From contig JBOEGD010000010.1 of assembly GCA_050633245.1 (NCBI GenBank), positions 189,989 to 253,988 on the forward strand: a stretch of 64,000 nt of DNA, written 5' to 3'. The stretch is from Calditrichia bacterium (GTDB taxonomy: Bacteria > Calditrichota > Calditrichia > RBG-13-44-9 > J075). The position numbers were made by a program, and so were the translations under genes. This document shows, piece by piece, positions 1-64,000 of the stretch. The notes under the pieces were generated by a model. It ran no database searches, was not told where the DNA came from, and saw only the letters and a list, made by a program, of their open reading frames with translations. Numbering within the stretch: the stretch's first letter is position 1; every line of letters begins with the position of its first letter.

Positions 1-496
1 TATTTTCCGAGTCCTGTGAGACTCTCCAAACTTCCTTCTGTAATAGTGCCGCATAGAAGGCCGTTTTAACTCCGCTGAACACCTGCTGACGTGTGTATTC
101 GAAAGTATTCGACGTGAGCTTGTTCAGGTAACGCGCTGCCTGAATGGCGTATCCGGCCTGAAAGCTAAACAGCGTTTGGCGCAGAACAGCATTCATAGAA
201 TATTCATTAGAGAATGAAATTGGCACCTGAATCAAGCTATTATTCGGCCCAAGGGGCAGCGAAATTCTGTTCTCCTGAACATTTCGATTATACCCGCCAT
301 TAATTTCCAGCTGTGGTAGTGCCGTGGATACCGCGCTTAATTTTTCTGCCGAAGCGACTTTCAACTCAGCTCGAGCCAGCTGAATATCACCGTTTTGCTT
401 TTCGGCCAACTCCAGAACTTTCTTCAGATCATATTCACCCGCAAAGGCGCTGACCATCAGAAGCATGCTCATAAAGAGCATATTAATACGACTCAT
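1..496 (-). CDS. TolC-family outer-membrane efflux protein, partial (runs off the window start)
   Basis: Not in the ORF track. Manual translation from ATG 496, which overlaps the TetR stop (ATGA), gives MSRINMLFMSMLLMVSAFAGEYDLKKVLELAEKQNGDIQLARAELKVASAEKLSAVSTALPQLEINGGYNRN...VKTAFYAALLQKE. Signal peptide plus OEP-type helices; open to position 1. Confidence 0.8.
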   Translation of the reverse strand, partial: MSRINMLFMSMLLMVSAFAGEYDLKKVLELAEKQNGDIQLARAELKVASAEKLSAVSTALPQLEINGGYNRNVQENRISLPLGPNNSLIQVPISFSNEYSMNAVLRQTLFSFQAGYAIQAARYLNKLTSNTFEYTRQQVFSGVKTAFYAALLQKEVWRVSQDSEN

Positions 497-1086
497 GAAC
501 CTCTCCTTGTAATTCCATTAAGCATTATCTCTATAGTTGTAGACACAACATTGTTCTGTTTTTTTTGCGGAAAGTTTTTTATCCAGTCCAGGCTTAAAAA
601 GGTGGTCATTAAGACCATTGATTCTGCGCATACGTCAGCATCTGCGACATCAAAGATTTGCGACTCTATTCCATCGTGTAGAATGGGCAGAATTCTTTGT
701 TTCAACAAATCGTTCAGGTGACTTTCAATCGGTTCTCCGTGTGGGGAATGCTCGCACATATATTCAGGCATCTTCTCCATCTCACGTACATGGTCTTGCA
801 AACCGCTATGCATTTTTTGAAAGAACTGACGTAATTTTTCGTCTGCGGAAAGCTCCGGGGCAATTGATGTAGCGATGTCGTCAATAAAGTATTCAGCCTC
901 TTCCAGAACAATCTCCTGAAAAAGGGCTTCCTTATTGCTGTAATAATAATAGAGGGTCGGTTTGGCAAGATTACTTTGGCGGGCAATATCATCCATTGAC
1001 GTTTTAGTATAACCAAAATGGAAGAATAGCTCTCGAGCAGCTTTTTTGATAATCTGTCGTTTTCCGCTATCAGACTGTGTAGCCAT
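493..1086 (-). CDS. TetR/AcrR family transcriptional regulator
   Basis: N-terminal HTH IIKKAARELFFHFGYTKTSMDDIARQSNLAKPTLYYYYSNKEALF; lies upstream of a TolC gene. Confidence 0.95.
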   Translation of the reverse strand: MATQSDSGKRQIIKKAARELFFHFGYTKTSMDDIARQSNLAKPTLYYYYSNKEALFQEIVLEEAEYFIDDIATSIAPELSADEKLRQFFQKMHSGLQDHVREMEKMPEYMCEHSPHGEPIESHLNDLLKQRILPILHDGIESQIFDVADADVCAESMVLMTTFLSLDWIKNFPQKKQNNVVSTTIEIMLNGITRRGS

Positions 1087-1098
1087 GAAAATCTCAAC

Positions 1099-1152
1099 TT
1101 TCGACTTTTTTCATAATTAGTCGAAATTATATTTTTTTTACGATCAAGTCAA
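1099..1152 (-). promoter_or_regulatory. Putative TetR operator (inverted repeat TTTCGACT-N12-AGTCGAAA, 1099-1126) overlapping a sigma70-like promoter
   Basis: Perfect 8-bp inverted repeat 12 bp upstream of the tetR start; TTGACT and TATAAT/TAATTT elements on the minus strand at 1124-1152. Confidence 0.55.
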
Positions 1153-1357
1153 TCATTACTTTCGAAAGTTTGTGAAAAAGGTTACAAACAATATTATTTC
1201 TTTTCCAAATAGAAAGAAATTAAGTCTTTTGGAAAGACTATTCGTTCATTTGTCAGGTAACTTTATGGTGTATGGGGAAGGTTAAAAGTGCGGTTTGAAG
1301 GTGAAACTTATTGTGTTGAGGGAAATTTATTGTGAAGGAAAGAGTGTGTCTACATAC

Positions 1358-1422
1358 AAAAAAAGGCTTCGAGCCATAACCCGAAGCCAAAAAAACAGGC
1401 GCAACCTCCCATGGCTGCCGCC
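1358..1422 (-). terminator. Two tandem stem-loops, each followed by a U-run (intrinsic terminators or 3' part of an sRNA)
   Basis: Minus strand reads GGCGGCAGCC-ATGGGA-GGTTGCGCC-TGTTTTTTT then GGCTTCG-N10-CGAAGCC-TTTTTTT. Confidence 0.6.
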
Positions 1423-1571
1423 AGTCAAAGCCTATAGAAAATTACTAACGTTGTAATATACAATGGTTTAATAAAAGCCTTTGTCATAATCTCAACATAA
1501 TTCATGTCGAATTATCGCGACAAAAAGCTATTCATTAGTCAGAGCAACAAAAATGGAAGCGCTTGGAATTG

Positions 1572-1997
1572 TTATCGTGGAATATTTCCCAGCTTGGATA
1601 GAAACCCATGATCCTTTTCCGCCAGCCGGCGAATAAGCTCACGAAAGCTGACATGCCCTTCCCTTGCATGTAGTCCCTGACGATCCCATTTCATTGAGGG
1701 AAGCGTTTTGAGAGTACGGACAAGCATTCTGCGGTTTTCCAGAAAGCTGCTCATTAAAGCGCGCGTGTCTGGTGTGATAGAAGCTCCACGCGAACGCTTA
1801 ATCTCGGGAATATATGGGTTTTCTTCTTCGAGGATCTTCTTCAGTCGATATTCAACTATTTCCTCTTCCATCTCAGTAAGGTCAGCAATACAATTACTAA
1901 CTTGAGATGACTCAGCGGTGGTACTCAACTCTTTTAACAGGGTTTCATACTTTTGGTAATTACTTTCAACGGCGTCAATCAGGTCTCTCACATCCAT
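1572..1997 (-). CDS. DinB/YfiT-like protein
   Basis: Start MDVRDL follows a GGAGG RBS. Motifs LKKILEEENPYIP, FLENRRMLVRTLKTL..MKWDRQGLH..EGHVSFRELIRRLAEKDH match the DinB_2 helical-bundle pattern. Confidence 0.7.
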   Translation of the reverse strand: MDVRDLIDAVESNYQKYETLLKELSTTAESSQVSNCIADLTEMEEEIVEYRLKKILEEENPYIPEIKRSRGASITPDTRALMSSFLENRRMLVRTLKTLPSMKWDRQGLHAREGHVSFRELIRRLAEKDHGFLSKLGNIPR

Positions 1998-2199
1998 GAA
2001 AGTGCGGCCTCCTAACAAATGGTCCAATATTTCCAGGTGTTTTATACCAAGAGCGAAATATGGGGGTCTTTCTCTCAAGATGGTTTTATAAGTTCAGACA
2101 AATATCTGAAGCGCGTGTCACAAGATCATTAAAAAATGTATAACTCTACATGGCGTTTACTTTAAGTACGCGACAACATAAGCATAGAAATGCCAAACA

Positions 2200-2850
2200 T
2201 CAATTCATTTCTATCAACTTTTCCTTAATTGCGTAGCGAATGATATCTGCATTTGTTTTCATATTCAGTTTTGTAAGCAAGCGCGCGCGGTGAGTACTAA
2301 CAGTGCTTGTACTTACCTTCAGTTCACTGGCGATTTCTTTTATACCCAAGCCCTTTGAAATCAACTCAAGAACCTGAAATTCCCGCGAAGACAAGAGCTC
2401 ACGTGGCATCTTTTTGTTACTCTCTTCTTTAAGCTGGAAAGCCAGTTGTTCCGCCACGCCCGGACTAATATACATACCGCCATCTACAATTTTATCCATA
2501 GCGGTAATCAATTCCCGTGCGGCTCCGGCCTTGGTTAAATAACCACTTGCGCCAGCTTTTATCGCTTGAACGGCATATTGTTCTTCGGAATACATGCTGA
2601 TGATAAGAACTTTGGTATCGGGGCGTTCTTTCTTGATCTCATCTAAAATTTCAAGACCATTTTTGCCCGGCATGGAAATATCAAGCAAGACCAAATCGTA
2701 TTCATTCGCATTGAGCTGGCTGTCTATTTCGCCGGCATCACTGGCTTCATGAACAATGGCTTTTTTAGAATAGCCTTGCAAAATTTGCGACAGCCCCTGA
2801 CGAAAAATCGGGTGATCATCCGCAACAAGAATTTTTACATTATTTCTCAT
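2200..2850 (-). CDS. NarL/LuxR-family response regulator (UvrY/NreC-like)
   Basis: REC motifs ILVADDH, LLDISMPG, GYLTK; LuxR HTH LSSREFQVLELISKGLGIKEIASEL. Confidence 0.95.
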   Translation of the reverse strand: MRNNVKILVADDHPIFRQGLSQILQGYSKKAIVHEASDAGEIDSQLNANEYDLVLLDISMPGKNGLEILDEIKKERPDTKVLIISMYSEEQYAVQAIKAGASGYLTKAGAARELITAMDKIVDGGMYISPGVAEQLAFQLKEESNKKMPRELLSSREFQVLELISKGLGIKEIASELKVSTSTVSTHRARLLTKLNMKTNADIIRYAIKEKLIEMN

Positions 2851-3004
2851 AAAAAAAACACCGCGTTATGCGATTAAAAAAGGCAAGATTCATCTTAGAT
2901 TTTAAAAGATAAGATCATTCTTTTCAATAGACAAGCAGTGAAATTCTTGTCGTGAAATCACGGAGGGTTGTCACCTATCTCCTACAGTCAGATCCAGACA
3001 TGTG

Positions 3005-3637
3005 TTATTCAACCAATCCTTCACTCAACGCATAGCGAATCAGCTCGGCATTTGTGCTCATATCCAGCTTCTTCAGAATTCGCGAGCGATGCGTGCTAAC
3101 CGTGCTGGTACTCAAAGCAAGTTCGCTGGCTATTTCCTTGATTCCCTGTCCAACTGCGAGCATGCAAAGAATCTGTGTTTCTCTTGCAGACAGACGCGTA
3201 TGGCGTGGGGCCTGTACATCTCCCTTTATCTGAAAAGCAAGCTGTTCGGCAACCGATGGAGAAATATACAAATCGCCACGCGCTGTTTTTTCGACGGCAT
3301 CTACCAGAATTTTTGCGGCACCATTTTTGGTTATATATCCAGATGCTCCGGCGGTAATAGCGCGAATGGCATACTGCTCTTCCGAGTGCATACTCACCAT
3401 CAGAACATTAATCTCCGGCCAATCCTTCTTTACATTTTCCAGAACTTCAAGACCATTTCTACCCGGCATGGAAATATCCATTACCAATAGATCGAAACGT
3501 CCATTGCGACAGTGATGCAATACTTCAGCACCATCACTGGCTTCTTCCACATGTAGATCTTCATAGTGATTTTCTAATATTTGACGCAAACCCTGACGAA
3601 AAATCGGGTGATCATCGGCAATTAATATTCTAAGCAT
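3005..3637 (-). CDS. NarL/LuxR-family response regulator (paralogue of 2200..2850)
   Basis: ILIADDHPIFRQGL, VMDISMPG, LSARETQILCMLAVGQGIKEIA; overlaps the end of the kinase gene. Confidence 0.95.
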   Translation of the reverse strand: MLRILIADDHPIFRQGLRQILENHYEDLHVEEASDGAEVLHHCRNGRFDLLVMDISMPGRNGLEVLENVKKDWPEINVLMVSMHSEEQYAIRAITAGASGYITKNGAAKILVDAVEKTARGDLYISPSVAEQLAFQIKGDVQAPRHTRLSARETQILCMLAVGQGIKEIASELALSTSTVSTHRSRILKKLDMSTNAELIRYALSEGLVE

Positions 3638-6548
3638 CTGCTACATCCTCTTGTTTGGACAACGGAACGGAGACAATTACAGTCGTTCCCTTTCCCTCTT
3701 CACCCTGTATATCAAACTTTCCATCGAGAAAACGTACTCTCTCGCGCATACCCAACAATCCAAGCGAACGCGAACCGTGAATTTCTGCAGAGCTAATTCC
3801 AACCCCATTGTCGCTAACGGTTAAACGCAGTGAATCGCCAACCTTTTCCATTTGAATGGTTATCAACGTTGCTTTAGCATGCCGCAAAATATTGGTAAGC
3901 GCCTCCTGGAAGATGCGAAAAATGCCGTTGGAGTATTCCTCATTAAGCTGCACGCTTTCTGCCTTATTATAAAGCTCGCAGGCAATTCCGGTTTGTTGCT
4001 GAAATCGTCGCGTTTGCCAATTGATGGCTGCTGCAAATCCCAAATGATCTAATACGCTCGGTCGAAGGTCTTGCGAAATGCGACGCATTTTCTTTATCGT
4101 TCCCTCCACCATCTCGGACATGGAGTGCGTTTTTTGACGTAACTCTTCACTATCGGCAGGGAGTTGCCCTTCCAGCCAGCTCAGGTTCATTAAAAAAATA
4201 GAGAGATCCTGCCCAAGGTCGTCGTGAATCTCGCGAGCAATATGAGTGCGTTCTTCTTCTCTGGCGGTTTCAACCCGTGCCGTCAGTTTCTGCAGCTGTT
4301 CCCGCGAATTGGTAAGCTCCGTTTCCGCCAGCTTGCGTTCCTGAATTTCACCATTGAGCTGTTCATTGCTCGCTTTCAGCCTGGCGGTGCGCTCGGCAAC
4401 CAGTTCCTCAAGATGTTCGCGATGCTTACGCAATTCATCCTGTGCTTCCATGGTATTCGTAATGTCTACCCCGGAACTCAGCGTTCCCAGAACGGTGCCA
4501 TCAGCATCCTTCAGCAGAGCATTGTGCCATGCGATGATTTTTTCAGCTCCTTTTCGGGTGACGACCGCATTTTCATAATACGGCTTCAGTTCCTGCTTAC
4601 CCTTTATCACGTGTTCGAACTCGGTTACAGCTTCTTTGCGCTTGCGGGCAGGCCGAAAATTATCGAACCAATTTTTTCCAATGATATCTTTTTCAGAAAA
4701 TCCAAGGATCTCACAACCCTTGCGGTTAATCAGCTCGACGCGTTTTTTTGTATTAATAACAAGAAACATCGTTCCGGCGGTATCGAGATATACCTGGGCA
4801 CGATCGCGTTCCTGAATAATCTGCTGCTCTGCAGTCTTTCTCTTGGTGATATCGCGAATGGCCGCCAACAGGTGTTTTTGGCCGCTATAGTTTACTGGAG
4901 ACAATCGCACCTCCGCAAACAGGGCTTCACCTGATTTGCGATGTTCAACCGACTCCATCGAAACCGGCTGACCAGCCGAGTCTATTAAGCCAAGCTGTGC
5001 AGCACGTTCATAGTAAGCCAAAAACCCGTCTTTTTTCTTACTGCGCTCAATAAGCTCTTCTTTCGTATATCCAAACATCCGGCATGCAGCGGGATTTGCA
5101 TCAATAACAATACCGGCAACATCCGTCATCACCAGTCCATCCCCTACAGTTTCAAAGATATTGCGATACTGCTCAATACTTTCGCGAAGCGCAGCCTCAG
5201 CTTCTTCACGGCGGGTAATGTTTACATACATGGCGCGGGTGCCAATGGGGTTTCCATCATTATCATAATCCGGCAATGCATGCAACAAGGTACGGATTTT
5301 CATGCCATCATGCGCAATCAGTTCGCGCTCTTCATCGAAAAAGTCTCCATGGAGGAGCTGCTCATAACCGCCCTCTTTCAAACGGGAGCGAGACTTCTCG
5401 GAATAAAACTCTTCCAGACTGCGGTTTACCACATCATCATATTCATAGCCGGTACTGGATAAGAACTGCTGGTTACAGTCGATTATTCTTGGTTTGCCAT
5501 CCTGATGTCTGGTGATGATATACATCAGCGGTGCGGCTTCAAAAATACGGCGATACTTTTCTTCAGCAGTTTTCGTTTTCACCTCTGCTTCGCGACGCTC
5601 GCGAATTTCATTCTTTAGGATCGTATTGGCATGCTGTAATTCTGCAGTACGCTCTTGCACTCGCTGCTCGAGTTCTGCCTTCGCCTGCTGCAAAGAGCGT
5701 TCTGCACGTCGGCGTTCTGTAATATCACGAACAATCATCAGCACTTCGTTTTCACCTGAGATTACCATTCGTGCTTCAAAATCGCGTTCTTCCGGATCTG
5801 AGCCTGAAACCGGCATGCGATATTCAAACAGCTCAGGCTCATTGGTTGCCAAAACCCGTTCAATACGTCCCATTCCCACTTTTGCGGCAGCCAGCGGAAT
5901 AACCTCATGAATCATTTTTCCGGGAACCTTTTCAACCTGCAAACCGTGCATTGTACCATTATTTGCCAGCGAATCGATGTAGCGCCCTTCTCCATTTACC
6001 CGAAACAGTAAATCCGGCACCGCATGTAAAATCGTGGTATTTTTCATTTCCGACTGATGGAGTGCCATTTCTATGCGCTTGCGTTCGGTAATGTCTACCC
6101 CGATCCATGCTTCCCACTTGCGCTCTCCCTTCTCATCTCTCATCACCTTACGGCTCCACGCAATATTATGCTGCGAACCGCCTCGTGACGAAAGAATGGT
6201 TTCAAAATAACTGGAATCGTGAAAGTGCGTTATTCCCTCGGTGCGCTTGGTGAGGATTTTCTGAAGTTCCTGCGGTAGTTTTTTCAGCGGCTTGCCAATA
6301 ACGGTCGAAGCTTTTAGTCCGGTCATTCCCTCAAATGCCTGATTGAAACGCAGCACTCTGCCTGAAGAATCAAGAGCAATCATCAGGGCAGCGCTTGTAT
6401 CGAGTATAACAGAAGAGAACTCGTTGCTCTCCTGTTGACGGCGGCTGTTGTTAATCGAATGATAGACCAGCGTTATCACCAAAGTCAGGATGATAAGCGT
6501 TCCAAAAACGATTCCAAGTATTAGATTGGCTAACGCCGGCTCAGACAT
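3630..6548 (-). CDS. Multi-PAS sensor histidine kinase (HisKA_3/NarX type), single N-terminal TM
   Basis: Several PAS/PAC ends (DITERK, DITERR, NITRR, DITKRK, DITNT); H-box EERTHIAREIHDDLGQ; FQEALTNILRHA, DNGVG, GLLGMRER. Confidence 0.95.
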   Translation of the reverse strand: MSEPALANLILGIVFGTLIILTLVITLVYHSINNSRRQQESNEFSSVILDTSAALMIALDSSGRVLRFNQAFEGMTGLKASTVIGKPLKKLPQELQKILTKRTEGITHFHDSSYFETILSSRGGSQHNIAWSRKVMRDEKGERKWEAWIGVDITERKRIEMALHQSEMKNTTILHAVPDLLFRVNGEGRYIDSLANNGTMHGLQVEKVPGKMIHEVIPLAAAKVGMGRIERVLATNEPELFEYRMPVSGSDPEERDFEARMVISGENEVLMIVRDITERRRAERSLQQAKAELEQRVQERTAELQHANTILKNEIRERREAEVKTKTAEEKYRRIFEAAPLMYIITRHQDGKPRIIDCNQQFLSSTGYEYDDVVNRSLEEFYSEKSRSRLKEGGYEQLLHGDFFDEERELIAHDGMKIRTLLHALPDYDNDGNPIGTRAMYVNITRREEAEAALRESIEQYRNIFETVGDGLVMTDVAGIVIDANPAACRMFGYTKEELIERSKKKDGFLAYYERAAQLGLIDSAGQPVSMESVEHRKSGEALFAEVRLSPVNYSGQKHLLAAIRDITKRKTAEQQIIQERDRAQVYLDTAGTMFLVINTKKRVELINRKGCEILGFSEKDIIGKNWFDNFRPARKRKEAVTEFEHVIKGKQELKPYYENAVVTRKGAEKIIAWHNALLKDADGTVLGTLSSGVDITNTMEAQDELRKHREHLEELVAERTARLKASNEQLNGEIQERKLAETELTNSREQLQKLTARVETAREEERTHIAREIHDDLGQDLSIFLMNLSWLEGQLPADSEELRQKTHSMSEMVEGTIKKMRRISQDLRPSVLDHLGFAAAINWQTRRFQQQTGIACELYNKAESVQLNEEYSNGIFRIFQEALTNILRHAKATLITIQMEKVGDSLRLTVSDNGVGISSAEIHGSRSLGLLGMRERVRFLDGKFDIQGEEGKGTTVIVSVPLSKQEDVADA

Positions 6549-7156
6549 AAAAATCCCCAGCTATGGAGCAGATTCGCAATAATGTTCGTAAAGGAATGAA
6601 TAATCCAGAGGGATCGTGAGTTTTCTTCCTCGAGGACATATCCAAGTGTATAGAACAGCGATGTTCCCGCGAAGTAAAACAATAGTCCAAGAATGAACCA
6701 AAAGCGTTCATCCTGATGCACAATTCCCGCCTGACGCTCTATGAGGCCATAAAGAGCCAAAACACAAAGTATCGAAAATATAACACATTGAATGCTTAAA
6801 GTAACAAAATTTAATCGATGTAGGCTACCGATAAAATATTGAGAAACAATCCAAACGCTGATTAATAAACCAAGGCTTAAATTAAGATAGACTCGCATTT
6901 GCGGGCGTTTCGCCCAAAGGTAGAGCAAATAAGCGAGCCAAACGCTTTGAACCGGTATCATCAGGTTTAAAATCCAGATATTGTTGATCCGCATTCCGGC
7001 AAGCCACATCATCCCCAACTGTACGATTGTAAGAAAAACGATATAAGACCAAAACAAACCATTGGCCAGATTGAAGGATTTTCGAACTGAGATGCCAATG
7101 GTAAACGGCAGAAGGATTGAAACGGCAGATAGAAGTGCGTGTATCGGGTAGTTCAT
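6530..7156 (-). CDS. Polytopic (about 7 TM) membrane protein coupled to the sensor kinase
   Basis: About seven hydrophobic segments; motifs NNIWILN and FWFILGLLFYFAGT; 19-bp overlap with the kinase start. Confidence 0.8.
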   Translation of the reverse strand: MNYPIHALLSAVSILLPFTIGISVRKSFNLANGLFWSYIVFLTIVQLGMMWLAGMRINNIWILNLMIPVQSVWLAYLLYLWAKRPQMRVYLNLSLGLLISVWIVSQYFIGSLHRLNFVTLSIQCVIFSILCVLALYGLIERQAGIVHQDERFWFILGLLFYFAGTSLFYTLGYVLEEENSRSLWIIHSFTNIIANLLHSWGFLCLSRR

Positions 7157-7387
7157 TTTTTCCTCAGATTATGTATAAAATTAAGGCATTGGCCCGGCTA
7201 AACCAATGGTATGTAGAAAAATGATGTAAAAGTATCTGATCAATCTCTACGTAGAACAATGTAATTAAGTTGACTGCGTCTTTTTTCACCGCTAAATTAG
7301 ATGCCCGTTTGCATGCAACTATTGCAAAACTCGCGCATGCCGACACTATCAATATGTATAGAATGGACTTGCTGTAAAGGAGCAACA

Positions 7388-8707
7388 ATGAAATTAGATC
7401 AAAGATTAGAAAGCGTAGCCGTTTTAGGGGCTGGTGGTAAAATGGGTAGCGGGATCTCCCTGTTACTGGCGCGGGAAATGACGATGCTGCAGCTTAAGCA
7501 GGCAGACAAATCGTATCGTTTGACATTAATGGACATTAGCAGTGAGGCACTCGACGGATTAAAAGCCTATCTCGCCAAGCAGGCCGCACGCTATGTGCAG
7601 AAACAAGGCGAAAAGATGGCTGAAGAACTTCCCGGCATTCCTTCCGAAGCACTTGAAGAGACATTTGTAAACACAATGCAGGCAATACTCAATCCGATAA
7701 CAGATTTGAAAGAGTTGCCGCAAACCCACATGGTTTTCGAAGCAATTTTGGAAAAGACCGATCTGAAAATCCGTGTTTACAAAGAGCTTAAAGAGCGCTG
7801 CCCAAATCACACCTATTTCTTTAGCAACACGTCTTCTATTCCACTGCACACGCTCGACAAGGTTGCAGGACTTAGTGGACGCATCATCGGCTTTCACTTT
7901 TACAATCCACCGGCGGTCCAGAAGCTGGTCGAGCTGATTATTCCAAGTGACGTCGATCCGCAGCTTCCGGAGATCTCACGCGAAATCGGTAAACGCCTGG
8001 GAAAAATTATCATCCCGTCAAATGACCTGGCCGGATTTATTGGCAATGGTCATTTTATGCGCGACGGCCTGCACGGAATTTCGGAAGTTGAAACACTGCG
8101 CAACGAACTTGGTTTTGCCGGGGCGGTTCATGCTATAAATCGCGTGAGTCAGGATTTTCTGCTGCGCCCAATGGGCATCTTTCAACTAATAGACTATGTG
8201 GGTCTGGATATTTTTCAGAGCATTCTGAAAATTATGGACCCGGCATTTGGCGATGAACTGCTGCATAGCACGCTGATCGACAACCTGGTTGAGTCTGGCG
8301 TTCGTGGAGGACAGTATTCCGATGGAAGTCAAAAAAACGGCTTCTTCAAATATGAGGCGGGTAAGCCCGTTGCTGTTTACAGTCTTGACGACAACAATTA
8401 TTTAGCTCTCGGAGAACACTGGCAATCAGCTGCCGACAATCTTCTTGGCTCTCTCCCTGATGGGTATGAACCGTGGAAAACACTGGTTCGCGATCCGGAT
8501 CGTAATGCCAAACTGACCAGCCACTTTCGGAAGCTGGGTGCTCTCGGCAGCAATGGCGCAGAGCTGGCAAAATCGTATTTATTGCGTTCCAAGGCGATCG
8601 GCGAAAAGTTGGTGTCTGATGGTGTTGCCAACAATGCAGACGACGTAAACGGTGTATTAATGAATGGCTTTTTTCATCTGTATGGTCCGATAAATGACTA
8701 TGCCTAG
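7388..8707 (+). CDS. 3-hydroxyacyl-CoA dehydrogenase family protein
   Basis: Rossmann VAVLGAGGKMGSGI; VFEAILEK, FSNTSSI, GFHFYNPP, PMGIFQLIDYVGLD; AAGGAG RBS before ATG 7388. Confidence 0.9.
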   Translation: MKLDQRLESVAVLGAGGKMGSGISLLLAREMTMLQLKQADKSYRLTLMDISSEALDGLKAYLAKQAARYVQKQGEKMAEELPGIPSEALEETFVNTMQAILNPITDLKELPQTHMVFEAILEKTDLKIRVYKELKERCPNHTYFFSNTSSIPLHTLDKVAGLSGRIIGFHFYNPPAVQKLVELIIPSDVDPQLPEISREIGKRLGKIIIPSNDLAGFIGNGHFMRDGLHGISEVETLRNELGFAGAVHAINRVSQDFLLRPMGIFQLIDYVGLDIFQSILKIMDPAFGDELLHSTLIDNLVESGVRGGQYSDGSQKNGFFKYEAGKPVAVYSLDDNNYLALGEHWQSAADNLLGSLPDGYEPWKTLVRDPDRNAKLTSHFRKLGALGSNGAELAKSYLLRSKAIGEKLVSDGVANNADDVNGVLMNGFFHLYGPINDYA

Positions 8708-8715
8708 TATTTTTT

Positions 8716-8750
8716 AGCGGACCGCAGCATGCTACGGTCCGCTTTTCTTT
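8716..8750 (+). terminator. Intrinsic terminator
   Basis: AGCGGACCG...CGGTCCGCT stem followed by TTTCTTT, just after the stop. Confidence 0.75.
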
Positions 8751-8850
8751 CTTCTTCCTTCCCCATATTGACATTCCCACCCCTTTGTGTTAGTTTCTGT
8801 AAATCTATTCCATCGTTGTAATTGGCCTATCGCAGAGGAGCAGCAACCGC

Positions 8851-10302
8851 ATGAGTTTAATGGAACGCATTAAGATCCCTCACGTTTTCGTCCTGTTAAT
8901 CGCAGTCACTTTTATTTGTTCATTACTTACCTACATTATTCCTTCCGGTGAATATCAGCGACAGGAAAAAGTCGTTGGTGGCAGCACGCGAACAGTTATT
9001 CAACCTGGCACGTATTCAGAGTTACCAAAGCACTTCTCTTCAGAAGCGATGATCTTCGGTGACAGCGAGGAAGGGAAAGCATCTCCGGTAAGCCTGGTGC
9101 AGTTTTTGAGTGCAATTCCACGTGGACTGGAGAAATCTGCCGACATCATCTTCTTTATTTTTATAATTGGCGGCGTATTGGGAATTATTCAACGCACTGG
9201 CACAATTACCGCGTTTCTGCGAATGCTTATAGACAAGTTGGGTAACTCGGGAGCATGGTTAATTGGCTTTCTTATGATTCTGCTTGCCGTTGGCGGTTCA
9301 ACGCTTGGCATGGGAGAAGAGTTTATCCCTTTAATACCGATATTTCTGCTGGTGGGTAAGGAATTGGGCTATGATCGTCTTTTTGGGCTCGCCATCGTCG
9401 TTTTAGCTGCCGATACCGGCTTCGCAGCGGCGACAACGAACCCGTTTACCGTAAACATTGCTCAAGGAATTGCCGAGATACCACTAAATGGTGACATTCC
9501 TTTTCGCCTTGTTTTTCTCTTCTTTGCTCTTGGCTTATCTATTACCTATCTCCTGCGCTATGGCAATCGAGTAAAAAAAGATCCTTCTGCCTCATTATTG
9601 AATGAAGACACCTTTGATTTTCAACACCTTGAGATGAAAGAGGAACCGTTTCTAAGACAGCATGCCCTCATTATTGCATCATCCGTCTTAATTTTCAGCT
9701 TCATCTTATATATGGTTATTAACCACGGTTGGTGGATGAATGAAATGGCCGGTGGGTTCCTCCTCATGGGTTTTGCAACAGTTGCCTTATCCGATTTATC
9801 ACTTGAAGAGTCAACCTCTTCTTTTATCAAAGGCATGGAAGAAATGGTAGTTGCGGCTTTGGTTGTCGGATTTGCTCGTGCAATTGAAGTGGTGCTACAA
9901 GACGGGCAAATTATTGATACGCTTATCTTTTCCGCCGCCAGCATGCTTCAAGGCTTCCCAAACTATGTAGCAGCTCAGGGCATGTTAATATTCCAATCGA
10001 CACTAAACTTTCTTATTCCATCGGGCTCCGGTCAGGCAGCAGTTACAATGCCGCTAATGGCTCCATTAGCAGACGTACTGGGCATCAGCAGGCAAACGGC
10101 AGTATTTGCCTTTACCTGCGGGGACGGTTTTTCAAACACAATTGTTCCAACTTCCGGTGTGTTGATGGCTTATCTGAGCCTTGCCAAAGTTCCATATATG
10201 ACCTGGCTACGCTTTATGTTTCCCCTGTTTATACAGCTTATGGTGCTATCTGCTCTATTCCTGGCGATTTCTGTTTTGTTCCCGGTTGTTTGGACTTGGT
10301 AA
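8851..10302 (+). CDS. yfcC: YfcC/DcuC-family membrane transporter
   Basis: KIPHVFVLL..LTYIIPSGEY, GGSTLGMGEE, TTNPFTV.IAQ.IAE, FLIPSGSGQA..TMP, GDGFSN.IVPTSG. Confidence 0.9.
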   Translation: MSLMERIKIPHVFVLLIAVTFICSLLTYIIPSGEYQRQEKVVGGSTRTVIQPGTYSELPKHFSSEAMIFGDSEEGKASPVSLVQFLSAIPRGLEKSADIIFFIFIIGGVLGIIQRTGTITAFLRMLIDKLGNSGAWLIGFLMILLAVGGSTLGMGEEFIPLIPIFLLVGKELGYDRLFGLAIVVLAADTGFAAATTNPFTVNIAQGIAEIPLNGDIPFRLVFLFFALGLSITYLLRYGNRVKKDPSASLLNEDTFDFQHLEMKEEPFLRQHALIIASSVLIFSFILYMVINHGWWMNEMAGGFLLMGFATVALSDLSLEESTSSFIKGMEEMVVAALVVGFARAIEVVLQDGQIIDTLIFSAASMLQGFPNYVAAQGMLIFQSTLNFLIPSGSGQAAVTMPLMAPLADVLGISRQTAVFAFTCGDGFSNTIVPTSGVLMAYLSLAKVPYMTWLRFMFPLFIQLMVLSALFLAISVLFPVVWTW

Positions 10303-10359
10303 ATTTGAACCTGGTAATATCGTTTAAATGAACATAAAAAATATCGAAATAGTGACGGG

Positions 10360-10385
10360 TGTAACACCATTTTGCCCCACTCGTT
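10360..10385 (+). promoter_or_regulatory. Possible ECF-sigma promoter TGTAAC-N16-CGTT
   Basis: Matches the generic ECF AAC...CGT consensus, about 275 bp upstream of the PP2C gene. Confidence 0.3.
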
Positions 10386-10660
10386 GCTTACTTTTCAAGC
10401 TGTAGCAGTTCTGCGCTCCTGCTACAGCTAATGCCCGTGATGTTAGCCTAAAAGCTACGTTATAACGTGGGATGAATCATGCTGTGGGATGACCTCATTA
10501 TTTTCTAATGAAACAGACCCGTTTTGTTAGCTCGGATTATTCGCATCACCCTGATCATTTTTCGAAATAGCCTTTTCGTTTTGGCTGCGGGATTTTCCTT
10601 ATTCGGCCAAACGGCCCTTGCTAATTTCTGCGCAAAGCACCTAACTGGAACTAAAAAAAC

Positions 10661-13600
10661 ATGTTACGTATTTTTGCCCGCACAGATATCGGTCGCATAA
10701 GACACGGAAACGAAGACGCTTATCTCGTTGCAGATACAACCAGCGAGAATGAATTTATGCTCCCCGCTGTGCAGGAATTCCCCCTGCGCGACACCGGAAT
10801 TGTTCTGATGGTGTCCGATGGCATGGGAGGCGCTGCCGCCGGAGAAGTAGCAAGCCGACTGGCCACCAACACCCTGCAGAATGAACTTAAGTTTACTACT
10901 CCTCCCGATGAGACCTCTTGTATCCGAGCATTGGTAGACAGCCTGCAAACAGCGAACAAAGTGATTGCTCAACATGCCAGAGAACACCCTGAAATGCGTG
11001 GCATGGGTGCTACGGCTACCGTAATGATCATTTTGGAACGCCGACTGTATATTGGTCAGGTCGGTGACAGCCGAGCCTATATTGTCCGTGGAAACACCAT
11101 ACTTCAGCTCACTAAAGATCAATCATTTGTAAATCAGCTGCTCGAAGCCGGAAAAATTACCGAGGAAGAAGCAGAGAACCATCCACGTCGAAACGTCATC
11201 CTGCAGGCACTTGGTAATGAGAGTGAACTAAATGTTGCGATAAGCACGCTGGAAATCCGCAAAAATGACAAGATTTTGATCTGCAGTGACGGTCTTTCAG
11301 GTTTCCTGAAAAAAGAGGCCATGTTAGATATTATGCTCGAAGCAGGAGATCTACAGCAAGCAACACATGATTTGGTTGATCTTGCCAATGAATATGGCGG
11401 ACAGGATAATATTACCGCCGTGCTGGCAGAGATTGTAAGCGTTAAGGAGTACGAGCAAAAAGATGATAAGGTGTTGATTGCCGCACCGTCGAGCGACTTT
11501 CTCGGCAAGCCCCAGCCCGTTGCAGCAACGCACGACATGGATACCGTCGAGTTTGATAGCACAGCTCGCATGATGGCAGAAAAAGCCAGGCTGCAGGCGG
11601 AGATAGCCAAGTTGGCTGCTGCCCGTTCTTCTCTGAGAGAAGAAGCCAAACGAATTGCAAGACAAGCTGCCGAGGTTGAGGCTGGAAAGCTGGCGTTGGC
11701 ACGCGATACTCTACAAGGCGAAGCGCATCGTTTGGCCGCTCGCGCCGCGGATATCCAACAACAGGCTCAGGACGCCAAAATTCAGGCAGAGACAGCCAGT
11801 CGCAAGGAAGAAGAGGCAGAAAAAGCACTGGAAGACGCAGAGCAGGTTCGTGCCGAAGCACTCCTGATCCGTGAAGATGCCTTGCAATACGCTGCAGAAG
11901 AAGAAAATCGACAGCTGGAAGAAAAAGAGCAAGAAGTGCTTCAGGCACGTGCAGAAGTAGAAAAACTTCGCACCGAAGCCGAAAATGCCATTCGCGAAGC
12001 CCGAAGAATTACCAAAGTTGAGCGCGATATGAGATCGGCTGAGGAAGAATCGGCCAAAAGACTTGCTGAAAAAGAAGCAGAAGTAGAACAAGCCCGACGA
12101 GAGGCGGAGGAAGCACGTCGTGAGGTAGAGCTGGCAAGACGTGAGTTTGAGCGCGTTTCCCAAGAGCAGGAAGCAGCACGAATGTCGCGAGCGAAAGAAA
12201 ACCTGACGCTAATGGCCAAAGATGAAGAAATTGAGCGCGTGCGCAAGGAAGCCGAACAGGCAAGACTGGATGCACAGCTGGCTCGCGAAGAAGCACTCCG
12301 ATTTGCCGAAGTAGAAGAAGAAACTCGCCTGGCAAGACAACATGAAATAGAACGACTTGAACAACGTGGACGCGAATTGGCAAAAGCCAAAGCTGAAGCG
12401 GAAGAAGCGCGCAAGGAAGCCGAAAGAGCTCGACTGGAGTTGGAAGAAGCACGTAACCAGGCAAAGTCTGCTGCAACCGCTCAAGAGTCTGCTGAAGAGG
12501 CAAAGCAGGAAGCAGAACAGGCCAAAAAAGAAGCAGAAATTGCAAGGCTGCAAACAGCCAAGGCCAAGAGCGAAGCGGAAGAAGCAAGGGCTGAAGCAGA
12601 AGAAGCGCGTAAAAAAGCTCTCGAAGCAGTTAAGATCGAAGAAGAAGCTGAGCAGGCCAAACTCGACGCCGAAAAAACAGTGGAAGAAGCAGAACAGGCC
12701 AAACTCGACGCTGAGAAGACTATTGAAGAAGCCAATCGCGCTAAAGAAGAATACATGCAGGCCAGCGAGCAAGCTGTTGAGGCCGCAAAGAAGGAAGCAG
12801 AGGCTGCGATAAAAGCTGCCGAGGCGGAGGCAGCCCGCAAGAGTGCCGAAGCAGAAGCCAATGCAAAAATGGCAGTAAATGCTCGTGCCGAAGCCGAGGC
12901 GTTGAAGATGGAGGCTGAAGCCATTGCGGCGGCAAAAGAAGTTGAAGCAGAAGCTGCCAGACAAGAAGCACAACGTGCTAAATCCGAGGCTGAGATGGTT
13001 CGCAGTCAGTTAGAGCACCAAGCCACGCTAAAAGAGGATGAGGCGAAGGCCGCGTTGCGCGAAGCCCTGGATGCGAAGGCTGAAGCTGAGGCGACAAAGG
13101 AACAGATACAACATCGCGCTGCTGAGAAAGAAATAGAAGCTGAGGCCGCACGCCAGGAAGCACTAAAGGCCAAGACTGAGGCAGAAGAGGCAAAGCAAAC
13201 GCTCGAAACCCTTATGGTTGAGATTGAAGACGATGTAGGTCAGGCTCGAAAAGAGGCGCTCGAAGCACAGGCAGAGGCCGAACGCGCAAAAAAACACGCC
13301 CTTGATGAAGCAGAGAAAGCCAAACAGGCCAAGACTGAAGCTGAAAGAGAAGTTGAACGCGTTCGCGACCGATTAACCCGGCTGATTGAAACAGATTGGA
13401 TGATCAACAAGCCAGCAGCTGAACGAGCGCAAAGTTATGCTACACCAGCTGAGAGCAGCGACGACACACGCCCGAGGCGCCAACAAGCGAAGCAGGAAGC
13501 AAGCCCCCCACTAGAGATGGAAATGGAGGGATCATCACCAGATGATGAAGTAGACGATGTATCAAATAATGCAGCAGAGGACGCTAATCCACAAAAAACT

Positions 13601-14437
13601 GATGACATGGTAACCGAAGATGAGCTCTTCCAGCCTGAGTCTAAGAACCATGAGGAAGAAACTATTGTCTCAGAAATTGCGCCTGCTGTTGACCCATCAG
13701 CGAAATCGGAAGAGAAGCCTACCAAGTTCGAAGAGACAGACTTCGACTTTTCTGAGGATATGACAGGTGGATTTTCATCAAGCATTCCACTTGATGATCT
13801 GCTTGAAAGTCAACGCCTCGCGCGCGCAATTCAGGAGAGAGATGCTGAAAAGCCTCCTGCTGAAGACGAGCCTGAAGATTCAATGCAAACCAAGGAATTG
13901 CCGAAAGCAAAAAAAGAAGATGAAACGCTTTATCCTATATACCAGGAAGAAGTCGCGCGAAAAAATCGGGCACAGCAGGAAAGAGAACGAAGGTTTCGAA
14001 ACTTTCAAGACCGTGCACGCACGATAGCTCACGACCCTGCACCGGGTAGCAAGGATACCCGAAAGTCTATTGTGAGATACCTGAACGGCATCCCAATTGT
14101 ATCGAACGTTGCAGCAAAATTTGTCGGGTTAATAAGTGATGACAAGAAGAGTGGTGAGAGAATACTTCTTGAGACAAAGCTGCAGGATCTTAGGTCGCAG
14201 CTGCTTAACTTTATCCACAGCAATGAGCGCTCCCTTGAGGCGCATCCAAAGGGTCAGAGTCTGTTAGATGAAGGTGATGAACTGGCAGACACACTGGACA
14301 TCGTTCAAATGAATATCGAAAAGAATGATTTTGAACCGGCAGCTCAACTTATTGAGCACGTGTCTACGGCCTATAAAGGCTGGAAGAAGAATGCTGAAGC
14401 CGTTCTGAAATACAACTCCGGCAAACAAGGCTTTTAA
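10661..14437 (+). CDS. PP2C (PrpC/Stp1-type) Ser/Thr phosphatase fused to a very long Ala/Glu/Lys-rich coiled coil, an acidic linker and a C-terminal helical domain
   Basis: RTDIGRIRHGNEDAY, VSDGMGGAAAGEVAS, GMGATAT, VGDSRAY, ICSDGL, GGQDNIT in the first ~260 aa; then a long EAEEARKEAE-type stretch. Confidence 0.9.
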   Translation: MLRIFARTDIGRIRHGNEDAYLVADTTSENEFMLPAVQEFPLRDTGIVLMVSDGMGGAAAGEVASRLATNTLQNELKFTTPPDETSCIRALVDSLQTANKVIAQHAREHPEMRGMGATATVMIILERRLYIGQVGDSRAYIVRGNTILQLTKDQSFVNQLLEAGKITEEEAENHPRRNVILQALGNESELNVAISTLEIRKNDKILICSDGLSGFLKKEAMLDIMLEAGDLQQATHDLVDLANEYGGQDNITAVLAEIVSVKEYEQKDDKVLIAAPSSDFLGKPQPVAATHDMDTVEFDSTARMMAEKARLQAEIAKLAAARSSLREEAKRIARQAAEVEAGKLALARDTLQGEAHRLAARAADIQQQAQDAKIQAETASRKEEEAEKALEDAEQVRAEALLIREDALQYAAEEENRQLEEKEQEVLQARAEVEKLRTEAENAIREARRITKVERDMRSAEEESAKRLAEKEAEVEQARREAEEARREVELARREFERVSQEQEAARMSRAKENLTLMAKDEEIERVRKEAEQARLDAQLAREEALRFAEVEEETRLARQHEIERLEQRGRELAKAKAEAEEARKEAERARLELEEARNQAKSAATAQESAEEAKQEAEQAKKEAEIARLQTAKAKSEAEEARAEAEEARKKALEAVKIEEEAEQAKLDAEKTVEEAEQAKLDAEKTIEEANRAKEEYMQASEQAVEAAKKEAEAAIKAAEAEAARKSAEAEANAKMAVNARAEAEALKMEAEAIAAAKEVEAEAARQEAQRAKSEAEMVRSQLEHQATLKEDEAKAALREALDAKAEAEATKEQIQHRAAEKEIEAEAARQEALKAKTEAEEAKQTLETLMVEIEDDVGQARKEALEAQAEAERAKKHALDEAEKAKQAKTEAEREVERVRDRLTRLIETDWMINKPAAERAQSYATPAESSDDTRPRRQQAKQEASPPLEMEMEGSSPDDEVDDVSNNAAEDANPQKTDDMVTEDELFQPESKNHEEETIVSEIAPAVDPSAKSEEKPTKFEETDFDFSEDMTGGFSSSIPLDDLLESQRLARAIQERDAEKPPAEDEPEDSMQTKELPKAKKEDETLYPIYQEEVARKNRAQQERERRFRNFQDRARTIAHDPAPGSKDTRKSIVRYLNGIPIVSNVAAKFVGLISDDKKSGERILLETKLQDLRSQLLNFIHSNERSLEAHPKGQSLLDEGDELADTLDIVQMNIEKNDFEPAAQLIEHVSTAYKGWKKNAEAVLKYNSGKQGF

Positions 14438-14442
14438 AAGCC

Positions 14443-14474
14443 ACGAGCCTTTCCTCTCAAGAGAAAAGGCTCGT
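14443..14474. terminator. Bidirectional terminator between convergent phosphatase genes
   Basis: ACGAGCCTTT.CTCT-CA-AGAG.AAAGGCTCGT stem-loop. Confidence 0.65.
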
Positions 14475-14507
14475 AGTGGTCTTGGGGACCTCCCTGAATA
14501 TCTTATC

Positions 14508-15818
14508 TTACGCGCGCTTTAACACAATCAATGTCATATCATCCGTTAAAGATTCTGAAGCACTAAAGCGTCTAATCTCTCGCACAATCTTCCTACCAAG
14601 AGACTCTGCGCACAGAAAAAAGTTATCTCTTACGATATCGCGAAGTCGATTTTTGCCAAACTGCTCCTTTTGAGCACTCATCGCTTCTGTTACACCATCA
14701 GAAAACAAAACGATTGTATCTCCTTCATCCACCTTAACCTCAGATTCGCTGTAGTCGAATGAATCCATTATTCCGATGGGCAAACCATGACTGTCTAATT
14801 TGCCGATTGTTCCATCCTGCTTGATTACTACCGGCGGCATGTGACCAGCATTTACATACTTTAGCCGATGGGTTTGATAATTTAATGTCGCCCAGAAAAA
14901 AGTAGCAAACATGTCGTTCCCTGTATAGAGGCAAAAGTGATTATTCAACTTCTGCACGATGCTTCGACATGAATCTATCTCGTTCACACAGGCATGCAAA
15001 AAGGCATGCGCGTTAGCTGTTAATAATGCGGCCGGAACACCTTTACCGGAAACATCCGCCAGGCCGAATGACATTGTTCGCGGGAATGGGAAAAAGTCAT
15101 AATAATCTCCACCGACGTATGCCGAGGGCTTGTTATAGGCGTACAAGTCGTATCCCGATATTTGCGGCGTATTTTTCGGTAACAGCTGACGCTGTATAGC
15201 GACCGCACGACTGATCTCTTTTTCTAGTTCCCTTCCGGAACGTGCCTCATTTTGCAAAAGCGTATTTTGAATGGCCAGTGCAATTAAGTCTGCCATCGTC
15301 AGTAGATACTGCGTATCCTTGCGATCAAAAATGCCATCGCGTTTATTTATAACCTGAAGACAACCGCTAATCACGCCAGATCTATTTATTAGTGGCACGA
15401 TTAGAAAGGAGCGAACCGGTTGCCGACCAATTCGAGAAATCTCCGACGGGTATCTGGAGTCATCATGAAGGGCATCTGCAACATTTACCACCTTACCCGT
15501 TTTGATAACGTAATCGGCAATGCCACCACCACAGGGTTGAACGATCTGGGAAATGCGTCCTTTTTCAATAACGTGGGCTCGGAGCTCTCGACGCTGAGAA
15601 TTGTGTAAGTAAAAAACCGCATTTTCTGCATCCAAGACTCTGCTAATTTCCTCAAGTATCAGCTTCAACTGTTGTTCCAGCTGCTGTCTTGAGTTTAACA
15701 AGCGAGTCATACCGAGCATCGCGGAAAGTTGACGAGACAAATTCTGTGAATAGTGAAAGCGTGTGCTGGGCATATCTATTTCGTTCGTGACGGGTAATCC
15801 TGTTTGAGTCGTATTCAT
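14508..15818 (-). CDS. GAF-domain SpoIIE/RsbU-type phosphatase
   Basis: GAF region (GGIADYVIKTGKVVNVADA, RSFLIVPL, LQVINK); VGGDYYD, ADVSGKGVPAAL, NAGHMPP, FSDGVTEA, DDMTLIV. Confidence 0.92.
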   Translation of the reverse strand: MNTTQTGLPVTNEIDMPSTRFHYSQNLSRQLSAMLGMTRLLNSRQQLEQQLKLILEEISRVLDAENAVFYLHNSQRRELRAHVIEKGRISQIVQPCGGGIADYVIKTGKVVNVADALHDDSRYPSEISRIGRQPVRSFLIVPLINRSGVISGCLQVINKRDGIFDRKDTQYLLTMADLIALAIQNTLLQNEARSGRELEKEISRAVAIQRQLLPKNTPQISGYDLYAYNKPSAYVGGDYYDFFPFPRTMSFGLADVSGKGVPAALLTANAHAFLHACVNEIDSCRSIVQKLNNHFCLYTGNDMFATFFWATLNYQTHRLKYVNAGHMPPVVIKQDGTIGKLDSHGLPIGIMDSFDYSESEVKVDEGDTIVLFSDGVTEAMSAQKEQFGKNRLRDIVRDNFFLCAESLGRKIVREIRRFSASESLTDDMTLIVLKRA

Positions 15819-15889
15819 TTTATCTTCCTTTGATATGCATCTATATAATAAGAGCGCCGCAACCGGTAAAAATCTCAGACTTTTATTAT

Positions 15890-17071
15890 TTATCCTGCAC
15901 TTGTTGCTGCCTCCATCGTCGCAGACGGCATGTATTCAACAGCTACAGGCAGCATTATCGAGACACAACTCCCCTGCCCTGAGCCAGAGCTTTCAATCTT
16001 CAATTTTCCTCCATGGCGTTCGACAATTGCTTTTCCTGCCGTCAGGCCAATTCCCACTCCAGAGCCCAGGAACTCTGTTTTACTACTGTGATGATGCATT
16101 GGGTTACCTGTCGCGGAGAATGGCCTTAGCACCTCATCCAGATAATTCTCTGCGATTCCAATGCCGTTATCGAGAACCGTTATTTGAATCGTTCTGTTCT
16201 CTTCACGTGCTACAACTTCAATTCTTCCTCCGTCTGGAGTGTATTTCATTGCATTGGACAACACGTTATCTACGATCTGTTCGATTTCTTTTGCTTCGAG
16301 GTTCAATTTTATCTCAGCTGGACAGTCGACGGTAAGTGCCAGATTTCTATCCTGTGATGCAGTACGATAGCTATCTGTTACGTGCAGCAGAATATCCCGC
16401 AGGCATATAGATCGAGGAGTCGGAAAGCTGATATTATTGGGAACAGAAAGGGCAGCCAATAGATTATTTAACAAACTATTCATACGATTTGAACCTTTTA
16501 CGGCATTGTGCAGAAACTTTTGCTGCACTTCGTTAAGATCACCTAAATTTTGTTTAAGCATCTCCAATGAGCTGCTTACTATTGTTGCCGGCGTGCGGAG
16601 CTCATGGTTCACCATCATCATAAAACGTTCTCGCGGAAGTAGCGCTGCAGCGTCACTCGCAACAATGTTGCGGTGAACCTCTCTCGCGGCAAGCGTTGTC
16701 TGCAAAACGTGATTTTTACGAGTCAGGTGAACCTGCTTGAGTCCGCAACGCAGAGCAGCTTGCAGGCCCAATCCTTCATCTGGATGCGGAACCAGAAGAT
16801 CGAATAGCTCGCTGTCTATATGTTGTTCTGATGTGCCAACCAGAATGCGAAAGACATTTGGCTGAAGAGAGCCAACCGCCTTTAGAAATTCTTCGCCATT
16901 CTGTTTAGCAATGGCTATAGCAATATCGACAGGTTTACTTTTAAGGTAGTTTGATGTCTTAACTGTTTGCAGAAAAACCGGGTTTATCTGCTCGCCGGCA
17001 TCAACGCTCGCTTGAATCTCTGATCGAATATTAAGGTGGGTATCATTTACAAGAATGGTTATTGCAGACAT
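15890..17071 (-). CDS. Cytoplasmic histidine kinase (HisKA-HATPase) with a degenerate receiver-like N-terminus
   Basis: NHELRTP, NVLSNAMKYTPDGG, DNGIGI, GVGIGL; no TM segment. Confidence 0.88.
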   Translation of the reverse strand: MSAITILVNDTHLNIRSEIQASVDAGEQINPVFLQTVKTSNYLKSKPVDIAIAIAKQNGEEFLKAVGSLQPNVFRILVGTSEQHIDSELFDLLVPHPDEGLGLQAALRCGLKQVHLTRKNHVLQTTLAAREVHRNIVASDAAALLPRERFMMMVNHELRTPATIVSSSLEMLKQNLGDLNEVQQKFLHNAVKGSNRMNSLLNNLLAALSVPNNISFPTPRSICLRDILLHVTDSYRTASQDRNLALTVDCPAEIKLNLEAKEIEQIVDNVLSNAMKYTPDGGRIEVVAREENRTIQITVLDNGIGIAENYLDEVLRPFSATGNPMHHHSSKTEFLGSGVGIGLTAGKAIVERHGGKLKIESSGSGQGSCVSIMLPVAVEYMPSATMEAATSAG

Positions 17072-17164
17072 AACATGCTCCCTTTGTTATCGCGTTGCGG
17101 CTAACTCCGATAACCGCGTATACAAAACAAGAGCAGGAACAGGCTTATATTTTCTCAAAAGAAT

Positions 17165-17196
17165 AAAAAAAGCCCCTGCAAAAATGCAGAGGCTTT
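17165..17196 (-). terminator. Intrinsic terminator of the nfeD-floA operon
   Basis: AAAGCC.CTGCA...TGCAG.GGCTTT stem with a U-tail on the minus strand. Confidence 0.7.
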
Positions 17197-17210
17197 AAGA
17201 ATGACTGACG

Positions 17211-17723
17211 TTACTTATGTCCAATCGGAAGCCGTGGTCGCATTGCCATCGGCTTATCCAGGATTTCCTTAATAATAATGGACTTTCGCAGGCTGCGCTT
17301 GGAACTAAGCATTTCTACCAGAGGGGTCTTCTTTTTCGGCTTTCGCCTGGGCGTTACAATTGGAGGCCCTTCCGAATGCACCTTCGACCAGTCGTGTAGA
17401 TTTTCTTGTTCCTCGTGGTCGTGGAATTGCCGTGCCGGCATATCCGGCTTAGCATACTCTTTTCGCTCTCGCGGTTTTGGCGGAGGAGGCGGAGCAGGCT
17501 CCGGATCGGGAATATCCAACAGGTCTCTCAAGAACTCAGGAATCTGAATTTCCTGAGGTTGAGGTGTCGGCTCGGCTACCGGTGGTCGGCCTTGCTGCGG
17601 AGTGGGCACCTGCGGTCGTGGCTTGGCAGGTGGCGTTCCGGTCGATTTAGGCCGCTGTTTCTTCTTCCACGCATTGTAGACAGAAACGAGCCCCATAATT
17701 ATTAAATAGACAATTATTTCCAT
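17211..17723 (-). CDS. YqfB-like membrane-anchored proline-rich protein
   Basis: N-terminal TM, Pro-rich middle, C-terminal LRKSIIIKEILDKPMAMR motif; directly downstream of floA. Confidence 0.75.
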   Translation of the reverse strand: MEIIVYLIIMGLVSVYNAWKKKQRPKSTGTPPAKPRPQVPTPQQGRPPVAEPTPQPQEIQIPEFLRDLLDIPDPEPAPPPPPKPRERKEYAKPDMPARQFHDHEEQENLHDWSKVHSEGPPIVTPRRKPKKKTPLVEMLSSKRSLRKSIIIKEILDKPMAMRPRLPIGHK

Positions 17724-17738
17724 AGGTTGCTATTCCTT

Positions 17739-18728
17739 TTAGCTCTCGGGATCATCGTTGTCGGCTTCTCCGGCAATGCTGTCTCGCATGGATGTATCGG
17801 ACTCAATATTCTTCACATTATAATAATCGAATACACCAAGCTGACCGGCTTCGAAGGCTTTAGAGATAGCCAGTGGAACCTGCGCTTCAGACTCAACCAC
17901 TTTCGCGCGCATTTCCTGAACCTTTGCTTTCATTTCCTGCTCTTCGGCAACAGCCATTGCACGACGAGTTTCAGCCTTCGCCTGAGCAACCTTAAGATCG
18001 GCCTCAGCCTGATCGGCCTGTAGGAAAGCACCAATGTTTTTACCAACATCTACGTCAGCAATGTCAATTGAGAGAATTTCAAATGCTGTTCCGGAGTCCA
18101 AACCGCGACTAAGTACGATTTTGGAAATATTGTCCGGATTCTCCAGCACAACTGCATAGGTTTGGGCTGAGCCAATTGCGGAAACAATGCCTTCACCTAC
18201 ACGGGCAATAATGGTTTCCTCAGTAGCTCCACCCACCAGGCGTTCGATATTTGCACGCACAGTTACAAGTGCTTTGGCCTGAAGCTGAATGCCGTCCTTT
18301 GCTACCGCGGCAATCTTGCCTTCTTTTGGACAATCAATGACCTTAGGATAAACGCTGGTCTGCACGGCATCGAGTACGTTTCGTCCGGCAAGGTCAATTG
18401 CAGTAGCACGCTGAAATGGCAAGGGAATTCCGGCTTTGTCTGCGGCGATCATTGCATTTACTACCCGCGTTACATTTCCACCGGCCAGATAGTGCGTTTC
18501 CAGGTCATTTGTATTGATCTGCAAACCGGCTTTCTGAGAATTAATCAGGCCGTTAACAATTAAACTTGGGGGAATCTTACGCAGGCGCATCCCCACCAGG
18601 CTGAAAAGGCTCACTTTAACACGAGAGGCAATAGCGGTAATCCACAGTTGAACTGGAATAAAATAGAGAAAGAGTACGATAAATATAAGCAGCCCAAACA
18701 GGCTCAATAAACTAAAAACTTCTGGCAT
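17739..18728 (-). CDS. floA: Flotillin-like protein FloA (YqfA)
   Basis: [88 protein letters not shown]. Confidence 0.97.
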
Positions 18729-18846
18729 GTATTCCTCCGGAGAGTATAATTATTGATTAACGTATTCTATTTATTCGTATAAACTATATTATTTTTAATG
18801 TTCTACTAATAAACAACTGTTCTAAACCGCCACAAGTCCAAAACAA

Positions 18847-19104
18847 TCAGGTATTAGATTGCAACGGCGTCTGAACATGCTTCAGTACATCCTTACCAGG
18901 AAGATTTAATCTGCAGCTTCGTTAAACGAGAGATCGATCTCGGCTGACTTCGCAGCAATTAAGGCATTAACCGTAACAGGGATGTTCCCCCCGCGCCAGA
19001 TAATGATTTTCTAATTAACTGGCCCTTAAAAGAATACCAGCATTTTATGCCAGGATCATGTAATTCACAATTAATGAAGGCGGTGTTTTGCGCAATCGCA
19101 TTCC
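18847..19104 (-). pseudogene. Decayed floA-paralogue fragment
   Basis: Manual translation gives GMRLRKTPPSLIVNYMILA*NAGILLRAS*LENHYLA/GGNIPVTVNALIAAKSAEIDLSFNEAA/LNLPGKDVLKHVQT. This is colinear with Flo[24 protein letters not shown]...[49 protein letters not shown]; two stops and two frameshifts. Confidence 0.85.
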
Positions 19105-20439
19105 CTAGGTTTTTGAGGAATTATTACTTGATGCAGAACGTACCGTCAAGCGATATCCCTCAACGCTGATAATTTCTACATTTTCATTCGCTTCAATAAA
19201 ACCACCCTCGGAAACAATATCCAGGCGTCTATTGTCGAATACACCTACTCCGGCGGGTCGCAATGGGGTTGCAGTGACACCCACTTTTCCAAGATAGCCA
19301 CTGTAATCATCCGAAGATGTAAAACCGTCTTCTGCCCGAAATTCCGGGGCAAGTGCAATACGATCCCAAAAGGTGCTTCTCACTCCCATCTTATAGAGAA
19401 CAACCATTCCCAAAATGGTCAGCAATAAAACAATGGTCAATCGAGTGGCAGCACTGCTCAAATCTACAGAAGAAACCGTTTCAAACGATCCGATAAGACT
19501 GAGGAAAGCCGCTACAATTATAAAGGTTACACCCAGTATTCCCGCGACTCCAAAACCGGGCAATATCAAAAGTTCAACCAAGAGCAGCAGCACACCCACA
19601 ATGAATAGCAGAATCTCCCATGAGGTGGCGAGTTGAATAATGTAATGGCTGCCAAAGAACAGAATCAGGCCAAGAAGCGCCATACTACCTGCAACACCCC
19701 ACCCCGGTGTTTGTAATTCAAAAAAGATTCCGGCAAAAATCATCATTAACAGTATAGAGCTTATCACCGGGCCGGTAAGAAAGCGAATAAATTTTTCACC
19801 GAAGGTCGTTTCGTTGTATACAATATTTGCACCTCCCAGTCCCACGCTATCGAGAAAGGCTTCTATGCTTGGAGCGCTAATCTCGGCCATTTCATATTTT
19901 ATGGCATCTTCAGATGTAAGTGTAATCAGCTTACCCTTTTCGATAAGGCCTTCGATCTCGATATCCTCATCGACCATTGCCTCGGCTATCTCGCGATTGC
20001 GGCCTTTGCTCTCGGCGGTGGCACCCATTTCAGCACGGAAATATGACTGTGCTTTCTCGGCTTGTTTCTGCCCTTCGCCGTCTACCACAGTCGCTGCCCC
20101 CATAGAGCTTCCGGGCGCCATACCAATTGTATCACAGGAAAGACTAATAAGAGCACCAGCACTAATCGCGCGCTTATTGACATAGGCATAAGTCGGAAGA
20201 TTCGAATTCAACAACAGATCTTTTATTTGTGTAGCGGCATCAACCCGCCCTCCGAAGGTATTCACCTCGAGCAGGATAGCCTTGGCATTATTCGCCTCGG
20301 CATCTTCGATAACCCGCTCAATATATGGCGGTAAACCAAGATCAATCATTCCGGAAATATCAATATGATAAACCTGGCCAAACACTGAGCTGGTCGCAGG
20401 AATTAACAACAATAACAACTTTAGCAAGAGTGACTTCAT
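19105..20439 (-). CDS. nfeD: NfeD/YqeZ membrane-bound serine protease (ClpP-class)
   Basis: EVNTFGGRVDAA, AISAGALISL, TM block ELQTPGWGVAG, C-terminal OB fold GVTATPLRPAG...VSEGGFI. Confidence 0.95.
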   Translation of the reverse strand: MKSLLLKLLLLLIPATSSVFGQVYHIDISGMIDLGLPPYIERVIEDAEANNAKAILLEVNTFGGRVDAATQIKDLLLNSNLPTYAYVNKRAISAGALISLSCDTIGMAPGSSMGAATVVDGEGQKQAEKAQSYFRAEMGATAESKGRNREIAEAMVDEDIEIEGLIEKGKLITLTSEDAIKYEMAEISAPSIEAFLDSVGLGGANIVYNETTFGEKFIRFLTGPVISSILLMMIFAGIFFELQTPGWGVAGSMALLGLILFFGSHYIIQLATSWEILLFIVGVLLLLVELLILPGFGVAGILGVTFIIVAAFLSLIGSFETVSSVDLSSAATRLTIVLLLTILGMVVLYKMGVRSTFWDRIALAPEFRAEDGFTSSDDYSGYLGKVGVTATPLRPAGVGVFDNRRLDIVSEGGFIEANENVEIISVEGYRLTVRSASSNNSSKT

Positions 20440-20744
20440 GCATGACTCCTATTTTTAAAAATATATCTAAATTCGCTGGTTTATTCAACATAAAAGCGTT
20501 AATGATATTGGGGAAATGAATAACGATTGCATGTGCCATTTACGACGATACGAACCGCAAAGATCAGCAATCGTTTTTTCTGAGCTATTGGGGGGATGCT
20601 CAGGCTTTTTCGCTTCAGCGGCAACATCGGGGAAGAAGCGCCGTATTGAAGTCCAGAAGTTGTAAATGATCTTCCTGACTAATCTACAACAATTTCTAGT
20701 CAATAGTTTCATTATTTTCAGAAAGGGACGTATTGGAGACGCCC

Positions 20745-21650
20745 ATGAATGCTCTTGATGTCGAGCAGATTGTAAAGCGATACGACAAGTTCACCGCAGT
20801 CGATAAAATATCCTTCCATATTACTGAAGGCAGTATGTTTGGCTTACTTGGTCCGAACGGTGCCGGAAAAAGCACCACAATGCGCATGATTATGAACATC
20901 ATTCGCCCCGATGAAGGCGCGATTCGCTTATTTGGTGAGGGGTTTCGGGAAAACAGCAAAAACATTGTCGGTTATCTGCCGGAGGAACGCGGACTTTATC
21001 AGAAGATGAAAATTATTGATGTCCTGCAGTTTCTTGGTGAAATGAAGGGCCTTAGCTCAAGCGATGCTAAATCTCGTAGTCTCAACTGGCTGGAACGCTT
21101 TGGAATGTCCGACCGAGCAGACCGCAAAGTAGAAGAGCTTTCGAAAGGCCTCCAGCAAAATGTGCAGTTCATCAGCACCGTATTGCACCGGCCCAAACTT
21201 CTGATTGTGGACGAACCCTTTTCCGGCCTCGATCCGGTGAATAGCCAATTTTTAAAAGACACACTGCTTCAGTTAAAAAAAGAAGGCACTACCATTATTC
21301 TCTCTACCCACTTAATGGATCAGGCAGAACGCCTGTGCGATACCATTTGCTTGATAAACGGTGGAAAGATTGTTGTCTCAGGAGAACTTTCCGGTATTAA
21401 GCGGGCACACAGCAGCAACTCCGTTGTTTTGGAGTATAGCGGCGACGGCGATTTTATCAAGTCCTTACCATACGTTGCCGGCATCGATAATTACGGCAAT
21501 TATATGGAGGTGCACCTTAGCGGAGACAGCAAACCACAGCAGCTCTTTAAAGAGCTGGCGCAATCTCCTCTTGAGATAAGCCGCTTTGAGGCAGCAGAAA
21601 CATCGCTCAACGAAATTTTTATTAAGCTGGTAGGAGGAAAGCGATCGTGA
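20745..21650 (+). CDS. ABC transporter ATP-binding protein (YhaQ/NatA-like)
   Basis: GPNGAGKST, GYLPEERGLY, LSKGLQQ, IVDEPFSGLDP, STH. Confidence 0.95.
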   Translation: MNALDVEQIVKRYDKFTAVDKISFHITEGSMFGLLGPNGAGKSTTMRMIMNIIRPDEGAIRLFGEGFRENSKNIVGYLPEERGLYQKMKIIDVLQFLGEMKGLSSSDAKSRSLNWLERFGMSDRADRKVEELSKGLQQNVQFISTVLHRPKLLIVDEPFSGLDPVNSQFLKDTLLQLKKEGTTIILSTHLMDQAERLCDTICLINGGKIVVSGELSGIKRAHSSNSVVLEYSGDGDFIKSLPYVAGIDNYGNYMEVHLSGDSKPQQLFKELAQSPLEISRFEAAETSLNEIFIKLVGGKRS

Positions 21651-22906
21651 ATAAGGTATGGAAAATCATAAAGCGGGAATTCCTGGCGCGGGTAACCTCA
21701 AAAGGGTTTATTATCGGCACCGTGCTCGGCCCATTTTTTCTGGCAGCGGTCACGCTCATGCCGGCAATTATCGGCAACTACTCTGAGCCAAACACACAGA
21801 TTATTCAGATAATCGACGAGTCGAGCCTATTTGAAGACCAGCTGACATCTTTATTTAGCGATACGCTTCGAAATGGCTCACCGAGATTTGTATTGCTAAA
21901 CGGCGAGAAGTCTTCATACGACTTAGATCCGGCTCCCTTTCACGACGCGCTGGAAAAAGGCGATGTAAATGTATTGCTGACTATTCCCGCAGATATTCTT
22001 CAGTCGAACCGCATCAACTATTTATCGCAAAGCGTTAGCGATATCGACGTGATACGTTCGGTGCAACAACGCTTTAACGCAGCGATTAACCGCATCCGTC
22101 TGGAAAATGCCGGTTTTGACCCCACTCGAATAGACAGCCTTACCGCCGGCCTTGAGGTAAACACAGTCAAAATATCAAATGGAGAAGAACAGGAAAAAGG
22201 CAGTGGACAGGAGATTTTAACCGTAACGATTTTTCTGATGATTCTCTACGTTACCATTATTTTATATGGACAGATGGTAATGCGCGGTGTATTGGAAGAA
22301 AAAACGTCACGAATTATGGAGGTTCTGCTATCATCAACGAATGCCTTTTCACTGATGCTGGGTAAGTTATTCGGTATAGGGAGCGTGGGACTGTTACAGT
22401 ATGCGATCTGGGTGGTATCGGGCTTAGCTTTGGTTAGCTTCGTTGGTTCGGGCATGATGCTTCCAGCAACATCATTCAGTATAGCCCCGGAAGTTTTCGG
22501 CTATTTCGTGCTCTTTTTTCTGCTGGGGTATTTTAGTTTTTCCGCATTATTCGCGGCGGTAGGCTCGATGTGTTCTACGCAGGAAGACGCACAGGCTCTC
22601 GCAACACCGGTAATTTTTCTAATTGTAATCCCGTTTATCATGTCTCTCTCACTCGGCTTTCAGGATCCGAATGGAAGTCTGACCAAAACCCTGTCACTTC
22701 TCCCCTTTTTCGCCCCCATGTTAATGTTTACACGAATTTTGGTATCTAATCCGACTGGCTGGGAAATAGTCTTATCTGTTGTCATTAACATAGCGACGGT
22801 TCTTTTTCTGACTTGGGTTTGCGCAAGAATTTATCGCGTTGGAATTCTGATGTATGGCAAGCGACCAACAGTGCCTGAAGTTATGCGCTGGATACGGCAG
22901 GGATAA
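21647..22906 (+). CDS. ABC-2 type permease (YhaP/NatB-like)
   Basis: IIKREFLARV, GVLEEKTSRIMEVLLSS, RIYRVGILMYGKRP; GTGA overlap with the ATPase gene. Confidence 0.92.
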   Translation: MNKVWKIIKREFLARVTSKGFIIGTVLGPFFLAAVTLMPAIIGNYSEPNTQIIQIIDESSLFEDQLTSLFSDTLRNGSPRFVLLNGEKSSYDLDPAPFHDALEKGDVNVLLTIPADILQSNRINYLSQSVSDIDVIRSVQQRFNAAINRIRLENAGFDPTRIDSLTAGLEVNTVKISNGEEQEKGSGQEILTVTIFLMILYVTIILYGQMVMRGVLEEKTSRIMEVLLSSTNAFSLMLGKLFGIGSVGLLQYAIWVVSGLALVSFVGSGMMLPATSFSIAPEVFGYFVLFFLLGYFSFSALFAAVGSMCSTQEDAQALATPVIFLIVIPFIMSLSLGFQDPNGSLTKTLSLLPFFAPMLMFTRILVSNPTGWEIVLSVVINIATVLFLTWVCARIYRVGILMYGKRPTVPEVMRWIRQG

Positions 22907-22958
22907 TCACGGCGATCCAGACGGTTCATGTGGCTGTATGGAAAAATTGCCGTACAGG

Positions 22959-24572
22959 TTAGATTGCAATTACAAAAGGCTCTTGGGTATCCAGAGGCAG
23001 AATATTCATCAGCTCGTCCAAAAAATCGGGACCGTATTTCACCGCAAAATAGAGGTAACTGAAAACCCGCTCCTGTGGCTTTCCTTCAGGCAGCACACTC
23101 AGCTCAATCTTGGCCAACTGCTTCATCTGAATGTCATTTTTTTGCTCTAAAGAACGCTTCACATTGGCGGTTAGCTTTCCAAAACTATTATTAATACTGC
23201 CCCCTGTTTTGTTGAAGGCGCTTTCCAGCTGCGGATCGGCGGCAAGTATAGAGTCCTTTAATCCACCAATAAGCTCTTGAATCGCAATTCCTGCATCATC
23301 TAATGCTTTGAATATTTCACTGCCACCTCTTTCAATCAGCTCAGCGGAGGCTTTTCCCGGTGTAAGAACACTGTGCATGTCCAGACCAAGTTTATCTACC
23401 ATACGAGCCACCTTTTTCTCGATCAACGATACACGATGACGGGGATATAAAAGCGGCATTTCAATATCCAAACAGCGATAAAGCGCTTCCACCTGCGAGA
23501 AATATGCGATCTCACCGGGCCCGCCAACATAGGCGACCGTCGGCAACAGGAAGTCTTGTAAAACCGGTCTGAGCGCAACATTGGGCGTTAATGCGCCCGG
23601 CTGCAACAGCCGATCTTTCGACATCACGCTGTAAGAATCACCATCTTTAGCAACGAATGTTCCAGTATCTGTAGTGTCTAATCTTAAACGGCGTCCTTCG
23701 TCATTCACATAAAACAGGAGCGTTTGATTATCACGAATGCTAATCTGCGGATCATATCCGGCAGCAATAATATCTGAGCTACGCTGTTTTAAGACTTCAA
23801 TCGTTTCACTATTTTTGGTCAGAGCTTGTTCGTATAGCGGCAGGGCCAGTTCGCCAATTTCCTTTGAAGCAGGGTTAATTAAAACAATCCCCTTGTCACC
23901 AAAAAGACGTAGCATCAGCCGGGCAAACCCGTCTGTATAACTTCCATCGCGATATGCCTGAAAAAACATATCCAGCGCATCTGCCTTGAATTCCGTATCG
24001 AAGAAGTCGTCGGAGACTGTCTCTTTCCACTCAGCCAGCGCAGCATCAATTTGCCTGTTGTCAACGGGCTTACTCTGGTCTGCGGCATTTTCTTTTAGCT
24101 TTAAGTGGCGCATCTCATTGTCTTTTGTGGCGTATTGAACAACACTGATTTCTTCAAAATCGCTGTCGTTCACCTCCAGCCAGAACACCGGCACAAAATG
24201 CTTATCCGGAAAATCCCGCTGCAGCTTCTGGCATAGTTTTAAGACAGATATGGTCTTATAAATTGTGTAGAGCGGCCCGCCAAAGACGCCTGCTTGCTGA
24301 CCAGTAACAACGGCGTACGTATTCGGTTTGGCAAGCGCCTCAATATTTGCAGTTGTCGCTTCGGTACTTGGCCAGCGTGTATGTTGCTCCAGTAAAATAG
24401 CGCTGAGCTTTTCACGAAATGCAGATCCTTCACTGCGCGCTGCTATGGCCTGATCTACTTCAGAGAATGGATTGTAGCGATACCAGCTTCGAACTGTTTC
24501 AAAATTGTTGATAAAATCAGAGGTAGGAGACTTTGTTGTTGAAGACACGGATGGGAGAGAAATGAGTTCCAT
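22959..24572 (-). CDS. bshC: Bacillithiol biosynthesis cysteine-adding enzyme BshC
   Basis: VVTGQQAGVFGGPLYTIYK, VPVFWL..NDSDFEEI, PNVALRPVLQDFLLPT.AYVGGPGEIAYF, PQERVF. Confidence 0.95.
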   Translation of the reverse strand: MELISLPSVSSTTKSPTSDFINNFETVRSWYRYNPFSEVDQAIAARSEGSAFREKLSAILLEQHTRWPSTEATTANIEALAKPNTYAVVTGQQAGVFGGPLYTIYKTISVLKLCQKLQRDFPDKHFVPVFWLEVNDSDFEEISVVQYATKDNEMRHLKLKENAADQSKPVDNRQIDAALAEWKETVSDDFFDTEFKADALDMFFQAYRDGSYTDGFARLMLRLFGDKGIVLINPASKEIGELALPLYEQALTKNSETIEVLKQRSSDIIAAGYDPQISIRDNQTLLFYVNDEGRRLRLDTTDTGTFVAKDGDSYSVMSKDRLLQPGALTPNVALRPVLQDFLLPTVAYVGGPGEIAYFSQVEALYRCLDIEMPLLYPRHRVSLIEKKVARMVDKLGLDMHSVLTPGKASAELIERGGSEIFKALDDAGIAIQELIGGLKDSILAADPQLESAFNKTGGSINNSFGKLTANVKRSLEQKNDIQMKQLAKIELSVLPEGKPQERVFSYLYFAVKYGPDFLDELMNILPLDTQEPFVIAI

Positions 24573-25873
24573 TAAAATTCCAGTTGAAATCGATTGATGT
24601 CTGGCTTTCCGGCATCGAGTAAAACATCCTTGGCGGAAAGCAATCTGTTATCGACCATTAGATTCACAAAGTGCTGTCCGGGTGACAATAAAACATTCAT
24701 TGCCGGAGTAACATATGGCGTCACCTCTCCATTCAGCACAATCGATGCCCCAAACGGGGCTTTCAAAACATCCAGGGTATCGCTGAAAGCCGCTGGTTTA
24801 AGCGAGAAGTTAAGCTTGATGGTTTTGCCTGGCTCAATGCGAATGCGTTCAAACTCGGGCGAGCTTTGCATCCCGTTGGCACGGAGCCGAACTTCGTGCA
24901 GACCCGGACGAACCGGAAATGCGCCAGAGTTTGCCCGTCTGCCAGTTAAGGAATTATCCATATAGATAAACCCCACGCTTCGATTAGAGGAAACATCTAG
25001 GTAGCCCAAATCTCCCACAGCCTGGAGGTGGAACTGAAGACTACTGGCAGAATCCGGCGCTATCAACACTCGTTGAAAAGATGGGTTGCTCAAATAGCCA
25101 TCTTTAATAACTGATATAATATGATAACCAGCTGGTATATCAATCGCACTCTTTTTGGCAGTAAAGGGAACACCATTAATGAAAAGACTATAATCTTCCT
25201 GATTCACCTGAACATTTAGCCTTCCCAGAAGGGAAGAATGTTTCATTTGGAATTGAACCGGCGTGGTTTCGCCATTGGAGGGGGTGACTTTCTGCATTGG
25301 GGGCCAGCTGGAATAACCATCACGATAGACAGAGATATAATAAGTTCCTTTTACCGAAAGACCTTCAATTTGGGCAGGAGTCTGCTTTTTGTGCTCAACA
25401 CCATTTAAGAACACACGGGCACCGGGAACATCAGTTTCAATACTTAATGCCCCAACCTTAGAAGACGAGCGAAGCGGGTTGTAACTCAGGAGATAGAGAA
25501 AGAATATTGCGGCGGCACCGAAGATGGCCAGATTAATAGCCCACGTTAAATATGAAGCGCCCTGTTTATTTTGCTTGCTCTTCTTATTGCCTTTAGATTT
25601 AGATGTCCTGCGGCGCTCCTGGCGTCTCTCGGATTCTTCCTTGGGAAGCCACTCCAGTTCCCCATAGCGGTTTTTGTGCTTTACGAATCCACGCTCACTA
25701 AAATATTTTGCTTCTTCTTCTTCCCTGATCATTTGACGCATCCGCATTTCCATTTGCTCTTGCCGTGAAGATGTTCGATCATCCAAACTTTCTCTAATAC
25801 GTTCTTCACGCTGCTGCAGTCCATCACGGATCTGCTCTCGTAGTTTTTTTTCTTCATCTGGCGTAAGCGCCAT
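24572..25873 (-). CDS. Single-pass membrane protein with several PEGA domains
   Basis: Charged N-terminus, TM WAINLAIFGAAAIFFLYLL, repeated PEGA-like units (LSIETDVPGARVFLNG...YYISVYRDGY; GYHIISVIKDGY; GLHEVRLRANG). Confidence 0.8.
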   Translation of the reverse strand: MALTPDEEKKLREQIRDGLQQREERIRESLDDRTSSRQEQMEMRMRQMIREEEEAKYFSERGFVKHKNRYGELEWLPKEESERRQERRRTSKSKGNKKSKQNKQGASYLTWAINLAIFGAAAIFFLYLLSYNPLRSSSKVGALSIETDVPGARVFLNGVEHKKQTPAQIEGLSVKGTYYISVYRDGYSSWPPMQKVTPSNGETTPVQFQMKHSSLLGRLNVQVNQEDYSLFINGVPFTAKKSAIDIPAGYHIISVIKDGYLSNPSFQRVLIAPDSASSLQFHLQAVGDLGYLDVSSNRSVGFIYMDNSLTGRRANSGAFPVRPGLHEVRLRANGMQSSPEFERIRIEPGKTIKLNFSLKPAAFSDTLDVLKAPFGASIVLNGEVTPYVTPAMNVLLSPGQHFVNLMVDNRLLSAKDVLLDAGKPDINRFQLEF

Positions 25874-26112
25874 ATCTTCAACCTCGCGGTTTCGTGAAAC
25901 AGTTCGCACTGCCCTTTAGCGATACTCAATCTTGACAATCGCTATATTAAGGAATTATCCACCTGAGTGAAATAACTTTTATTTCACAATCGGTCATTTG
26001 CAAAGAATCAATAATGCGTTTATATGCGTTAACAAAGCAGCTAAAATCGCAAAAAACAAAGCACTTATAGAGATATAGTTGCTACTTCTATCAAAAGTAA
26101 TACCCTAATAGT

Positions 26113-26224
26113 ATCAGATTTCTGATGGGTAACCAGTTTTTTGATATTTATTTTTACAGAATGTTACCGCATAGGCGCTATTATGTGATGCCAAAACGTT
26201 AAAATCACTGGCACCAAATTTGAA
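26113..26224 (+). promoter_or_regulatory. Putative sigma-54 promoter TGGCAC-N5-TTGA (26209-26224) with upstream activator sites
   Basis: Correct -24/-12 spacing; palindrome ATCAGATTTCTGAT (26113-26126) and degenerate copy ACCAGTTTTTTGAT (26132-26145); the operon encodes an NtrC-type activator. Confidence 0.55.
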
Positions 26225-26275
26225 GTTGCTATTGCAGCGGAATAAAACCATGTTTCAATAAACACCGGAGACGCG

Positions 26276-26695
26276 ATGCGAATTAAGAGCATTTTTTTCA
26301 GTTTTATCTTTGTTGTAATGCATGGCTGTAGCAGCAGCTCTGTTTCTCCAGTGCCTGATGAGTTGTATCGGGGAAATTGGGTTCTGTTTAGTTCCCCTCT
26401 TACCGGTTTCCAGAAATCCAATATATTGAATATAAACTTTAAGTCGACTGGAAAGATTTCAGGAAATGGTAGATGCAATTCCTTCGGAGGAGACTTCACT
26501 GCAAACGGCAACCGTATCAACATGTCAATTACCACGATGACCGAAGTGCACTGTGGAGATGAGCAAGCGGCAGAGGACGCTTTTTTCAGAATGCTTGAGG
26601 ATGCGGAATATTATTCAATTGCCGGCGAGTGTCTCATATTTTCTGATTCTCAGCAAGAGGAGCTAGCAATTTTTAAATCAGACGAGATTAATTAA
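26276..26695 (+). CDS. META (HslJ-like) domain lipoprotein
   Basis: Lipobox-like MHGC; ISGNGRCNSFGG, TTMTEVHC. Confidence 0.85.
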   Translation: MRIKSIFFSFIFVVMHGCSSSSVSPVPDELYRGNWVLFSSPLTGFQKSNILNINFKSTGKISGNGRCNSFGGDFTANGNRINMSITTMTEVHCGDEQAAEDAFFRMLEDAEYYSIAGECLIFSDSQQEELAIFKSDEIN

Positions 26696-26714
26696 CTGTT
26701 CAAACGAGTAATCG

Positions 26715-28124
26715 GTGACAATAAAGAAACGCATTATATGGGTATTTACCGCAATTACCGCATTGCTGATGATAGCAATTGCACTGGTAAGCTATTTCTC
26801 GATCCGCCAGATTTATCTGACACAGGTTACCGGTGAGACCGCTGTGCTTACCCGGCTGGTCGGCAAACAGCTGGATCAACGTTATTTGCATTATCTCGAT
26901 GATCCGGCGCTCGATCGTGCGCGGCAAATATATGTGGATCAGCTAAAGCATACAATCGATGGTTTAAAACTCAGCAACGCCTTTATCTTCGATGGCGAGC
27001 TGAAAATGGTTCTTCAAACCAACCAACTCAGTGCAGATCAACATCAATTGATATTAAACCGCACCGAGATTGATTTACTGGCTATCGGGGAATCTACCAC
27101 TACCCTGCCCTTTCGAGCCGGCGATGATCTATGGTATCTCTGGGGATTTTTTCGACTCGGAGAAACCCACTGGCTGGGTATTCGTCAAAGTGCCGATCAG
27201 CTGGCTGAAATAGAGTCCCTTGCAACGACCTTCGGATTAATCGGGCTGACGGGCATTCTGTTAACAATGCTATCCGGATGGCTGGTAGCGAGGCATATCG
27301 CCGAGCCAATAGAGCGCTTAATCGGCTTTAGCGCACAATTGGGCAAAGGCTATTTCGATACACCTCTGCCTAAAAACATCCGTGGGGAAATGGCCATTCT
27401 TGCAAACGCCCTCGATAAAATGCGAGACGGATTATCCGCGAACCACCGGGAACGCGAAACCATGCTGGCGCAGATTGCCCATGAAATTCGTAATCCGCTC
27501 GGAGGAATCGAACTTCTGGCAGGCCTGATCCGCGAAGATGGGGACGATGAATATGCCGGTAAGATTCTAAAAGAAGTTTCAACCCTAAAGGGGCTGATAA
27601 CCGCTTATCTCAACTATAGCAGACCACTAAAGGCTGAGCCGATACAAACGAAATTAGCAGAAACGCTCGAAGAAGTTTTTCAGCTTTGCAGTGAAAATGC
27701 TACTCGAAAGGGGCTCTCGCTGGATTATCAGCTCGACGTCGATATGGTTTGGTTCGACGAGAACCATCTTCGACAAATTCTATTGAATCTGGTGAGCAAT
27801 GCAATAGAGGCTTCTGCAAATGGAACTAAGATTTCCGTTACCGCCAAGCATGCTACAGACTATATCCATCTCGTGGTTATGGATGAAGGTCCTGGTATTG
27901 AGCCAAACGAATTGGAACATATATTCGATCCGTTCTATACGACACGGGCAGAGGGAACCGGCTTGGGACTTTCGGTCTGCAAGCGACTCTGTAATGAGAA
28001 CAATGCAGAGATCAGAGCAGATAATCGTCCTTCAGGTGGAGCCCTGTTTATTCTTGAAATTTCCAAAAATGCAGCTGATGTTCAAACAACAAAATCCACT
28101 CATCACTACGCGACCAGCAAATGA
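26715..28124 (+). CDS. HAMP-domain sensor histidine kinase
   Basis: Two TMs, HAMP, IAHEIRNPLGGI, LNLVSNAIEA, DEGPGI, FYTTRAEGTGLGL. Confidence 0.95.
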   Translation: MTIKKRIIWVFTAITALLMIAIALVSYFSIRQIYLTQVTGETAVLTRLVGKQLDQRYLHYLDDPALDRARQIYVDQLKHTIDGLKLSNAFIFDGELKMVLQTNQLSADQHQLILNRTEIDLLAIGESTTTLPFRAGDDLWYLWGFFRLGETHWLGIRQSADQLAEIESLATTFGLIGLTGILLTMLSGWLVARHIAEPIERLIGFSAQLGKGYFDTPLPKNIRGEMAILANALDKMRDGLSANHRERETMLAQIAHEIRNPLGGIELLAGLIREDGDDEYAGKILKEVSTLKGLITAYLNYSRPLKAEPIQTKLAETLEEVFQLCSENATRKGLSLDYQLDVDMVWFDENHLRQILLNLVSNAIEASANGTKISVTAKHATDYIHLVVMDEGPGIEPNELEHIFDPFYTTRAEGTGLGLSVCKRLCNENNAEIRADNRPSGGALFILEISKNAADVQTTKSTHHYATSK

Positions 28125-29470
28125 AAATGAAGAAACTTCTCATTATTGAAGACAATGACACCATGCGACTCGGAATGACGGAAAGTTTGCGGCGAGACGG
28201 GTATATGGTTTTGGAGTTCGCCAATCCCAAAGAGGGGCTGGATTACTTTCTACAGCACCCTTGTCAATTGGTACTCACCGATCTTAAGATGGAACCTATA
28301 GACGGCATTGAAGTGCTACGAACAATTCGCGAACAGCATCCTTCCACAGAAGTGCTGCTTGTTTCAGCTTTTGGAACCGTAGACACAGCCGTACAGGCTA
28401 TGAAGCTTGGTGCTTCGGATTTTCTGACCAAGCCATTTTCAATGGAAGAACTGCGAGTGCGTGTCGCCAATGTTTGGCAGCGGATTGCACAACGCAATGC
28501 ACTAAATCAATTGACTGAAGAAAAAAGGCTGCTTCAGGAAGAGCTATTCGCCGATATGATCGGCAGTTCCGAACCGATGCAGCGCATCTTTTCAATGATT
28601 CAACGCGTGGCTCCTCAAGATAGCACGGTACTTATTGAAGGAGAAAGCGGCACCGGGAAGGAATTGGTAGCCCAGGCTATTCATCGTCAGAGTCTGCGTA
28701 AAGAACGTCCATTTATTAAGCTAAACTGTGCAGCGCTCAATGACAATCTTCTTGAGAGCGAGTTGTTTGGTCATGAGAAAGGGGCATTTACCGGCGCGCT
28801 CAGACAAAAACGAGGTCGTTTTGAGCTCGCCGATGGCGGTTCACTCTTTTTAGACGAGATTGGGGACATATCGCCGGCAATGCAGGTCCGGCTGCTTCGC
28901 GTTCTTCAGGAAGGAGAATTTGAGAGACTCGGTGGTGAAGCGACCATCTCCGTTGACGTAAGGATAATATGCGCAACGCATCAAAATTTAGCGCAAAAAG
29001 TAGAATCCGGAGAATTTCGTGAAGACCTTTTTTATAGGTTAAACGTGATTCCAATTAAGCTACCCGCTCTCCGCGAGCGCAAGGACGATATCCCACTGCT
29101 TGTAGCCCATTTTGTGAAGAAGCGTAATGCGACAACGCGGAGCTTTTCCGCAGATGCAATAAAGCAGTTTATGAACTATTCATGGCCCGGCAATATTCGC
29201 GAATTGGAGAATTTGGTGGAACGACTTATCGTTATTGCACCGAATGATGAAATAGATGCAGGCACAGTTGGAGCCCAATTAGGCAACTCACCGGTTCAAG
29301 GTATGGAGAATTTTAGCAACCTTCCACTTGAAGATGCGGTAGCAGCATTTGAAAAGAGTCTGATCGTCCATGCATTAAAATCTTGTGAAGGCGTTAAAAA
29401 TCGCGCCGCCAAAATGTTAGGGATTAAGACAAGCACGCTCTATTATAAACTTGAAAAATACGGCCTCTAA
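28121..29470 (+). CDS. Sigma-54-dependent NtrC-family response regulator
   Basis: REC; GESGTGKE; ESELFGHEKGAFTGA; FLDEIG; WPGNIRELEN; Fis-type HTH. Confidence 0.97.
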   Translation: MKMKKLLIIEDNDTMRLGMTESLRRDGYMVLEFANPKEGLDYFLQHPCQLVLTDLKMEPIDGIEVLRTIREQHPSTEVLLVSAFGTVDTAVQAMKLGASDFLTKPFSMEELRVRVANVWQRIAQRNALNQLTEEKRLLQEELFADMIGSSEPMQRIFSMIQRVAPQDSTVLIEGESGTGKELVAQAIHRQSLRKERPFIKLNCAALNDNLLESELFGHEKGAFTGALRQKRGRFELADGGSLFLDEIGDISPAMQVRLLRVLQEGEFERLGGEATISVDVRIICATHQNLAQKVESGEFREDLFYRLNVIPIKLPALRERKDDIPLLVAHFVKKRNATTRSFSADAIKQFMNYSWPGNIRELENLVERLIVIAPNDEIDAGTVGAQLGNSPVQGMENFSNLPLEDAVAAFEKSLIVHALKSCEGVKNRAAKMLGIKTSTLYYKLEKYGL

Positions 29471-29503
29471 TTAAGGCCGACACCAATAAAAGCGATATAT
29501 ACT

Positions 29504-30472
29504 ATGAAAAAACTCATTCCGTTTTTAATACTCCTCATAGCGACTTGCGCCGCTCAAGAGCTGCCGGTGGTTGAACAGTCGTTTCTGACTACGCTACAAT
29601 CTTCGACTCAGCTTCAGAAGCGAATCAGCCGGCTGGACAGCCTTCTGATGCACAAGGCCACTGAAATTGAGGGGGCAAAAAAAGCGCAGCCGCGTAGCGA
29701 ATCGACAATAAAGAGCCTGATGTCTGAGGGCATTGCATTAAGTGATTCGATGGCAAACTATCGAAAGAAGTTAGCGGACATTCAAAAGCAGCTGAAACAA
29801 GAGCAACAGCAGCTCGGTGCACTTTATCGCGAGAGAATAAAGACGCTCCGCGAAACGCTTGCAGATGTATCGGCGGAGCAGGCAGTAGATATCAATAGGC
29901 GCATTGATCTGCTTTCTCATAAATATTTGCTTCTCAATCCCGCCCTGCAACAACTCTCGTTTGATCCTGAAAGAATAGAAAAGATAAACCTGGCCATCAT
30001 TTCGGATCCGATTGAGCGCGATATCTTAACGGCATTTTTACAAAAAGCGAATATGGAAGTCAACGAACGCTTGAAGCAAATTCGCAGCAATCGTGAAGAA
30101 TTGGAGCCATTGATTCGCTTAAACGAAAAGAGACAGGATTTTTTAGCGGAAGTCAATGACGATAATTTCACCTTTTTTGGCGGATCGGGAATAGAGACAG
30201 CAACCTCTGATGAACTCAGAACTACAAGTGGGTTTTCGTCAGATGAGCACATCCAATCACTTCTATTTGAACAAAATGCCAATTCTATAGCACTTTTTTT
30301 TGGTCAGCTGGAAATCAGTAATTTTCAAGAAGCAGATTTAAGTATCACGGACAGTAGTTTAAACGCCGGACGTTTTTCCAGTGGCGAGTATTTAAAGCTA
30401 CTTAAGGAAATCGAAAAGCAACTTAGCAGTATGGATAAAAAAATTCGTCGACATTTGGACGAGGCACAATAA
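29504..30472 (+). CDS. Exported coiled-coil hypothetical protein
   Basis: Signal peptide MKKLIPFLILLIATCAA; helical, Gln/Lys/Glu-rich. Confidence 0.75.
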   Translation: MKKLIPFLILLIATCAAQELPVVEQSFLTTLQSSTQLQKRISRLDSLLMHKATEIEGAKKAQPRSESTIKSLMSEGIALSDSMANYRKKLADIQKQLKQEQQQLGALYRERIKTLRETLADVSAEQAVDINRRIDLLSHKYLLLNPALQQLSFDPERIEKINLAIISDPIERDILTAFLQKANMEVNERLKQIRSNREELEPLIRLNEKRQDFLAEVNDDNFTFFGGSGIETATSDELRTTSGFSSDEHIQSLLFEQNANSIALFFGQLEISNFQEADLSITDSSLNAGRFSSGEYLKLLKEIEKQLSSMDKKIRRHLDEAQ

Positions 30473-31461
30473 TGTCCAGAGCTTTACTTTTAATTTCGCT
30501 CTGTATGCTTCAGTGTTCGATATTGACTGCAGGTTCTTTTAAGACCCGACTTTCTGCAGAAGGGGGCATATACCATAGCAGCAGCCGCTTGATTAGTCAG
30601 GAGTATCTGCTTTCGAGACTGGATCTTTCAGCAAACTACACCTTCGTAAAACCACGCCTAAAATTTAACATGAGCTCACGACTGCGTCCGGAGATGTATC
30701 TCTCTTCTTCTCAAAATCTATCCACAAAATTTGATGTAGCAACGGCACTGCAGTTTCAACCGGCAAAGAGGTTCTCGACGCAGATTGGGCTAAGCTATCA
30801 GTCTGAGCAATTAGCAGAGGCTTCCGCAGGTATTCGCGTTTACGAGCTCGGCACGCGCCTGGCATGGAGAATGTCTTCGCGATTTATCTCTTCCGTTCAG
30901 ATTAAGGCAATTGGCAGTGAATTTGAGCTTGCCTCAAGCACAGAAATCGACGCATTAAATTTGGCCATGTTCCTGGAGCAGCGCTTTCGACGAAGTATTA
31001 AACTCAGCTATGCGTTCCATATTGGCAGCTATCGCGCCCGGGATCCGATATTGTCGCTTCAAAGCTGGCGCCTTGGTCCGCAACTTGGATTATCTTATAG
31101 AAAATCGTTTTCTCTGGACTTAACATATCGTTTACTTGCTCTAAGATTGCAAGACAAGCTGGAAAATGGAGTAGAGCACTATTTCCAGCTGGTAGCGGGT
31201 AAAATTGTTACTTCGAAGTGGTCCATTTTTTTGCTGGCAGAAGGGTATTTTCGCGACTTTTCCGATACAATTGCCTTAACGGATGCCTTCCTATTTCTTC
31301 CGTCCGAAACAGAGAATCGCTTTCATATCAAGCTCGAGCGTGACATTTCAGATAAAACATCCTTCTACATAAAATCTGGATATCAACGAAGCGATCTGCT
31401 GCTAAGAGACGTGCGTTTTGCAGGTTTACAGGCAGTTATTGGCATTACCTATAGACATTAA
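30472..31461 (+). CDS. Putative outer-membrane beta-barrel protein
   Basis: Signal peptide, alternating amphipathic strands, C-terminal AVIGITYRH beta-signal; TAATG coupling to the upstream gene. Confidence 0.7.
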   Translation: MSRALLLISLCMLQCSILTAGSFKTRLSAEGGIYHSSSRLISQEYLLSRLDLSANYTFVKPRLKFNMSSRLRPEMYLSSSQNLSTKFDVATALQFQPAKRFSTQIGLSYQSEQLAEASAGIRVYELGTRLAWRMSSRFISSVQIKAIGSEFELASSTEIDALNLAMFLEQRFRRSIKLSYAFHIGSYRARDPILSLQSWRLGPQLGLSYRKSFSLDLTYRLLALRLQDKLENGVEHYFQLVAGKIVTSKWSIFLLAEGYFRDFSDTIALTDAFLFLPSETENRFHIKLERDISDKTSFYIKSGYQRSDLLLRDVRFAGLQAVIGITYRH

Positions 31462-31514
31462 TGCGATTTTTGAAATTGACAATTGCTTCTCATTCACTTT
31501 CCATACATCTTTTA

Positions 31515-31583
31515 GAGTTCTGAGTTCTGAGTTCTGAGTTCTGAGTTCTGAGTTCTGAGTTCTGAGTTCTGAGTTCTGAGTTC
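31515..31583. repeat. Heptamer tandem repeat (GAGTTCT) x9 plus a partial copy
   Basis: Read directly; ends 18 bp before the xdhC start. Confidence 0.98.
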
Positions 31584-31601
31584 ACCTATAACGGAGCTTC
31601 C

Positions 31602-32654
31602 ATGAAAGATACCCTGCAAACCGCAGCACAGTGGCTGAAGACAAAAAGACCATTCGCAATTGCGACAGTTACCCAAACCTGGGGCTCCGCACCTCGCGGT
31701 GTAGGTTCTACATTAATTATTGCTGAAGACTTGCAGGTGGCAGGGTCTGTTAGCGGAGGATGTGTTGAGAACGCAGTAATTGAAGAGGCTCTGCAGGTGC
31801 TAAAAACCGGCAAGCCGAGCCTGCTGGATTTTGGTGTGACGAATGAAACGGCCTGGTCGGTTGGTCTTACCTGTGGTGGGAAGGTTCAGGTTCTCGTAGA
31901 AGCTCATCCAGCATATTCCAAGAATGACACCACGAAGAAAATTTGGCAAGCGCTTCACGCTGCGCTTCTTGAGACGAAACCCGCTATTCTACTCACCCAC
32001 CTGGATCCACACAAACATGGACACCTGCTCGTATTTCCAGACGGGTCTCTAATTGGAGATTGGGCTTACTTGAATGAGGAAGCAAGGCAAGCGGCATTGA
32101 ACGCATTTTCTGAGCGAAAAAGTCAGAAAGTCGAGCTGGCTGGGGAAGAAGTTTTAATCCAGATATTTCCCAGAAACGACCGCGTCATTATCATTGGTGC
32201 GGCTCATATATCTGTTCCGCTGGTAACCTTTTCCAAACAGTTGGGGTTTGAGGTAATCGTAGTAGATCCACGGAAGATATTTGCGGCAGAGAAACGTTAC
32301 CCCACGGCACCAGATAGAATGCTGGATAGCTGGCCGCAAGACGTGTTGCCAGAGTTAAAGTTAGATGCAGATTGTTACGCTGTTCTGCTAACACACGACC
32401 CGAAAATAGACGATCCCGCCCTGCACCATTTTTTGAAAAGCGATGTTTCTTATATCGGAGCGCTGGGTAGCAGAAAAACACATGCTAAGCGTATTGAAAG
32501 GTTGAAAGAAGTGGGGTTTTCTAAACAGGAAATTGCTAAAATTGCCGGACCGGCCGGATTAGATATTGCTGCTAAAACGCCGGAAGAGATTGCACTGAGT
32601 ATTCTTGCGCAAATTGTGGGAGTAAAAAGGCGAGATAGATTTTCAGAAGGATAA
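31602..32654 (+). CDS. xdhC: XdhC/CoxI family molybdoenzyme maturation factor
   Basis: WGSAPRGVG, GSVSGGCVE, VGLTCGG, LTHDPKIDD, YIGALGSRKTH, GPAGLDIAAKTPEEIALSILA. Confidence 0.95.
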   Translation: MKDTLQTAAQWLKTKRPFAIATVTQTWGSAPRGVGSTLIIAEDLQVAGSVSGGCVENAVIEEALQVLKTGKPSLLDFGVTNETAWSVGLTCGGKVQVLVEAHPAYSKNDTTKKIWQALHAALLETKPAILLTHLDPHKHGHLLVFPDGSLIGDWAYLNEEARQAALNAFSERKSQKVELAGEEVLIQIFPRNDRVIIIGAAHISVPLVTFSKQLGFEVIVVDPRKIFAAEKRYPTAPDRMLDSWPQDVLPELKLDADCYAVLLTHDPKIDDPALHHFLKSDVSYIGALGSRKTHAKRIERLKEVGFSKQEIAKIAGPAGLDIAAKTPEEIALSILAQIVGVKRRDRFSEG

Positions 32655-32662
32655 AGGCTCAT

Positions 32663-32899
32663 CTATTCGGGAGGCGGTGCTACAGCCGGTGAAGCAAGAT
32701 CAAAAACCGCGAGTAAAACGCCGACTGCAATTAGAACATAACCTGCAATGCGCATCCACCTGATACGCTTTGCCTGATCATCACTACCGTGGCCGCGCTC
32801 CACGGCTTCCTGCGCTAATCCGGGATAAACAAACGCTGCAAAAATTCCGGTGCCGATCATTATAAGACGATCACCAATTAGTCCTAACAAGTCCAGCAT
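32663..32899 (-). CDS. Small two-TM membrane protein
   Basis: GGAAGG RBS before MLDLLG; two hydrophobic segments. Confidence 0.55.
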   Translation of the reverse strand: MLDLLGLIGDRLIMIGTGIFAAFVYPGLAQEAVERGHGSDDQAKRIRWMRIAGYVLIAVGVLLAVFDLASPAVAPPPE

Positions 32900-33063
32900 A
32901 AACTTACCTTCCAATTTTAAGAGCAACACATGCAATTGTCTTATAAATCGGATAGTAAGCAGTTTTTGAGTGGATGTCAATAATTAGGCATAATCTATTT
33001 CGACAAGGAGGCTGACATGAATCAGGCACACCATAATTGATGTACCTGAAAAACCTGTTATGC

Positions 33064-33588
33064 TTAGAGATACACGCGAAATGTCAGCAGCATTTCATCT
33101 ACTAAATCTTTTGCCGCTTTAGCATTGTCTGCGCTGCTAATAATGCCAACAGTATAGGCAAAATCATTCATCGTAAAATAATAAGACGCCAAGTATTGCA
33201 TACTACCTGTTGCAGACGGCATAGTACCTTCTATTAGCAAATCCATTGACGCACCTTTTACTGAAACCTGCTGCACATTTGTGGCTTTAAAACCCGGCTG
33301 GGTTTCGAGCAGCTTGGCAACCAGCGTTTCCCGACGTTCATACACATCATCGGGTACGCCCGCTCCCAGCGTGGAAATGATGATATTGTCCGATGCGTCT
33401 GTCAGCTTTTCGGTTAACATTACGTCATACGGTTGCAAACGCGAGGATATCACATGCCAACTCTTAGGTATCTCAAGCGTATAGTTTCCGTCGAGGTTGG
33501 TGTAGTTTTGGGCATAACTCACCATAGTAAGCAAAAATAAAAAAAGTAGTGTTGAGTTGATATAAAATTTGCTCATTTTAATTCCCAT
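33064..33588 (-). CDS. Exported PsbP/DcrB-like protein
   Basis: Signal peptide ending SYAQ; NYTLEIPKSW and a C-terminal FAYTVGI...VDEMLLTFRV pattern typical of the PsbP-like fold. Confidence 0.6.
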   Translation of the reverse strand: MGIKMSKFYINSTLLFLFLLTMVSYAQNYTNLDGNYTLEIPKSWHVISSRLQPYDVMLTEKLTDASDNIIISTLGAGVPDDVYERRETLVAKLLETQPGFKATNVQQVSVKGASMDLLIEGTMPSATGSMQYLASYYFTMNDFAYTVGIISSADNAKAAKDLVDEMLLTFRVYL

Positions 33589-33692
33589 TATACAAGCTCC
33601 CAATCAAAAATAGGTTGACAGTCATTCCAGTATGTCAAGTTTAGGCCATATAGAGATTAAGCAATTTTATTCTTAGCAGGAAAACTAAAGCA

Positions 33693-34097
33693 TTAACTTC
33701 TCTTTCCAATTTGATAACGTCTTATATATTCGAGCGTTAACAACCTGAAGTAATCCAGTTTTAATACATGTTCAACTATTTGAGGGAACTGTGTTTCTAG
33801 CTCAGGAAACTTCCCTCGAAGAAGAGGTTGTTGTTCAATAGCAAAGCTCTCCAACAATTCAACAGCTTCTTCTGGCCTTGATCTTTTTCCCTTGTATATT
33901 ATAGAGTCTGCAATTCCACTAATGCTCACTTCTAACAATGATAAATCTTCTAAGGTAAAATTTGAAGACTTCCACTCGGTTTGATGCAAGACTTTACGTT
34001 CCGCATTGGATATTTTCCTTTGCGTATTAAGTTCCTCAGCCAACTTTCCAATAAGTAGTCTTAAAAATAAAGCCTCCTCCGATACTATCAACGACAT
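33693..34097 (-). CDS. Hypothetical helical protein, candidate immunity protein of the RHS toxin
   Basis: First substantial ORF downstream of the toxin, same strand, GAGG RBS, AT-rich, no signal peptide. Confidence 0.6.
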   Translation of the reverse strand: MSLIVSEEALFLRLLIGKLAEELNTQRKISNAERKVLHQTEWKSSNFTLEDLSLLEVSISGIADSIIYKGKRSRPEEAVELLESFAIEQQPLLRGKFPELETQFPQIVEHVLKLDYFRLLTLEYIRRYQIGKRS

Positions 34098-34402
34098 AAT
34101 TACCTCTCAGGGATTTATATGCAAAAAACATTAAACTTTAACAATTAGAATTGTCTATTCCAGGCTTTTCTATAAGAGATAGTTACATAATATGATGAAT
34201 TTAATTGGAAACTTTAACAATAGTCTTGCCTCATAACTCGGTGGTGCAAAAATAATAGTGCAGCCTTCTCTAATCCCTTCGACTTCAAAACAGATCGAAG
34301 GATTAGCCTCGATCTGATGTAGTAACCAAACAGAAGGCATTAGAGTCATTTATTGAAAACTATAGTATATATAATTTTTTGCCACAACACCGGATTATCT
34401 TC

Positions 34403-37400
34403 TTAATCCTCGTAAAAAAGGTCGTAATTCCATCCAAAAGACACAATTTTACCTTCAGATTTCCCACCTTTTTTTATGATAAACTGTCCTTTACCTGTTT
34501 TCCACCGATCAGTACCATCACTCCTTACCACTTTCTCTGCCTTTCTATTCGAATTAAAGAATTCTCTAGCTTGATTCATATATTGAAGGGGGTTACTTTT
34601 ATCTTTTGCATGTTTGTTAATATGATATCTAAGTGATCTTACGGGAGATTCAAAGGTTCCCTTATCCCATTCTTCCACCATCTTTCTTAGCTCTTTAAAA
34701 TTTACCTTTGAGAAGGTACCATCAGCAAACCTTCCAGGCAACTTCTGATTCTTAGGCCCAAATCGCAGCCCCTTACCTCTAGTAAAAATAGTTACGGCGA
34801 TAGATGTTGTAAGATATCCCCCAGCATAAAACCATTCTTTCTCACCCCACTCAGGCATTCCTTCAAGTGTGGTAGCAAATCCATCAAGCGCTGCATATCC
34901 AAGATTCATCGCATATCTTTTATGCCAATTGCGACCCTCTGGAGTCCACACAGACCAAAACATGCCCACGGGGGTATTGAAAATAACCCATTCAGATGCA
35001 TCTTCTAGTCTTGCTGCGAGTCCCTCGGCATTGAAAGGGAGGGTTGCCATCCTCCATAGTCCAGTTGAAGTTACTGCCTCTGTTATTGGAGCAACAGCTC
35101 CCGTTCCAGCTGACCACCAATTACTTCCTGTTGTAAATGTAGTAGGTCCGCTCTCCCAGACTGATGCAACGTCGATACTGGATACTATTGCTGAGACTGC
35201 TGGCCGTATACGCCCAATATCAGGTGCATTACCGATTGCGGTACGCCATATAGAGGTAGCGTTATCGTCAATCCATCTTCCGATCGGTAATTTGGGATAT
35301 CCCCACCCACGGCAACCAAAATCTGTCCCACACTCAAACCCCCAATCATTTGAGCTTGAGGACTCGGAGGCTGTTGATTCGCCACTGGATAAAGTATGTG
35401 CCCCGTAACCGTGGTAATATCCTCCGTAGGAATAGTCTCCAAATGGGCTATATGGGAAGTAAATATCTCCCCAATTCTGTGACATCATCCCTGATGGATC
35501 TGTTCGATTCGTTGGATTGCTACCAACATAACTATAGGGTGAGGAGTATTCTAACGCTGGGTCCATTGCATAGAAACGACCCAGTTCGGCATCATACAGA
35601 CGGGCACGGTAGTTATAGAGATCGCTTTCAGAATCCAGCTCCTGCCCGGTAAACTGATAGCTGAGCGGCTGTGTTTCGGTGGAGCGCATCACCTCGCCAA
35701 ATGCCGCATAATCATAACTTCCCACAACCAATCCATTTTCATTTACCAGCACGCGATTGGAGCCCAAGTGGTCTTTCAGCGGAAAGAAGGTTTCGCCATC
35801 TTCCGAAAACGCCAGCAGTCCTGTAGGGCCATAAATGTAGGTTCTTGCCTCGCCTGCAACTGTTCCATCCTTGTCGCGCTCGACAAGAATATTACCGGAC
35901 AATCCGGGTTGATACATGGTGCTGGCAGTGGTACTGCTTCCGCTCGGCAGGAAAGATTTCAAGAGTCGTTCACCAGCATCGCTGTATTGAAAGTCCAGCA
36001 CACCGGCATTGGAACCGGTCATGTTGATGCTGCGCGTTAACTGTAGATGCGGGTCATAATAGATGCTGCTAATGTTTTTGGGAGTGGAGGCATTCATGTT
36101 GCCATTAGCATCGTACTGATAGTCCAGGGCAGCGGTGCCGTTGGTATTGATAACGCGGTTGGTGCCGTCTTCGTAGGTATAATTTCTGAAAACCGAACCA
36201 CGCTTCAAGCTCAAGATATTACCGTTGTGGTCATAGCTGATCTCATTACCGGCACCGATACCAATGTCGTAATCATCTAGTGGGGTTTGCGGGCCAAATT
36301 TGGCTTGCGCCTCTACAAAGTTCGCTACCTGAAGGCGCTGTAAATCGTCATATTGAAACTCGACATCATAATTGGTGGGCGGAGGAATATTACCTAAACT
36401 ATTAGACCACAAATAGCTGTAGCTAAGTCTGGCTATATCGCCATTATAATATCCTGTACCAAGATATCCATTCGACGTAAAGTCCAGCTGCTCCCGAAAA
36501 TATCCTGGCGTATGCATATCGGTCATCCAGCCAACGGGATTGTAATCATAAGACGTGGTAACCGTACTGCCGTTTTCAGGATGAATGGATTCGGAAGTCA
36601 TCTGACCAAGCGCATTATAACTGTAGCTGGCATAAAAGTCATCATCTCCGGGAATGCCTACGGATACGGGCTGCCCGAGCCGATTATAGGAATATGTTAC
36701 TATCCCCGAGGCGTTCCCTCCTGTAGCGCTAGCCACAAAAGTAGCTCCGTTCTCGGCAATAAATCCATCTCTCAACACCACCCCTTGCCCGGCAGTAAAG
36801 GTAATATCACTACCGGAGGCCACGGTCGTATTCGTCGAGTTCAAAGAATCACCCGCTTCATGCGTCGCAGTCCCGGAAAGGGTCTGATTATCCACATTCA
36901 GGTTATCTGAATAAAAATTTATTTGGGTTATAAAGCCGGCATTATCATATGTATAATTGGTTGCATACGACGTCGCCTCAAAATCCAGTACCTCTAAGGA
37001 CTTGTTAAGTACTTCGCCATCCGCATTATAAGCATAGCGTTCTTCGATTTCTGCAGCGATATCTATATCGTTATTACTTTGCGTATACTCAAGTCGATTG
37101 AGCAGAGTTGGATCACTGCCGTCGCCATCGTAAAAATACTTCATTCGCCATTTTATCGGAGTCGGGGGGTATGTCGGGTCCGTATCGGCTTTATTTTGCA
37201 GGGAGGTTCCCCAAATAATCTCATCATCTTCCAGGTATCCTTCCTCGACCACGCGGCCAAAATCATCGTACTTCCAGTAACTGATCAAATCTGGGTCTGG
37301 CAGAGCCCCCTCGGCATGCCGACTGAAGCGAACTTGACCCAGTTGGTCATAAATGTAATCCGTTACCCCATCGTCAGAAGAACTGCTGCTGGTTAGAAGA

Positions 37401-40400
37401 CCACGATGATCATAGGTCAAATCCACAATATAATCGTCTGCTATAGCACCACCCGGGGGTTGATAGTAATTGGGTGGGTAAATTCGTATTGCATTTCCCT
37501 TATCATCATATTCATAAGTGGTTTCAGTTGAGCTGGTTTTTACACCGATCACCTGCCCAACTTTATCTTCAACATAGGTGGTTTGAATGCCTTGGGGATC
37601 GGTTACCACCGTTTTGAAATACTCATTGTCCGGCAAATTATCGAGAAAACCGTCCTGCTCATTAGCTCCAAATTCGATACTAGCAGTATGTCCACCACCT
37701 AATGCAAAGGTTGCTCCAGGCATTCCTTGTTCAATTGCAGGTGAGAACGGAGACGCTTCATAAACTGTTCGGTAATAGGGGCGGTTTTGATCGTCTGGAT
37801 AAGCAGTATTTACTTCCCCATTCATTAACCCGCCTACTGCATCGAAAGGATCGATTACAAATCCGCTGCGATAGCCAAACCAGGCACCGACAGATTCTGC
37901 TATTTTAGTCTGCACAAAAGGGCGATTAAGTTCATCATATAGCGTTTCCGCAAGGTAGATACCGGTTTCAACTTCATACTGCACCTGTCGGGCTTTACTC
38001 AGCCCATCCGAGTAAACAATAGAGTGAGACGGATTTGTATAAACAAAGAGATCATCAATCTTCCAATCGGTTGCAGCACCGGAACCTTCGTTAAACAAAA
38101 CAAGCTTTTTTATTTCATTTGCCGTAGCGGGTAGCGCAACATCCTGCAGGCAGGGTACACCGTTCACATAGAAATCGCTCAGCTGATTATCCAAATCAAC
38201 AATAACCTGGAGTCGATAGGAATAGCCTAATGTGAACTCATCATGCACGGTGTTCGGTGATGAGTTATCGATTGTAACCCAATCTGATGAGTTAAAAACG
38301 GACCAAACCGCATTGCCGGCACCACTCTGGGTATAATCCCAATCGGTTCCTCCAAGTGCAATACCAAAATTCTGACCACTGGTTGCATCGGGAAGCGTCA
38401 GCGTCAACTCTATCCCAACTCTACCAGTAAGTGCTGAATGAAGCTCTTTTATCAACAAGTCCGGCGTTCCAATCACGCCGCCTCCATCATTAGAGTGATG
38501 AAGCTCCTGATCGACAACTTGCCAGGTGGACGCTGCACTATTAGCATTTTCTATGATAGACCAATCCAGCAGGGCGTTCGTAAAATCGATATAGGTTCCT
38601 TCGGTTCCTCTAACCGAGGTTTTTAGAAGCAGATTAGGATCAGAAGTCTGAAACGTCGCATTACGCTCCAGAGAACCGGAACTTAACTGAGATCCGTTGG
38701 GAACATTATCGCTACCAACACCACCAATCAGACGATGCAGCTTATCATAAACCAGCTTGCTTTTATTGCCATGCTGACCGATCGTTGCAATAGGAATGTC
38801 ATATTGACGATCAAAAACCACAGCGCCGAACGAGGCATCTATCGGCCCCACCCATAAATCATCGAAGTAAGCATCAACCTGATCTGTGGTATTGCGAACC
38901 AATGCGGTAATTGATATTAGCGCCTCAGAATATTCGGTCAGATCGCAGAGTGTATACAAATACTCCCATTCTCCGCTACCGGAGTGATAGACATTGTGGG
39001 AATGCTGCCCGCCATTATAATTATATTTGAGGTCGATGTTGGTTTCGCTACTGGTAGATTTTACCCAGGCTCCAAATGCATACTTACCATTTAAATCATC
39101 AAGGTCTGCGACCAGAAATGTCCGGGCAATATAGTAATCGTTAAGGTGCCCCTGGATTTGCCAGCTATGACTTCCGGTATGTGAGATGTCCGAGATATCA
39201 CCGTATTCATCGGTCCATCCGTCTTCTGAGACACCGGATTCAAAACCATTGTAAGAGGTTTCCGATGCTCTCGCGTTACTAAAAGAAGCAACTGGAAAGC
39301 GATCCGAATATTTGGTATTGGAGTATATTTTTCCTAAACCGTTCTTAATGCTACTGGTTTCCACTACAAAACCGGCAGAATTAATGCTTTCCACCTCGCT
39401 AAGCTTCAACCATTCGCTGCCTGGCTCACCGGCATTGCTCCACAGATCGAAATCGAATATCGCCGAAGTATTCGGCGTAGCGTCCCAAGAATAATTCTTA
39501 TGCGGACTCCAAACACCATTGCTCTGCACTTGCCAGGTTGTGGCTGTTGAGCTGGTAAGGGTGCCATTCACCTTAGTTCGGTTCGTAATAACTGGATCTA
39601 TGATGTTAGCTGTCTCTAAATCGGTATATCCTGACCAACTATAAATAAATACATCTTCGTAGGTATCCTCAACACCCTGAGAGTTAAAGTTAGAAACCGT
39701 TCTTCTCTCAAGCTGGTTTCTAATATTGTATTCGAATATAATTACACTCTCAACACCATCCTCTTCTTCTGTAATTCTTGTCGGGTGAAAATGTCCACTT
39801 TGTCCTTTACCGCCAACATTATTGTAAGTAAGTAGGTATTTGTATGTAGTTATGGCAATCGGTGAGGTTTCGCCTTCCTTATGCCTTTCAACTATATATG
39901 GACGACCAACCGAATTAATTGATGTGTTTCCACCAATATAAGGTTTAGCAACCTCTGAATTTGCCAAGTTACTGTGGAAGTAATACACTGTCTTGCCAAA
40001 AGAACCACTTTGATTTGCTGGTAAAATAGTAACTTCATTGTACTGAGCAATACTCGAACTGCGATCTATCGTTGCATGTGCCTCATTATAATCATAATAC
40101 GTACTGGTAGAGGCAAAGCCATCATTTACAGTAATAGCCGTTACCGGATAATCAATCTGATCTCCTTCTGCGGCACCATTAACGAGATGATAGAGCACAT
40201 AATTCTCAGACGTGGCATTAACGCGTCTATGAACCAAAATATTGCCTCGAACGAGTGTTGTCCCTTCCTGTCCCACTGTTATTTCCGGCTGCCACTGCCC
40301 ATTTTTAAAAAAGCTGACCTTGGCACCTGTTGAAATATTAGAGACAGGATCGACATCTGCATATACATAGAAGTTGTTTCCTACATACAAACCAATATCT

Positions 40401-43153
40401 TCGCTTTGCATCGGGATATCATTACCATTGTTCCAACCAAGGTGCGTGCGAGCATAGACTTTCCGTATGTTGTCGGAGCCGGCCAAAATAGAATATTTAT
40501 TAGGAGAAGCATTTACCTGAACTCCATGCAAATTATTAAAGTCGGCAATATCTTCCCATTGAAGTGAATTAGGATTAAAATAATGTGCAGTTATTGAGCC
40601 GTCATTTGTTGAAATACCGCTCCGGTGTCGCAAAATCAGATCTTTACTATTGGTACTATTCCTGTAGCTGGTGGAAAAGGATTCCTTTATCCAATCCTGA
40701 CCAGTCCATCGTAAACCTTGGGCATCCACAATACCATAAATTGAAATCATTGATTCAATAGTACTTACTAGTGAAGCATAAGGAACCGAGCCAATAACAC
40801 TATTGGTCGTAAATCCAGCCTGGGTAAAGTCTTCATCCCATTGGTAAATATAGTCTGTATTATTCTGAGTCACTCCAATGGCAAAAGTTTTACCAGCATA
40901 CCAATCATTGTTATTCTGAGTATGGTTGGGGAGGTTTGGCAGGTCGACAGAATGACGAGTATTTTCTTCGTCAAGATAGTGCATGCGAACAGCCATATCA
41001 TTACCGGGATTTCCGTTTTCATCCCGGTGAGTAATCATCCAATTTAGAATACCGGTATTAAAAAAGTCATCATCATTAGAAGTAACAAGCGGTCCGATAG
41101 GAAGAAAATCGCTCTTATTCCAGCTATCCCCATCCCATTTGATCTCAAAACCATATCCCTGTTCTCGCCCAACCAGAGAAAGAACATTGGAGCCAGCAAC
41201 CACATTGACATTGTTTTGCCAATCTCCCCCCCCCTGAACGCCAAGAGTACAATTCCTGATGGCTTTAGCCCGCCAAGTATGGCTATTAAAAGCACGATGT
41301 ACTAAATGCACGCTCTTCGTTTGGGCGTCGGTAAAGTAATCTTCAATAATACCAAAAAAGTTATTTGAGGTAACCACTGTTCCGCGAAGAATAGAAGTAT
41401 TTTCAAAAAAGTTTGGAAAGCTCGTATTTCCAGAGGAATGATCCCAGGTATTCTTACGCCAGTGTCCAGTCCAAACATAACTCTCTATTACTGCACTATT
41501 ATCCGCTGTATTTCTCCAGGCAACAACTAGATAATCACTACCATAGAAAAGCTCCGGATAGTTATCATATGGGTTTTCTTCGTCCGGCTTTTCAAGAATC
41601 AACTCGCGATCAGATTTCTCAAGCGTAGTCTCTTCATAAGTATACAAAACATCACCGCCAGAGGGCAGGAATATTTGCTCCAATGCACCATAATTGGGAT
41701 GTGCAGTGAGGTAGGTGAAGTTCAATCCCGGGAGGGACATGCCGTCGGGGTTTTGATGAGTAATAGAACTGAGCAAGCGCTTGGTTAAGTCGCCCTGCCC
41801 CATAAAGTTATAGTCAAACTCAATAGTAAAAAGGGTAGACGCTTCCGGACTCAACACCTCTATCTGATCAAGATATCGTGTCTCATAACGTTCCTGGTAA
41901 GCATCCGGTTCAGGCTGTTCGGCATGTGGATCCTGATATTCTTCGGATAGCTTTTCAGCATAGGTAAACTCCACAGAACGGCCATTCGAATCCACAATTT
42001 TCTTCAAATAACTCGCAACTGTGTGGTTAGTGGTGCCTGAAACGTTTGTCGTGTAAGTAAAGTCTGCATCTGACAATGCACTGATTTTTTTTATCTTGCG
42101 CATTTTGGTAGGAGGTCCTGATACGATAGAAACAAAATAATCTTTATTGGCGTACCCTGTGAAGGCACTATTTACCGGATAGTCGTTTTGATCAGAATAA
42201 ACAGTATGTACAACAGGCCCAGATGAGGAGTTTTTACGGACGATAATGGACTCATCATTATTCAGCGTACCGCTGATTCCAACCTGTTGGGTATTAAAAA
42301 TACTGAAGTCATCTTCTTCGCCTAAACGAATATAGGTGTTGGCTGCACCAAAATTATAGCCAACCGGTTCCTCTAATGCTTCGTATTCGTAAGTAACCTC
42401 ATCACCCCAGAGGTTTACAGATCTGGACTGATTCCATGCTGCTACAAACTGCTGCTGCCCGGCGGTTTCTGAACTTTCTCCAATCCAGTTTCCCCATTTT
42501 ACACCATACTGCAGGGTATTGCGTCCGGTCTCCTCACCGTATTCGACGATGGAGCCGTCTCCCTTTGTTACTTCCCATTTTTCTATGGAGGGGAAATACA
42601 GGATTTTCCAATTGTTGTAGGCTTTGGTTTCATAACGCAACGCAGTACCTTCAGAGCCATTGCGAATAAGCTCGACGCCTTCATGGTAGAACACATCATC
42701 GTGGCGGGTTCCAGTGCCTTTATGATCCCGGGTAATAGCAGAAAAGCCAAAGTTCCAACCAAGCCCCAAAACACCGGTTGGTGCTTCTACGTTCCACGTG
42801 TCAACTGTTCCATGTACATTGCTTGAGTATTCGATATTAACGCTCACATCCAAGCCACGTTTACCCGGTATATTGATTAGCGATATTGGCAGGTTGATAT
42901 CACCTGTGGCGAGTTGAAGGCTACTGGCGGTTGCTCCAATGCCGCCGCCACTTGCAAACGTTGCAATCGGGGGAATAGTATAGTCAACATCTCCAGAGCT
43001 ATTTGAAGATGAGCCTTGATGCCCAAGAGCTTCCGAAACGCTCTGCGTTGAAGACGCATCTACCTGACCCTGCGCGTAGACTATTTCAAGTGTGAATGAG
43101 ACTGCTACCAATAAAACACAAATATATAATTTCGGGCTTCCCGTCAATTGCAT
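34403..43153 (-). CDS. Giant RHS/YD-repeat polymorphic toxin with Sec signal peptide, SpvB/TcB-like N-terminus and C-terminal toxin domain
   Basis: GGGAG RBS before MQLTGSPKLYICVLLVAVSFTLEIVYAQ; TGDINLPISLINIPGKRGL...LGLGW; many YD repeats; core YQFTGQELDSESDLYNYRARLYDAELGRF...PYSYVGSNPTNRTDPSG; 361-aa C-terminal extension. Confidence 0.93.
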   Translation of the reverse strand: MQLTGSPKLYICVLLVAVSFTLEIVYAQGQVDASSTQSVSEALGHQGSSSNSSGDVDYTIPPIATFASGGGIGATASSLQLATGDINLPISLINIPGKRGLDVSVNIEYSSNVHGTVDTWNVEAPTGVLGLGWNFGFSAITRDHKGTGTRHDDVFYHEGVELIRNGSEGTALRYETKAYNNWKILYFPSIEKWEVTKGDGSIVEYGEETGRNTLQYGVKWGNWIGESSETAGQQQFVAAWNQSRSVNLWGDEVTYEYEALEEPVGYNFGAANTYIRLGEEDDFSIFNTQQVGISGTLNNDESIIVRKNSSSGPVVHTVYSDQNDYPVNSAFTGYANKDYFVSIVSGPPTKMRKIKKISALSDADFTYTTNVSGTTNHTVASYLKKIVDSNGRSVEFTYAEKLSEEYQDPHAEQPEPDAYQERYETRYLDQIEVLSPEASTLFTIEFDYNFMGQGDLTKRLLSSITHQNPDGMSLPGLNFTYLTAHPNYGALEQIFLPSGGDVLYTYEETTLEKSDRELILEKPDEENPYDNYPELFYGSDYLVVAWRNTADNSAVIESYVWTGHWRKNTWDHSSGNTSFPNFFENTSILRGTVVTSNNFFGIIEDYFTDAQTKSVHLVHRAFNSHTWRAKAIRNCTLGVQGGGDWQNNVNVVAGSNVLSLVGREQGYGFEIKWDGDSWNKSDFLPIGPLVTSNDDDFFNTGILNWMITHRDENGNPGNDMAVRMHYLDEENTRHSVDLPNLPNHTQNNNDWYAGKTFAIGVTQNNTDYIYQWDEDFTQAGFTTNSVIGSVPYASLVSTIESMISIYGIVDAQGLRWTGQDWIKESFSTSYRNSTNSKDLILRHRSGISTNDGSITAHYFNPNSLQWEDIADFNNLHGVQVNASPNKYSILAGSDNIRKVYARTHLGWNNGNDIPMQSEDIGLYVGNNFYVYADVDPVSNISTGAKVSFFKNGQWQPEITVGQEGTTLVRGNILVHRRVNATSENYVLYHLVNGAAEGDQIDYPVTAITVNDGFASTSTYYDYNEAHATIDRSSSIAQYNEVTILPANQSGSFGKTVYYFHSNLANSEVAKPYIGGNTSINSVGRPYIVERHKEGETSPIAITTYKYLLTYNNVGGKGQSGHFHPTRITEEEDGVESVIIFEYNIRNQLERRTVSNFNSQGVEDTYEDVFIYSWSGYTDLETANIIDPVITNRTKVNGTLTSSTATTWQVQSNGVWSPHKNYSWDATPNTSAIFDFDLWSNAGEPGSEWLKLSEVESINSAGFVVETSSIKNGLGKIYSNTKYSDRFPVASFSNARASETSYNGFESGVSEDGWTDEYGDISDISHTGSHSWQIQGHLNDYYIARTFLVADLDDLNGKYAFGAWVKSTSSETNIDLKYNYNGGQHSHNVYHSGSGEWEYLYTLCDLTEYSEALISITALVRNTTDQVDAYFDDLWVGPIDASFGAVVFDRQYDIPIATIGQHGNKSKLVYDKLHRLIGGVGSDNVPNGSQLSSGSLERNATFQTSDPNLLLKTSVRGTEGTYIDFTNALLDWSIIENANSAASTWQVVDQELHHSNDGGGVIGTPDLLIKELHSALTGRVGIELTLTLPDATSGQNFGIALGGTDWDYTQSGAGNAVWSVFNSSDWVTIDNSSPNTVHDEFTLGYSYRLQVIVDLDNQLSDFYVNGVPCLQDVALPATANEIKKLVLFNEGSGAATDWKIDDLFVYTNPSHSIVYSDGLSKARQVQYEVETGIYLAETLYDELNRPFVQTKIAESVGAWFGYRSGFVIDPFDAVGGLMNGEVNTAYPDDQNRPYYRTVYEASPFSPAIEQGMPGATFALGGGHTASIEFGANEQDGFLDNLPDNEYFKTVVTDPQGIQTTYVEDKVGQVIGVKTSSTETTYEYDDKGNAIRIYPPNYYQPPGGAIADDYIVDLTYDHRGLLTSSSSSDDGVTDYIYDQLGQVRFSRHAEGALPDPDLISYWKYDDFGRVVEEGYLEDDEIIWGTSLQNKADTDPTYPPTPIKWRMKYFYDGDGSDPTLLNRLEYTQSNNDIDIAAEIEERYAYNADGEVLNKSLEVLDFEATSYATNYTYDNAGFITQINFYSDNLNVDNQTLSGTATHEAGDSLNSTNTTVASGSDITFTAGQGVVLRDGFIAENGATFVASATGGNASGIVTYSYNRLGQPVSVGIPGDDDFYASYSYNALGQMTSESIHPENGSTVTTSYDYNPVGWMTDMHTPGYFREQLDFTSNGYLGTGYYNGDIARLSYSYLWSNSLGNIPPPTNYDVEFQYDDLQRLQVANFVEAQAKFGPQTPLDDYDIGIGAGNEISYDHNGNILSLKRGSVFRNYTYEDGTNRVINTNGTAALDYQYDANGNMNASTPKNISSIYYDPHLQLTRSINMTGSNAGVLDFQYSDAGERLLKSFLPSGSSTTASTMYQPGLSGNILVERDKDGTVAGEARTYIYGPTGLLAFSEDGETFFPLKDHLGSNRVLVNENGLVVGSYDYAAFGEVMRSTETQPLSYQFTGQELDSESDLYNYRARLYDAELGRFYAMDPALEYSSPYSYVGSNPTNRTDPSGMMSQNWGDIYFPYSPFGDYSYGGYYHGYGAHTLSSGESTASESSSSNDWGFECGTDFGCRGWGYPKLPIGRWIDDNATSIWRTAIGNAPDIGRIRPAVSAIVSSIDVASVWESGPTTFTTGSNWWSAGTGAVAPITEAVTSTGLWRMATLPFNAEGLAARLEDASEWVIFNTPVGMFWSVWTPEGRNWHKRYAMNLGYAALDGFATTLEGMPEWGEKEWFYAGGYLTTSIAVTIFTRGKGLRFGPKNQKLPGRFADGTFSKVNFKELRKMVEEWDKGTFESPVRSLRYHINKHAKDKSNPLQYMNQAREFFNSNRKAEKVVRSDGTDRWKTGKGQFIIKKGGKSEGKIVSFGWNYDLFYED

Positions 43154-43230
43154 CGCTTTCTCCCTATAATTAAGCCTGGACACAAGCCATTACTTTCCAA
43201 TGTTCATATCGCTTGTCAAAAACACCTGAT

Positions 43231-44034
43231 TTACTTCGAACGAAGCTCGAGGATTTGCTCTTGTAAATCAGCATTCTTTTTTTCGAGTTGAATCATATAG
43301 AGCGTTAGCTCCTCAACCTTTTGGAGCAGAAGAGTTTGCATTTCAGATACACCGACACCGTTTTGCTGCATCTCAGCTGCCGGGGAAACACCGGGAAGAT
43401 GCTTCTTCTCTTTGATATGAGATTCGACCTCATCAAGCGGCATCAACTCATAATTTTCTTCAAAAACAAAGTCTGCACCCGAGCTTTCTACCCGCACTTC
43501 AGTTGCCCGAACTGTGCCGTCTACATCCAGCTTATAGGCTGGTGTCGCAAGCCCAATACCGACATTTCCTTCCTTAACAATCCTCATGGCTTCAGTTGGA
43601 GGAAGCGTGCTATTATTTGCACCAACATAAAATGCCAAATCCCGTGAATCTGCATCCCAAGTTCCTTGAATAGCCTTAATTGCAGCGCGAATATTTACGT
43701 TATTCGTCCCAATGGCATTTCCAAAAAGAAGCTCACTGGCAACACCATCTTCGCCGGTTGGTGAATCGCCGGCTATAATTATGGCTGAGGTTGCATTTGG
43801 TGTCTGAACATGAAGAAGTGCTTGGGGGACACTCGTTCCTAATCCAAGACTTGCGTCGAAGGGACTTAAATAGATGTGATTGGTACCATATTGAATCGTC
43901 GGTTGAGCAAATAATCCTGGAGAAACAGTCACGACCAACCACATAAGGAGAAACAGCGCTATCCTTTTCGGAGGCGTTATCGTCGACGTTGTAAGTAAAA
44001 GACCGCATTTTACGTTGCGAATGTTGGTTTTCAT
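43231..44034 (-). CDS. Exported fibre-like protein with GNVGIG repeats and a C-terminal chaperone-like/coiled-coil domain
   Basis: Signal peptide ending LFAQ; LGLGTSVPQALLHV, GNVGIGLATPAYKLDVDGTVRATEVRV, ADFVFEENYELMPL..VE..I...KHLPGV, LLQKVEELTLY. Confidence 0.85.
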   Translation of the reverse strand: MKTNIRNVKCGLLLTTSTITPPKRIALFLLMWLVVTVSPGLFAQPTIQYGTNHIYLSPFDASLGLGTSVPQALLHVQTPNATSAIIIAGDSPTGEDGVASELLFGNAIGTNNVNIRAAIKAIQGTWDADSRDLAFYVGANNSTLPPTEAMRIVKEGNVGIGLATPAYKLDVDGTVRATEVRVESSGADFVFEENYELMPLDEVESHIKEKKHLPGVSPAAEMQQNGVGVSEMQTLLLQKVEELTLYMIQLEKKNADLQEQILELRSK

Positions 44035-44082
44035 GTTTAGCTCCTTTTTGGGAAAGTTCTATTTATTCATACGTTCTTAGAA

Positions 44083-44098
44083 AACAAACTCAATGCCA
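44083..44098 (-). promoter_or_regulatory. Putative sigma-54 promoter TGGCATTGAGTTTGTT for the fibre-RHS operon
   Basis: GG and TTG at canonical -24/-12 spacing (-12 reads GT rather than GC); about 50 bp upstream of the start and the AAGGAG RBS. Confidence 0.6.
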
Positions 44099-44146
44099 AA
44101 CACCTAAGCATTTATTTTTAATTGACTTAAACAGCACACACAAACA

Positions 44147-44237
44147 CCTGCTGCAAGAATTCCTTGCAGCAGGACTTCATTAAAGTTTCTGCAGCTGCGA
44201 TTTCATGAGGTTTATGAGACGCAAGGTTTTCTTGCGT
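44147..44237. promoter_or_regulatory. Palindromic GCAAG-N5-CTTGC sites (candidate enhancer sequences)
   Basis: CCTGCTGCAAG-AATTC-CTTGCAGCAGG (44147-44173) and ACGCAAG-GTTTT-CTTGCGT (44219-44237). Confidence 0.6.
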
Positions 44238-44276
44238 TCAATTACCTGATACCAACTCAAGCTCAATAAAAACAAT

Positions 44277-44313
44277 TAACTACAGGTGCAATACATTCTT
44301 GCACCTGTAGTTA
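44277..44313 (-). terminator. gspE terminator-like hairpin that also carries the GCAA-N7-TTGC core
   Basis: 15-bp perfect arms TAACTACAGGTGCAA/TTGCACCTGTAGTTA, followed by ATTGTTTTT on the minus strand. Confidence 0.65.
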
Positions 44314-44360
44314 GAACCCGAAAGTTAGAGAGATAATCAAAGAGAGGTGTAGAGGTTATA

Positions 44361-45863
44361 CTAAACCGTCTCGGTCAGCACTTCTTCCAAAGTAGTAATT
44401 CCAGCTGCGACATGCCGCAGACCAGACTGACGCAGATTTACAGAATTTTGCTCGCGCAAAGTATTGCGCAACTCGGTAAGACCGCCACCATTAAGAATAA
44501 GATCACCAAGTGCCTCTGTCATAATGAATGGTTCAAATATCGCAATACGACCACTATAGCCGGTGTGGTAACAAGAATTGCATCCCCGACCGCGAAAAAG
44601 TGTAATACCAGATGGCAAAGAAGAGAGGAGTGAAGCACTCAAAGCCGATTTAGCTGCAAAATCTGGTTCACGGCAAGCAGAACAAATTTTACGCACCAAC
44701 CGCTGAGCCAATATCATCCGTACTGCTCCTGCTACCAGAAACGGCTCAATGCCCATATCAATAAGCCTGACAATAGTGCTGGCAGCGTCATTGGTGTGAA
44801 GCGTGCTCAATACCAAATGGCCGGTAAGAGCAGAACGCACGGCAATCTCCGCTGTTTCAGCATCACGGATTTCACCAAGCATAATGATATTTGGGTCCTG
44901 CCTTAGCACTGAACGCAGCACTGATGCGAACGTCAATCCTATATCCGCTCGCACCATGGTCTGATTGACACCCTGAAGGTTGTACTCAATTGGATCTTCA
45001 ATCGTAATAATATTAGATTCTGTGCGATTTAAATAGTTTAGCGCGGAATAAAGCGTCGTGGTCTTTCCACTGCCAGTCGGTCCGGTAACCAGAATCATTC
45101 CATGCGGCATTTTTAGAATTTGCTGAAGTTCATTTAGCAACGCCGACTGCATTTGCAAACTTTCCAAGGATAAATTGAGAGCGGATTTATCCAGAATACG
45201 CATGACTACCTTTTCTCCAAAGTCCGTTGGCAAAGTAGAGACCCGAATATCAACAGCTCTTGGGCCTGCTTCAAAACGAATTCTACCATCCTGCGGGCGA
45301 CGCTTCTCGGCAATATCCAATCCGGACATAATTTTAAGCCGTGAAATAACCGACTGCGGGCGACAATCGGGGTTATCAAATTCTACGAGTTTGCCGTCTA
45401 AACGAAGGCGAATACGGAATACCTCTTCATCGATTTCTACATGGATATCGCTTGCTCCAGCTTCTATGGCACTACGAATTAGCCAATCCACATATGATAC
45501 TACATCGCCATGTTCAGGCTGCTTTTGATAATTGCCCTTACTACGTGCGATATTGAACTGTTTATCTCGCGAGGGAGGCCTATTGGCCTGATAGGCATGG
45601 TTTAAAGCTACTTCAATCTCACTTACCGAATATTTGCTAAAATCTATCTGACAACCAGTCAAAAACCGCAGTTCAGCTCTTTCATTCAATTCCGGAGGCT
45701 GCTCACATGCGAGATGCAGCTTTTTTTCAAGCCATTTTATTGGAACAACGCGATAATATCGTGCCTGCTTTTCAGAAAGTAAGCCAACCACATCGCTCTC
45801 TATTCGGATTTCGCTATCGCTTTTAAGAATCTTGTTTGAATTCACGTCACAACCTTTCAGCAA
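44361..45863 (-). CDS. gspE: GspE/PilB-family assembly ATPase
   Basis: ASDIHVE, LDIAEKRRPQDGRI, TGPTGSGKTTTLY, TIEDPIEY, LRQDPNIIMLGEIRD, LTGHLVLSTLHTN, CxxC...CxxC zinc site. Confidence 0.96.
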   Translation of the reverse strand: MLKGCDVNSNKILKSDSEIRIESDVVGLLSEKQARYYRVVPIKWLEKKLHLACEQPPELNERAELRFLTGCQIDFSKYSVSEIEVALNHAYQANRPPSRDKQFNIARSKGNYQKQPEHGDVVSYVDWLIRSAIEAGASDIHVEIDEEVFRIRLRLDGKLVEFDNPDCRPQSVISRLKIMSGLDIAEKRRPQDGRIRFEAGPRAVDIRVSTLPTDFGEKVVMRILDKSALNLSLESLQMQSALLNELQQILKMPHGMILVTGPTGSGKTTTLYSALNYLNRTESNIITIEDPIEYNLQGVNQTMVRADIGLTFASVLRSVLRQDPNIIMLGEIRDAETAEIAVRSALTGHLVLSTLHTNDAASTIVRLIDMGIEPFLVAGAVRMILAQRLVRKICSACREPDFAAKSALSASLLSSLPSGITLFRGRGCNSCYHTGYSGRIAIFEPFIMTEALGDLILNGGGLTELRNTLREQNSVNLRQSGLRHVAAGITTLEEVLTETV

Positions 45864-45865
45864 AT

Positions 45866-46279
45866 CTAATCAGCAATAGTTTGTCGAACAGCGCCGGTCT
45901 GATCTACCTGCCATACATTAAACACGCCATCCTTATCAAAATCTACCACCGCGACAGCCCGCGCCACATATCCCTGTGGACCGGCATTTTCAATCTCGAT
46001 ACGGTAACGTGCTTCTCCCTGATTTTCGAGAGTTGCCTGCTGCTCGAAACCAATATCTGCAAGCCGGACTGAATAGCGATCATGCTGATAATAGAAGGTT
46101 TCCTGCAAAGTATGTAGATGCTTAAGCATCAGCTTTGCTTCGGTTGTCTTTGCTTGCGTTATCACTGCTGTGAACTTTGGGAGAGCCAATAAAACCAGAA
46201 TACCGATAATAACGATCACGACAAGAATTTCGGTTAAGGAAAAGCCCTCTTCTGATTTGATAAAAATTGCTTTTTTCAT
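45866..46279 (-). CDS. Major (pseudo)pilin with class III signal
   Basis: G|FSLTEILVVIVIIGILVLLALPKF; C-terminal DFDKDG loop; strong GGGAGG RBS. Confidence 0.92.
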   Translation of the reverse strand: MKKAIFIKSEEGFSLTEILVVIVIIGILVLLALPKFTAVITQAKTTEAKLMLKHLHTLQETFYYQHDRYSVRLADIGFEQQATLENQGEARYRIEIENAGPQGYVARAVAVVDFDKDGVFNVWQVDQTGAVRQTIAD

Positions 46280-46362
46280 TTTTTCCTCCCTACCAAATAG
46301 TTCAAAGTTGCGTGGGTCACGACCCACGGTACATTACTGGTTCAGATTTCTGTATTCTGTGT

Positions 46363-47448
46363 TCAGGGCATAATCGCCGCCATGTTAAATAAGGGCAGAT
46401 AAATTGAAATCAGAATCGCACCGATTGCTGCCCCAAGAAAAAGTATCATTACCGGTTCTATGAGCGTCGACATCAGGGCAATAGCACGATCCAATTCATC
46501 ACTTGAGACCGAGGCAATCTTTAGCAACATTTCCGGCAGTTCAGCTGTTTCCTCGCCTACCGTAATCATTTGCGCCACCATTGGAGGAAAAATAACCGAG
46601 TTGTCCAAAGATACCGCCAGCTCATCTCCGCGCCGCACCGAAAGAAGCATCTTGCTCACCTCACCCTGAAATTCACTATTTGGCGTAATGTCCCTGGCGA
46701 TACCTAATGCCTCATGCAGTGCAATTCCACTGGAAAGCAGCGTACCCAGTGTTCGGCAAAACCTTGCCAGATAGTTTAAGCGAACGAGTCTTCCCCAAAA
46801 GGGCAAATGAATAGCAAGCCGATCACAAAAATTGCGAAGGGCAGTAGAATGGCGAAAAATCCAGAGCAGTCCGATCCCTGACAGCATCATTAGCAACAGC
46901 CCTCCCAAATATGCTTGCAGCCATTCACTCAGATTCATTACATTTCTGGTTAGCCAGGGTAACTCTGCATCAAATTCACGAAAGAGCCCTTCAAAAGTGG
47001 GAAGCACAAAAAGCAGAATAAATGAAAGCGCCGTAATTGCAACGAGCACAACCAGAGATGGATAGGATAAAGCTTGCACCAACTTTCGCTTCAATCCGGC
47101 GATCTTTTCCTGATACTCCGAAATCCGGAGCAACATACTCGATAACTGGCCGGTCGCTTCTCCAACCTCAACAAGATTCAGATAAAATCCATTAAACAGG
47201 TTCGGATAATATGTTAACGTATCAACCAGACTATCTCCGGATCTTAAACCGTTCAGTATTTCATTCAGAATATTTCGAAATTCTTTATGATCACACTGCT
47301 TTGTCAACAACTCAAGGCTGTCTACCAGATGGAGTCCCGCACCAAGCAAAATTGCCAAATCCCTGCTAAATGCCCGTTGGATTTTTGCCGGAATCCGACG
47401 ATGATTGCGCGACTCAACATGCGTCTCTTTCTCAATTACCACAGACAC
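46363..47448 (-). CDS. gspF: GspF/PilC inner-membrane platform protein
   Basis: FSRDLAILLGAGL, LVEVGEATGQL, ALSYP, FCRTLGTLLSSGI, MITVGEETAEL, LIEPVMI...IYLPLF. Confidence 0.95.
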   Translation of the reverse strand: MSVVIEKETHVESRNHRRIPAKIQRAFSRDLAILLGAGLHLVDSLELLTKQCDHKEFRNILNEILNGLRSGDSLVDTLTYYPNLFNGFYLNLVEVGEATGQLSSMLLRISEYQEKIAGLKRKLVQALSYPSLVVLVAITALSFILLFVLPTFEGLFREFDAELPWLTRNVMNLSEWLQAYLGGLLLMMLSGIGLLWIFRHSTALRNFCDRLAIHLPFWGRLVRLNYLARFCRTLGTLLSSGIALHEALGIARDITPNSEFQGEVSKMLLSVRRGDELAVSLDNSVIFPPMVAQMITVGEETAELPEMLLKIASVSSDELDRAIALMSTLIEPVMILFLGAAIGAILISIYLPLFNMAAIMP

Positions 47449-47459
47449 ATTCCCCCTTT

Positions 47460-48776
47460 CTACATGTTTAGCTTGCGCATACGCTGCTGTAAATTTTGGC
47501 GGGTTATGCCAAGGTGTCGTGCTGCGGTAGTGATATTTTTTTCATTTTCCTCCAGTGCCCGCAGAATGAGGCGTGTCTCTACTTCGCGCAGGTTGGCCGC
47601 TAAATTCAGTGCTTCTCGCTGTTCCTTCGGATTTACACCCTGAAGGGCCGCCGTTTTTTCCAAATCGCTGATGGTAAGGCGAATATCATAAGGACGAAGT
47701 GTCACTAATACTCCTAAAAGCAAGTTTCGCAGCTGCCGGACATTACCGCTAAACTGGCGCGCACAAAGCCATCGGCAAACTTCCTCAGTAAAGATGCTCT
47801 TCCAACCGGGAATTGTTGCAACCCAGGTTTGCTCGAGAATGTGCTTTGCGATTGTGATTACGTCAGAGGGGCGGTTTCGCAGTGGAGGCAAATTTAACTG
47901 GAGTGCATTTAAGCGATGAAATAGATCTTCTCGAAACTTTCCCTGCTGAATTTCTTTTCTCAATTCGCGATTCGTCAATGCGATTATTCGAATGTCTATT
48001 TTTTTCCGTTCATGACTTCCAACCGGCATAATCTCATTATTATCAATTGCTCTCAATAGCTTGGCCTGAAGATTGATATCGAGCTCACCTATTTCGTCCA
48101 GAATAAGTGTTCCACCATTGGCATAGGCAAAGTGGCCGGTTTTTGCCCGGCTTGCTCCCGTAAAGGCCCCCTTCATATGCCCAAAGAACTCCGAGTCAAA
48201 AAGTTGTGGTGAAATCGCAGCACAATTTACGACATGATATGGCCCCGACTTTCTGGAGCTAAACGAATGAATGTGACTTGCCAGTAAGTCTTTCCCGGTA
48301 CCCGTTTCGCCACAGATCAAAACAGGTTCTTCCAGAAACGCTATTCGCTTTGCACGCTGCATTATGTTTCGCATAGCGCGACTCACGGCAATAATTGGTC
48401 GGTTTGTATCGGGTTGTCCAAATTTTCGTGTTCGCGCGGCCAGAATTGTAACAATCCGTTGCGAAACTGTCTCAATCAATTGATTATCAGCACTAAGGTC
48501 ACCTTCGAGCTGATAGCTATTTTCATTGAGATTCGGTAACCTATGTGGACATGAAATCAGGATGATCATTTTGGGAAAGTGGTTGTTTATTAATTCAACC
48601 GCACAGCGTATTGGTGAGAAAGATTCACCAACAAGCAATACTGCCAACTTACCAGATAGCGAGGCCGGTTCCAGTTCCTCCAGAGAATAAAAATCTGCCT
48701 GAAAAGGATTTAGTAACTCAACATAGTCTTTTAAACTTTGACAATTCTCGGTGATGACAGCCATCCGAAATCTCAT
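47460..48776 (-). CDS. Sigma-54 enhancer-binding protein with degenerate N-terminal domain
   Basis: GETGTGKD, FFGHMKGAFTGA, LDEIGE, FREDLFHRLN, GNVRQLRN, Fis-type HTH; no intact REC motifs. Confidence 0.92.
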   Translation of the reverse strand: MRFRMAVITENCQSLKDYVELLNPFQADFYSLEELEPASLSGKLAVLLVGESFSPIRCAVELINNHFPKMIILISCPHRLPNLNENSYQLEGDLSADNQLIETVSQRIVTILAARTRKFGQPDTNRPIIAVSRAMRNIMQRAKRIAFLEEPVLICGETGTGKDLLASHIHSFSSRKSGPYHVVNCAAISPQLFDSEFFGHMKGAFTGASRAKTGHFAYANGGTLILDEIGELDINLQAKLLRAIDNNEIMPVGSHERKKIDIRIIALTNRELRKEIQQGKFREDLFHRLNALQLNLPPLRNRPSDVITIAKHILEQTWVATIPGWKSIFTEEVCRWLCARQFSGNVRQLRNLLLGVLVTLRPYDIRLTISDLEKTAALQGVNPKEQREALNLAANLREVETRLILRALEENEKNITTAARHLGITRQNLQQRMRKLNM

Positions 48777-48789
48777 TGTTGTCTCCCTA

Positions 48790-49269
48790 TTACTTCCTCA
48801 GCGTAATCCAATCTGTCTTTTTTCCTTTTTTAATACCAAGTTTCTCAGGGTGAATAGCGATAACTTTTATGTTAAAAATTGTGTCACCAACTGCACAAAA
48901 ACCCGTACGCTCGTTTTCCCCTTCTACGATGGCCAACAATCCATTATCCCCCTCCATAAATCCGATGTATTGCACATGAGGCATCCTCACTGGTGGCAGA
49001 GGCTTAGGCCGGGGCTTTTTGATACGGACCGCCTTTTTCTTTGATGGGTAAAACGGGCTTTTCACTTCAGAAATACGCCGAAGGAACGCTTCTTCACTAA
49101 GAAGTACAGGCTCGTTAATATTATTTCTCCGCAAATTATCCTGAAGAGCAACTTCCTCCTCTGTATGAACCTCCAACCCCTGATATATCCGCAACCCCAC
49201 AATTCCCCAAATAATCAGAGATGCAGTAAGCAGTAGGATCGTCGTTCCCCGCTTAACCGTTGTCCTCAT
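48790..49269 (-). CDS. GspC/PilP-like assembly-platform protein (putative)
   Basis: N-terminal TM, SPF motif, Pro/Lys-rich linker, YIGFMEG...LAIV...VGDTIFNIKVIAI beta domain; operon position. Confidence 0.65.
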   Translation of the reverse strand: MRTTVKRGTTILLLTASLIIWGIVGLRIYQGLEVHTEEEVALQDNLRRNNINEPVLLSEEAFLRRISEVKSPFYPSKKKAVRIKKPRPKPLPPVRMPHVQYIGFMEGDNGLLAIVEGENERTGFCAVGDTIFNIKVIAIHPEKLGIKKGKKTDWITLRK

Positions 49270-49825
49270 TCTTGCCTCGTTTATGTATAATTACATCAAG
49301 ATCCAGTTCGAACTTTGTCTTGACGCTGCCTTTCCTGATTATCTGCTGGGAGAATCGCCGAATCTGATAGTTACTTCCTTTCGATTCAAGTACAAAAACA
49401 AGCCTGCTCACCTGCTTGAAACTACCTGAGGCCTGAAGTTTTATCGGCAGCAGAATCAACCGGCCCCGAAGCTGCGGTTTTTCAGGCTTCAGGACAACCA
49501 ACTCGACTCCGCATCTGCGAATTTCTTTGGTCAATGCTTCTATAATCTCGCCCTGATTAGTAAAGTCAGTCAGGCGCGTTTTCATAGAGTCTACCTGAGC
49601 ACGCATTGTCTTATTCCTTTGCCTGAACTGTAAAATAGAATTATTCAAAACCTCAGGTGATGTCTGAAGCTCCTGTTCATTGACAACAGACTTGCGCAAT
49701 TCATACAATGCATCAACCTCCCGAAGCAGTAATCTACTGCATACAAGAATGACCACAATTAGCATGCAGACAGGCCAATAAACGTTGTATTTAGAGTATT
49801 GCAAGAACAACCTCAAAGTAGACAT
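49253..49825 (-). CDS. PilO/GspM-like protein
   Basis: TM, coiled coil, LPIKLQASGSFKQVSRLVFVLE motif. Confidence 0.75.
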   Translation of the reverse strand: MSTLRLFLQYSKYNVYWPVCMLIVVILVCSRLLLREVDALYELRKSVVNEQELQTSPEVLNNSILQFRQRNKTMRAQVDSMKTRLTDFTNQGEIIEALTKEIRRCGVELVVLKPEKPQLRGRLILLPIKLQASGSFKQVSRLVFVLESKGSNYQIRRFSQQIIRKGSVKTKFELDLDVIIHKRGKNEDNG

Positions 49826-51068
49826 ATCCGTTATGGTAGTTTTCCCGCTTGATTCTGCCGCGGAATTCCGATTTAGTAAGCAGCTGCTTTAACTCGATGC
49901 CGCTGACCATGAGAGTTGATTGGAAATTGTTTAGTAGCAATGCGACTTTCTCATCTCCTTCAGCGTATCCGGAGAAGTTCCAGCTTGCCTCCTCCCGCTC
50001 ATTTATTATCTGGGAAAACCATACTCCCTTCGGCGTGATTTCGGCAAACTGCAAAAGCTGTAAAGCTGTAAAAGAAGATGGGATCGCCAGAGAATCAAGA
50101 ATATGCTTGTGCCCACGTAACTCTTGATTCGACCGTTTTAGACTCACCAGCTCGTTTTTCTGCCCTATCAAATTTATATTTTGGGTCTGAAGTTTCAGCT
50201 GTAGATCAGAGTAATAATAGACGGCTCCCGCAATAGCCCCATACATAATCAGTGTTAACATGCCCAGAAGCAGAATACCGCGAAACGCGAGATACTTGAT
50301 CAACACCGTTTGGTCAGCTTTTGTCACCTCACCCTGACGCAGATCTATTTCTGAGGAATCTTTGTTTAATAATGTTAGTGCAGCACCAAAGGCAGCTTGC
50401 TGTGAATCTTTCAGAGGTAAGTCATGAATCCGGCACAACGATGCGCCATATTTGTCTTGTACGCCACTTACTGCATTCTGCTCATCAAGAAGACCTAGCG
50501 TGCTCTCTTCCTTATCACTTAATATCAACTTCCAATACCCCTCAGGGCTGGATGTGCTCAAGCGGGCATCCGAAAGAGAATAATATTTTGTTAACTGATT
50601 AAGTGCATTTAATCGGCTAAACAAGTGCGATCGCTCTGTTGGTATTCCATCCGGGAATTTCGCCAGGCTTCCCAAGCGCCAAAAGGTTATCAGATCAGTT
50701 TCTTTATTCAGAAGCACCTTAATGAAATCAATGTCTGGCTGCTCATCGACCGAAGCACCTCCCAATTTCATTTCCTCTTCAGACATATTACCCGAAAGCA
50801 TATAATGCGTAGCCGATGAGGGCGCGAGAACAGCAATATGAGCGACGTTTCTAAGAAATTCGTCCAGCTTTTGTTCTTTAAATTCGGCCAAAGAAATGCA
50901 ATAACAACGCTGCTTCACGATACAAAATCCACTGAATGTCTTTCTCAGTGTTACAATGCAAATCTCTGAATCAGTTGCGTCGATTCCAACAAACAGATCA
51001 CCGGGAAATGACACCTCTTTCAGGAAACTTAAGGTCTTTTCTACAAACTCCGTGAGTTGCTCCCTCAT
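49791..51068 (-). CDS. PilM/PilN (GspL-like) fusion-type protein
   Basis: Degenerate actin-like start FVGIDATDSEICIV, one TM, coiled coil, PilN motif ITPKGVWFSQI...FSGYA. Confidence 0.7.
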   Translation of the reverse strand: MREQLTEFVEKTLSFLKEVSFPGDLFVGIDATDSEICIVTLRKTFSGFCIVKQRCYCISLAEFKEQKLDEFLRNVAHIAVLAPSSATHYMLSGNMSEEEMKLGGASVDEQPDIDFIKVLLNKETDLITFWRLGSLAKFPDGIPTERSHLFSRLNALNQLTKYYSLSDARLSTSSPEGYWKLILSDKEESTLGLLDEQNAVSGVQDKYGASLCRIHDLPLKDSQQAAFGAALTLLNKDSSEIDLRQGEVTKADQTVLIKYLAFRGILLLGMLTLIMYGAIAGAVYYYSDLQLKLQTQNINLIGQKNELVSLKRSNQELRGHKHILDSLAIPSSFTALQLLQFAEITPKGVWFSQIINEREEASWNFSGYAEGDEKVALLLNNFQSTLMVSGIELKQLLTKSEFRGRIKRENYHNGYVYFEVVLAIL

Positions 51069-52942
51069 TGCCTCTCCCCTCCCGGCAACCAATCTTCTGT
51101 ATACAAAAGGTGAGGTGTTACGTAAATAATTAACTCACTTTTGGCTTTTGTTCTGCTGGTATTGCTAAACAGCTTTCCAAGCAGTGGAATGCGGCCAAGC
51201 AAGGGCACCCGGCTGACACTTTCAGAATCGATTTCCTGAATTAATCCGCCCAGGACAATCGTCTCCCCATCGCGGAGACGAACAGTTGAGCTTAGACTGC
51301 GACTCTGAATATTGGGTGGCAAACTCGGGTCGAGTTGTTCGCCGGGTGTATTGAACTCAGGATAAATTTCAACAGTGATTTCCCCTGACGCACTTACCCA
51401 GGGAGTTACCTTAAGCGAAATATTTATTTCAATAGTTTGAAATCGTTCCGTCGTTTGTAGAAAGACTTGTGATGGGTCGCGAAGTGGTGTTTCGGAAATG
51501 AGTTTATAGTATTGAGTTTCTCCAACCTTCAGCTCAGCACTATGGCCATTAAGAGTAGATATTTGCGGGCGAGAGCGAACTTTGGCTTTGCCGGCACTTT
51601 CCATTGCACGAACCCGCAAATAAAAGTCCTCCGGAAGCTTACCAATGTTCACTCCCGTGAGAGCCTTATCGAGTTTCCCCAAATACTTGTTCGCGACCGA
51701 ACCATTCCAGAGGAAGTCGATACCTGGAATCCAACCGTCTCCCCTTGCACGCGTAGAGTCGCCATAATCTAGCCCGGCCTGCACTGAGAACTCATAACTA
51801 TCCGAGACGGTATAGTCCACCACAAGCGCTTCAAAAAACACTTGTGGTATCGGATTATCAATTTCCTTAAGAATATTCTTAATTTGCATAATGACATCAG
51901 GAGAGCCGTTTACCAGCAACGCATTATGTTCGGGTACAACCTTTATGTCTGATGATGCCGTTACCTTATTCGGTAAACGTTCGATAACACCATCAACTTT
52001 GAGATGATTCAGCCGAAAAAGCCGAGATGTTTGCATGCTCCGTGCATCATTCTTGGCAATAAGATACAGGTTTTTCTTGCGTCGCCAACTAAAACCCGTT
52101 TCCAAAAGTACTGTTTGCAGGCATTCCTCCAGAGTCGCGTCGGTCAGGTTGAGAGTAAGGGAGCCCTGGGGCTCACCGATAATCGACAGGCTTGCTTTTT
52201 CTGTTGAAGCCAATTCACTGAGCACTTTTGCAATTGGAACCTTTTGCGCCTGGATACTTATTCGCCCATCTTTCTTCTGAACCCATAACCCCCTACCCGG
52301 CTCTTTTTTGTCGATAAACATCCGCTCTATCAACCAGGCTTTTCCGTTGCGATTTAAGCGTAATCCATTCGTGCGCATGAGAAGAGTTAATCCCTCTTCA
52401 AAGGGTAAGTTGGTAATCTTTCCGCTGATTGAACCGCTAATAGATTGGTCCGCAAGAATGGTATATCCGGTAGAATCTGCTAATCTCGCCAACACCAACT
52501 TTAGTGGCTCATCATCTACATCCACAGACAAATGTTCATTTCGCCAGTTGATTTTGCAGTTCGGTTCAGGTATCGGTTGTATTTCCGGCATAACGGTTAA
52601 GACACCGTTTTCAAACTCGAGTTGCAATCCATGCCGTTTGGCGATGTGAGTAAGCACATCAATAATCCGAACGTCTGTTAACTGCGTCGTAATCTTTGCA
52701 GCAACCTCCGGACTTACAAATACGTTCAGATGATACTGTTTGGCAATTCCGCGAATGACATCTCGAATATCAGTACTGCGGAAATCCACTGACTTGATTT
52801 TCTCGAAGTACGCTGCCGGCACACCAGACAAACTGCTATCGGCAAGGCTGTCCGCCTCACCAAATGCAGATGCGCGTCCCAGAAAGAGTAGAATCAAAGA
52901 TAAAATCACTAAGAATTTTAGACGCATGGCAAGTGGGCTCAT
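51065..52942 (-). CDS. gspD: Secretin (GspD/PilQ family)
   Basis: SVDFRSTDIRDVIR, NALLVNGSP...IDNPIPQV, SRPQISTLNGHSAELKVGE, VRLRDGETIVLGGLI, VPLLGRIPLLGKLF, ELIIYVTP. Confidence 0.95.
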   Translation of the reverse strand: MSPLAMRLKFLVILSLILLFLGRASAFGEADSLADSSLSGVPAAYFEKIKSVDFRSTDIRDVIRGIAKQYHLNVFVSPEVAAKITTQLTDVRIIDVLTHIAKRHGLQLEFENGVLTVMPEIQPIPEPNCKINWRNEHLSVDVDDEPLKLVLARLADSTGYTILADQSISGSISGKITNLPFEEGLTLLMRTNGLRLNRNGKAWLIERMFIDKKEPGRGLWVQKKDGRISIQAQKVPIAKVLSELASTEKASLSIIGEPQGSLTLNLTDATLEECLQTVLLETGFSWRRKKNLYLIAKNDARSMQTSRLFRLNHLKVDGVIERLPNKVTASSDIKVVPEHNALLVNGSPDVIMQIKNILKEIDNPIPQVFFEALVVDYTVSDSYEFSVQAGLDYGDSTRARGDGWIPGIDFLWNGSVANKYLGKLDKALTGVNIGKLPEDFYLRVRAMESAGKAKVRSRPQISTLNGHSAELKVGETQYYKLISETPLRDPSQVFLQTTERFQTIEINISLKVTPWVSASGEITVEIYPEFNTPGEQLDPSLPPNIQSRSLSSTVRLRDGETIVLGGLIQEIDSESVSRVPLLGRIPLLGKLFSNTSRTKAKSELIIYVTPHLLYTEDWLPGGERQ

Positions 52943-53110
52943 TTTCTTTTCATAATCTTTTATGTTGAGGCGAATAACTGTTCAGTTAGTTTTATGTTAT
53001 TGAACTTCTAATACTCGTTTCAATCTGATATTCTTATAAACGATGAAAATTCTCAAAAAAAATTTCAAAAAATTAAAAAAAAGTTTGACTTTTAGAAAAA
53101 AATCAAACAT

Positions 53111-53551
53111 ATGTTAAATATGAACATTTTTTCCAAACATGCGCTGGGCAGTAAAATAAAATTGGTTATCAAAAATTCTCCGTTTACGCAGAAAGTATTA
53201 GCGAAGGACTTAAAGATAACTGAAACGACCCTTTCAAACTATGTAGCAGGCAGGCGGCTCCCGGACGCTCAGCTAGTTGCAGGTTTGGCAAAACTCTGCA
53301 ATGTCAGTTTAAATTGGCTATTGCTAGGAGAAGGCGACATGTCATTGGAGAAATCGATCCACCCAGCACCGCACCAGGAATTTATCGAGCAGTTAAAGGA
53401 AGAGGTAGAAATGCTTCGCGCTCAAAACAATCAGCTATTAGAGCAGCTAATTAATTTGACATCGACGAGCAGTAAACAGGATAACAAACTCAAGACTCTT
53501 GAAAAAGATGTTCAGATCATAAAGCAGAAGCTTGATAATGAAGATACTTAG
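53111..53551 (+). CDS. XRE-family HTH regulator with C-terminal coiled coil
   Basis: TQKVLAKDLKITETTLSNYVAGRRLP, VSLNWLLLGEGDM. Confidence 0.9.
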   Translation: MLNMNIFSKHALGSKIKLVIKNSPFTQKVLAKDLKITETTLSNYVAGRRLPDAQLVAGLAKLCNVSLNWLLLGEGDMSLEKSIHPAPHQEFIEQLKEEVEMLRAQNNQLLEQLINLTSTSSKQDNKLKTLEKDVQIIKQKLDNEDT

Positions 53552-54896
53552 GGCTAAGCAGTCTTTGAATGACAAAGGTTCTGCGCTTAATGCAGTTCTA
53601 ATGCTTTCATTGCTTGTAAGCCTCACGCTACTAATTTTTCTTAGTGTGTATGTCCGACAGTTTCACTTTGCAAATTCGACTCTTCGAGGAACCCAAGCGC
53701 ACTATCATGCGGAAAGCGGCATCATTGAATGGCTTCATGCAATGGAAAATTATCAGACAGGCTCCCAGCAAAACACATTACAATCGACTCTTCTGCTATC
53801 ATGTGGAGACAGCATTGCAATATCCTCACTGCGCTGGGGAGTCTTTCAACGGGTTTATTCTCGCGAGCATAAAAATGCCAACGGCATTCGCGCTACAATT
53901 GGCTACGCATATGCCAAGCAATTTAATGCCAGTTTGATTGTCCAACCTCTCAATCAGTCGCTGATAGTCTGTGAGGATACACGACTTTACGATCGTGTTA
54001 TCTGCGGACCACAAGGAGTTCGCGCACAACGCTTGCAAGGTGTACCCTATTCCGGAGAAAAACCTGTATATGGCAAACTTTATAAATCTACCCTGGATCA
54101 TCGCCCAAAAGTCCGTCATCAACAACTAAAAGATATTGTGCGGCATTATCGTAAGGGCATTTCAGATTGGCAACACATACAGCTACAAAAGAATGCCATA
54201 AGCCCCGAGAATGTCATTCAACTACCTCAATCCAAGGTGCTATATAAGACGGATCAACTTATTGATTCAAAATCTCCTTTAACCATTATAGGCCCCGGGA
54301 AATTGCTGGTTACAGACGCTTCATTTTTTGAGCAAAAATTAAAGATAAGAAATGAGGTTGAGGTTTTGATTTCAGCAAGATGTCGAATTGGTTCCAACGT
54401 TGAATTACAGAACGTTATACTCTTCTCGACACTGCCATTAAGTCTTAAAGATGTACAAGCGAGCCAGCTCCAGATTATCTCAACAAATGAGGTAATAGTT
54501 GAAGGAAACAGCTCTCTCGGTGAAAATTCGGTTGTACTTTCAATTCCTGATGAAGATGGAATCGGTATTTCAATTCGTGATCGAGTTGCTATTTCGGGAA
54601 GCGTATGCCTGGTAAATAGCAATAACAATCCGGCTGCTTGGAACAACACTATCCAGATTACGCGGAATGCAAGGGTAGAAGGACTGGTCTTCAGCGACTG
54701 GCTATTAAATTTGGGAGGAACAGTAAATGGATGCACTATAGCTAGTCGCTTTCATTTTTATAAATCACCTACTCACTTCTATAACTGGATTCGCAACGCC
54801 ACTATTCGTCAAAGCTCCGAAGCTCTTAGCGGTATTCCTCTTTTTTTCGATTTACCGGACAGCAATCGCGCCGTTGTTTACCGGGAGGAATTATGA
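53538..54896 (+). CDS. GspK/PilX-like large minor pseudopilin with beta-helix-like C-terminus
   Basis: KG|SALNAVLMLSLLV (no Glu5), QAHYHAESGI; repeated V/I/G beta segments (ARVEGLVFS, GGTVNG). Confidence 0.75.
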   Translation: MKILRAKQSLNDKGSALNAVLMLSLLVSLTLLIFLSVYVRQFHFANSTLRGTQAHYHAESGIIEWLHAMENYQTGSQQNTLQSTLLLSCGDSIAISSLRWGVFQRVYSREHKNANGIRATIGYAYAKQFNASLIVQPLNQSLIVCEDTRLYDRVICGPQGVRAQRLQGVPYSGEKPVYGKLYKSTLDHRPKVRHQQLKDIVRHYRKGISDWQHIQLQKNAISPENVIQLPQSKVLYKTDQLIDSKSPLTIIGPGKLLVTDASFFEQKLKIRNEVEVLISARCRIGSNVELQNVILFSTLPLSLKDVQASQLQIISTNEVIVEGNSSLGENSVVLSIPDEDGIGISIRDRVAISGSVCLVNSNNNPAAWNNTIQITRNARVEGLVFSDWLLNLGGTVNGCTIASRFHFYKSPTHFYNWIRNATIRQSSEALSGIPLFFDLPDSNRAVVYREEL

Positions 54897-55249
54897 CCCT
54901 GCAAGATGAAAAAGGATACACTCTGATAGAGGTACTTACAGCGTTGGTATTGCTCTTCCTGATACTCACCCCAACCACTTACGTAATTACCAAGCTAATA
55001 ACCGGTGCTGATATCGAGGATAGAAGAAATGCCAATATTATTTGTATCAATACCGCAGAGAAGGCTCTCCTAATGGGCGAGACCGGCTCTGCTGAGGAGA
55101 ACTATCTGTTCAAGGGCAGGCGCTATCAAATTCGGAAGAAGCTGGAATCAAAGAGAGAAGGCTTGCAGCTTTTCTCTGTGACCGTCTCGCGCCATAAGCG
55201 CATACTAAGTGAACTACACCACGTCTTACCTGCTTTGGAGGAGCGATAG
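54893..55249 (+). CDS. Minor pseudopilin (GspI/PilV-like)
   Basis: KG|YTLIEVLTALVLL. Confidence 0.85.
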   Translation: MTLQDEKGYTLIEVLTALVLLFLILTPTTYVITKLITGADIEDRRNANIICINTAEKALLMGETGSAEENYLFKGRRYQIRKKLESKREGLQLFSVTVSRHKRILSELHHVLPALEER

Positions 55250-55770
55250 TGAACTCGTTATTAATTGAGTATCAGAATCATCCGATCAGAAATGAAAAGG
55301 GGTATACGCTAATCGAACTTTTAATCGCTATGCAGCTCGCAATGATGATAATCGGCCTTGCTGTTTGGGGATATGGGTTTACGACAAAAGTTTTAAATAA
55401 GTGGCAACAGAATGTTGTAAGTCAAATTGAACTGATCCGCCTTGAAAATTCAATTCGTATTCCTTTAAATCGTATTCTGATAATTAAGCAAGCAGATGAA
55501 CGTTTCCTGGCCGGCCAAACGTGCGACGGATCAAAAATTATAATTAAACACGATACCTCAAGTTTGCAATTTAACAGCAAAGTTATTACGGGAATAAAGA
55601 AGCATAGAATACGCTATCATCTCGGAAACAATAATGACATCACTATGGTGGAAAGTGTTCCAAAAGCCTGGTTAAAACACATTCGGGCCATAGAAGTTGA
55701 GTTGCATCCTACTTTAGAAAACGCAAAGCCCATTCGTTTCTTACAGAGAATAAAATGGGGTAAAATTTAA
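55249..55770 (+). CDS. Minor pseudopilin (GspJ/PilW-like)
   Basis: KG|YTLIELLIAMQLAMMII. Confidence 0.85.
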   Translation: MNSLLIEYQNHPIRNEKGYTLIELLIAMQLAMMIIGLAVWGYGFTTKVLNKWQQNVVSQIELIRLENSIRIPLNRILIIKQADERFLAGQTCDGSKIIIKHDTSSLQFNSKVITGIKKHRIRYHLGNNNDITMVESVPKAWLKHIRAIEVELHPTLENAKPIRFLQRIKWGKI

Positions 55771-56543
55771 AAAAAGCCAAGTATATGCAACAACTCAGAC
55801 TCACTGGGGAACAAAAGTAATATTGTGGATGCGCACAAAAAACTTCCGAACGGTAGTTCATTATTTATTCTCTTCTTGTCATATAGATAGGTAAGCCCAG
55901 CATATAACAGTCCCAGAGTTGATGCTAAAAAAAGCGATGCTAAGAAACCAGATATTCCCAGCGCCATTCCGATAACCATGCCCAATTTCACATCACCTAA
56001 ACCCATGCTCTCACGACCCAAACAATAATTTCCTACTCGCCTTATCAGTAGTAGTAATGCTGAAGCCATGAAGCCATCTAATAAACGTACCGCAAACTGA
56101 TCTTCGACAAACCCCTGAATCAACAAGATGACGCCTGCCGTCGCTACCAGAAAATTCGGGATTCTATAGTGTTGCCAATCAATCACGAGAATCGTAGCGA
56201 GGACTGAACCAATAATCAGAACCGACAAGGCCTGCAAGGAGAATCCAAAATAAATCACAGTGATGGTAAAGAACATGCCGGAAAAGAGTTCAACGAGAGG
56301 ATATTGAACTGAGATTTTCGATCTGCAGCTTGCACATCGCCTACCGAGTAAAAAATAACTCAAAATAGGAATGTTATGGAATGCCGAAATAGCATGGGTA
56401 CATACCGGACAATAAGATCGCCTCGGATTCAGTAACGAAATCCCACGAGGAATGCGATAGATACAGCTATTTAAAAAACTGCCAATCAGCAGTCCTAAAA
56501 TAGCAACAGATAAGAGGATAAGTTCAGGCGCGACTTTAGACAT
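55767..56543 (-). CDS. pilD: Prepilin peptidase/N-methyltransferase (A24A)
   Basis: GSFLNSCIYRIP, SYCPVC..NIPILSY..GRRCASC, YPLVE, IDWQHYRIP, MGLGDVKL, LPFGSFL. Confidence 0.96.
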   Translation of the reverse strand: MSKVAPELILLSVAILGLLIGSFLNSCIYRIPRGISLLNPRRSYCPVCTHAISAFHNIPILSYFLLGRRCASCRSKISVQYPLVELFSGMFFTITVIYFGFSLQALSVLIIGSVLATILVIDWQHYRIPNFLVATAGVILLIQGFVEDQFAVRLLDGFMASALLLLIRRVGNYCLGRESMGLGDVKLGMVIGMALGISGFLASLFLASTLGLLYAGLTYLYDKKRINNELPFGSFLCASTILLLFPSESELLHILGFF

Positions 56544-56632
56544 TATGCGAACTCCGGCTGGTGACCAACGACTTTTTAGTCTCTGTACCGGTATATTCGC
56601 AGGAACGAAAGAAATTTTGAAAATTAGCGAAA

Positions 56633-57805
56633 TTAGTAATAGCGTTTTTTGCCAGAACGGCTTAACACTGCAACCAACTGGCGTAAACTATCAATATTAT
56701 GTGCCGGGGCAAAGACATCGATATACGGCATTGCTGCAGCCATTCCCTGCACGGTTGGCTGGAAGGCAGGATTTCCCGCGAGTGGGTTTAGCCAGATGAT
56801 CCGCGCAGCCTTTTTTTGCAAAAAAGCCATGTTCTCTGCAAGGATTTCTGTTTCTCCGGTATCCCAGCCATCACTTAAAATGAGCACGATTGTACGGTCA
56901 TCTATTAATCGAGGACTATAACTCTCGTTAAATTCGCGCAAAGATTCTCCAATACGCGTTCCACCAGACCATCCGGGGATTCGCTCCAACGCATCAAGCG
57001 CAGATCGCAATCCATCAGTTTGCAGTAAATCGGTAATCTGATAGAGCTTTGAGCTAAAGACGAATGTTTCCATTTGGCGAAAAACAGTTTGAAAGGCATA
57101 CATAAATTGGATTAGAAACTTGCTATACAGATCCATGGATTTACTGACATCACACAGCACGACCAACCGAAAGCGATGAATCTTGCGACGCCTGAAGGCC
57201 AAGTCGAATATATCACCTCCGCGACGCAAGTTAGTGCGAATGGTTCGTTTGATGTCCAGCCTACCATGCTGTCTCTTTTCATAGCGACGATTGTAGCGGT
57301 TCGCCAACGAACGGGCGATTACGGCAATAAGCTTCATGACTTCCTGCAGCTCATCCTCACTGAAAGTGCTGAAGTCCCGTTTGGTCAACACCTCAGCCGG
57401 GCTATAGGCAGCCATTTCTTCAATATCCTGCGCCTTGTTGCCGTATAACCAGTTTTGCAGGCTCTTTAAAGATGGTTTTGGCGGTGCAGCCTGGTTGTCA
57501 TCCTGCCGTGTTTCCGTTTCATCCTGTACTATCTTGGAGTCCTTAGCACAATCGTATTCTTGCCAGTACGCCCCGTATAGTTCGTCAAAACGCAGTAGAT
57601 CGGCTCGGCCTTTTACCAAAACGGTTCGCAGCGTAAGACGCAGGTTTTCACGGGAATCGAATGGCATAACGCACAGTGCTTCAAGAGCATCCACTTCATC
57701 CTGCGGGCCAAGAGGCATGCCCCTGACACGTAAAAATCGGCAAAGTGAAATGACCGTTTCGCTTAGAGAGGTTTTGCGCATAATAACATCATCGATACGC
57801 TGCAT
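56633..57805 (-). CDS. coxE: CoxE-like VWA domain protein
   Basis: LVVLCDVSKSMDLYS, WSGGTRIGESL, ILSDGWDTG, IIWLNPL. Confidence 0.92.
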   Translation of the reverse strand: MQRIDDVIMRKTSLSETVISLCRFLRVRGMPLGPQDEVDALEALCVMPFDSRENLRLTLRTVLVKGRADLLRFDELYGAYWQEYDCAKDSKIVQDETETRQDDNQAAPPKPSLKSLQNWLYGNKAQDIEEMAAYSPAEVLTKRDFSTFSEDELQEVMKLIAVIARSLANRYNRRYEKRQHGRLDIKRTIRTNLRRGGDIFDLAFRRRKIHRFRLVVLCDVSKSMDLYSKFLIQFMYAFQTVFRQMETFVFSSKLYQITDLLQTDGLRSALDALERIPGWSGGTRIGESLREFNESYSPRLIDDRTIVLILSDGWDTGETEILAENMAFLQKKAARIIWLNPLAGNPAFQPTVQGMAAAMPYIDVFAPAHNIDSLRQLVAVLSRSGKKRYY

Positions 57806-57807
57806 GC

Positions 57808-58701
57808 TTATCCAATCCGCGAGCGCACGCCCATGCGCTCGTAAAGTTCGGAGAGTGACATTTGAGTTTGACGAATATCCTGCCAGTCTTTTAGCACAAT
57901 ACCCAGAGTCTGTTCAATTATTTCTGTCTCAAGATGATCGAAGTGTAGTTCGGAAAGCGCCATCGCCCAATCAAGCGTCTCGGCAATTCCAGGTGTCTTT
58001 TCCAGCTTCTGCTTCCGTAGTTCCTGCATAAAATGGCAGATTTCTTCAGCAAGACGTTTGTTGATGTCAGGCACTTTTCCCATAACAATAGAAAGTTCTT
58101 TTGTATAATCAGGGTAATCGATCCAGAGGTAGAGACAGCGTCGGCGTAAGGCTTCAGATAGTTCGCGTACGCGATTGCTTGTGACAACAACATGAGGAAC
58201 ATAAGTTGCTTTAATGGTGCCCATTTCCGGGATGGTAATCTGCCAATCCGAAAGAATTTCCAACAAGAAACTTTCAAACTCAATATCTGAACGATCGACC
58301 TCATCAATGAGAAGTACAGGAGCTTTATGATGAGTTATAGCCTGAAGAAGCGGACGCTTCAGCAAAAACTGTTCACTGAAAATTGTAGCCTCTTTTTCCT
58401 CGACGGTCTTGCCGCTTTGTTCTTCGAGCTTGATGTGCAGTAGCTGTCGCTGATAGTTCCACTCATAAAGCGCATGGGTGGCGTCGAGCCCTTCATAACA
58501 CTGTAGGCGAATCAAATCTGTATCGAGTGCAGAAGACATGACTTTGGCTATCTCAGTTTTCCCTACTCCGGCTGGCCCTTCAATAAGCAGCGGTTTTCCG
58601 AGTTTCATTGCCAGAAAGGTAGACATAACAATACTGTCCTCGGTAATATAGCCTTGCGAGGCCAGCATGGTAGCAATTCGGTTGAGTTCTTTGTTGTTCA
58701 T
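57808..58701 (-). CDS. coxD: CoxD/MoxR-family AAA+ ATPase
   Basis: EGPAGVGKTE, RLQCYEGLD..ALYEWNY, LLIDEVDR, ELSEALRRRC, PGIAETLDW. Confidence 0.93.
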   Translation of the reverse strand: MNNKELNRIATMLASQGYITEDSIVMSTFLAMKLGKPLLIEGPAGVGKTEIAKVMSSALDTDLIRLQCYEGLDATHALYEWNYQRQLLHIKLEEQSGKTVEEKEATIFSEQFLLKRPLLQAITHHKAPVLLIDEVDRSDIEFESFLLEILSDWQITIPEMGTIKATYVPHVVVTSNRVRELSEALRRRCLYLWIDYPDYTKELSIVMGKVPDINKRLAEEICHFMQELRKQKLEKTPGIAETLDWAMALSELHFDHLETEIIEQTLGIVLKDWQDIRQTQMSLSELYERMGVRSRIG

Positions 58702-58703
58702 AT

Positions 58704-58740
58704 GAGTTCAAGGTTCAAGGTTCAAGGTTCTGAGTTTTGA
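58704..58740. repeat. Degenerate heptamer tandem repeat (GTTCAAG/GTTCTGA) abutting the coxD start
   Basis: GAGTTCAAGGTTCAAGGTTCAAGGTTCTGAGTTTTGA read directly. Confidence 0.85.
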
Positions 58741-58758
58741 ATAAGATAAAGGCAGAGG

Positions 58759-58886
58759 GGCAACAAGGCAACAAGGCAATTAGGCAACAAGGCAACAAGG
58801 CAACAAGGCAACAAGGCAACAAGGCAACAAGGCAACAAGGCAACAAGGCAACAAGGCAACAAGGCAACAAGGCAATTAGGCAAAAA
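58759..58886. repeat. Octamer tandem repeat (GGCAACAA) x16 with GGCAATTA variants, flanked by the 11-bp direct repeat ATAAAGGCAGA
   Basis: Read directly; direct repeats at 58746-58756 and 58887-58897. Confidence 0.97.
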
Positions 58887-58949
58887 ATAAAGGCAGAACA
58901 GAAGAGAAGAATCGGGCAAAGACTGCGAGGAAGTCAGGCAAGCAGAAAT

Positions 58950-58993
58950 AAGTCAGCAGCGCTGGCCTGGTTAAGGTTTAACGCTGCTGACTT
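58950..58993 (-). terminator. Stem-loop downstream of the cohesin gene
   Basis: AAGTCAGCAGCG...CGCTGCTGACTT 12-bp arms. Confidence 0.55.
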
Positions 58994-59012
58994 TCCATAT
59001 CAAATACTCAGG

Positions 59013-59834
59013 TTATTTCAGATAAACCATGCGCTTAATTTGCTGAAAGCTACCGCTGCTAAGTCGATAAACATAAACGCCGCTACTAACTGCAGCTCCA
59101 GCATCGTTTGTTGCATTCCAGCTGGTCTGAAAGCGCCCTGCCGCTAACTGCTCATCGACCAGCGTTTTGACCAGCTTACCGCTAATATCATAAATTTTAA
59201 GACTCACTACGCCACTCACGGGTAGCGCAAACTCAATGGTCGTTTCCGGATTGAAGGGATTCGGATAGTTTTGAGTTAGCATATAGTCTTGCGGAGCAGA
59301 GCTAAGCGGATCGATTGAGGTCGGAGGATCAATGGTCAACATCGTGTCACGAGCTGACAAAACTGGCAGCAAGTTTGTAAAAGCCGTCGAGGCCATTGCT
59401 GAATATTCCAGGTCTACCAGAGAGCTATAACCGCTGCTGCCAATGGCAACAAAGTCTATAGTAATCAGTGAAAAGGCTCCTGTTGCTCCATTTATGTTGG
59501 CGCCATTGAAAATAAGTTCTCCACTGGATGCATTTTGATCATTTACGACACCGGTAAATCCGGAAGCTATGCCGGAGTTGCCGACGTAGCTAACCGCTAG
59601 AGTATCCCATTTTAAAGAAGCGGTAAAACTACCCAGTTTGTCGTTTGGTGAGGGGCTGTCATTCATATCCACACCAACGGTTACGCTGAGAGTCTCATTT
59701 TGTCCGGGGGTTGCATCCGTTGGAACGGGAACAGATTTCACGTCACTGGCAAATAGAGGATTACTCATCATCCCAAACAGCAGGATTGGCAAGAGTCTGG
59801 TTTGAAATCGTTGAAATAAATTTATGATAGTCAT
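59013..59834 (-). CDS. Exported cohesin-domain protein with FlgD-Ig/T9SS-like C-terminal sorting domain
   Basis: Signal peptide; LGSFTASLKWD..VSY...GELIFNGA...LITIDF; LTQNYPNPFNPETTIEFALP...LKIYDISGKLVKTL...SSGVYVYRL...KRMVYLK. Confidence 0.88.
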   Translation of the reverse strand: MTIINLFQRFQTRLLPILLFGMMSNPLFASDVKSVPVPTDATPGQNETLSVTVGVDMNDSPSPNDKLGSFTASLKWDTLAVSYVGNSGIASGFTGVVNDQNASSGELIFNGANINGATGAFSLITIDFVAIGSSGYSSLVDLEYSAMASTAFTNLLPVLSARDTMLTIDPPTSIDPLSSAPQDYMLTQNYPNPFNPETTIEFALPVSGVVSLKIYDISGKLVKTLVDEQLAAGRFQTSWNATNDAGAAVSSGVYVYRLSSGSFQQIKRMVYLK

Positions 59835-59892
59835 GTTATATCCTTTTATGCGTTTTTATTCATCTATGAAGTTAACCTGGCTACTTAACACC

Positions 59893-62490
59893 CTATTGCG
59901 TACAAACGGCATAAGGAACAGGTAGCCCGGCATCGTATGTAAGCAGCACCAGCGCATCTGTGGAATTGGTAAGACCATCTCCATTCGTATCACCGCAACC
60001 ATTATTGATCAGATCCAGAATTCCCGGATCACTGATAGCTACTCCTGCATCATAGGCAAGCAAAATTAATGCATCTGTGGAATTACAAAGGCCATCTCCA
60101 TTAACGTCACCCAACCGGCACCCAGCCACAATTTCTACCAGCTTATCTATGGGGGCATTAAGGCATGGCAATAAGTTATCGAAGGTCTGTGAGGCTGCCA
60201 TTGCCGAGTATTCCAAATCCAAAAGGGTCGTATTACCTACGCTACCGACCGCTTTGAAAGTGACATCCAAAACTTGAATCAGTCCTCCTGCACCATTCGC
60301 ATTGGCACCATTAAAAATAATTTGACCAGGCGTCTGGTTAATTTGGCCGACAAAAGCGGAATTTAACGAAGCGGTTACATACTCAACAACAGCGGGATCA
60401 TACAACATTGAACCGGTAAAGCTGCCAAGTGAATCTGAAGGACTGGCGGCATTGCGCATATCAATCCAAACTGAATAATCTTCTTCCTGGCCTTCCCCAT
60501 GAGTAGAAGGGCCATTGACAGTTGAACGAACCACTCCTTGACAACCCACCCCTTGAACCACAGGAATTTTTATATTGGCGAAGGTCCAGGGACCACCATT
60601 GAGCGCAGTAACCGTAATCGTGCATTCAATTTCATGGCCTATCGGCACATTTGAATCTACTGCGAAAACAAATGGTGTATTATTCGTATCCTGCTGTGCG
60701 ACACCAATATTCCCATAGTTGATTGTAGTATCACCGATAAATCCATTCACATACGGGCTAAACTCTTCAACTGTTACCTCAACTCCAATGGCTTCGGTTG
60801 CACCATTAACACTGTTAAACAAGTCGATATGCCACTCAATGGTTTCACCGGGATTTACCTGCCCATCCCCGTTTCCATTGCTCTGCCCATTGTTGTCGTC
60901 ATCGTAAGACTGTCCGCCGAGGATAATCGTGGGGTTTCCAAGATTAAAATTTCCGTCGACGTAAATATCGAAGTCCGATCCGCCATCACGATTATCCGCC
61001 CAGGCAACGTAGGCTTCGTCTGATCCCCAGTCACTGGTAATACTTTTGAGAGCGCCACCAGTGCTGGCATCCTGTGTATCGTTGACTAACGTTGCAGGTA
61101 AGCTCCAACCGCTGGAAAGATCCTGAGGTCGGCTTAGATAGCGAACTGTTCCATCATCTCTTGTATAAGTGAGGTGCCAACTGACACCACCTTCATTCAT
61201 ATGAAGATGTGTTTGAAAGAGATCGAAATTATTTGAAATTAACGCTGTGCTTTGATTCCACGAGATTCCTTTATCAGTTGAATTCAGATATCTAAGGCGT
61301 TCGCGCGTCGGATTTCCACCCGAACTGGTATAGGTTACCATCACGTTTTCGGTATCCATGCTGCCGGCGATCTGTGGTTCAACTTCCTTGCCTTGTGGAG
61401 GAGTAATCTGCTCAATTGCCGCTTCGTTAGAAAAGGTCGCACCGCCATCATCGCTATAGACCAATTCAATCTGCTCTTGCGTTTCATTATAGGCAATGCA
61501 GTAAAGCCGTCCGCCAACCAACCCGGTACGTCCATAGGCGCCAGTTGCGTCAAGAAATTTATCTGGGGAGGTATTACCGAGAGCTGAAATACGCGAATAG
61601 CTTGAACCGAAGTTCGTGCTGCGAAATAAGGTGCCATTTACGTTAGTCGCAGAGCCAAGAACGTGGGCCTGTGTAATGATAAAAATGTCCCAAAGCCCCG
61701 TAAAAGGAGAGTCTGTCCAGACCACTGGCTTTACATAATCCCAATCAGCTATCTGACTTGGCACAATTAAATCATCAATTTGCTCGGTGGCCATGTCAAT
61801 TGTAGCAACTTCGATGTATTCATCACCTGAGCTATCCACTTCATACGCTACAATAATGCGGTCCTCTGTTCCTTCCCCAATAGCCAGGGATGGTGAGGCA
61901 AGACTAACAAACGGATCCGGGGTTGAGAATCCGATTACATAATCCCAGGAGAGCCCTCGTGTAGTAGACTTATAAACAACAATATCGTTTGTTGAAACAA
62001 CACTGCTTATATGAAAGGCAATATAGATGGTGCCATCTGAAGCGGTAGCCATCGAAGGCTGATTCTGTAGACCGATTAGATCCCTTACGGGCACATCGGT
62101 ATTCCATACATTTGGTATTGGTGGAGCAGGCGATGACGCCTCATAATTTACAATCGTGCTGCTTTCACGAACGACGACTTCTCCAAGAGCTTCCTCCCCT
62201 TCTCGTTCGGAATTCTGATCCTCTTGCTGCGCATTGATTTCATTGAGTGTTTCAAAATCTTCACTATGCTTGGCCTGGGCACGCTGAACGGCCAATTCCG
62301 ACAATGGCACCGGCTGAATACGTTGTATATATTCAGATGACTCTGGTTCCAAAATAATGTCTTCAGTCTGGTTAGTTGCTGTCCCCTTTTGCTGAGCCAG
62401 CAGGGTTGCGCTGAGAAGAACAAGCCACACCAAAAAGTGTTGAACAAATTTTCTCGCCTCATTCAGGGTTAACTGATTTTTTGAATCCAT
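59893..62490 (-). CDS. Exported protein with BNR/Asp-box (sialidase-like) propeller, Ig-like domain, cohesin and type I dockerin
   Basis: Asp-boxes STTRGLSW, STNFGSSY, SDDGGATF, STDKGISW; GNGDGQVNPGETI; cohesin LGSFTGSMLYDP; dockerin pair GDVNGDGLCNSTDALILL / GDTNGDGLTNSTDALVLL. Confidence 0.88.
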   Translation of the reverse strand: MDSKNQLTLNEARKFVQHFLVWLVLLSATLLAQQKGTATNQTEDIILEPESSEYIQRIQPVPLSELAVQRAQAKHSEDFETLNEINAQQEDQNSEREGEEALGEVVVRESSTIVNYEASSPAPPIPNVWNTDVPVRDLIGLQNQPSMATASDGTIYIAFHISSVVSTNDIVVYKSTTRGLSWDYVIGFSTPDPFVSLASPSLAIGEGTEDRIIVAYEVDSSGDEYIEVATIDMATEQIDDLIVPSQIADWDYVKPVVWTDSPFTGLWDIFIITQAHVLGSATNVNGTLFRSTNFGSSYSRISALGNTSPDKFLDATGAYGRTGLVGGRLYCIAYNETQEQIELVYSDDGGATFSNEAAIEQITPPQGKEVEPQIAGSMDTENVMVTYTSSGGNPTRERLRYLNSTDKGISWNQSTALISNNFDLFQTHLHMNEGGVSWHLTYTRDDGTVRYLSRPQDLSSGWSLPATLVNDTQDASTGGALKSITSDWGSDEAYVAWADNRDGGSDFDIYVDGNFNLGNPTIILGGQSYDDDNNGQSNGNGDGQVNPGETIEWHIDLFNSVNGATEAIGVEVTVEEFSPYVNGFIGDTTINYGNIGVAQQDTNNTPFVFAVDSNVPIGHEIECTITVTALNGGPWTFANIKIPVVQGVGCQGVVRSTVNGPSTHGEGQEEDYSVWIDMRNAASPSDSLGSFTGSMLYDPAVVEYVTASLNSAFVGQINQTPGQIIFNGANANGAGGLIQVLDVTFKAVGSVGNTTLLDLEYSAMAASQTFDNLLPCLNAPIDKLVEIVAGCRLGDVNGDGLCNSTDALILLAYDAGVAISDPGILDLINNGCGDTNGDGLTNSTDALVLLTYDAGLPVPYAVCTQ

Positions 62491-62764
62491 TAAAGACCTC
62501 CAAAAAGGATTGGTTTGACATAATTCCTATAATGATGAGCTTCCCAACATCCATCCAGTTCCAGCTATTTGGGTCTAATAACCTGTGTATAAATCAGATC
62601 TGATTGCATGCAGAGGTAACATATAACAGAGGGGTATTTCAGGACTAACAGTAGAACGACAAATTGTGTTGCGGAAACGTAACTTTGGCAGAATTGGAGG
62701 GGTTCTTGAAAAAAAAAGTGCAAAATCAGCGTCTGCTCAGTTCATAAAACAGAGCAACATGAAC

Positions 62765-63127
62765 TTACTTTTCAACTGCGATTGCATCCAAAACATCTTC
62801 TATTGGAAGGTCTTCGACAGCATTTTTTATCTTTTCAACCGTTTCATCGGCCTTTTCCGCTGCATCGCGAACATCTTCCACCACTTCTTTTACCTCTTCG
62901 ACTTTTTCTTTGCCTTTTTGAAAACCTTCGCGGATGCGCTTCATGTCCTCGGCCGGATCTTCACTGATCATCAGAAAAGACATTAGACCAAACGCCAGCA
63001 GCATTGTGCAGGTAATGGCGAACTTTACCAGCCTTTTCAGGATTCCAAAGGCAACTGAAAAGCAAAGAAAAGCACCAACGGCAAGATATGTTTGTGGTTG
63101 AAGCAGAAATTCCGGCATGTTGATCAT
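62765..63127 (-). CDS. Small membrane protein with charged helical tail
   Basis: Two TMs followed by a Glu/Lys-rich helix; GGAGG RBS. Confidence 0.7.
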   Translation of the reverse strand: MINMPEFLLQPQTYLAVGAFLCFSVAFGILKRLVKFAITCTMLLAFGLMSFLMISEDPAEDMKRIREGFQKGKEKVEEVKEVVEDVRDAAEKADETVEKIKNAVEDLPIEDVLDAIAVEK

Positions 63128-63204
63128 CCTCCGTGATAACGTAATTCGCCCGCTTCCTTGCGGCCCTAACAGAATAATCGGAGCTGAGAGGTCTTAGCTT
63201 GAAG

Positions 63205-63240
63205 AAAAAAAGGCCGTCCCGATTTCTCGGGACGGCCTTT
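63205..63240 (-). terminator. Intrinsic terminator downstream of the coxM-like gene
   Basis: AAAGGCCGTCCCGA-TTTC-TCGGGACGGCCTTT with a U-tail on the minus strand. Confidence 0.85.
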
Positions 63241-63266
63241 AGAAAAACAAACGATGTTATAAAGGA

Positions 63267-64000
63267 TCAGGCGTTCTTAATTGCCTGCATAATCGCTCGC
63301 TTGGCAAAAACACCAGCCAAGTGACGACGATACTCTTCAGACGCATAGTGATCACTCATGACATCGACACCGGCAGCAGAATTGGCAACAACAACTGCTA
63401 CTGAGGTTTCATCTGCAGACTGCCCGTTCAGTGCAGCTTCTACACCACTATCGCGAAATGCAGCGTTAGCAACGCCATTAAAAGCCACGCGTACATCCTT
63501 GCACACACCGTCATCAACCGTTACCATAGCGGCACAGCCTACCAGAGCAAAGCGTGATGCCGGCTGAGGAAACTTCGCATAGCTGCCACCCCGTCCATTC
63601 GGCGTGGAAGGAACACGAACCTGAGTAACGATCTCACCCTCATTAAGCGCAGTGTGATAAATATCGATGAAGAAGTCAGTCGCAGCTACAGTTCTGGGGC
63701 CACTACTGCCGCGCATCGTAACTTCGGCATCCAACGCAAGTAGCGCCGCCGGATAATCTGAAGCCGGATCGGCATGTGCAATACTACCACCCAAGGTGCC
63801 ACGATTGCGCACCTGAATATCGCCAATCCAACCGGCATTTTCGGCCAAAAGTGGAGCCTTCGACTTTACCAGATCGGAGTGTTCTATTGAAGCATGCGTT
63901 GTTGCCGCCCCAATGACCAAACCACCGCCATCTTCACGGATATAGCTCAGCTCGTCGATTTTTGAGATATCAATTAGCGCTGAAGGCTCACTCAATCGCA
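63267..64000 (-). CDS. coxM: Xanthine dehydrogenase/aerobic CODH family FAD-binding medium subunit (CoxM/CutM), 5'-truncated by the window
   Basis: IGAATTH, IGDIQVRNRGTLGGSIAHADPASD, YAKFPQPASRFAL, ASEEYRRHLA. Confidence 0.9.
   Translation of the reverse strand, partial: RLSEPSALIDISKIDELSYIREDGGGLVIGAATTHASIEHSDLVKSKAPLLAENAGWIGDIQVRNRGTLGGSIAHADPASDYPAALLALDAEVTMRGSSGPRTVAATDFFIDIYHTALNEGEIVTQVRVPSTPNGRGGSYAKFPQPASRFALVGCAAMVTVDDGVCKDVRVAFNGVANAAFRDSGVEAALNGQSADETSVAVVVANSAAGVDVMSDHYASEEYRRHLAGVFAKRAIMQAIKNA

Follow-up and report, generated by a model that had tools for sequence, protein, structure and literature searches.

How does an RHS toxin of almost three thousand residues, furnished with a signal peptide, leave the cell, and does a neighboring filament machine take part? 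The question is raised by a locus in the window, by which we mean the whole 64,000-nucleotide stretch of Calditrichia contig JBOEGD010000010.1 that was analyzed. Positions 44361–56543 of the window encode a type IV filament (TFF) machine that is complete and lacks a retraction ATPase. On the same strand, 3′ of the machine, lie a fiber gene, the RHS toxin gene and a small candidate immunity gene (Table 1). Judged by the ORF list and by Pfam and NCBIfam searches, all genes named in the original prediction lie where it placed them, and the observation of machine, fiber and RHS at a single locus is confirmed.

Table 1. Features of the block at window positions 33064–56543
Feature	Coordinates	Strand	Evidence
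179-aa signal-peptide protein, end of block	33064..33603	-	sequence; no Pfam/NCBIfam family
Candidate immunity protein, 134 aa, no signal peptide	33693..34097	-	position only
RHS polymorphic toxin, 2,926 aa	34403..43183	-	signal peptide, SpvB, DUF6443, RHS repeats, Rhs core
Tail-fiber-like protein, 267 aa	43231..44034	-	signal peptide, beta-rich region, S74-chaperone-like C-terminal region, coiled coil
Two terminator-like hairpins	44313-44277, 44173-44147	-	stems of 15 and 12 pairs, T-rich tails
Assembly ATPase GspE/PilB, 500 aa, clade A	44361..45863	-	PF00437 E 2.9e-132
Major (pseudo)pilin, 153 aa	45866..46327	-	prepilin motif G/FSLTEILVV; N_methyl, ComP_DUS
GspF/PilC platform protein, 361 aa	46363..47448	-	PF00482 E 4e-53
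Sigma-54-dependent activator, 438 aa, no receiver domain	47460..48776	-	PF00158 E 3.7e-63, HTH_8
159-aa protein in PilP/GspC position	48790..49269	-	22-28% identity to syntenic genes of related clusters
PilO/GspM-like protein, 190 aa	49253..49825	-	PF04350 26 bits, cut-off 22
433-aa inner-membrane platform protein, PilN-like C-terminal region	49791..51092	-	PilN 20.6 bits (cut-off 22.8)
Secretin, 625 aa, N0/STN N-domains	51065..52942	-	PF00263 E 1.6e-44; STN E 1.3e-19
XRE-type HTH regulator, 146 aa, coiled-coil tail	53111..53551	+	HTH_19/HTH_3
GspK/PilX-like large minor pilin, 454 aa	53532..54896	+	N-terminus KGSALNAVLMLSLL, no Glu5
Minor pilin, 118 aa, weakly GspI-like	54893..55249	+	N_methyl; GspI 23.5 bits (cut-off 44.35)
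Minor pilin, 173 aa	55249..55770	+	N_methyl
Prepilin peptidase, 258 aa	55767..56543	-	A24_N_bact E 1.7e-29, Peptidase_A24 E 4.2e-12

Several of the individual assignments could be refined. The gene described as PilMN-like matches PilN in its C-terminal region only, below the cut-off; a syntenic 468-aa gene in Balneolaceae scores 29.6 bits with PilN, and the window protein may be a PilM–PilN (GspL-like) fusion. The supposed PilP/GspC-like gene has weak BLAST matches to its syntenic counterparts but none to Pfam or NCBIfam families. Two of the three proposed minor pseudopilins carry N-methyl motifs, while the third is GspK/PilX-like and begins KGSALNAVLML, lacking Glu5. A paralog of this third protein, in a second TFF cluster of the same genome (contig C18), carries PilX_N, and homologs are present in all Balneolaceae clusters and most Flavobacteriia clusters. 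Homologs of the sigma-54 activator lie within several related clusters; a scan for sigma-54-type promoters gave no more matches than chance. The XRE-type gene, which had not been mentioned before, heads the minor-pilin operon and overlaps its start, and the C18 cluster has a 41%-identical gene in the same position.

The machine, proposed to be a T2SS, may be of either T2SS or T4P class: PilB and PilQ models score at least as high as those of GspE and GspD. With NCBIfam models, the ATPase reached 533.4 bits for PilB and 529.7 for GspE, and the secretin 234.8 bits for PilQ versus 180.2 for GspD, both secretin scores being under cut-off. Against PDB, the ATPase scored 416 bits with PilB and 378 with GspE, whereas PilQ and GspD chains matched the secretin about equally. 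The pilin has PilA and ComP_DUS as its top models; the GspF/PilC protein scored 292.9 bits with the GspF model versus 273.8 with that of PilC, both under the cut-offs. Placement of the ATPase in a T4aP clade linked to pilT had been named as evidence against an export role. The tree places it outside that clade: the window copy is sister to the C18 paralog and separate from the T4aP PilB group.

The toxin module had been placed directly downstream of the machine. It is indeed on the same strand, but a 326-bp gap precedes the fiber gene and contains two terminator-like hairpins (consensus matches only), so that co-transcription of gspE with the fiber gene is unlikely here. The fiber has no Pfam match. 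Its S74-chaperone-like C-terminal region is conserved. The fiber has at least 6747 homologs, and the source names of some of them are “Peptidase S74 domain-containing” and “Chaperone of endosialidase”. An AF2 model of the fiber (pLDDT 74) best matched the Bdellovibrio MAT fibers 8ond, 8oml and 8onc (E 4e-5 to 1e-3) and also matched phage S74 tail fibers. The MAT fibers, its nearest solved relatives, are prey-recognition fibers of a predatory bacterium (PMC10769870). In 18 of 69 related loci, the gene immediately 5′ of the RHS gene encodes a fiber homolog.

The RHS protein comprises a TcB-like part A (about residues 70–1340, including SpvB at 94–269), DUF6443 (1720–1833), the Rhs core (2492–2566, with DPSG at its end) and a C-terminal toxin of about 360 residues. 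A model of part A (pLDDT 63.7) has mosquito SGS1 as its best match (8fjp, E 1.8e-25) and also matches TcdB/YenB (E 1e-17 to 4e-21); the predicted likeness to TcB/TcC is thus borne out by both Pfam and the predicted fold. For the C-terminal toxin there was no Pfam match at E≤5, and Atlas yielded leads only (MafB, RNase-like). RHS homologs differ in their C-terminal ends, and other genomes hold split A and B forms. The candidate immunity gene, which starts 305 bp past the RHS stop, matched no Pfam or NCBIfam family.

We then asked whether such modules are linked to this machine elsewhere. The answer was largely positive, as fiber plus DUF6443-RHS modules occur in or beside clade-A TFF clusters in four lineages: Balneolaceae, Flavobacteriales, Cytophagales and the window's own phylum. 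The window pilin is 40–68% identical to the pilins of every clade-A cluster examined. In the genome G047, a single strand carries GspE, secretin, PilMN, PilO, PilP, pilin and peptidase, followed by five fiber genes, an RHS gene (2914 aa) and a 192-aa gene, and then by the K-like pilin, two minor pilins and GspF. In G046, one module separates GspE from the secretin and a second separates the pilin from the minor pilins. Three more genomes (G041, G042 and G060) have fiber and/or DUF6443-RHS genes within the clade-A cluster, at loci other than those by which these genomes were sampled. Fibers and/or RHS genes adjoin the cluster in a Marinoscillum genome, in six of Flavobacteriales and in two others of the window's phylum. 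As a control, T4aP-type clusters (PilB of about 591 aa plus PilT) were inspected in the same genomes: 0 of 7 had a fiber or RHS gene nearby, versus 6 of 7 clade-A clusters. The window's phylum, sampled with 56 genomes, has 13 DUF6443 loci, 3 of them no more than 10 kb from a clade-A ATPase (0.04 expected), and 6 of 9 newly drawn Flavobacteriaceae ATPase genomes have a DUF6443 gene 5–26 kb away (0.22 expected).

Co-occurrence at the genome level points the same way in some groups. In even samples, the ATPase and DUF6443 were either both present or both absent in Flavobacteriaceae (n=61; 10 both, 51 neither) and in Balneolaceae (n=51; 6 both, 45 neither), with no genome having only one. The ATPase is present in 19/19 Flavobacteriales with SpvB-type RHS, versus 9/60 in the even sample. 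In the window's phylum (5 both, 3 TFF only, 6 DUF6443 only, 42 neither) the odds ratio is 11.7, although this and the other Fisher and Poisson figures overstate independence, because kinship among the sampled genomes was not given. Cytophagales showed no significant co-occurrence (7 both, 8 TFF only, 21 DUF6443 only, 45 neither; odds ratio 1.9, p 0.21), and 8 of their 15 ATPase genomes lack DUF6443.

A strictly “dedicated” exporter is not supported, as RHS/fiber modules are also found in genomes without secretin and ATPase, and clade-A clusters are often toxin-free. No ATPase was detected at E≤1e-60 in 22 of 64 examined genomes with SpvB-type RHS, and in some of these the module is part of a conjugative element. 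Two single-chromosome assemblies with such an RHS have neither a PF00437 ATPase nor a secretin, and in one of them (G044) a fiber gene lies upstream of the RHS gene. SpvB-type RHS genes are absent from all 40 relatives, though 9 have clade-A clusters, 7 of these with unrelated genes downstream of gspE. In the window's own genome, the C18 cluster is accompanied by neither fiber nor RHS, and other RHS loci (C33, C9) and another fiber gene (C30) lie away from filament clusters.

Taken together, the linkage of the filament machine with RHS and fiber genes is real, and it is probably functional. The recurrence of this pairing in distant bacterial lineages makes export or delivery of the RHS toxin by the machine likely. 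Judging from sequence, we predict, with a probability of roughly 0.55, that it carries periplasmic fiber and RHS to the cell surface or outside. Sec would export both proteins to the periplasm, where they would fold and where the RHS shell would enclose the C-terminal toxin once self-cleaved at the core motif. A periplasmic stage is plausible in view of the signal peptides, read from sequence, on both proteins, and of an OmpH/Skp-like chaperone gene within Balneolaceae modules. GspE and GspF would build the pilin filament on a PilMN–O–P platform, with the K-like and I-like minor pilins at its tip, and the filament would push the cargo out through the secretin in the manner of a type II secretion system. 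The trimeric fiber would bind the receptor as a partner of the cocoon, and the 134-aa cytoplasmic protein would shield the producer; control of expression would lie with the cluster's two regulators, the sigma-54-dependent and the XRE-type one. Passage of a cocoon through the secretin and the fiber's role as an adhesin are what we infer, no more. Against this, we know of no type II substrate as large as this protein of about 320 kDa with its Tc-like cocoon. In its favor, mutants in a putative T2SS of Cytophaga hutchinsonii have an altered cell-surface/outer-membrane protein profile (PMC5553014); its gene set is the same as that of the window machine, and by gene content the two may belong to the same clade.

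A link that is functional but indirect is possible, though we consider it doubtful. The machine could be a surface pilus for contact, adhesion or DNA uptake, serving the same antagonistic or predatory behavior, with fiber and RHS leaving through vesicles, lysis or another pathway and the clustering reflecting co-regulation and co-inheritance. The PilB-, PilQ- and PilA-like scores, the hairpins after gspE and the relatedness of the fiber to a predator's prey-recognition fibers (PMC10769870) suit this explanation, and the modules in genomes without secretin or ATPase mean that another exit route must exist. On the other hand, the clusters lack a retraction ATPase, and Flavobacteriales carriers have a single PF00437 gene each at E≤1e-20. 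The minor pilins are few and K/I-like, at least five Balneolaceae genomes have modules inserted among machine genes that run in one direction, and no competence genes were seen within the window. Moreover, the identical genome sets in two families suit dependence better than mere co-use.

It is unlikely that there is no functional link at all, clade-A clusters being simply accessory variable regions where mobile RHS/fiber cassettes land, and shared ancestry or shared mobile elements accounting for the common distribution. RHS modules are mobile: two adjoin conjugative-transfer genes (L044, L047), and the relatives lack them. The clade-A cluster is itself sporadic (8/56 phylum genomes, 10/61 Flavobacteriaceae, 6/51 Balneolaceae), the window block sits between xdhC and coxE/coxD, and both the Cytophagales result and the kinship caveat fit. 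However, there are at least four distinct insertion points in or beside the cluster across four lineages, the RHS types vary among lineages (SpvB-fused, split A+B, PKD-type A), and the same-genome T4aP clusters have no such modules. DUF6443 genes that lie mostly far from the cluster in four genomes (G049, G156, G041, G042) are nevertheless confined to cluster-bearing genomes. The ATPase tree tracks lineage, and since the window ATPase is sister to its own paralog, the machine did not arrive along with the toxin.

That the RHS is instead the BC part of a Tc-type ABC toxin, or a T6SS or T9SS effector, with a partner missed elsewhere in this 59-contig draft, is very improbable despite its SpvB domain and TcB-like fold, because its signal peptide implies a periplasmic stage, VipB/TssC had no match in the 97%-complete genome while the E. 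coli control did, and, in Pfam and NCBIfam searches, the RHS lacks PAAR and VgrG, and both RHS and fiber lack a T9SS C-terminal domain. Such a domain was correctly predicted at 59013–59834 of the window (PF18962). To our knowledge, TcB and TcC have no signal peptides. The stated absence of a TcA gene agrees with the lack of TcA_TcB_BD and VRP1 matches in the genome, but a TcA gene may be present all the same, because these searches matched in no control genome.

A literature search found no published account of such a filament-machine/RHS toxin system. If the predicted role of the machine is true, RHS toxins would have an export or delivery route not yet described.

The ORF listing, together with Pfam and NCBIfam searches, bore out most of what had been claimed for the block at 33064-56543, which holds filament-machine genes, a fibre gene, an RHS toxin gene and a candidate immunity ORF (Table). 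The PilMN assignment had to be narrowed: a PilN-like end was detected in a 433-aa protein, and its remaining part had no family match. The 159-aa ORF and a 179-aa ORF matched no Pfam family at E ≤ 5. The 326-bp gap between gspE and the fibre gene contains two terminator-like hairpins.

Table. Features of the filament-machine and toxin block (window coordinates)
Feature	Position	Strand	Basis
Secretin	51065-52942	-	ORF, PF00263
433-aa protein, PilN-like end	49791-51092	-	ORF, Pfam
PilO	49253-49825	-	ORF, Pfam
159-aa gene in PilP position		-	Position
Sigma-54 activator	47460-48776	-	Pfam
GspF/PilC		-	PF00482
Pilin, G/FSLTE prepilin motif		-	N-terminus read
GspE/PilB ATPase	44361-45863	-	PF00437
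XRE-type regulator, divergent from machine genes		+	
454-aa GspK/PilX-like protein		+	N-terminus KGSALNAVLML
Two N-methyl minor pilins		+	
Prepilin peptidase	55767-56543	-	
Fibre gene, 267-aa signal-peptide protein, gspE-distal side of the gap	43231-44034	-	
RHS gene, 2,926 aa, after the fibre gene	34403-43183	-	
Candidate immunity ORF, 134 aa, no signal peptide	305 bp past the RHS gene		

The sigma-54 promoter pattern occurs 54 times in the window against 59 matches expected by chance, and one such site, upstream of the fibre gene (44084-44098, minus strand), was given no weight. The cluster's sigma-54 activator has more than 30 paralogues genome-wide by tblastn, and a further activator, which has a receiver domain and adjoins a histidine kinase, is encoded at 26715-29470. 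In three related genomes (G029, G031 and G033; loci L014, L017 and L019), rpoN lies within 5 kb after a cluster that has a sigma-54 activator and an ATPase of clade A, the group holding the window's GspE/PilB; the gene was identified by Pfam in G029 and as matching 489-aa ORFs in the other two.

We next consider the class of the machine. All NCBIfam equivalog models tested on its genes scored below their cut-offs. The secretin passed PF00263, scoring 180.2 bits with the GspD model (cut-off 351.35) and 234.8 bits with the PilQ model, below the cut-off of 284.35 yet above the GspD score. The ATPase passed PF00437 and scored 529.7 with the GspE model (cut-off 630.25) and 533.4 with the PilB model (675.65); the platform protein passed PF00482 and scored 292.9 with the GspF model (424) and 273.8 with the PilC model. 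In comparisons with PDB, the ATPase matched PilB at 416 bits versus GspE at 378 bits, and the secretin matched PilQ and GspD about equally. Among pseudopilin models, GspG (35.6, cut-off 88.85) and GspI (23.5, cut-off 44.35) fell short, and GspH, GspJ and GspK had no match in the window's cluster. By these models the parts are analogous to pseudopilins rather than family members, since they do show prepilin motifs and a K-like N-terminus. A type IVa pilus combines PilB and PilT, separate PilM and PilN, PilQ, and 4-5 minor pilins plus PilY1, a set that the window's cluster does not present: it contains neither a PilT-like nor a PilY1-like gene. Moreover, GspE was not found inside the pilT-linked type IVa clade, a placement that the original prediction had named as evidence against itself; the ATPase branches away from the PilB group adjoining PilT with support of 100/100. 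With pilus and type II models scoring alike, we call it simply a type IV filament machine, with type II-like composition (one assembly ATPase, no retraction ATPase and three minor pilins).

The RHS protein starts with a signal peptide, followed by an SpvB domain at residues 94-269 (PF03534, 26.4 bits, cut-off 22), and carries DUF6443 at residues 1720-1833 (26.9 bits in Pfam, 34.1 bits in a six-frame search). RHS repeats (RHS_repeat, E 2.4e-13, Pfam) and an Rhs core at residues 2492-2566 (Rhs_assc_core, NCBIfam, 70.1 bits against 32.5), with DPSG at its end (residue 2562), were also detected. The protein thus has the hallmarks of an RHS polymorphic toxin, namely repeats, a core with a cleavage motif, a variable C-terminus and a downstream candidate immunity gene. 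No Pfam family at E ≤ 5 was found for the C-terminal toxin (~360 residues), for the immunity candidate or for RHS residues 300-1700. An Atlas search with the last 147 aa returned the nuclease-type toxin families MafB (0.91) and RNase-like (0.85-0.86), which are leads only. When 5.8 billion proteins were searched by word index, just five relatives of residues 60-1700 turned up, all with the same architecture and different C-termini; the C-termini of the homologous RHS proteins P0006-P0008 are unrelated.

The AlphaFold model of residues 61-1260 (pLDDT 63.7), covering most of the N-terminal part A, best matched mosquito SGS1 (E 1.8e-25) and TcdB/YenB (E 1e-17 to 4e-21), and T6SS Rhs shells gave far weaker TM-scores (TMq about 0.1). 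In other genomes, part A is encoded by a gene of its own (about 1,250-1,460 aa, corresponding to residues 70-1340), separate from the B gene that encodes DUF6443, the RHS repeats, the core and the toxin. Having a TcB-like fold and A and B genes that are separate elsewhere, the protein is therefore a 'BC' toxin of TcB/TcC-like type that carries a Sec signal. With the Tc BC subcomplex (TcdB2-TccC3 and YenB-YenC; 4o9x, 6h6e, 4igl) it shares the SpvB N-terminus, the RHS shell, the Rhs core, the DPxG cleavage motif, the variable C-terminal toxin and the existence of both fused and split (A+B) forms. Unlike Tc BC, it has a Sec signal peptide, and parts A and B are separated by an extra DUF6443 and ~400 aa; its gene is linked to a filament machine and accompanied by a candidate immunity gene and a tail-fibre-like partner. 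SGS1 (8fjp), the top structural match of part A (TMq 0.46), is nearly the same length (2,932 aa versus 2,926 aa) but eukaryotic, and the comparison involves a moderate-confidence model of residues 61-1260 only. T6SS Rhs effectors (RhsA 7q97, Tse5 8cp6, RhsP 8h8b) also have the shell, the core, the polymorphic toxin and a downstream immunity gene (here a candidate), but in the window's protein a signal peptide takes the place of the PAAR/VgrG-binding N-terminus. On another contig of the window's genome (C33, L003), a gene for a 1,905-aa DUF6443-RHS protein precedes two short ORFs of 323 and 351 aa, each of which repeats the end of the Rhs core; they look like orphan toxin cassettes.

The fibre had no Pfam match, S74 included, at E ≤ 5. 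Of 7,995 candidates scored, however, at least 6,747 proteins belong to its family at E ≤ 1e-5, some of them named 'Peptidase S74 domain-containing' or 'Chaperone of endosialidase' at source, and the conserved portion is the C-terminal 110 residues. The best Foldseek matches of the fibre model (pLDDT 74) were Bdellovibrio MAT fibres, along with S74 phage tail fibres, at probability 1.0 and TMq of only 0.2-0.4. The Bdellovibrio bacteriovorus MAT fibres Bd2133, Bd1334, Bd3182 and Bd2439 (PMC10769870) resemble it in having a beta-rich region after the signal peptide, a tail-fibre-like build that is trimeric (in the window's fibre, by prediction), relatives among S74-type chaperones and many paralogues per genome. 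The window's fibre differs in being linked to RHS and in having a conserved C-terminal and a variable N-terminal part, and the TM-scores are low (0.23-0.32). A complex prediction for three copies of the fibre's C-terminal part with RHS residues 61-540 scored 0.00, which speaks neither for nor against binding.

How often do such modules accompany filament clusters? A scan by alignment of the N-terminal 480 RHS residues, with one genome per species across 185,579 species, yielded 69 loci. A fibre homologue lay directly upstream of RHS in 18 of them and anywhere in the locus in 25; filament-machine genes were inside seven. Wider flanks revealed modules within the machine operon. In G047, a single strand encodes GspE, secretin, PilMN, PilO, PilP, pilin, peptidase and five fibres, continuing with RHS, a 192-aa gene, a K-like pilin, two minor pilins and GspF. 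The cluster of G046 holds two modules at two separate positions, and in Marinoscillum (G045) some 15 fibre genes and two RHS modules flank the genes for pilin, peptidase, GspE and secretin. In the Flavobacteriales genomes G048-G051, a pilin-peptidase-GspE-secretin unit stands back to back with genes that encode fibre, RHS-B and RHS-A proteins. The large neighbours of these clusters are DUF6443-RHS proteins by Pfam. The Marinoscillum arrays correspond to L096, L097 and L063 (G045:C1:4088000-4137773), with two more DUF6443 genes 10-20 kb beyond. In the Balneolaceae modules, the interval between the fibre genes and RHS A contains a 230-235-aa gene without known family and a gene for an OmpH/Skp-like periplasmic chaperone (L094:691-1239 and L100:12899-13444, E 1e-26 to 1e-28).

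A second view came from clade-A clusters in genomes whose SpvB-type RHS sits at another locus. Here G052:C70, G091:C22, G093:C1, G095:C30 and G082:C1 are independent cluster views, distinct from the contigs of L077, L076, L084, L087 and L062, and L099 was left out. The clade-A cluster is accompanied by RHS, with or without fibres, in G041, G042, G060 and G095, by fibres only in G091 and G089, and by neither in G082; in G093 the contig does not extend far enough to show this. Within the window's phylum, DUF6443-RHS adjoins or sits within the cluster in G025 and G126, and G004 has fibre-like genes between pilin and gspE. When clusters of the same genomes were compared, fibre/RHS modules were found at none of seven PilT-linked, type IVa-like clusters (five from Balneolaceae, two from the window's genome) versus six of seven clade-A clusters.

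Unbiased samples gave a largely positive answer to the predicted linkage, which held in Flavobacteriaceae, Balneolaceae and the window's phylum and failed to reach significance as co-occurrence in Cytophagales. Among 56 genomes of the window's phylum (at least 90% complete; clade A defined by E ≤ 1e-125 to the window's ATPase), 11 genomes hold 13 DUF6443 loci, three of them within 10 kb of a clade-A ATPase versus 0.04 expected; five genomes have both, three the filament ATPase only, six DUF6443 only and 42 neither. In 61 Flavobacteriaceae genomes (ATPase threshold E ≤ 1e-60), the identical 10 hold ATPase and DUF6443, with a DUF6443 gene 5-26 kb from the ATPase in six of nine newly drawn carriers. 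The same identity was seen in Balneolaceae (6 of 51 genomes), with distances of 9-11 kb in two of three new carriers. The 81 Cytophagales genomes divide into 7 with both, 8 with the filament ATPase only, 21 with DUF6443 only and 45 with neither, and adjacency within 21 kb occurs in three of the seven with both. Since kinship within the three other-lineage samples is not reported, p-values overstate independence.

That polymorphic toxin modules recur at varied positions within one filament clade, are missing from the pilT-linked clade and have the same distribution as the machine in two families makes it quite probable that the machine and the fibre/RHS modules are functionally linked. Our favoured reading, at a probability of roughly 0.55, is that the machine would serve as an outer-membrane device that exports or delivers the Sec-exported fibre and RHS. 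A rather unlikely alternative accepts the functional link and sees the machine as a co-used pilus. In its favour, the ATPase and the secretin score at least as well with the PilB and PilQ models as with GspE and GspD; the lack of a retraction ATPase in the clusters counts against it. A competence pilus, for which no com genes were found in the window, survives only as part of this alternative.

Mere hitch-hiking, with no function behind the proximity, appears improbable given the recurrent embedding, and several observations do count against strict dependence of RHS on the machine. The single-chromosome assemblies G043 and G044 have RHS, and G044 also the fibre, with ATPase and secretin absent. 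The ATPase at E ≤ 1e-60 is absent from 22 of 64 genomes holding the window's RHS type (a count that leaves out loci L041, L079, L086 and L088). In two Cytophagales genomes with no filament ATPase, a split RHS A+B module lies directly after conjugation genes (L044:1-9354 and L047:2948-5692). In relatives of the window's genome, unrelated genes lie downstream of the clade-A cluster in seven of nine cases, and SpvB-type RHS occurs in none of 40. The conjugation genes preceding the two Cytophagales modules encode conjugative-transposon TraG, TraM, TraO, TraQ, a coupling protein or TrwC relaxase.

That a Tc, T6SS or T9SS partner was missed is very improbable: as stated beforehand, RHS has no PAAR by either Pfam or NCBIfam and no T9SS tail (PF18962, absent also from the fibre and found, as claimed, on the gene at 59013-59834), VipB/TssC had no match in the window's genome while the E. 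coli control matched, and the TcA families PF18276 and PF03538 had no match there but were also silent in all 14 control genomes.

The window's genome contains four filament clusters, one in the window, one on contig C18 and two on C1. The C18 cluster (C18:1300-18400, L001) is a clade-A paralogue (ATPase 53% and secretin 50% identical) with no fibre or RHS; three tandem genes of 497, 548 and 520 aa without Pfam match replace the sigma-54 activator, and an IS-type integrase gene follows. The tandem C1 clusters (C1:13600-36600) are type IVa-like, each with a ~597-aa PilB and an adjoining PilT-like ATPase, and have short secretins (open frames of 409-430 aa). In the ATPase tree of 31 rows, clade A falls into three lineage groups and the window's ATPase is sister to its own C18 paralogue (support 95/98). 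The machine is therefore native, and import of the whole block from Bacteroidota was rejected on the same ground. For the fibre-RHS unit, with no counterpart in 40 related genomes, acquisition and placement behind gspE are probable. The 23.5-kb block itself looks as if it had been inserted into a cox/xdh gene group: one flank is xdhC (31602-32654), and the other (56633-58701 and 63267-63995) encodes coxE-like VWA, MoxR-type AAA and CO-dehydrogenase flavoprotein genes of the coxE/coxD group. Elsewhere in the window, a 1,258-aa PP2C-phosphatase protein (10661-14437) has a 3′ two-thirds of very skewed composition with many long antisense ORFs (AT skew 0.46 and GC 0.51 at 12001-14000), features that point to a long domain of repeats or low complexity.

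The RHS toxins described so far are T6SS effectors, Tc-toxin cargo or Sec-exported wall-bound toxins. To our knowledge, no route out of the diderm cell has been established for the DUF6443-RHS proteins with signal peptides, which are very numerous in Bacteroidota and allied groups. Dedicated type II systems such as Pul/pullulanase and Hxc/LapA have a single adjacent substrate gene, whose product is Sec-exported and folds in the periplasm; these substrates are enzymes of about 50-170 kDa, whereas the predicted cargo here would be a polymorphic RHS cocoon of roughly 320 kDa plus a fibre. Text searches of the literature found no paper on DUF6443 and none that describes an RHS system linked to a filament or type II machine.

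The nearest publication is that on the putative T2SS of Cytophaga hutchinsonii, chu_3191-3202, with a counterpart in Fjoh_0611-0622 and in other Bacteroidetes (PMC5553014). It has in common with the window a compact set of secretin, ATPase, short prepilin peptidase, major pseudopilin, GspF, 2-3 divergent minor pseudopilins and platform genes that are L/M/C-like but lack a clear Pfam match; the likeness is one of gene content, the C. hutchinsonii genes not forming a single operon, as in the window. The window's cluster has a sigma-54 activator and an XRE regulator in addition. In the C. hutchinsonii mutants, cell-surface and outer-membrane proteins were altered, not the soluble secretome, and the passages on them mention no RHS or fibre cargo (PMC5553014).

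More tentatively, the putative Bacteroidetes T2SS may be a dedicated weapon of the FCB group that fires or exports Tc-like DUF6443-RHS cocoons, supplied through Sec and aimed by interchangeable tail-fibre-like adhesins. A machine that embeds the toxins and matches them genome for genome in two families offers a concrete, testable answer to the export question. The fibre paralogues next to the toxins, in arrays of as many as about a dozen, hint at targeting by a modular layer. Since carriers are in culture (isolates of Flavobacterium, Aquimarina and Tenacibaculum), the idea is open to direct testing. If true, it would assign a role to a putative T2SS that is widespread and has no known substrates, bring much larger and polymorphic cargo within the range of type II-like secretion, and represent a new pairing of secretion system and effector on a par with T6SS-Rhs, of which the window would hold a complete single-locus example.
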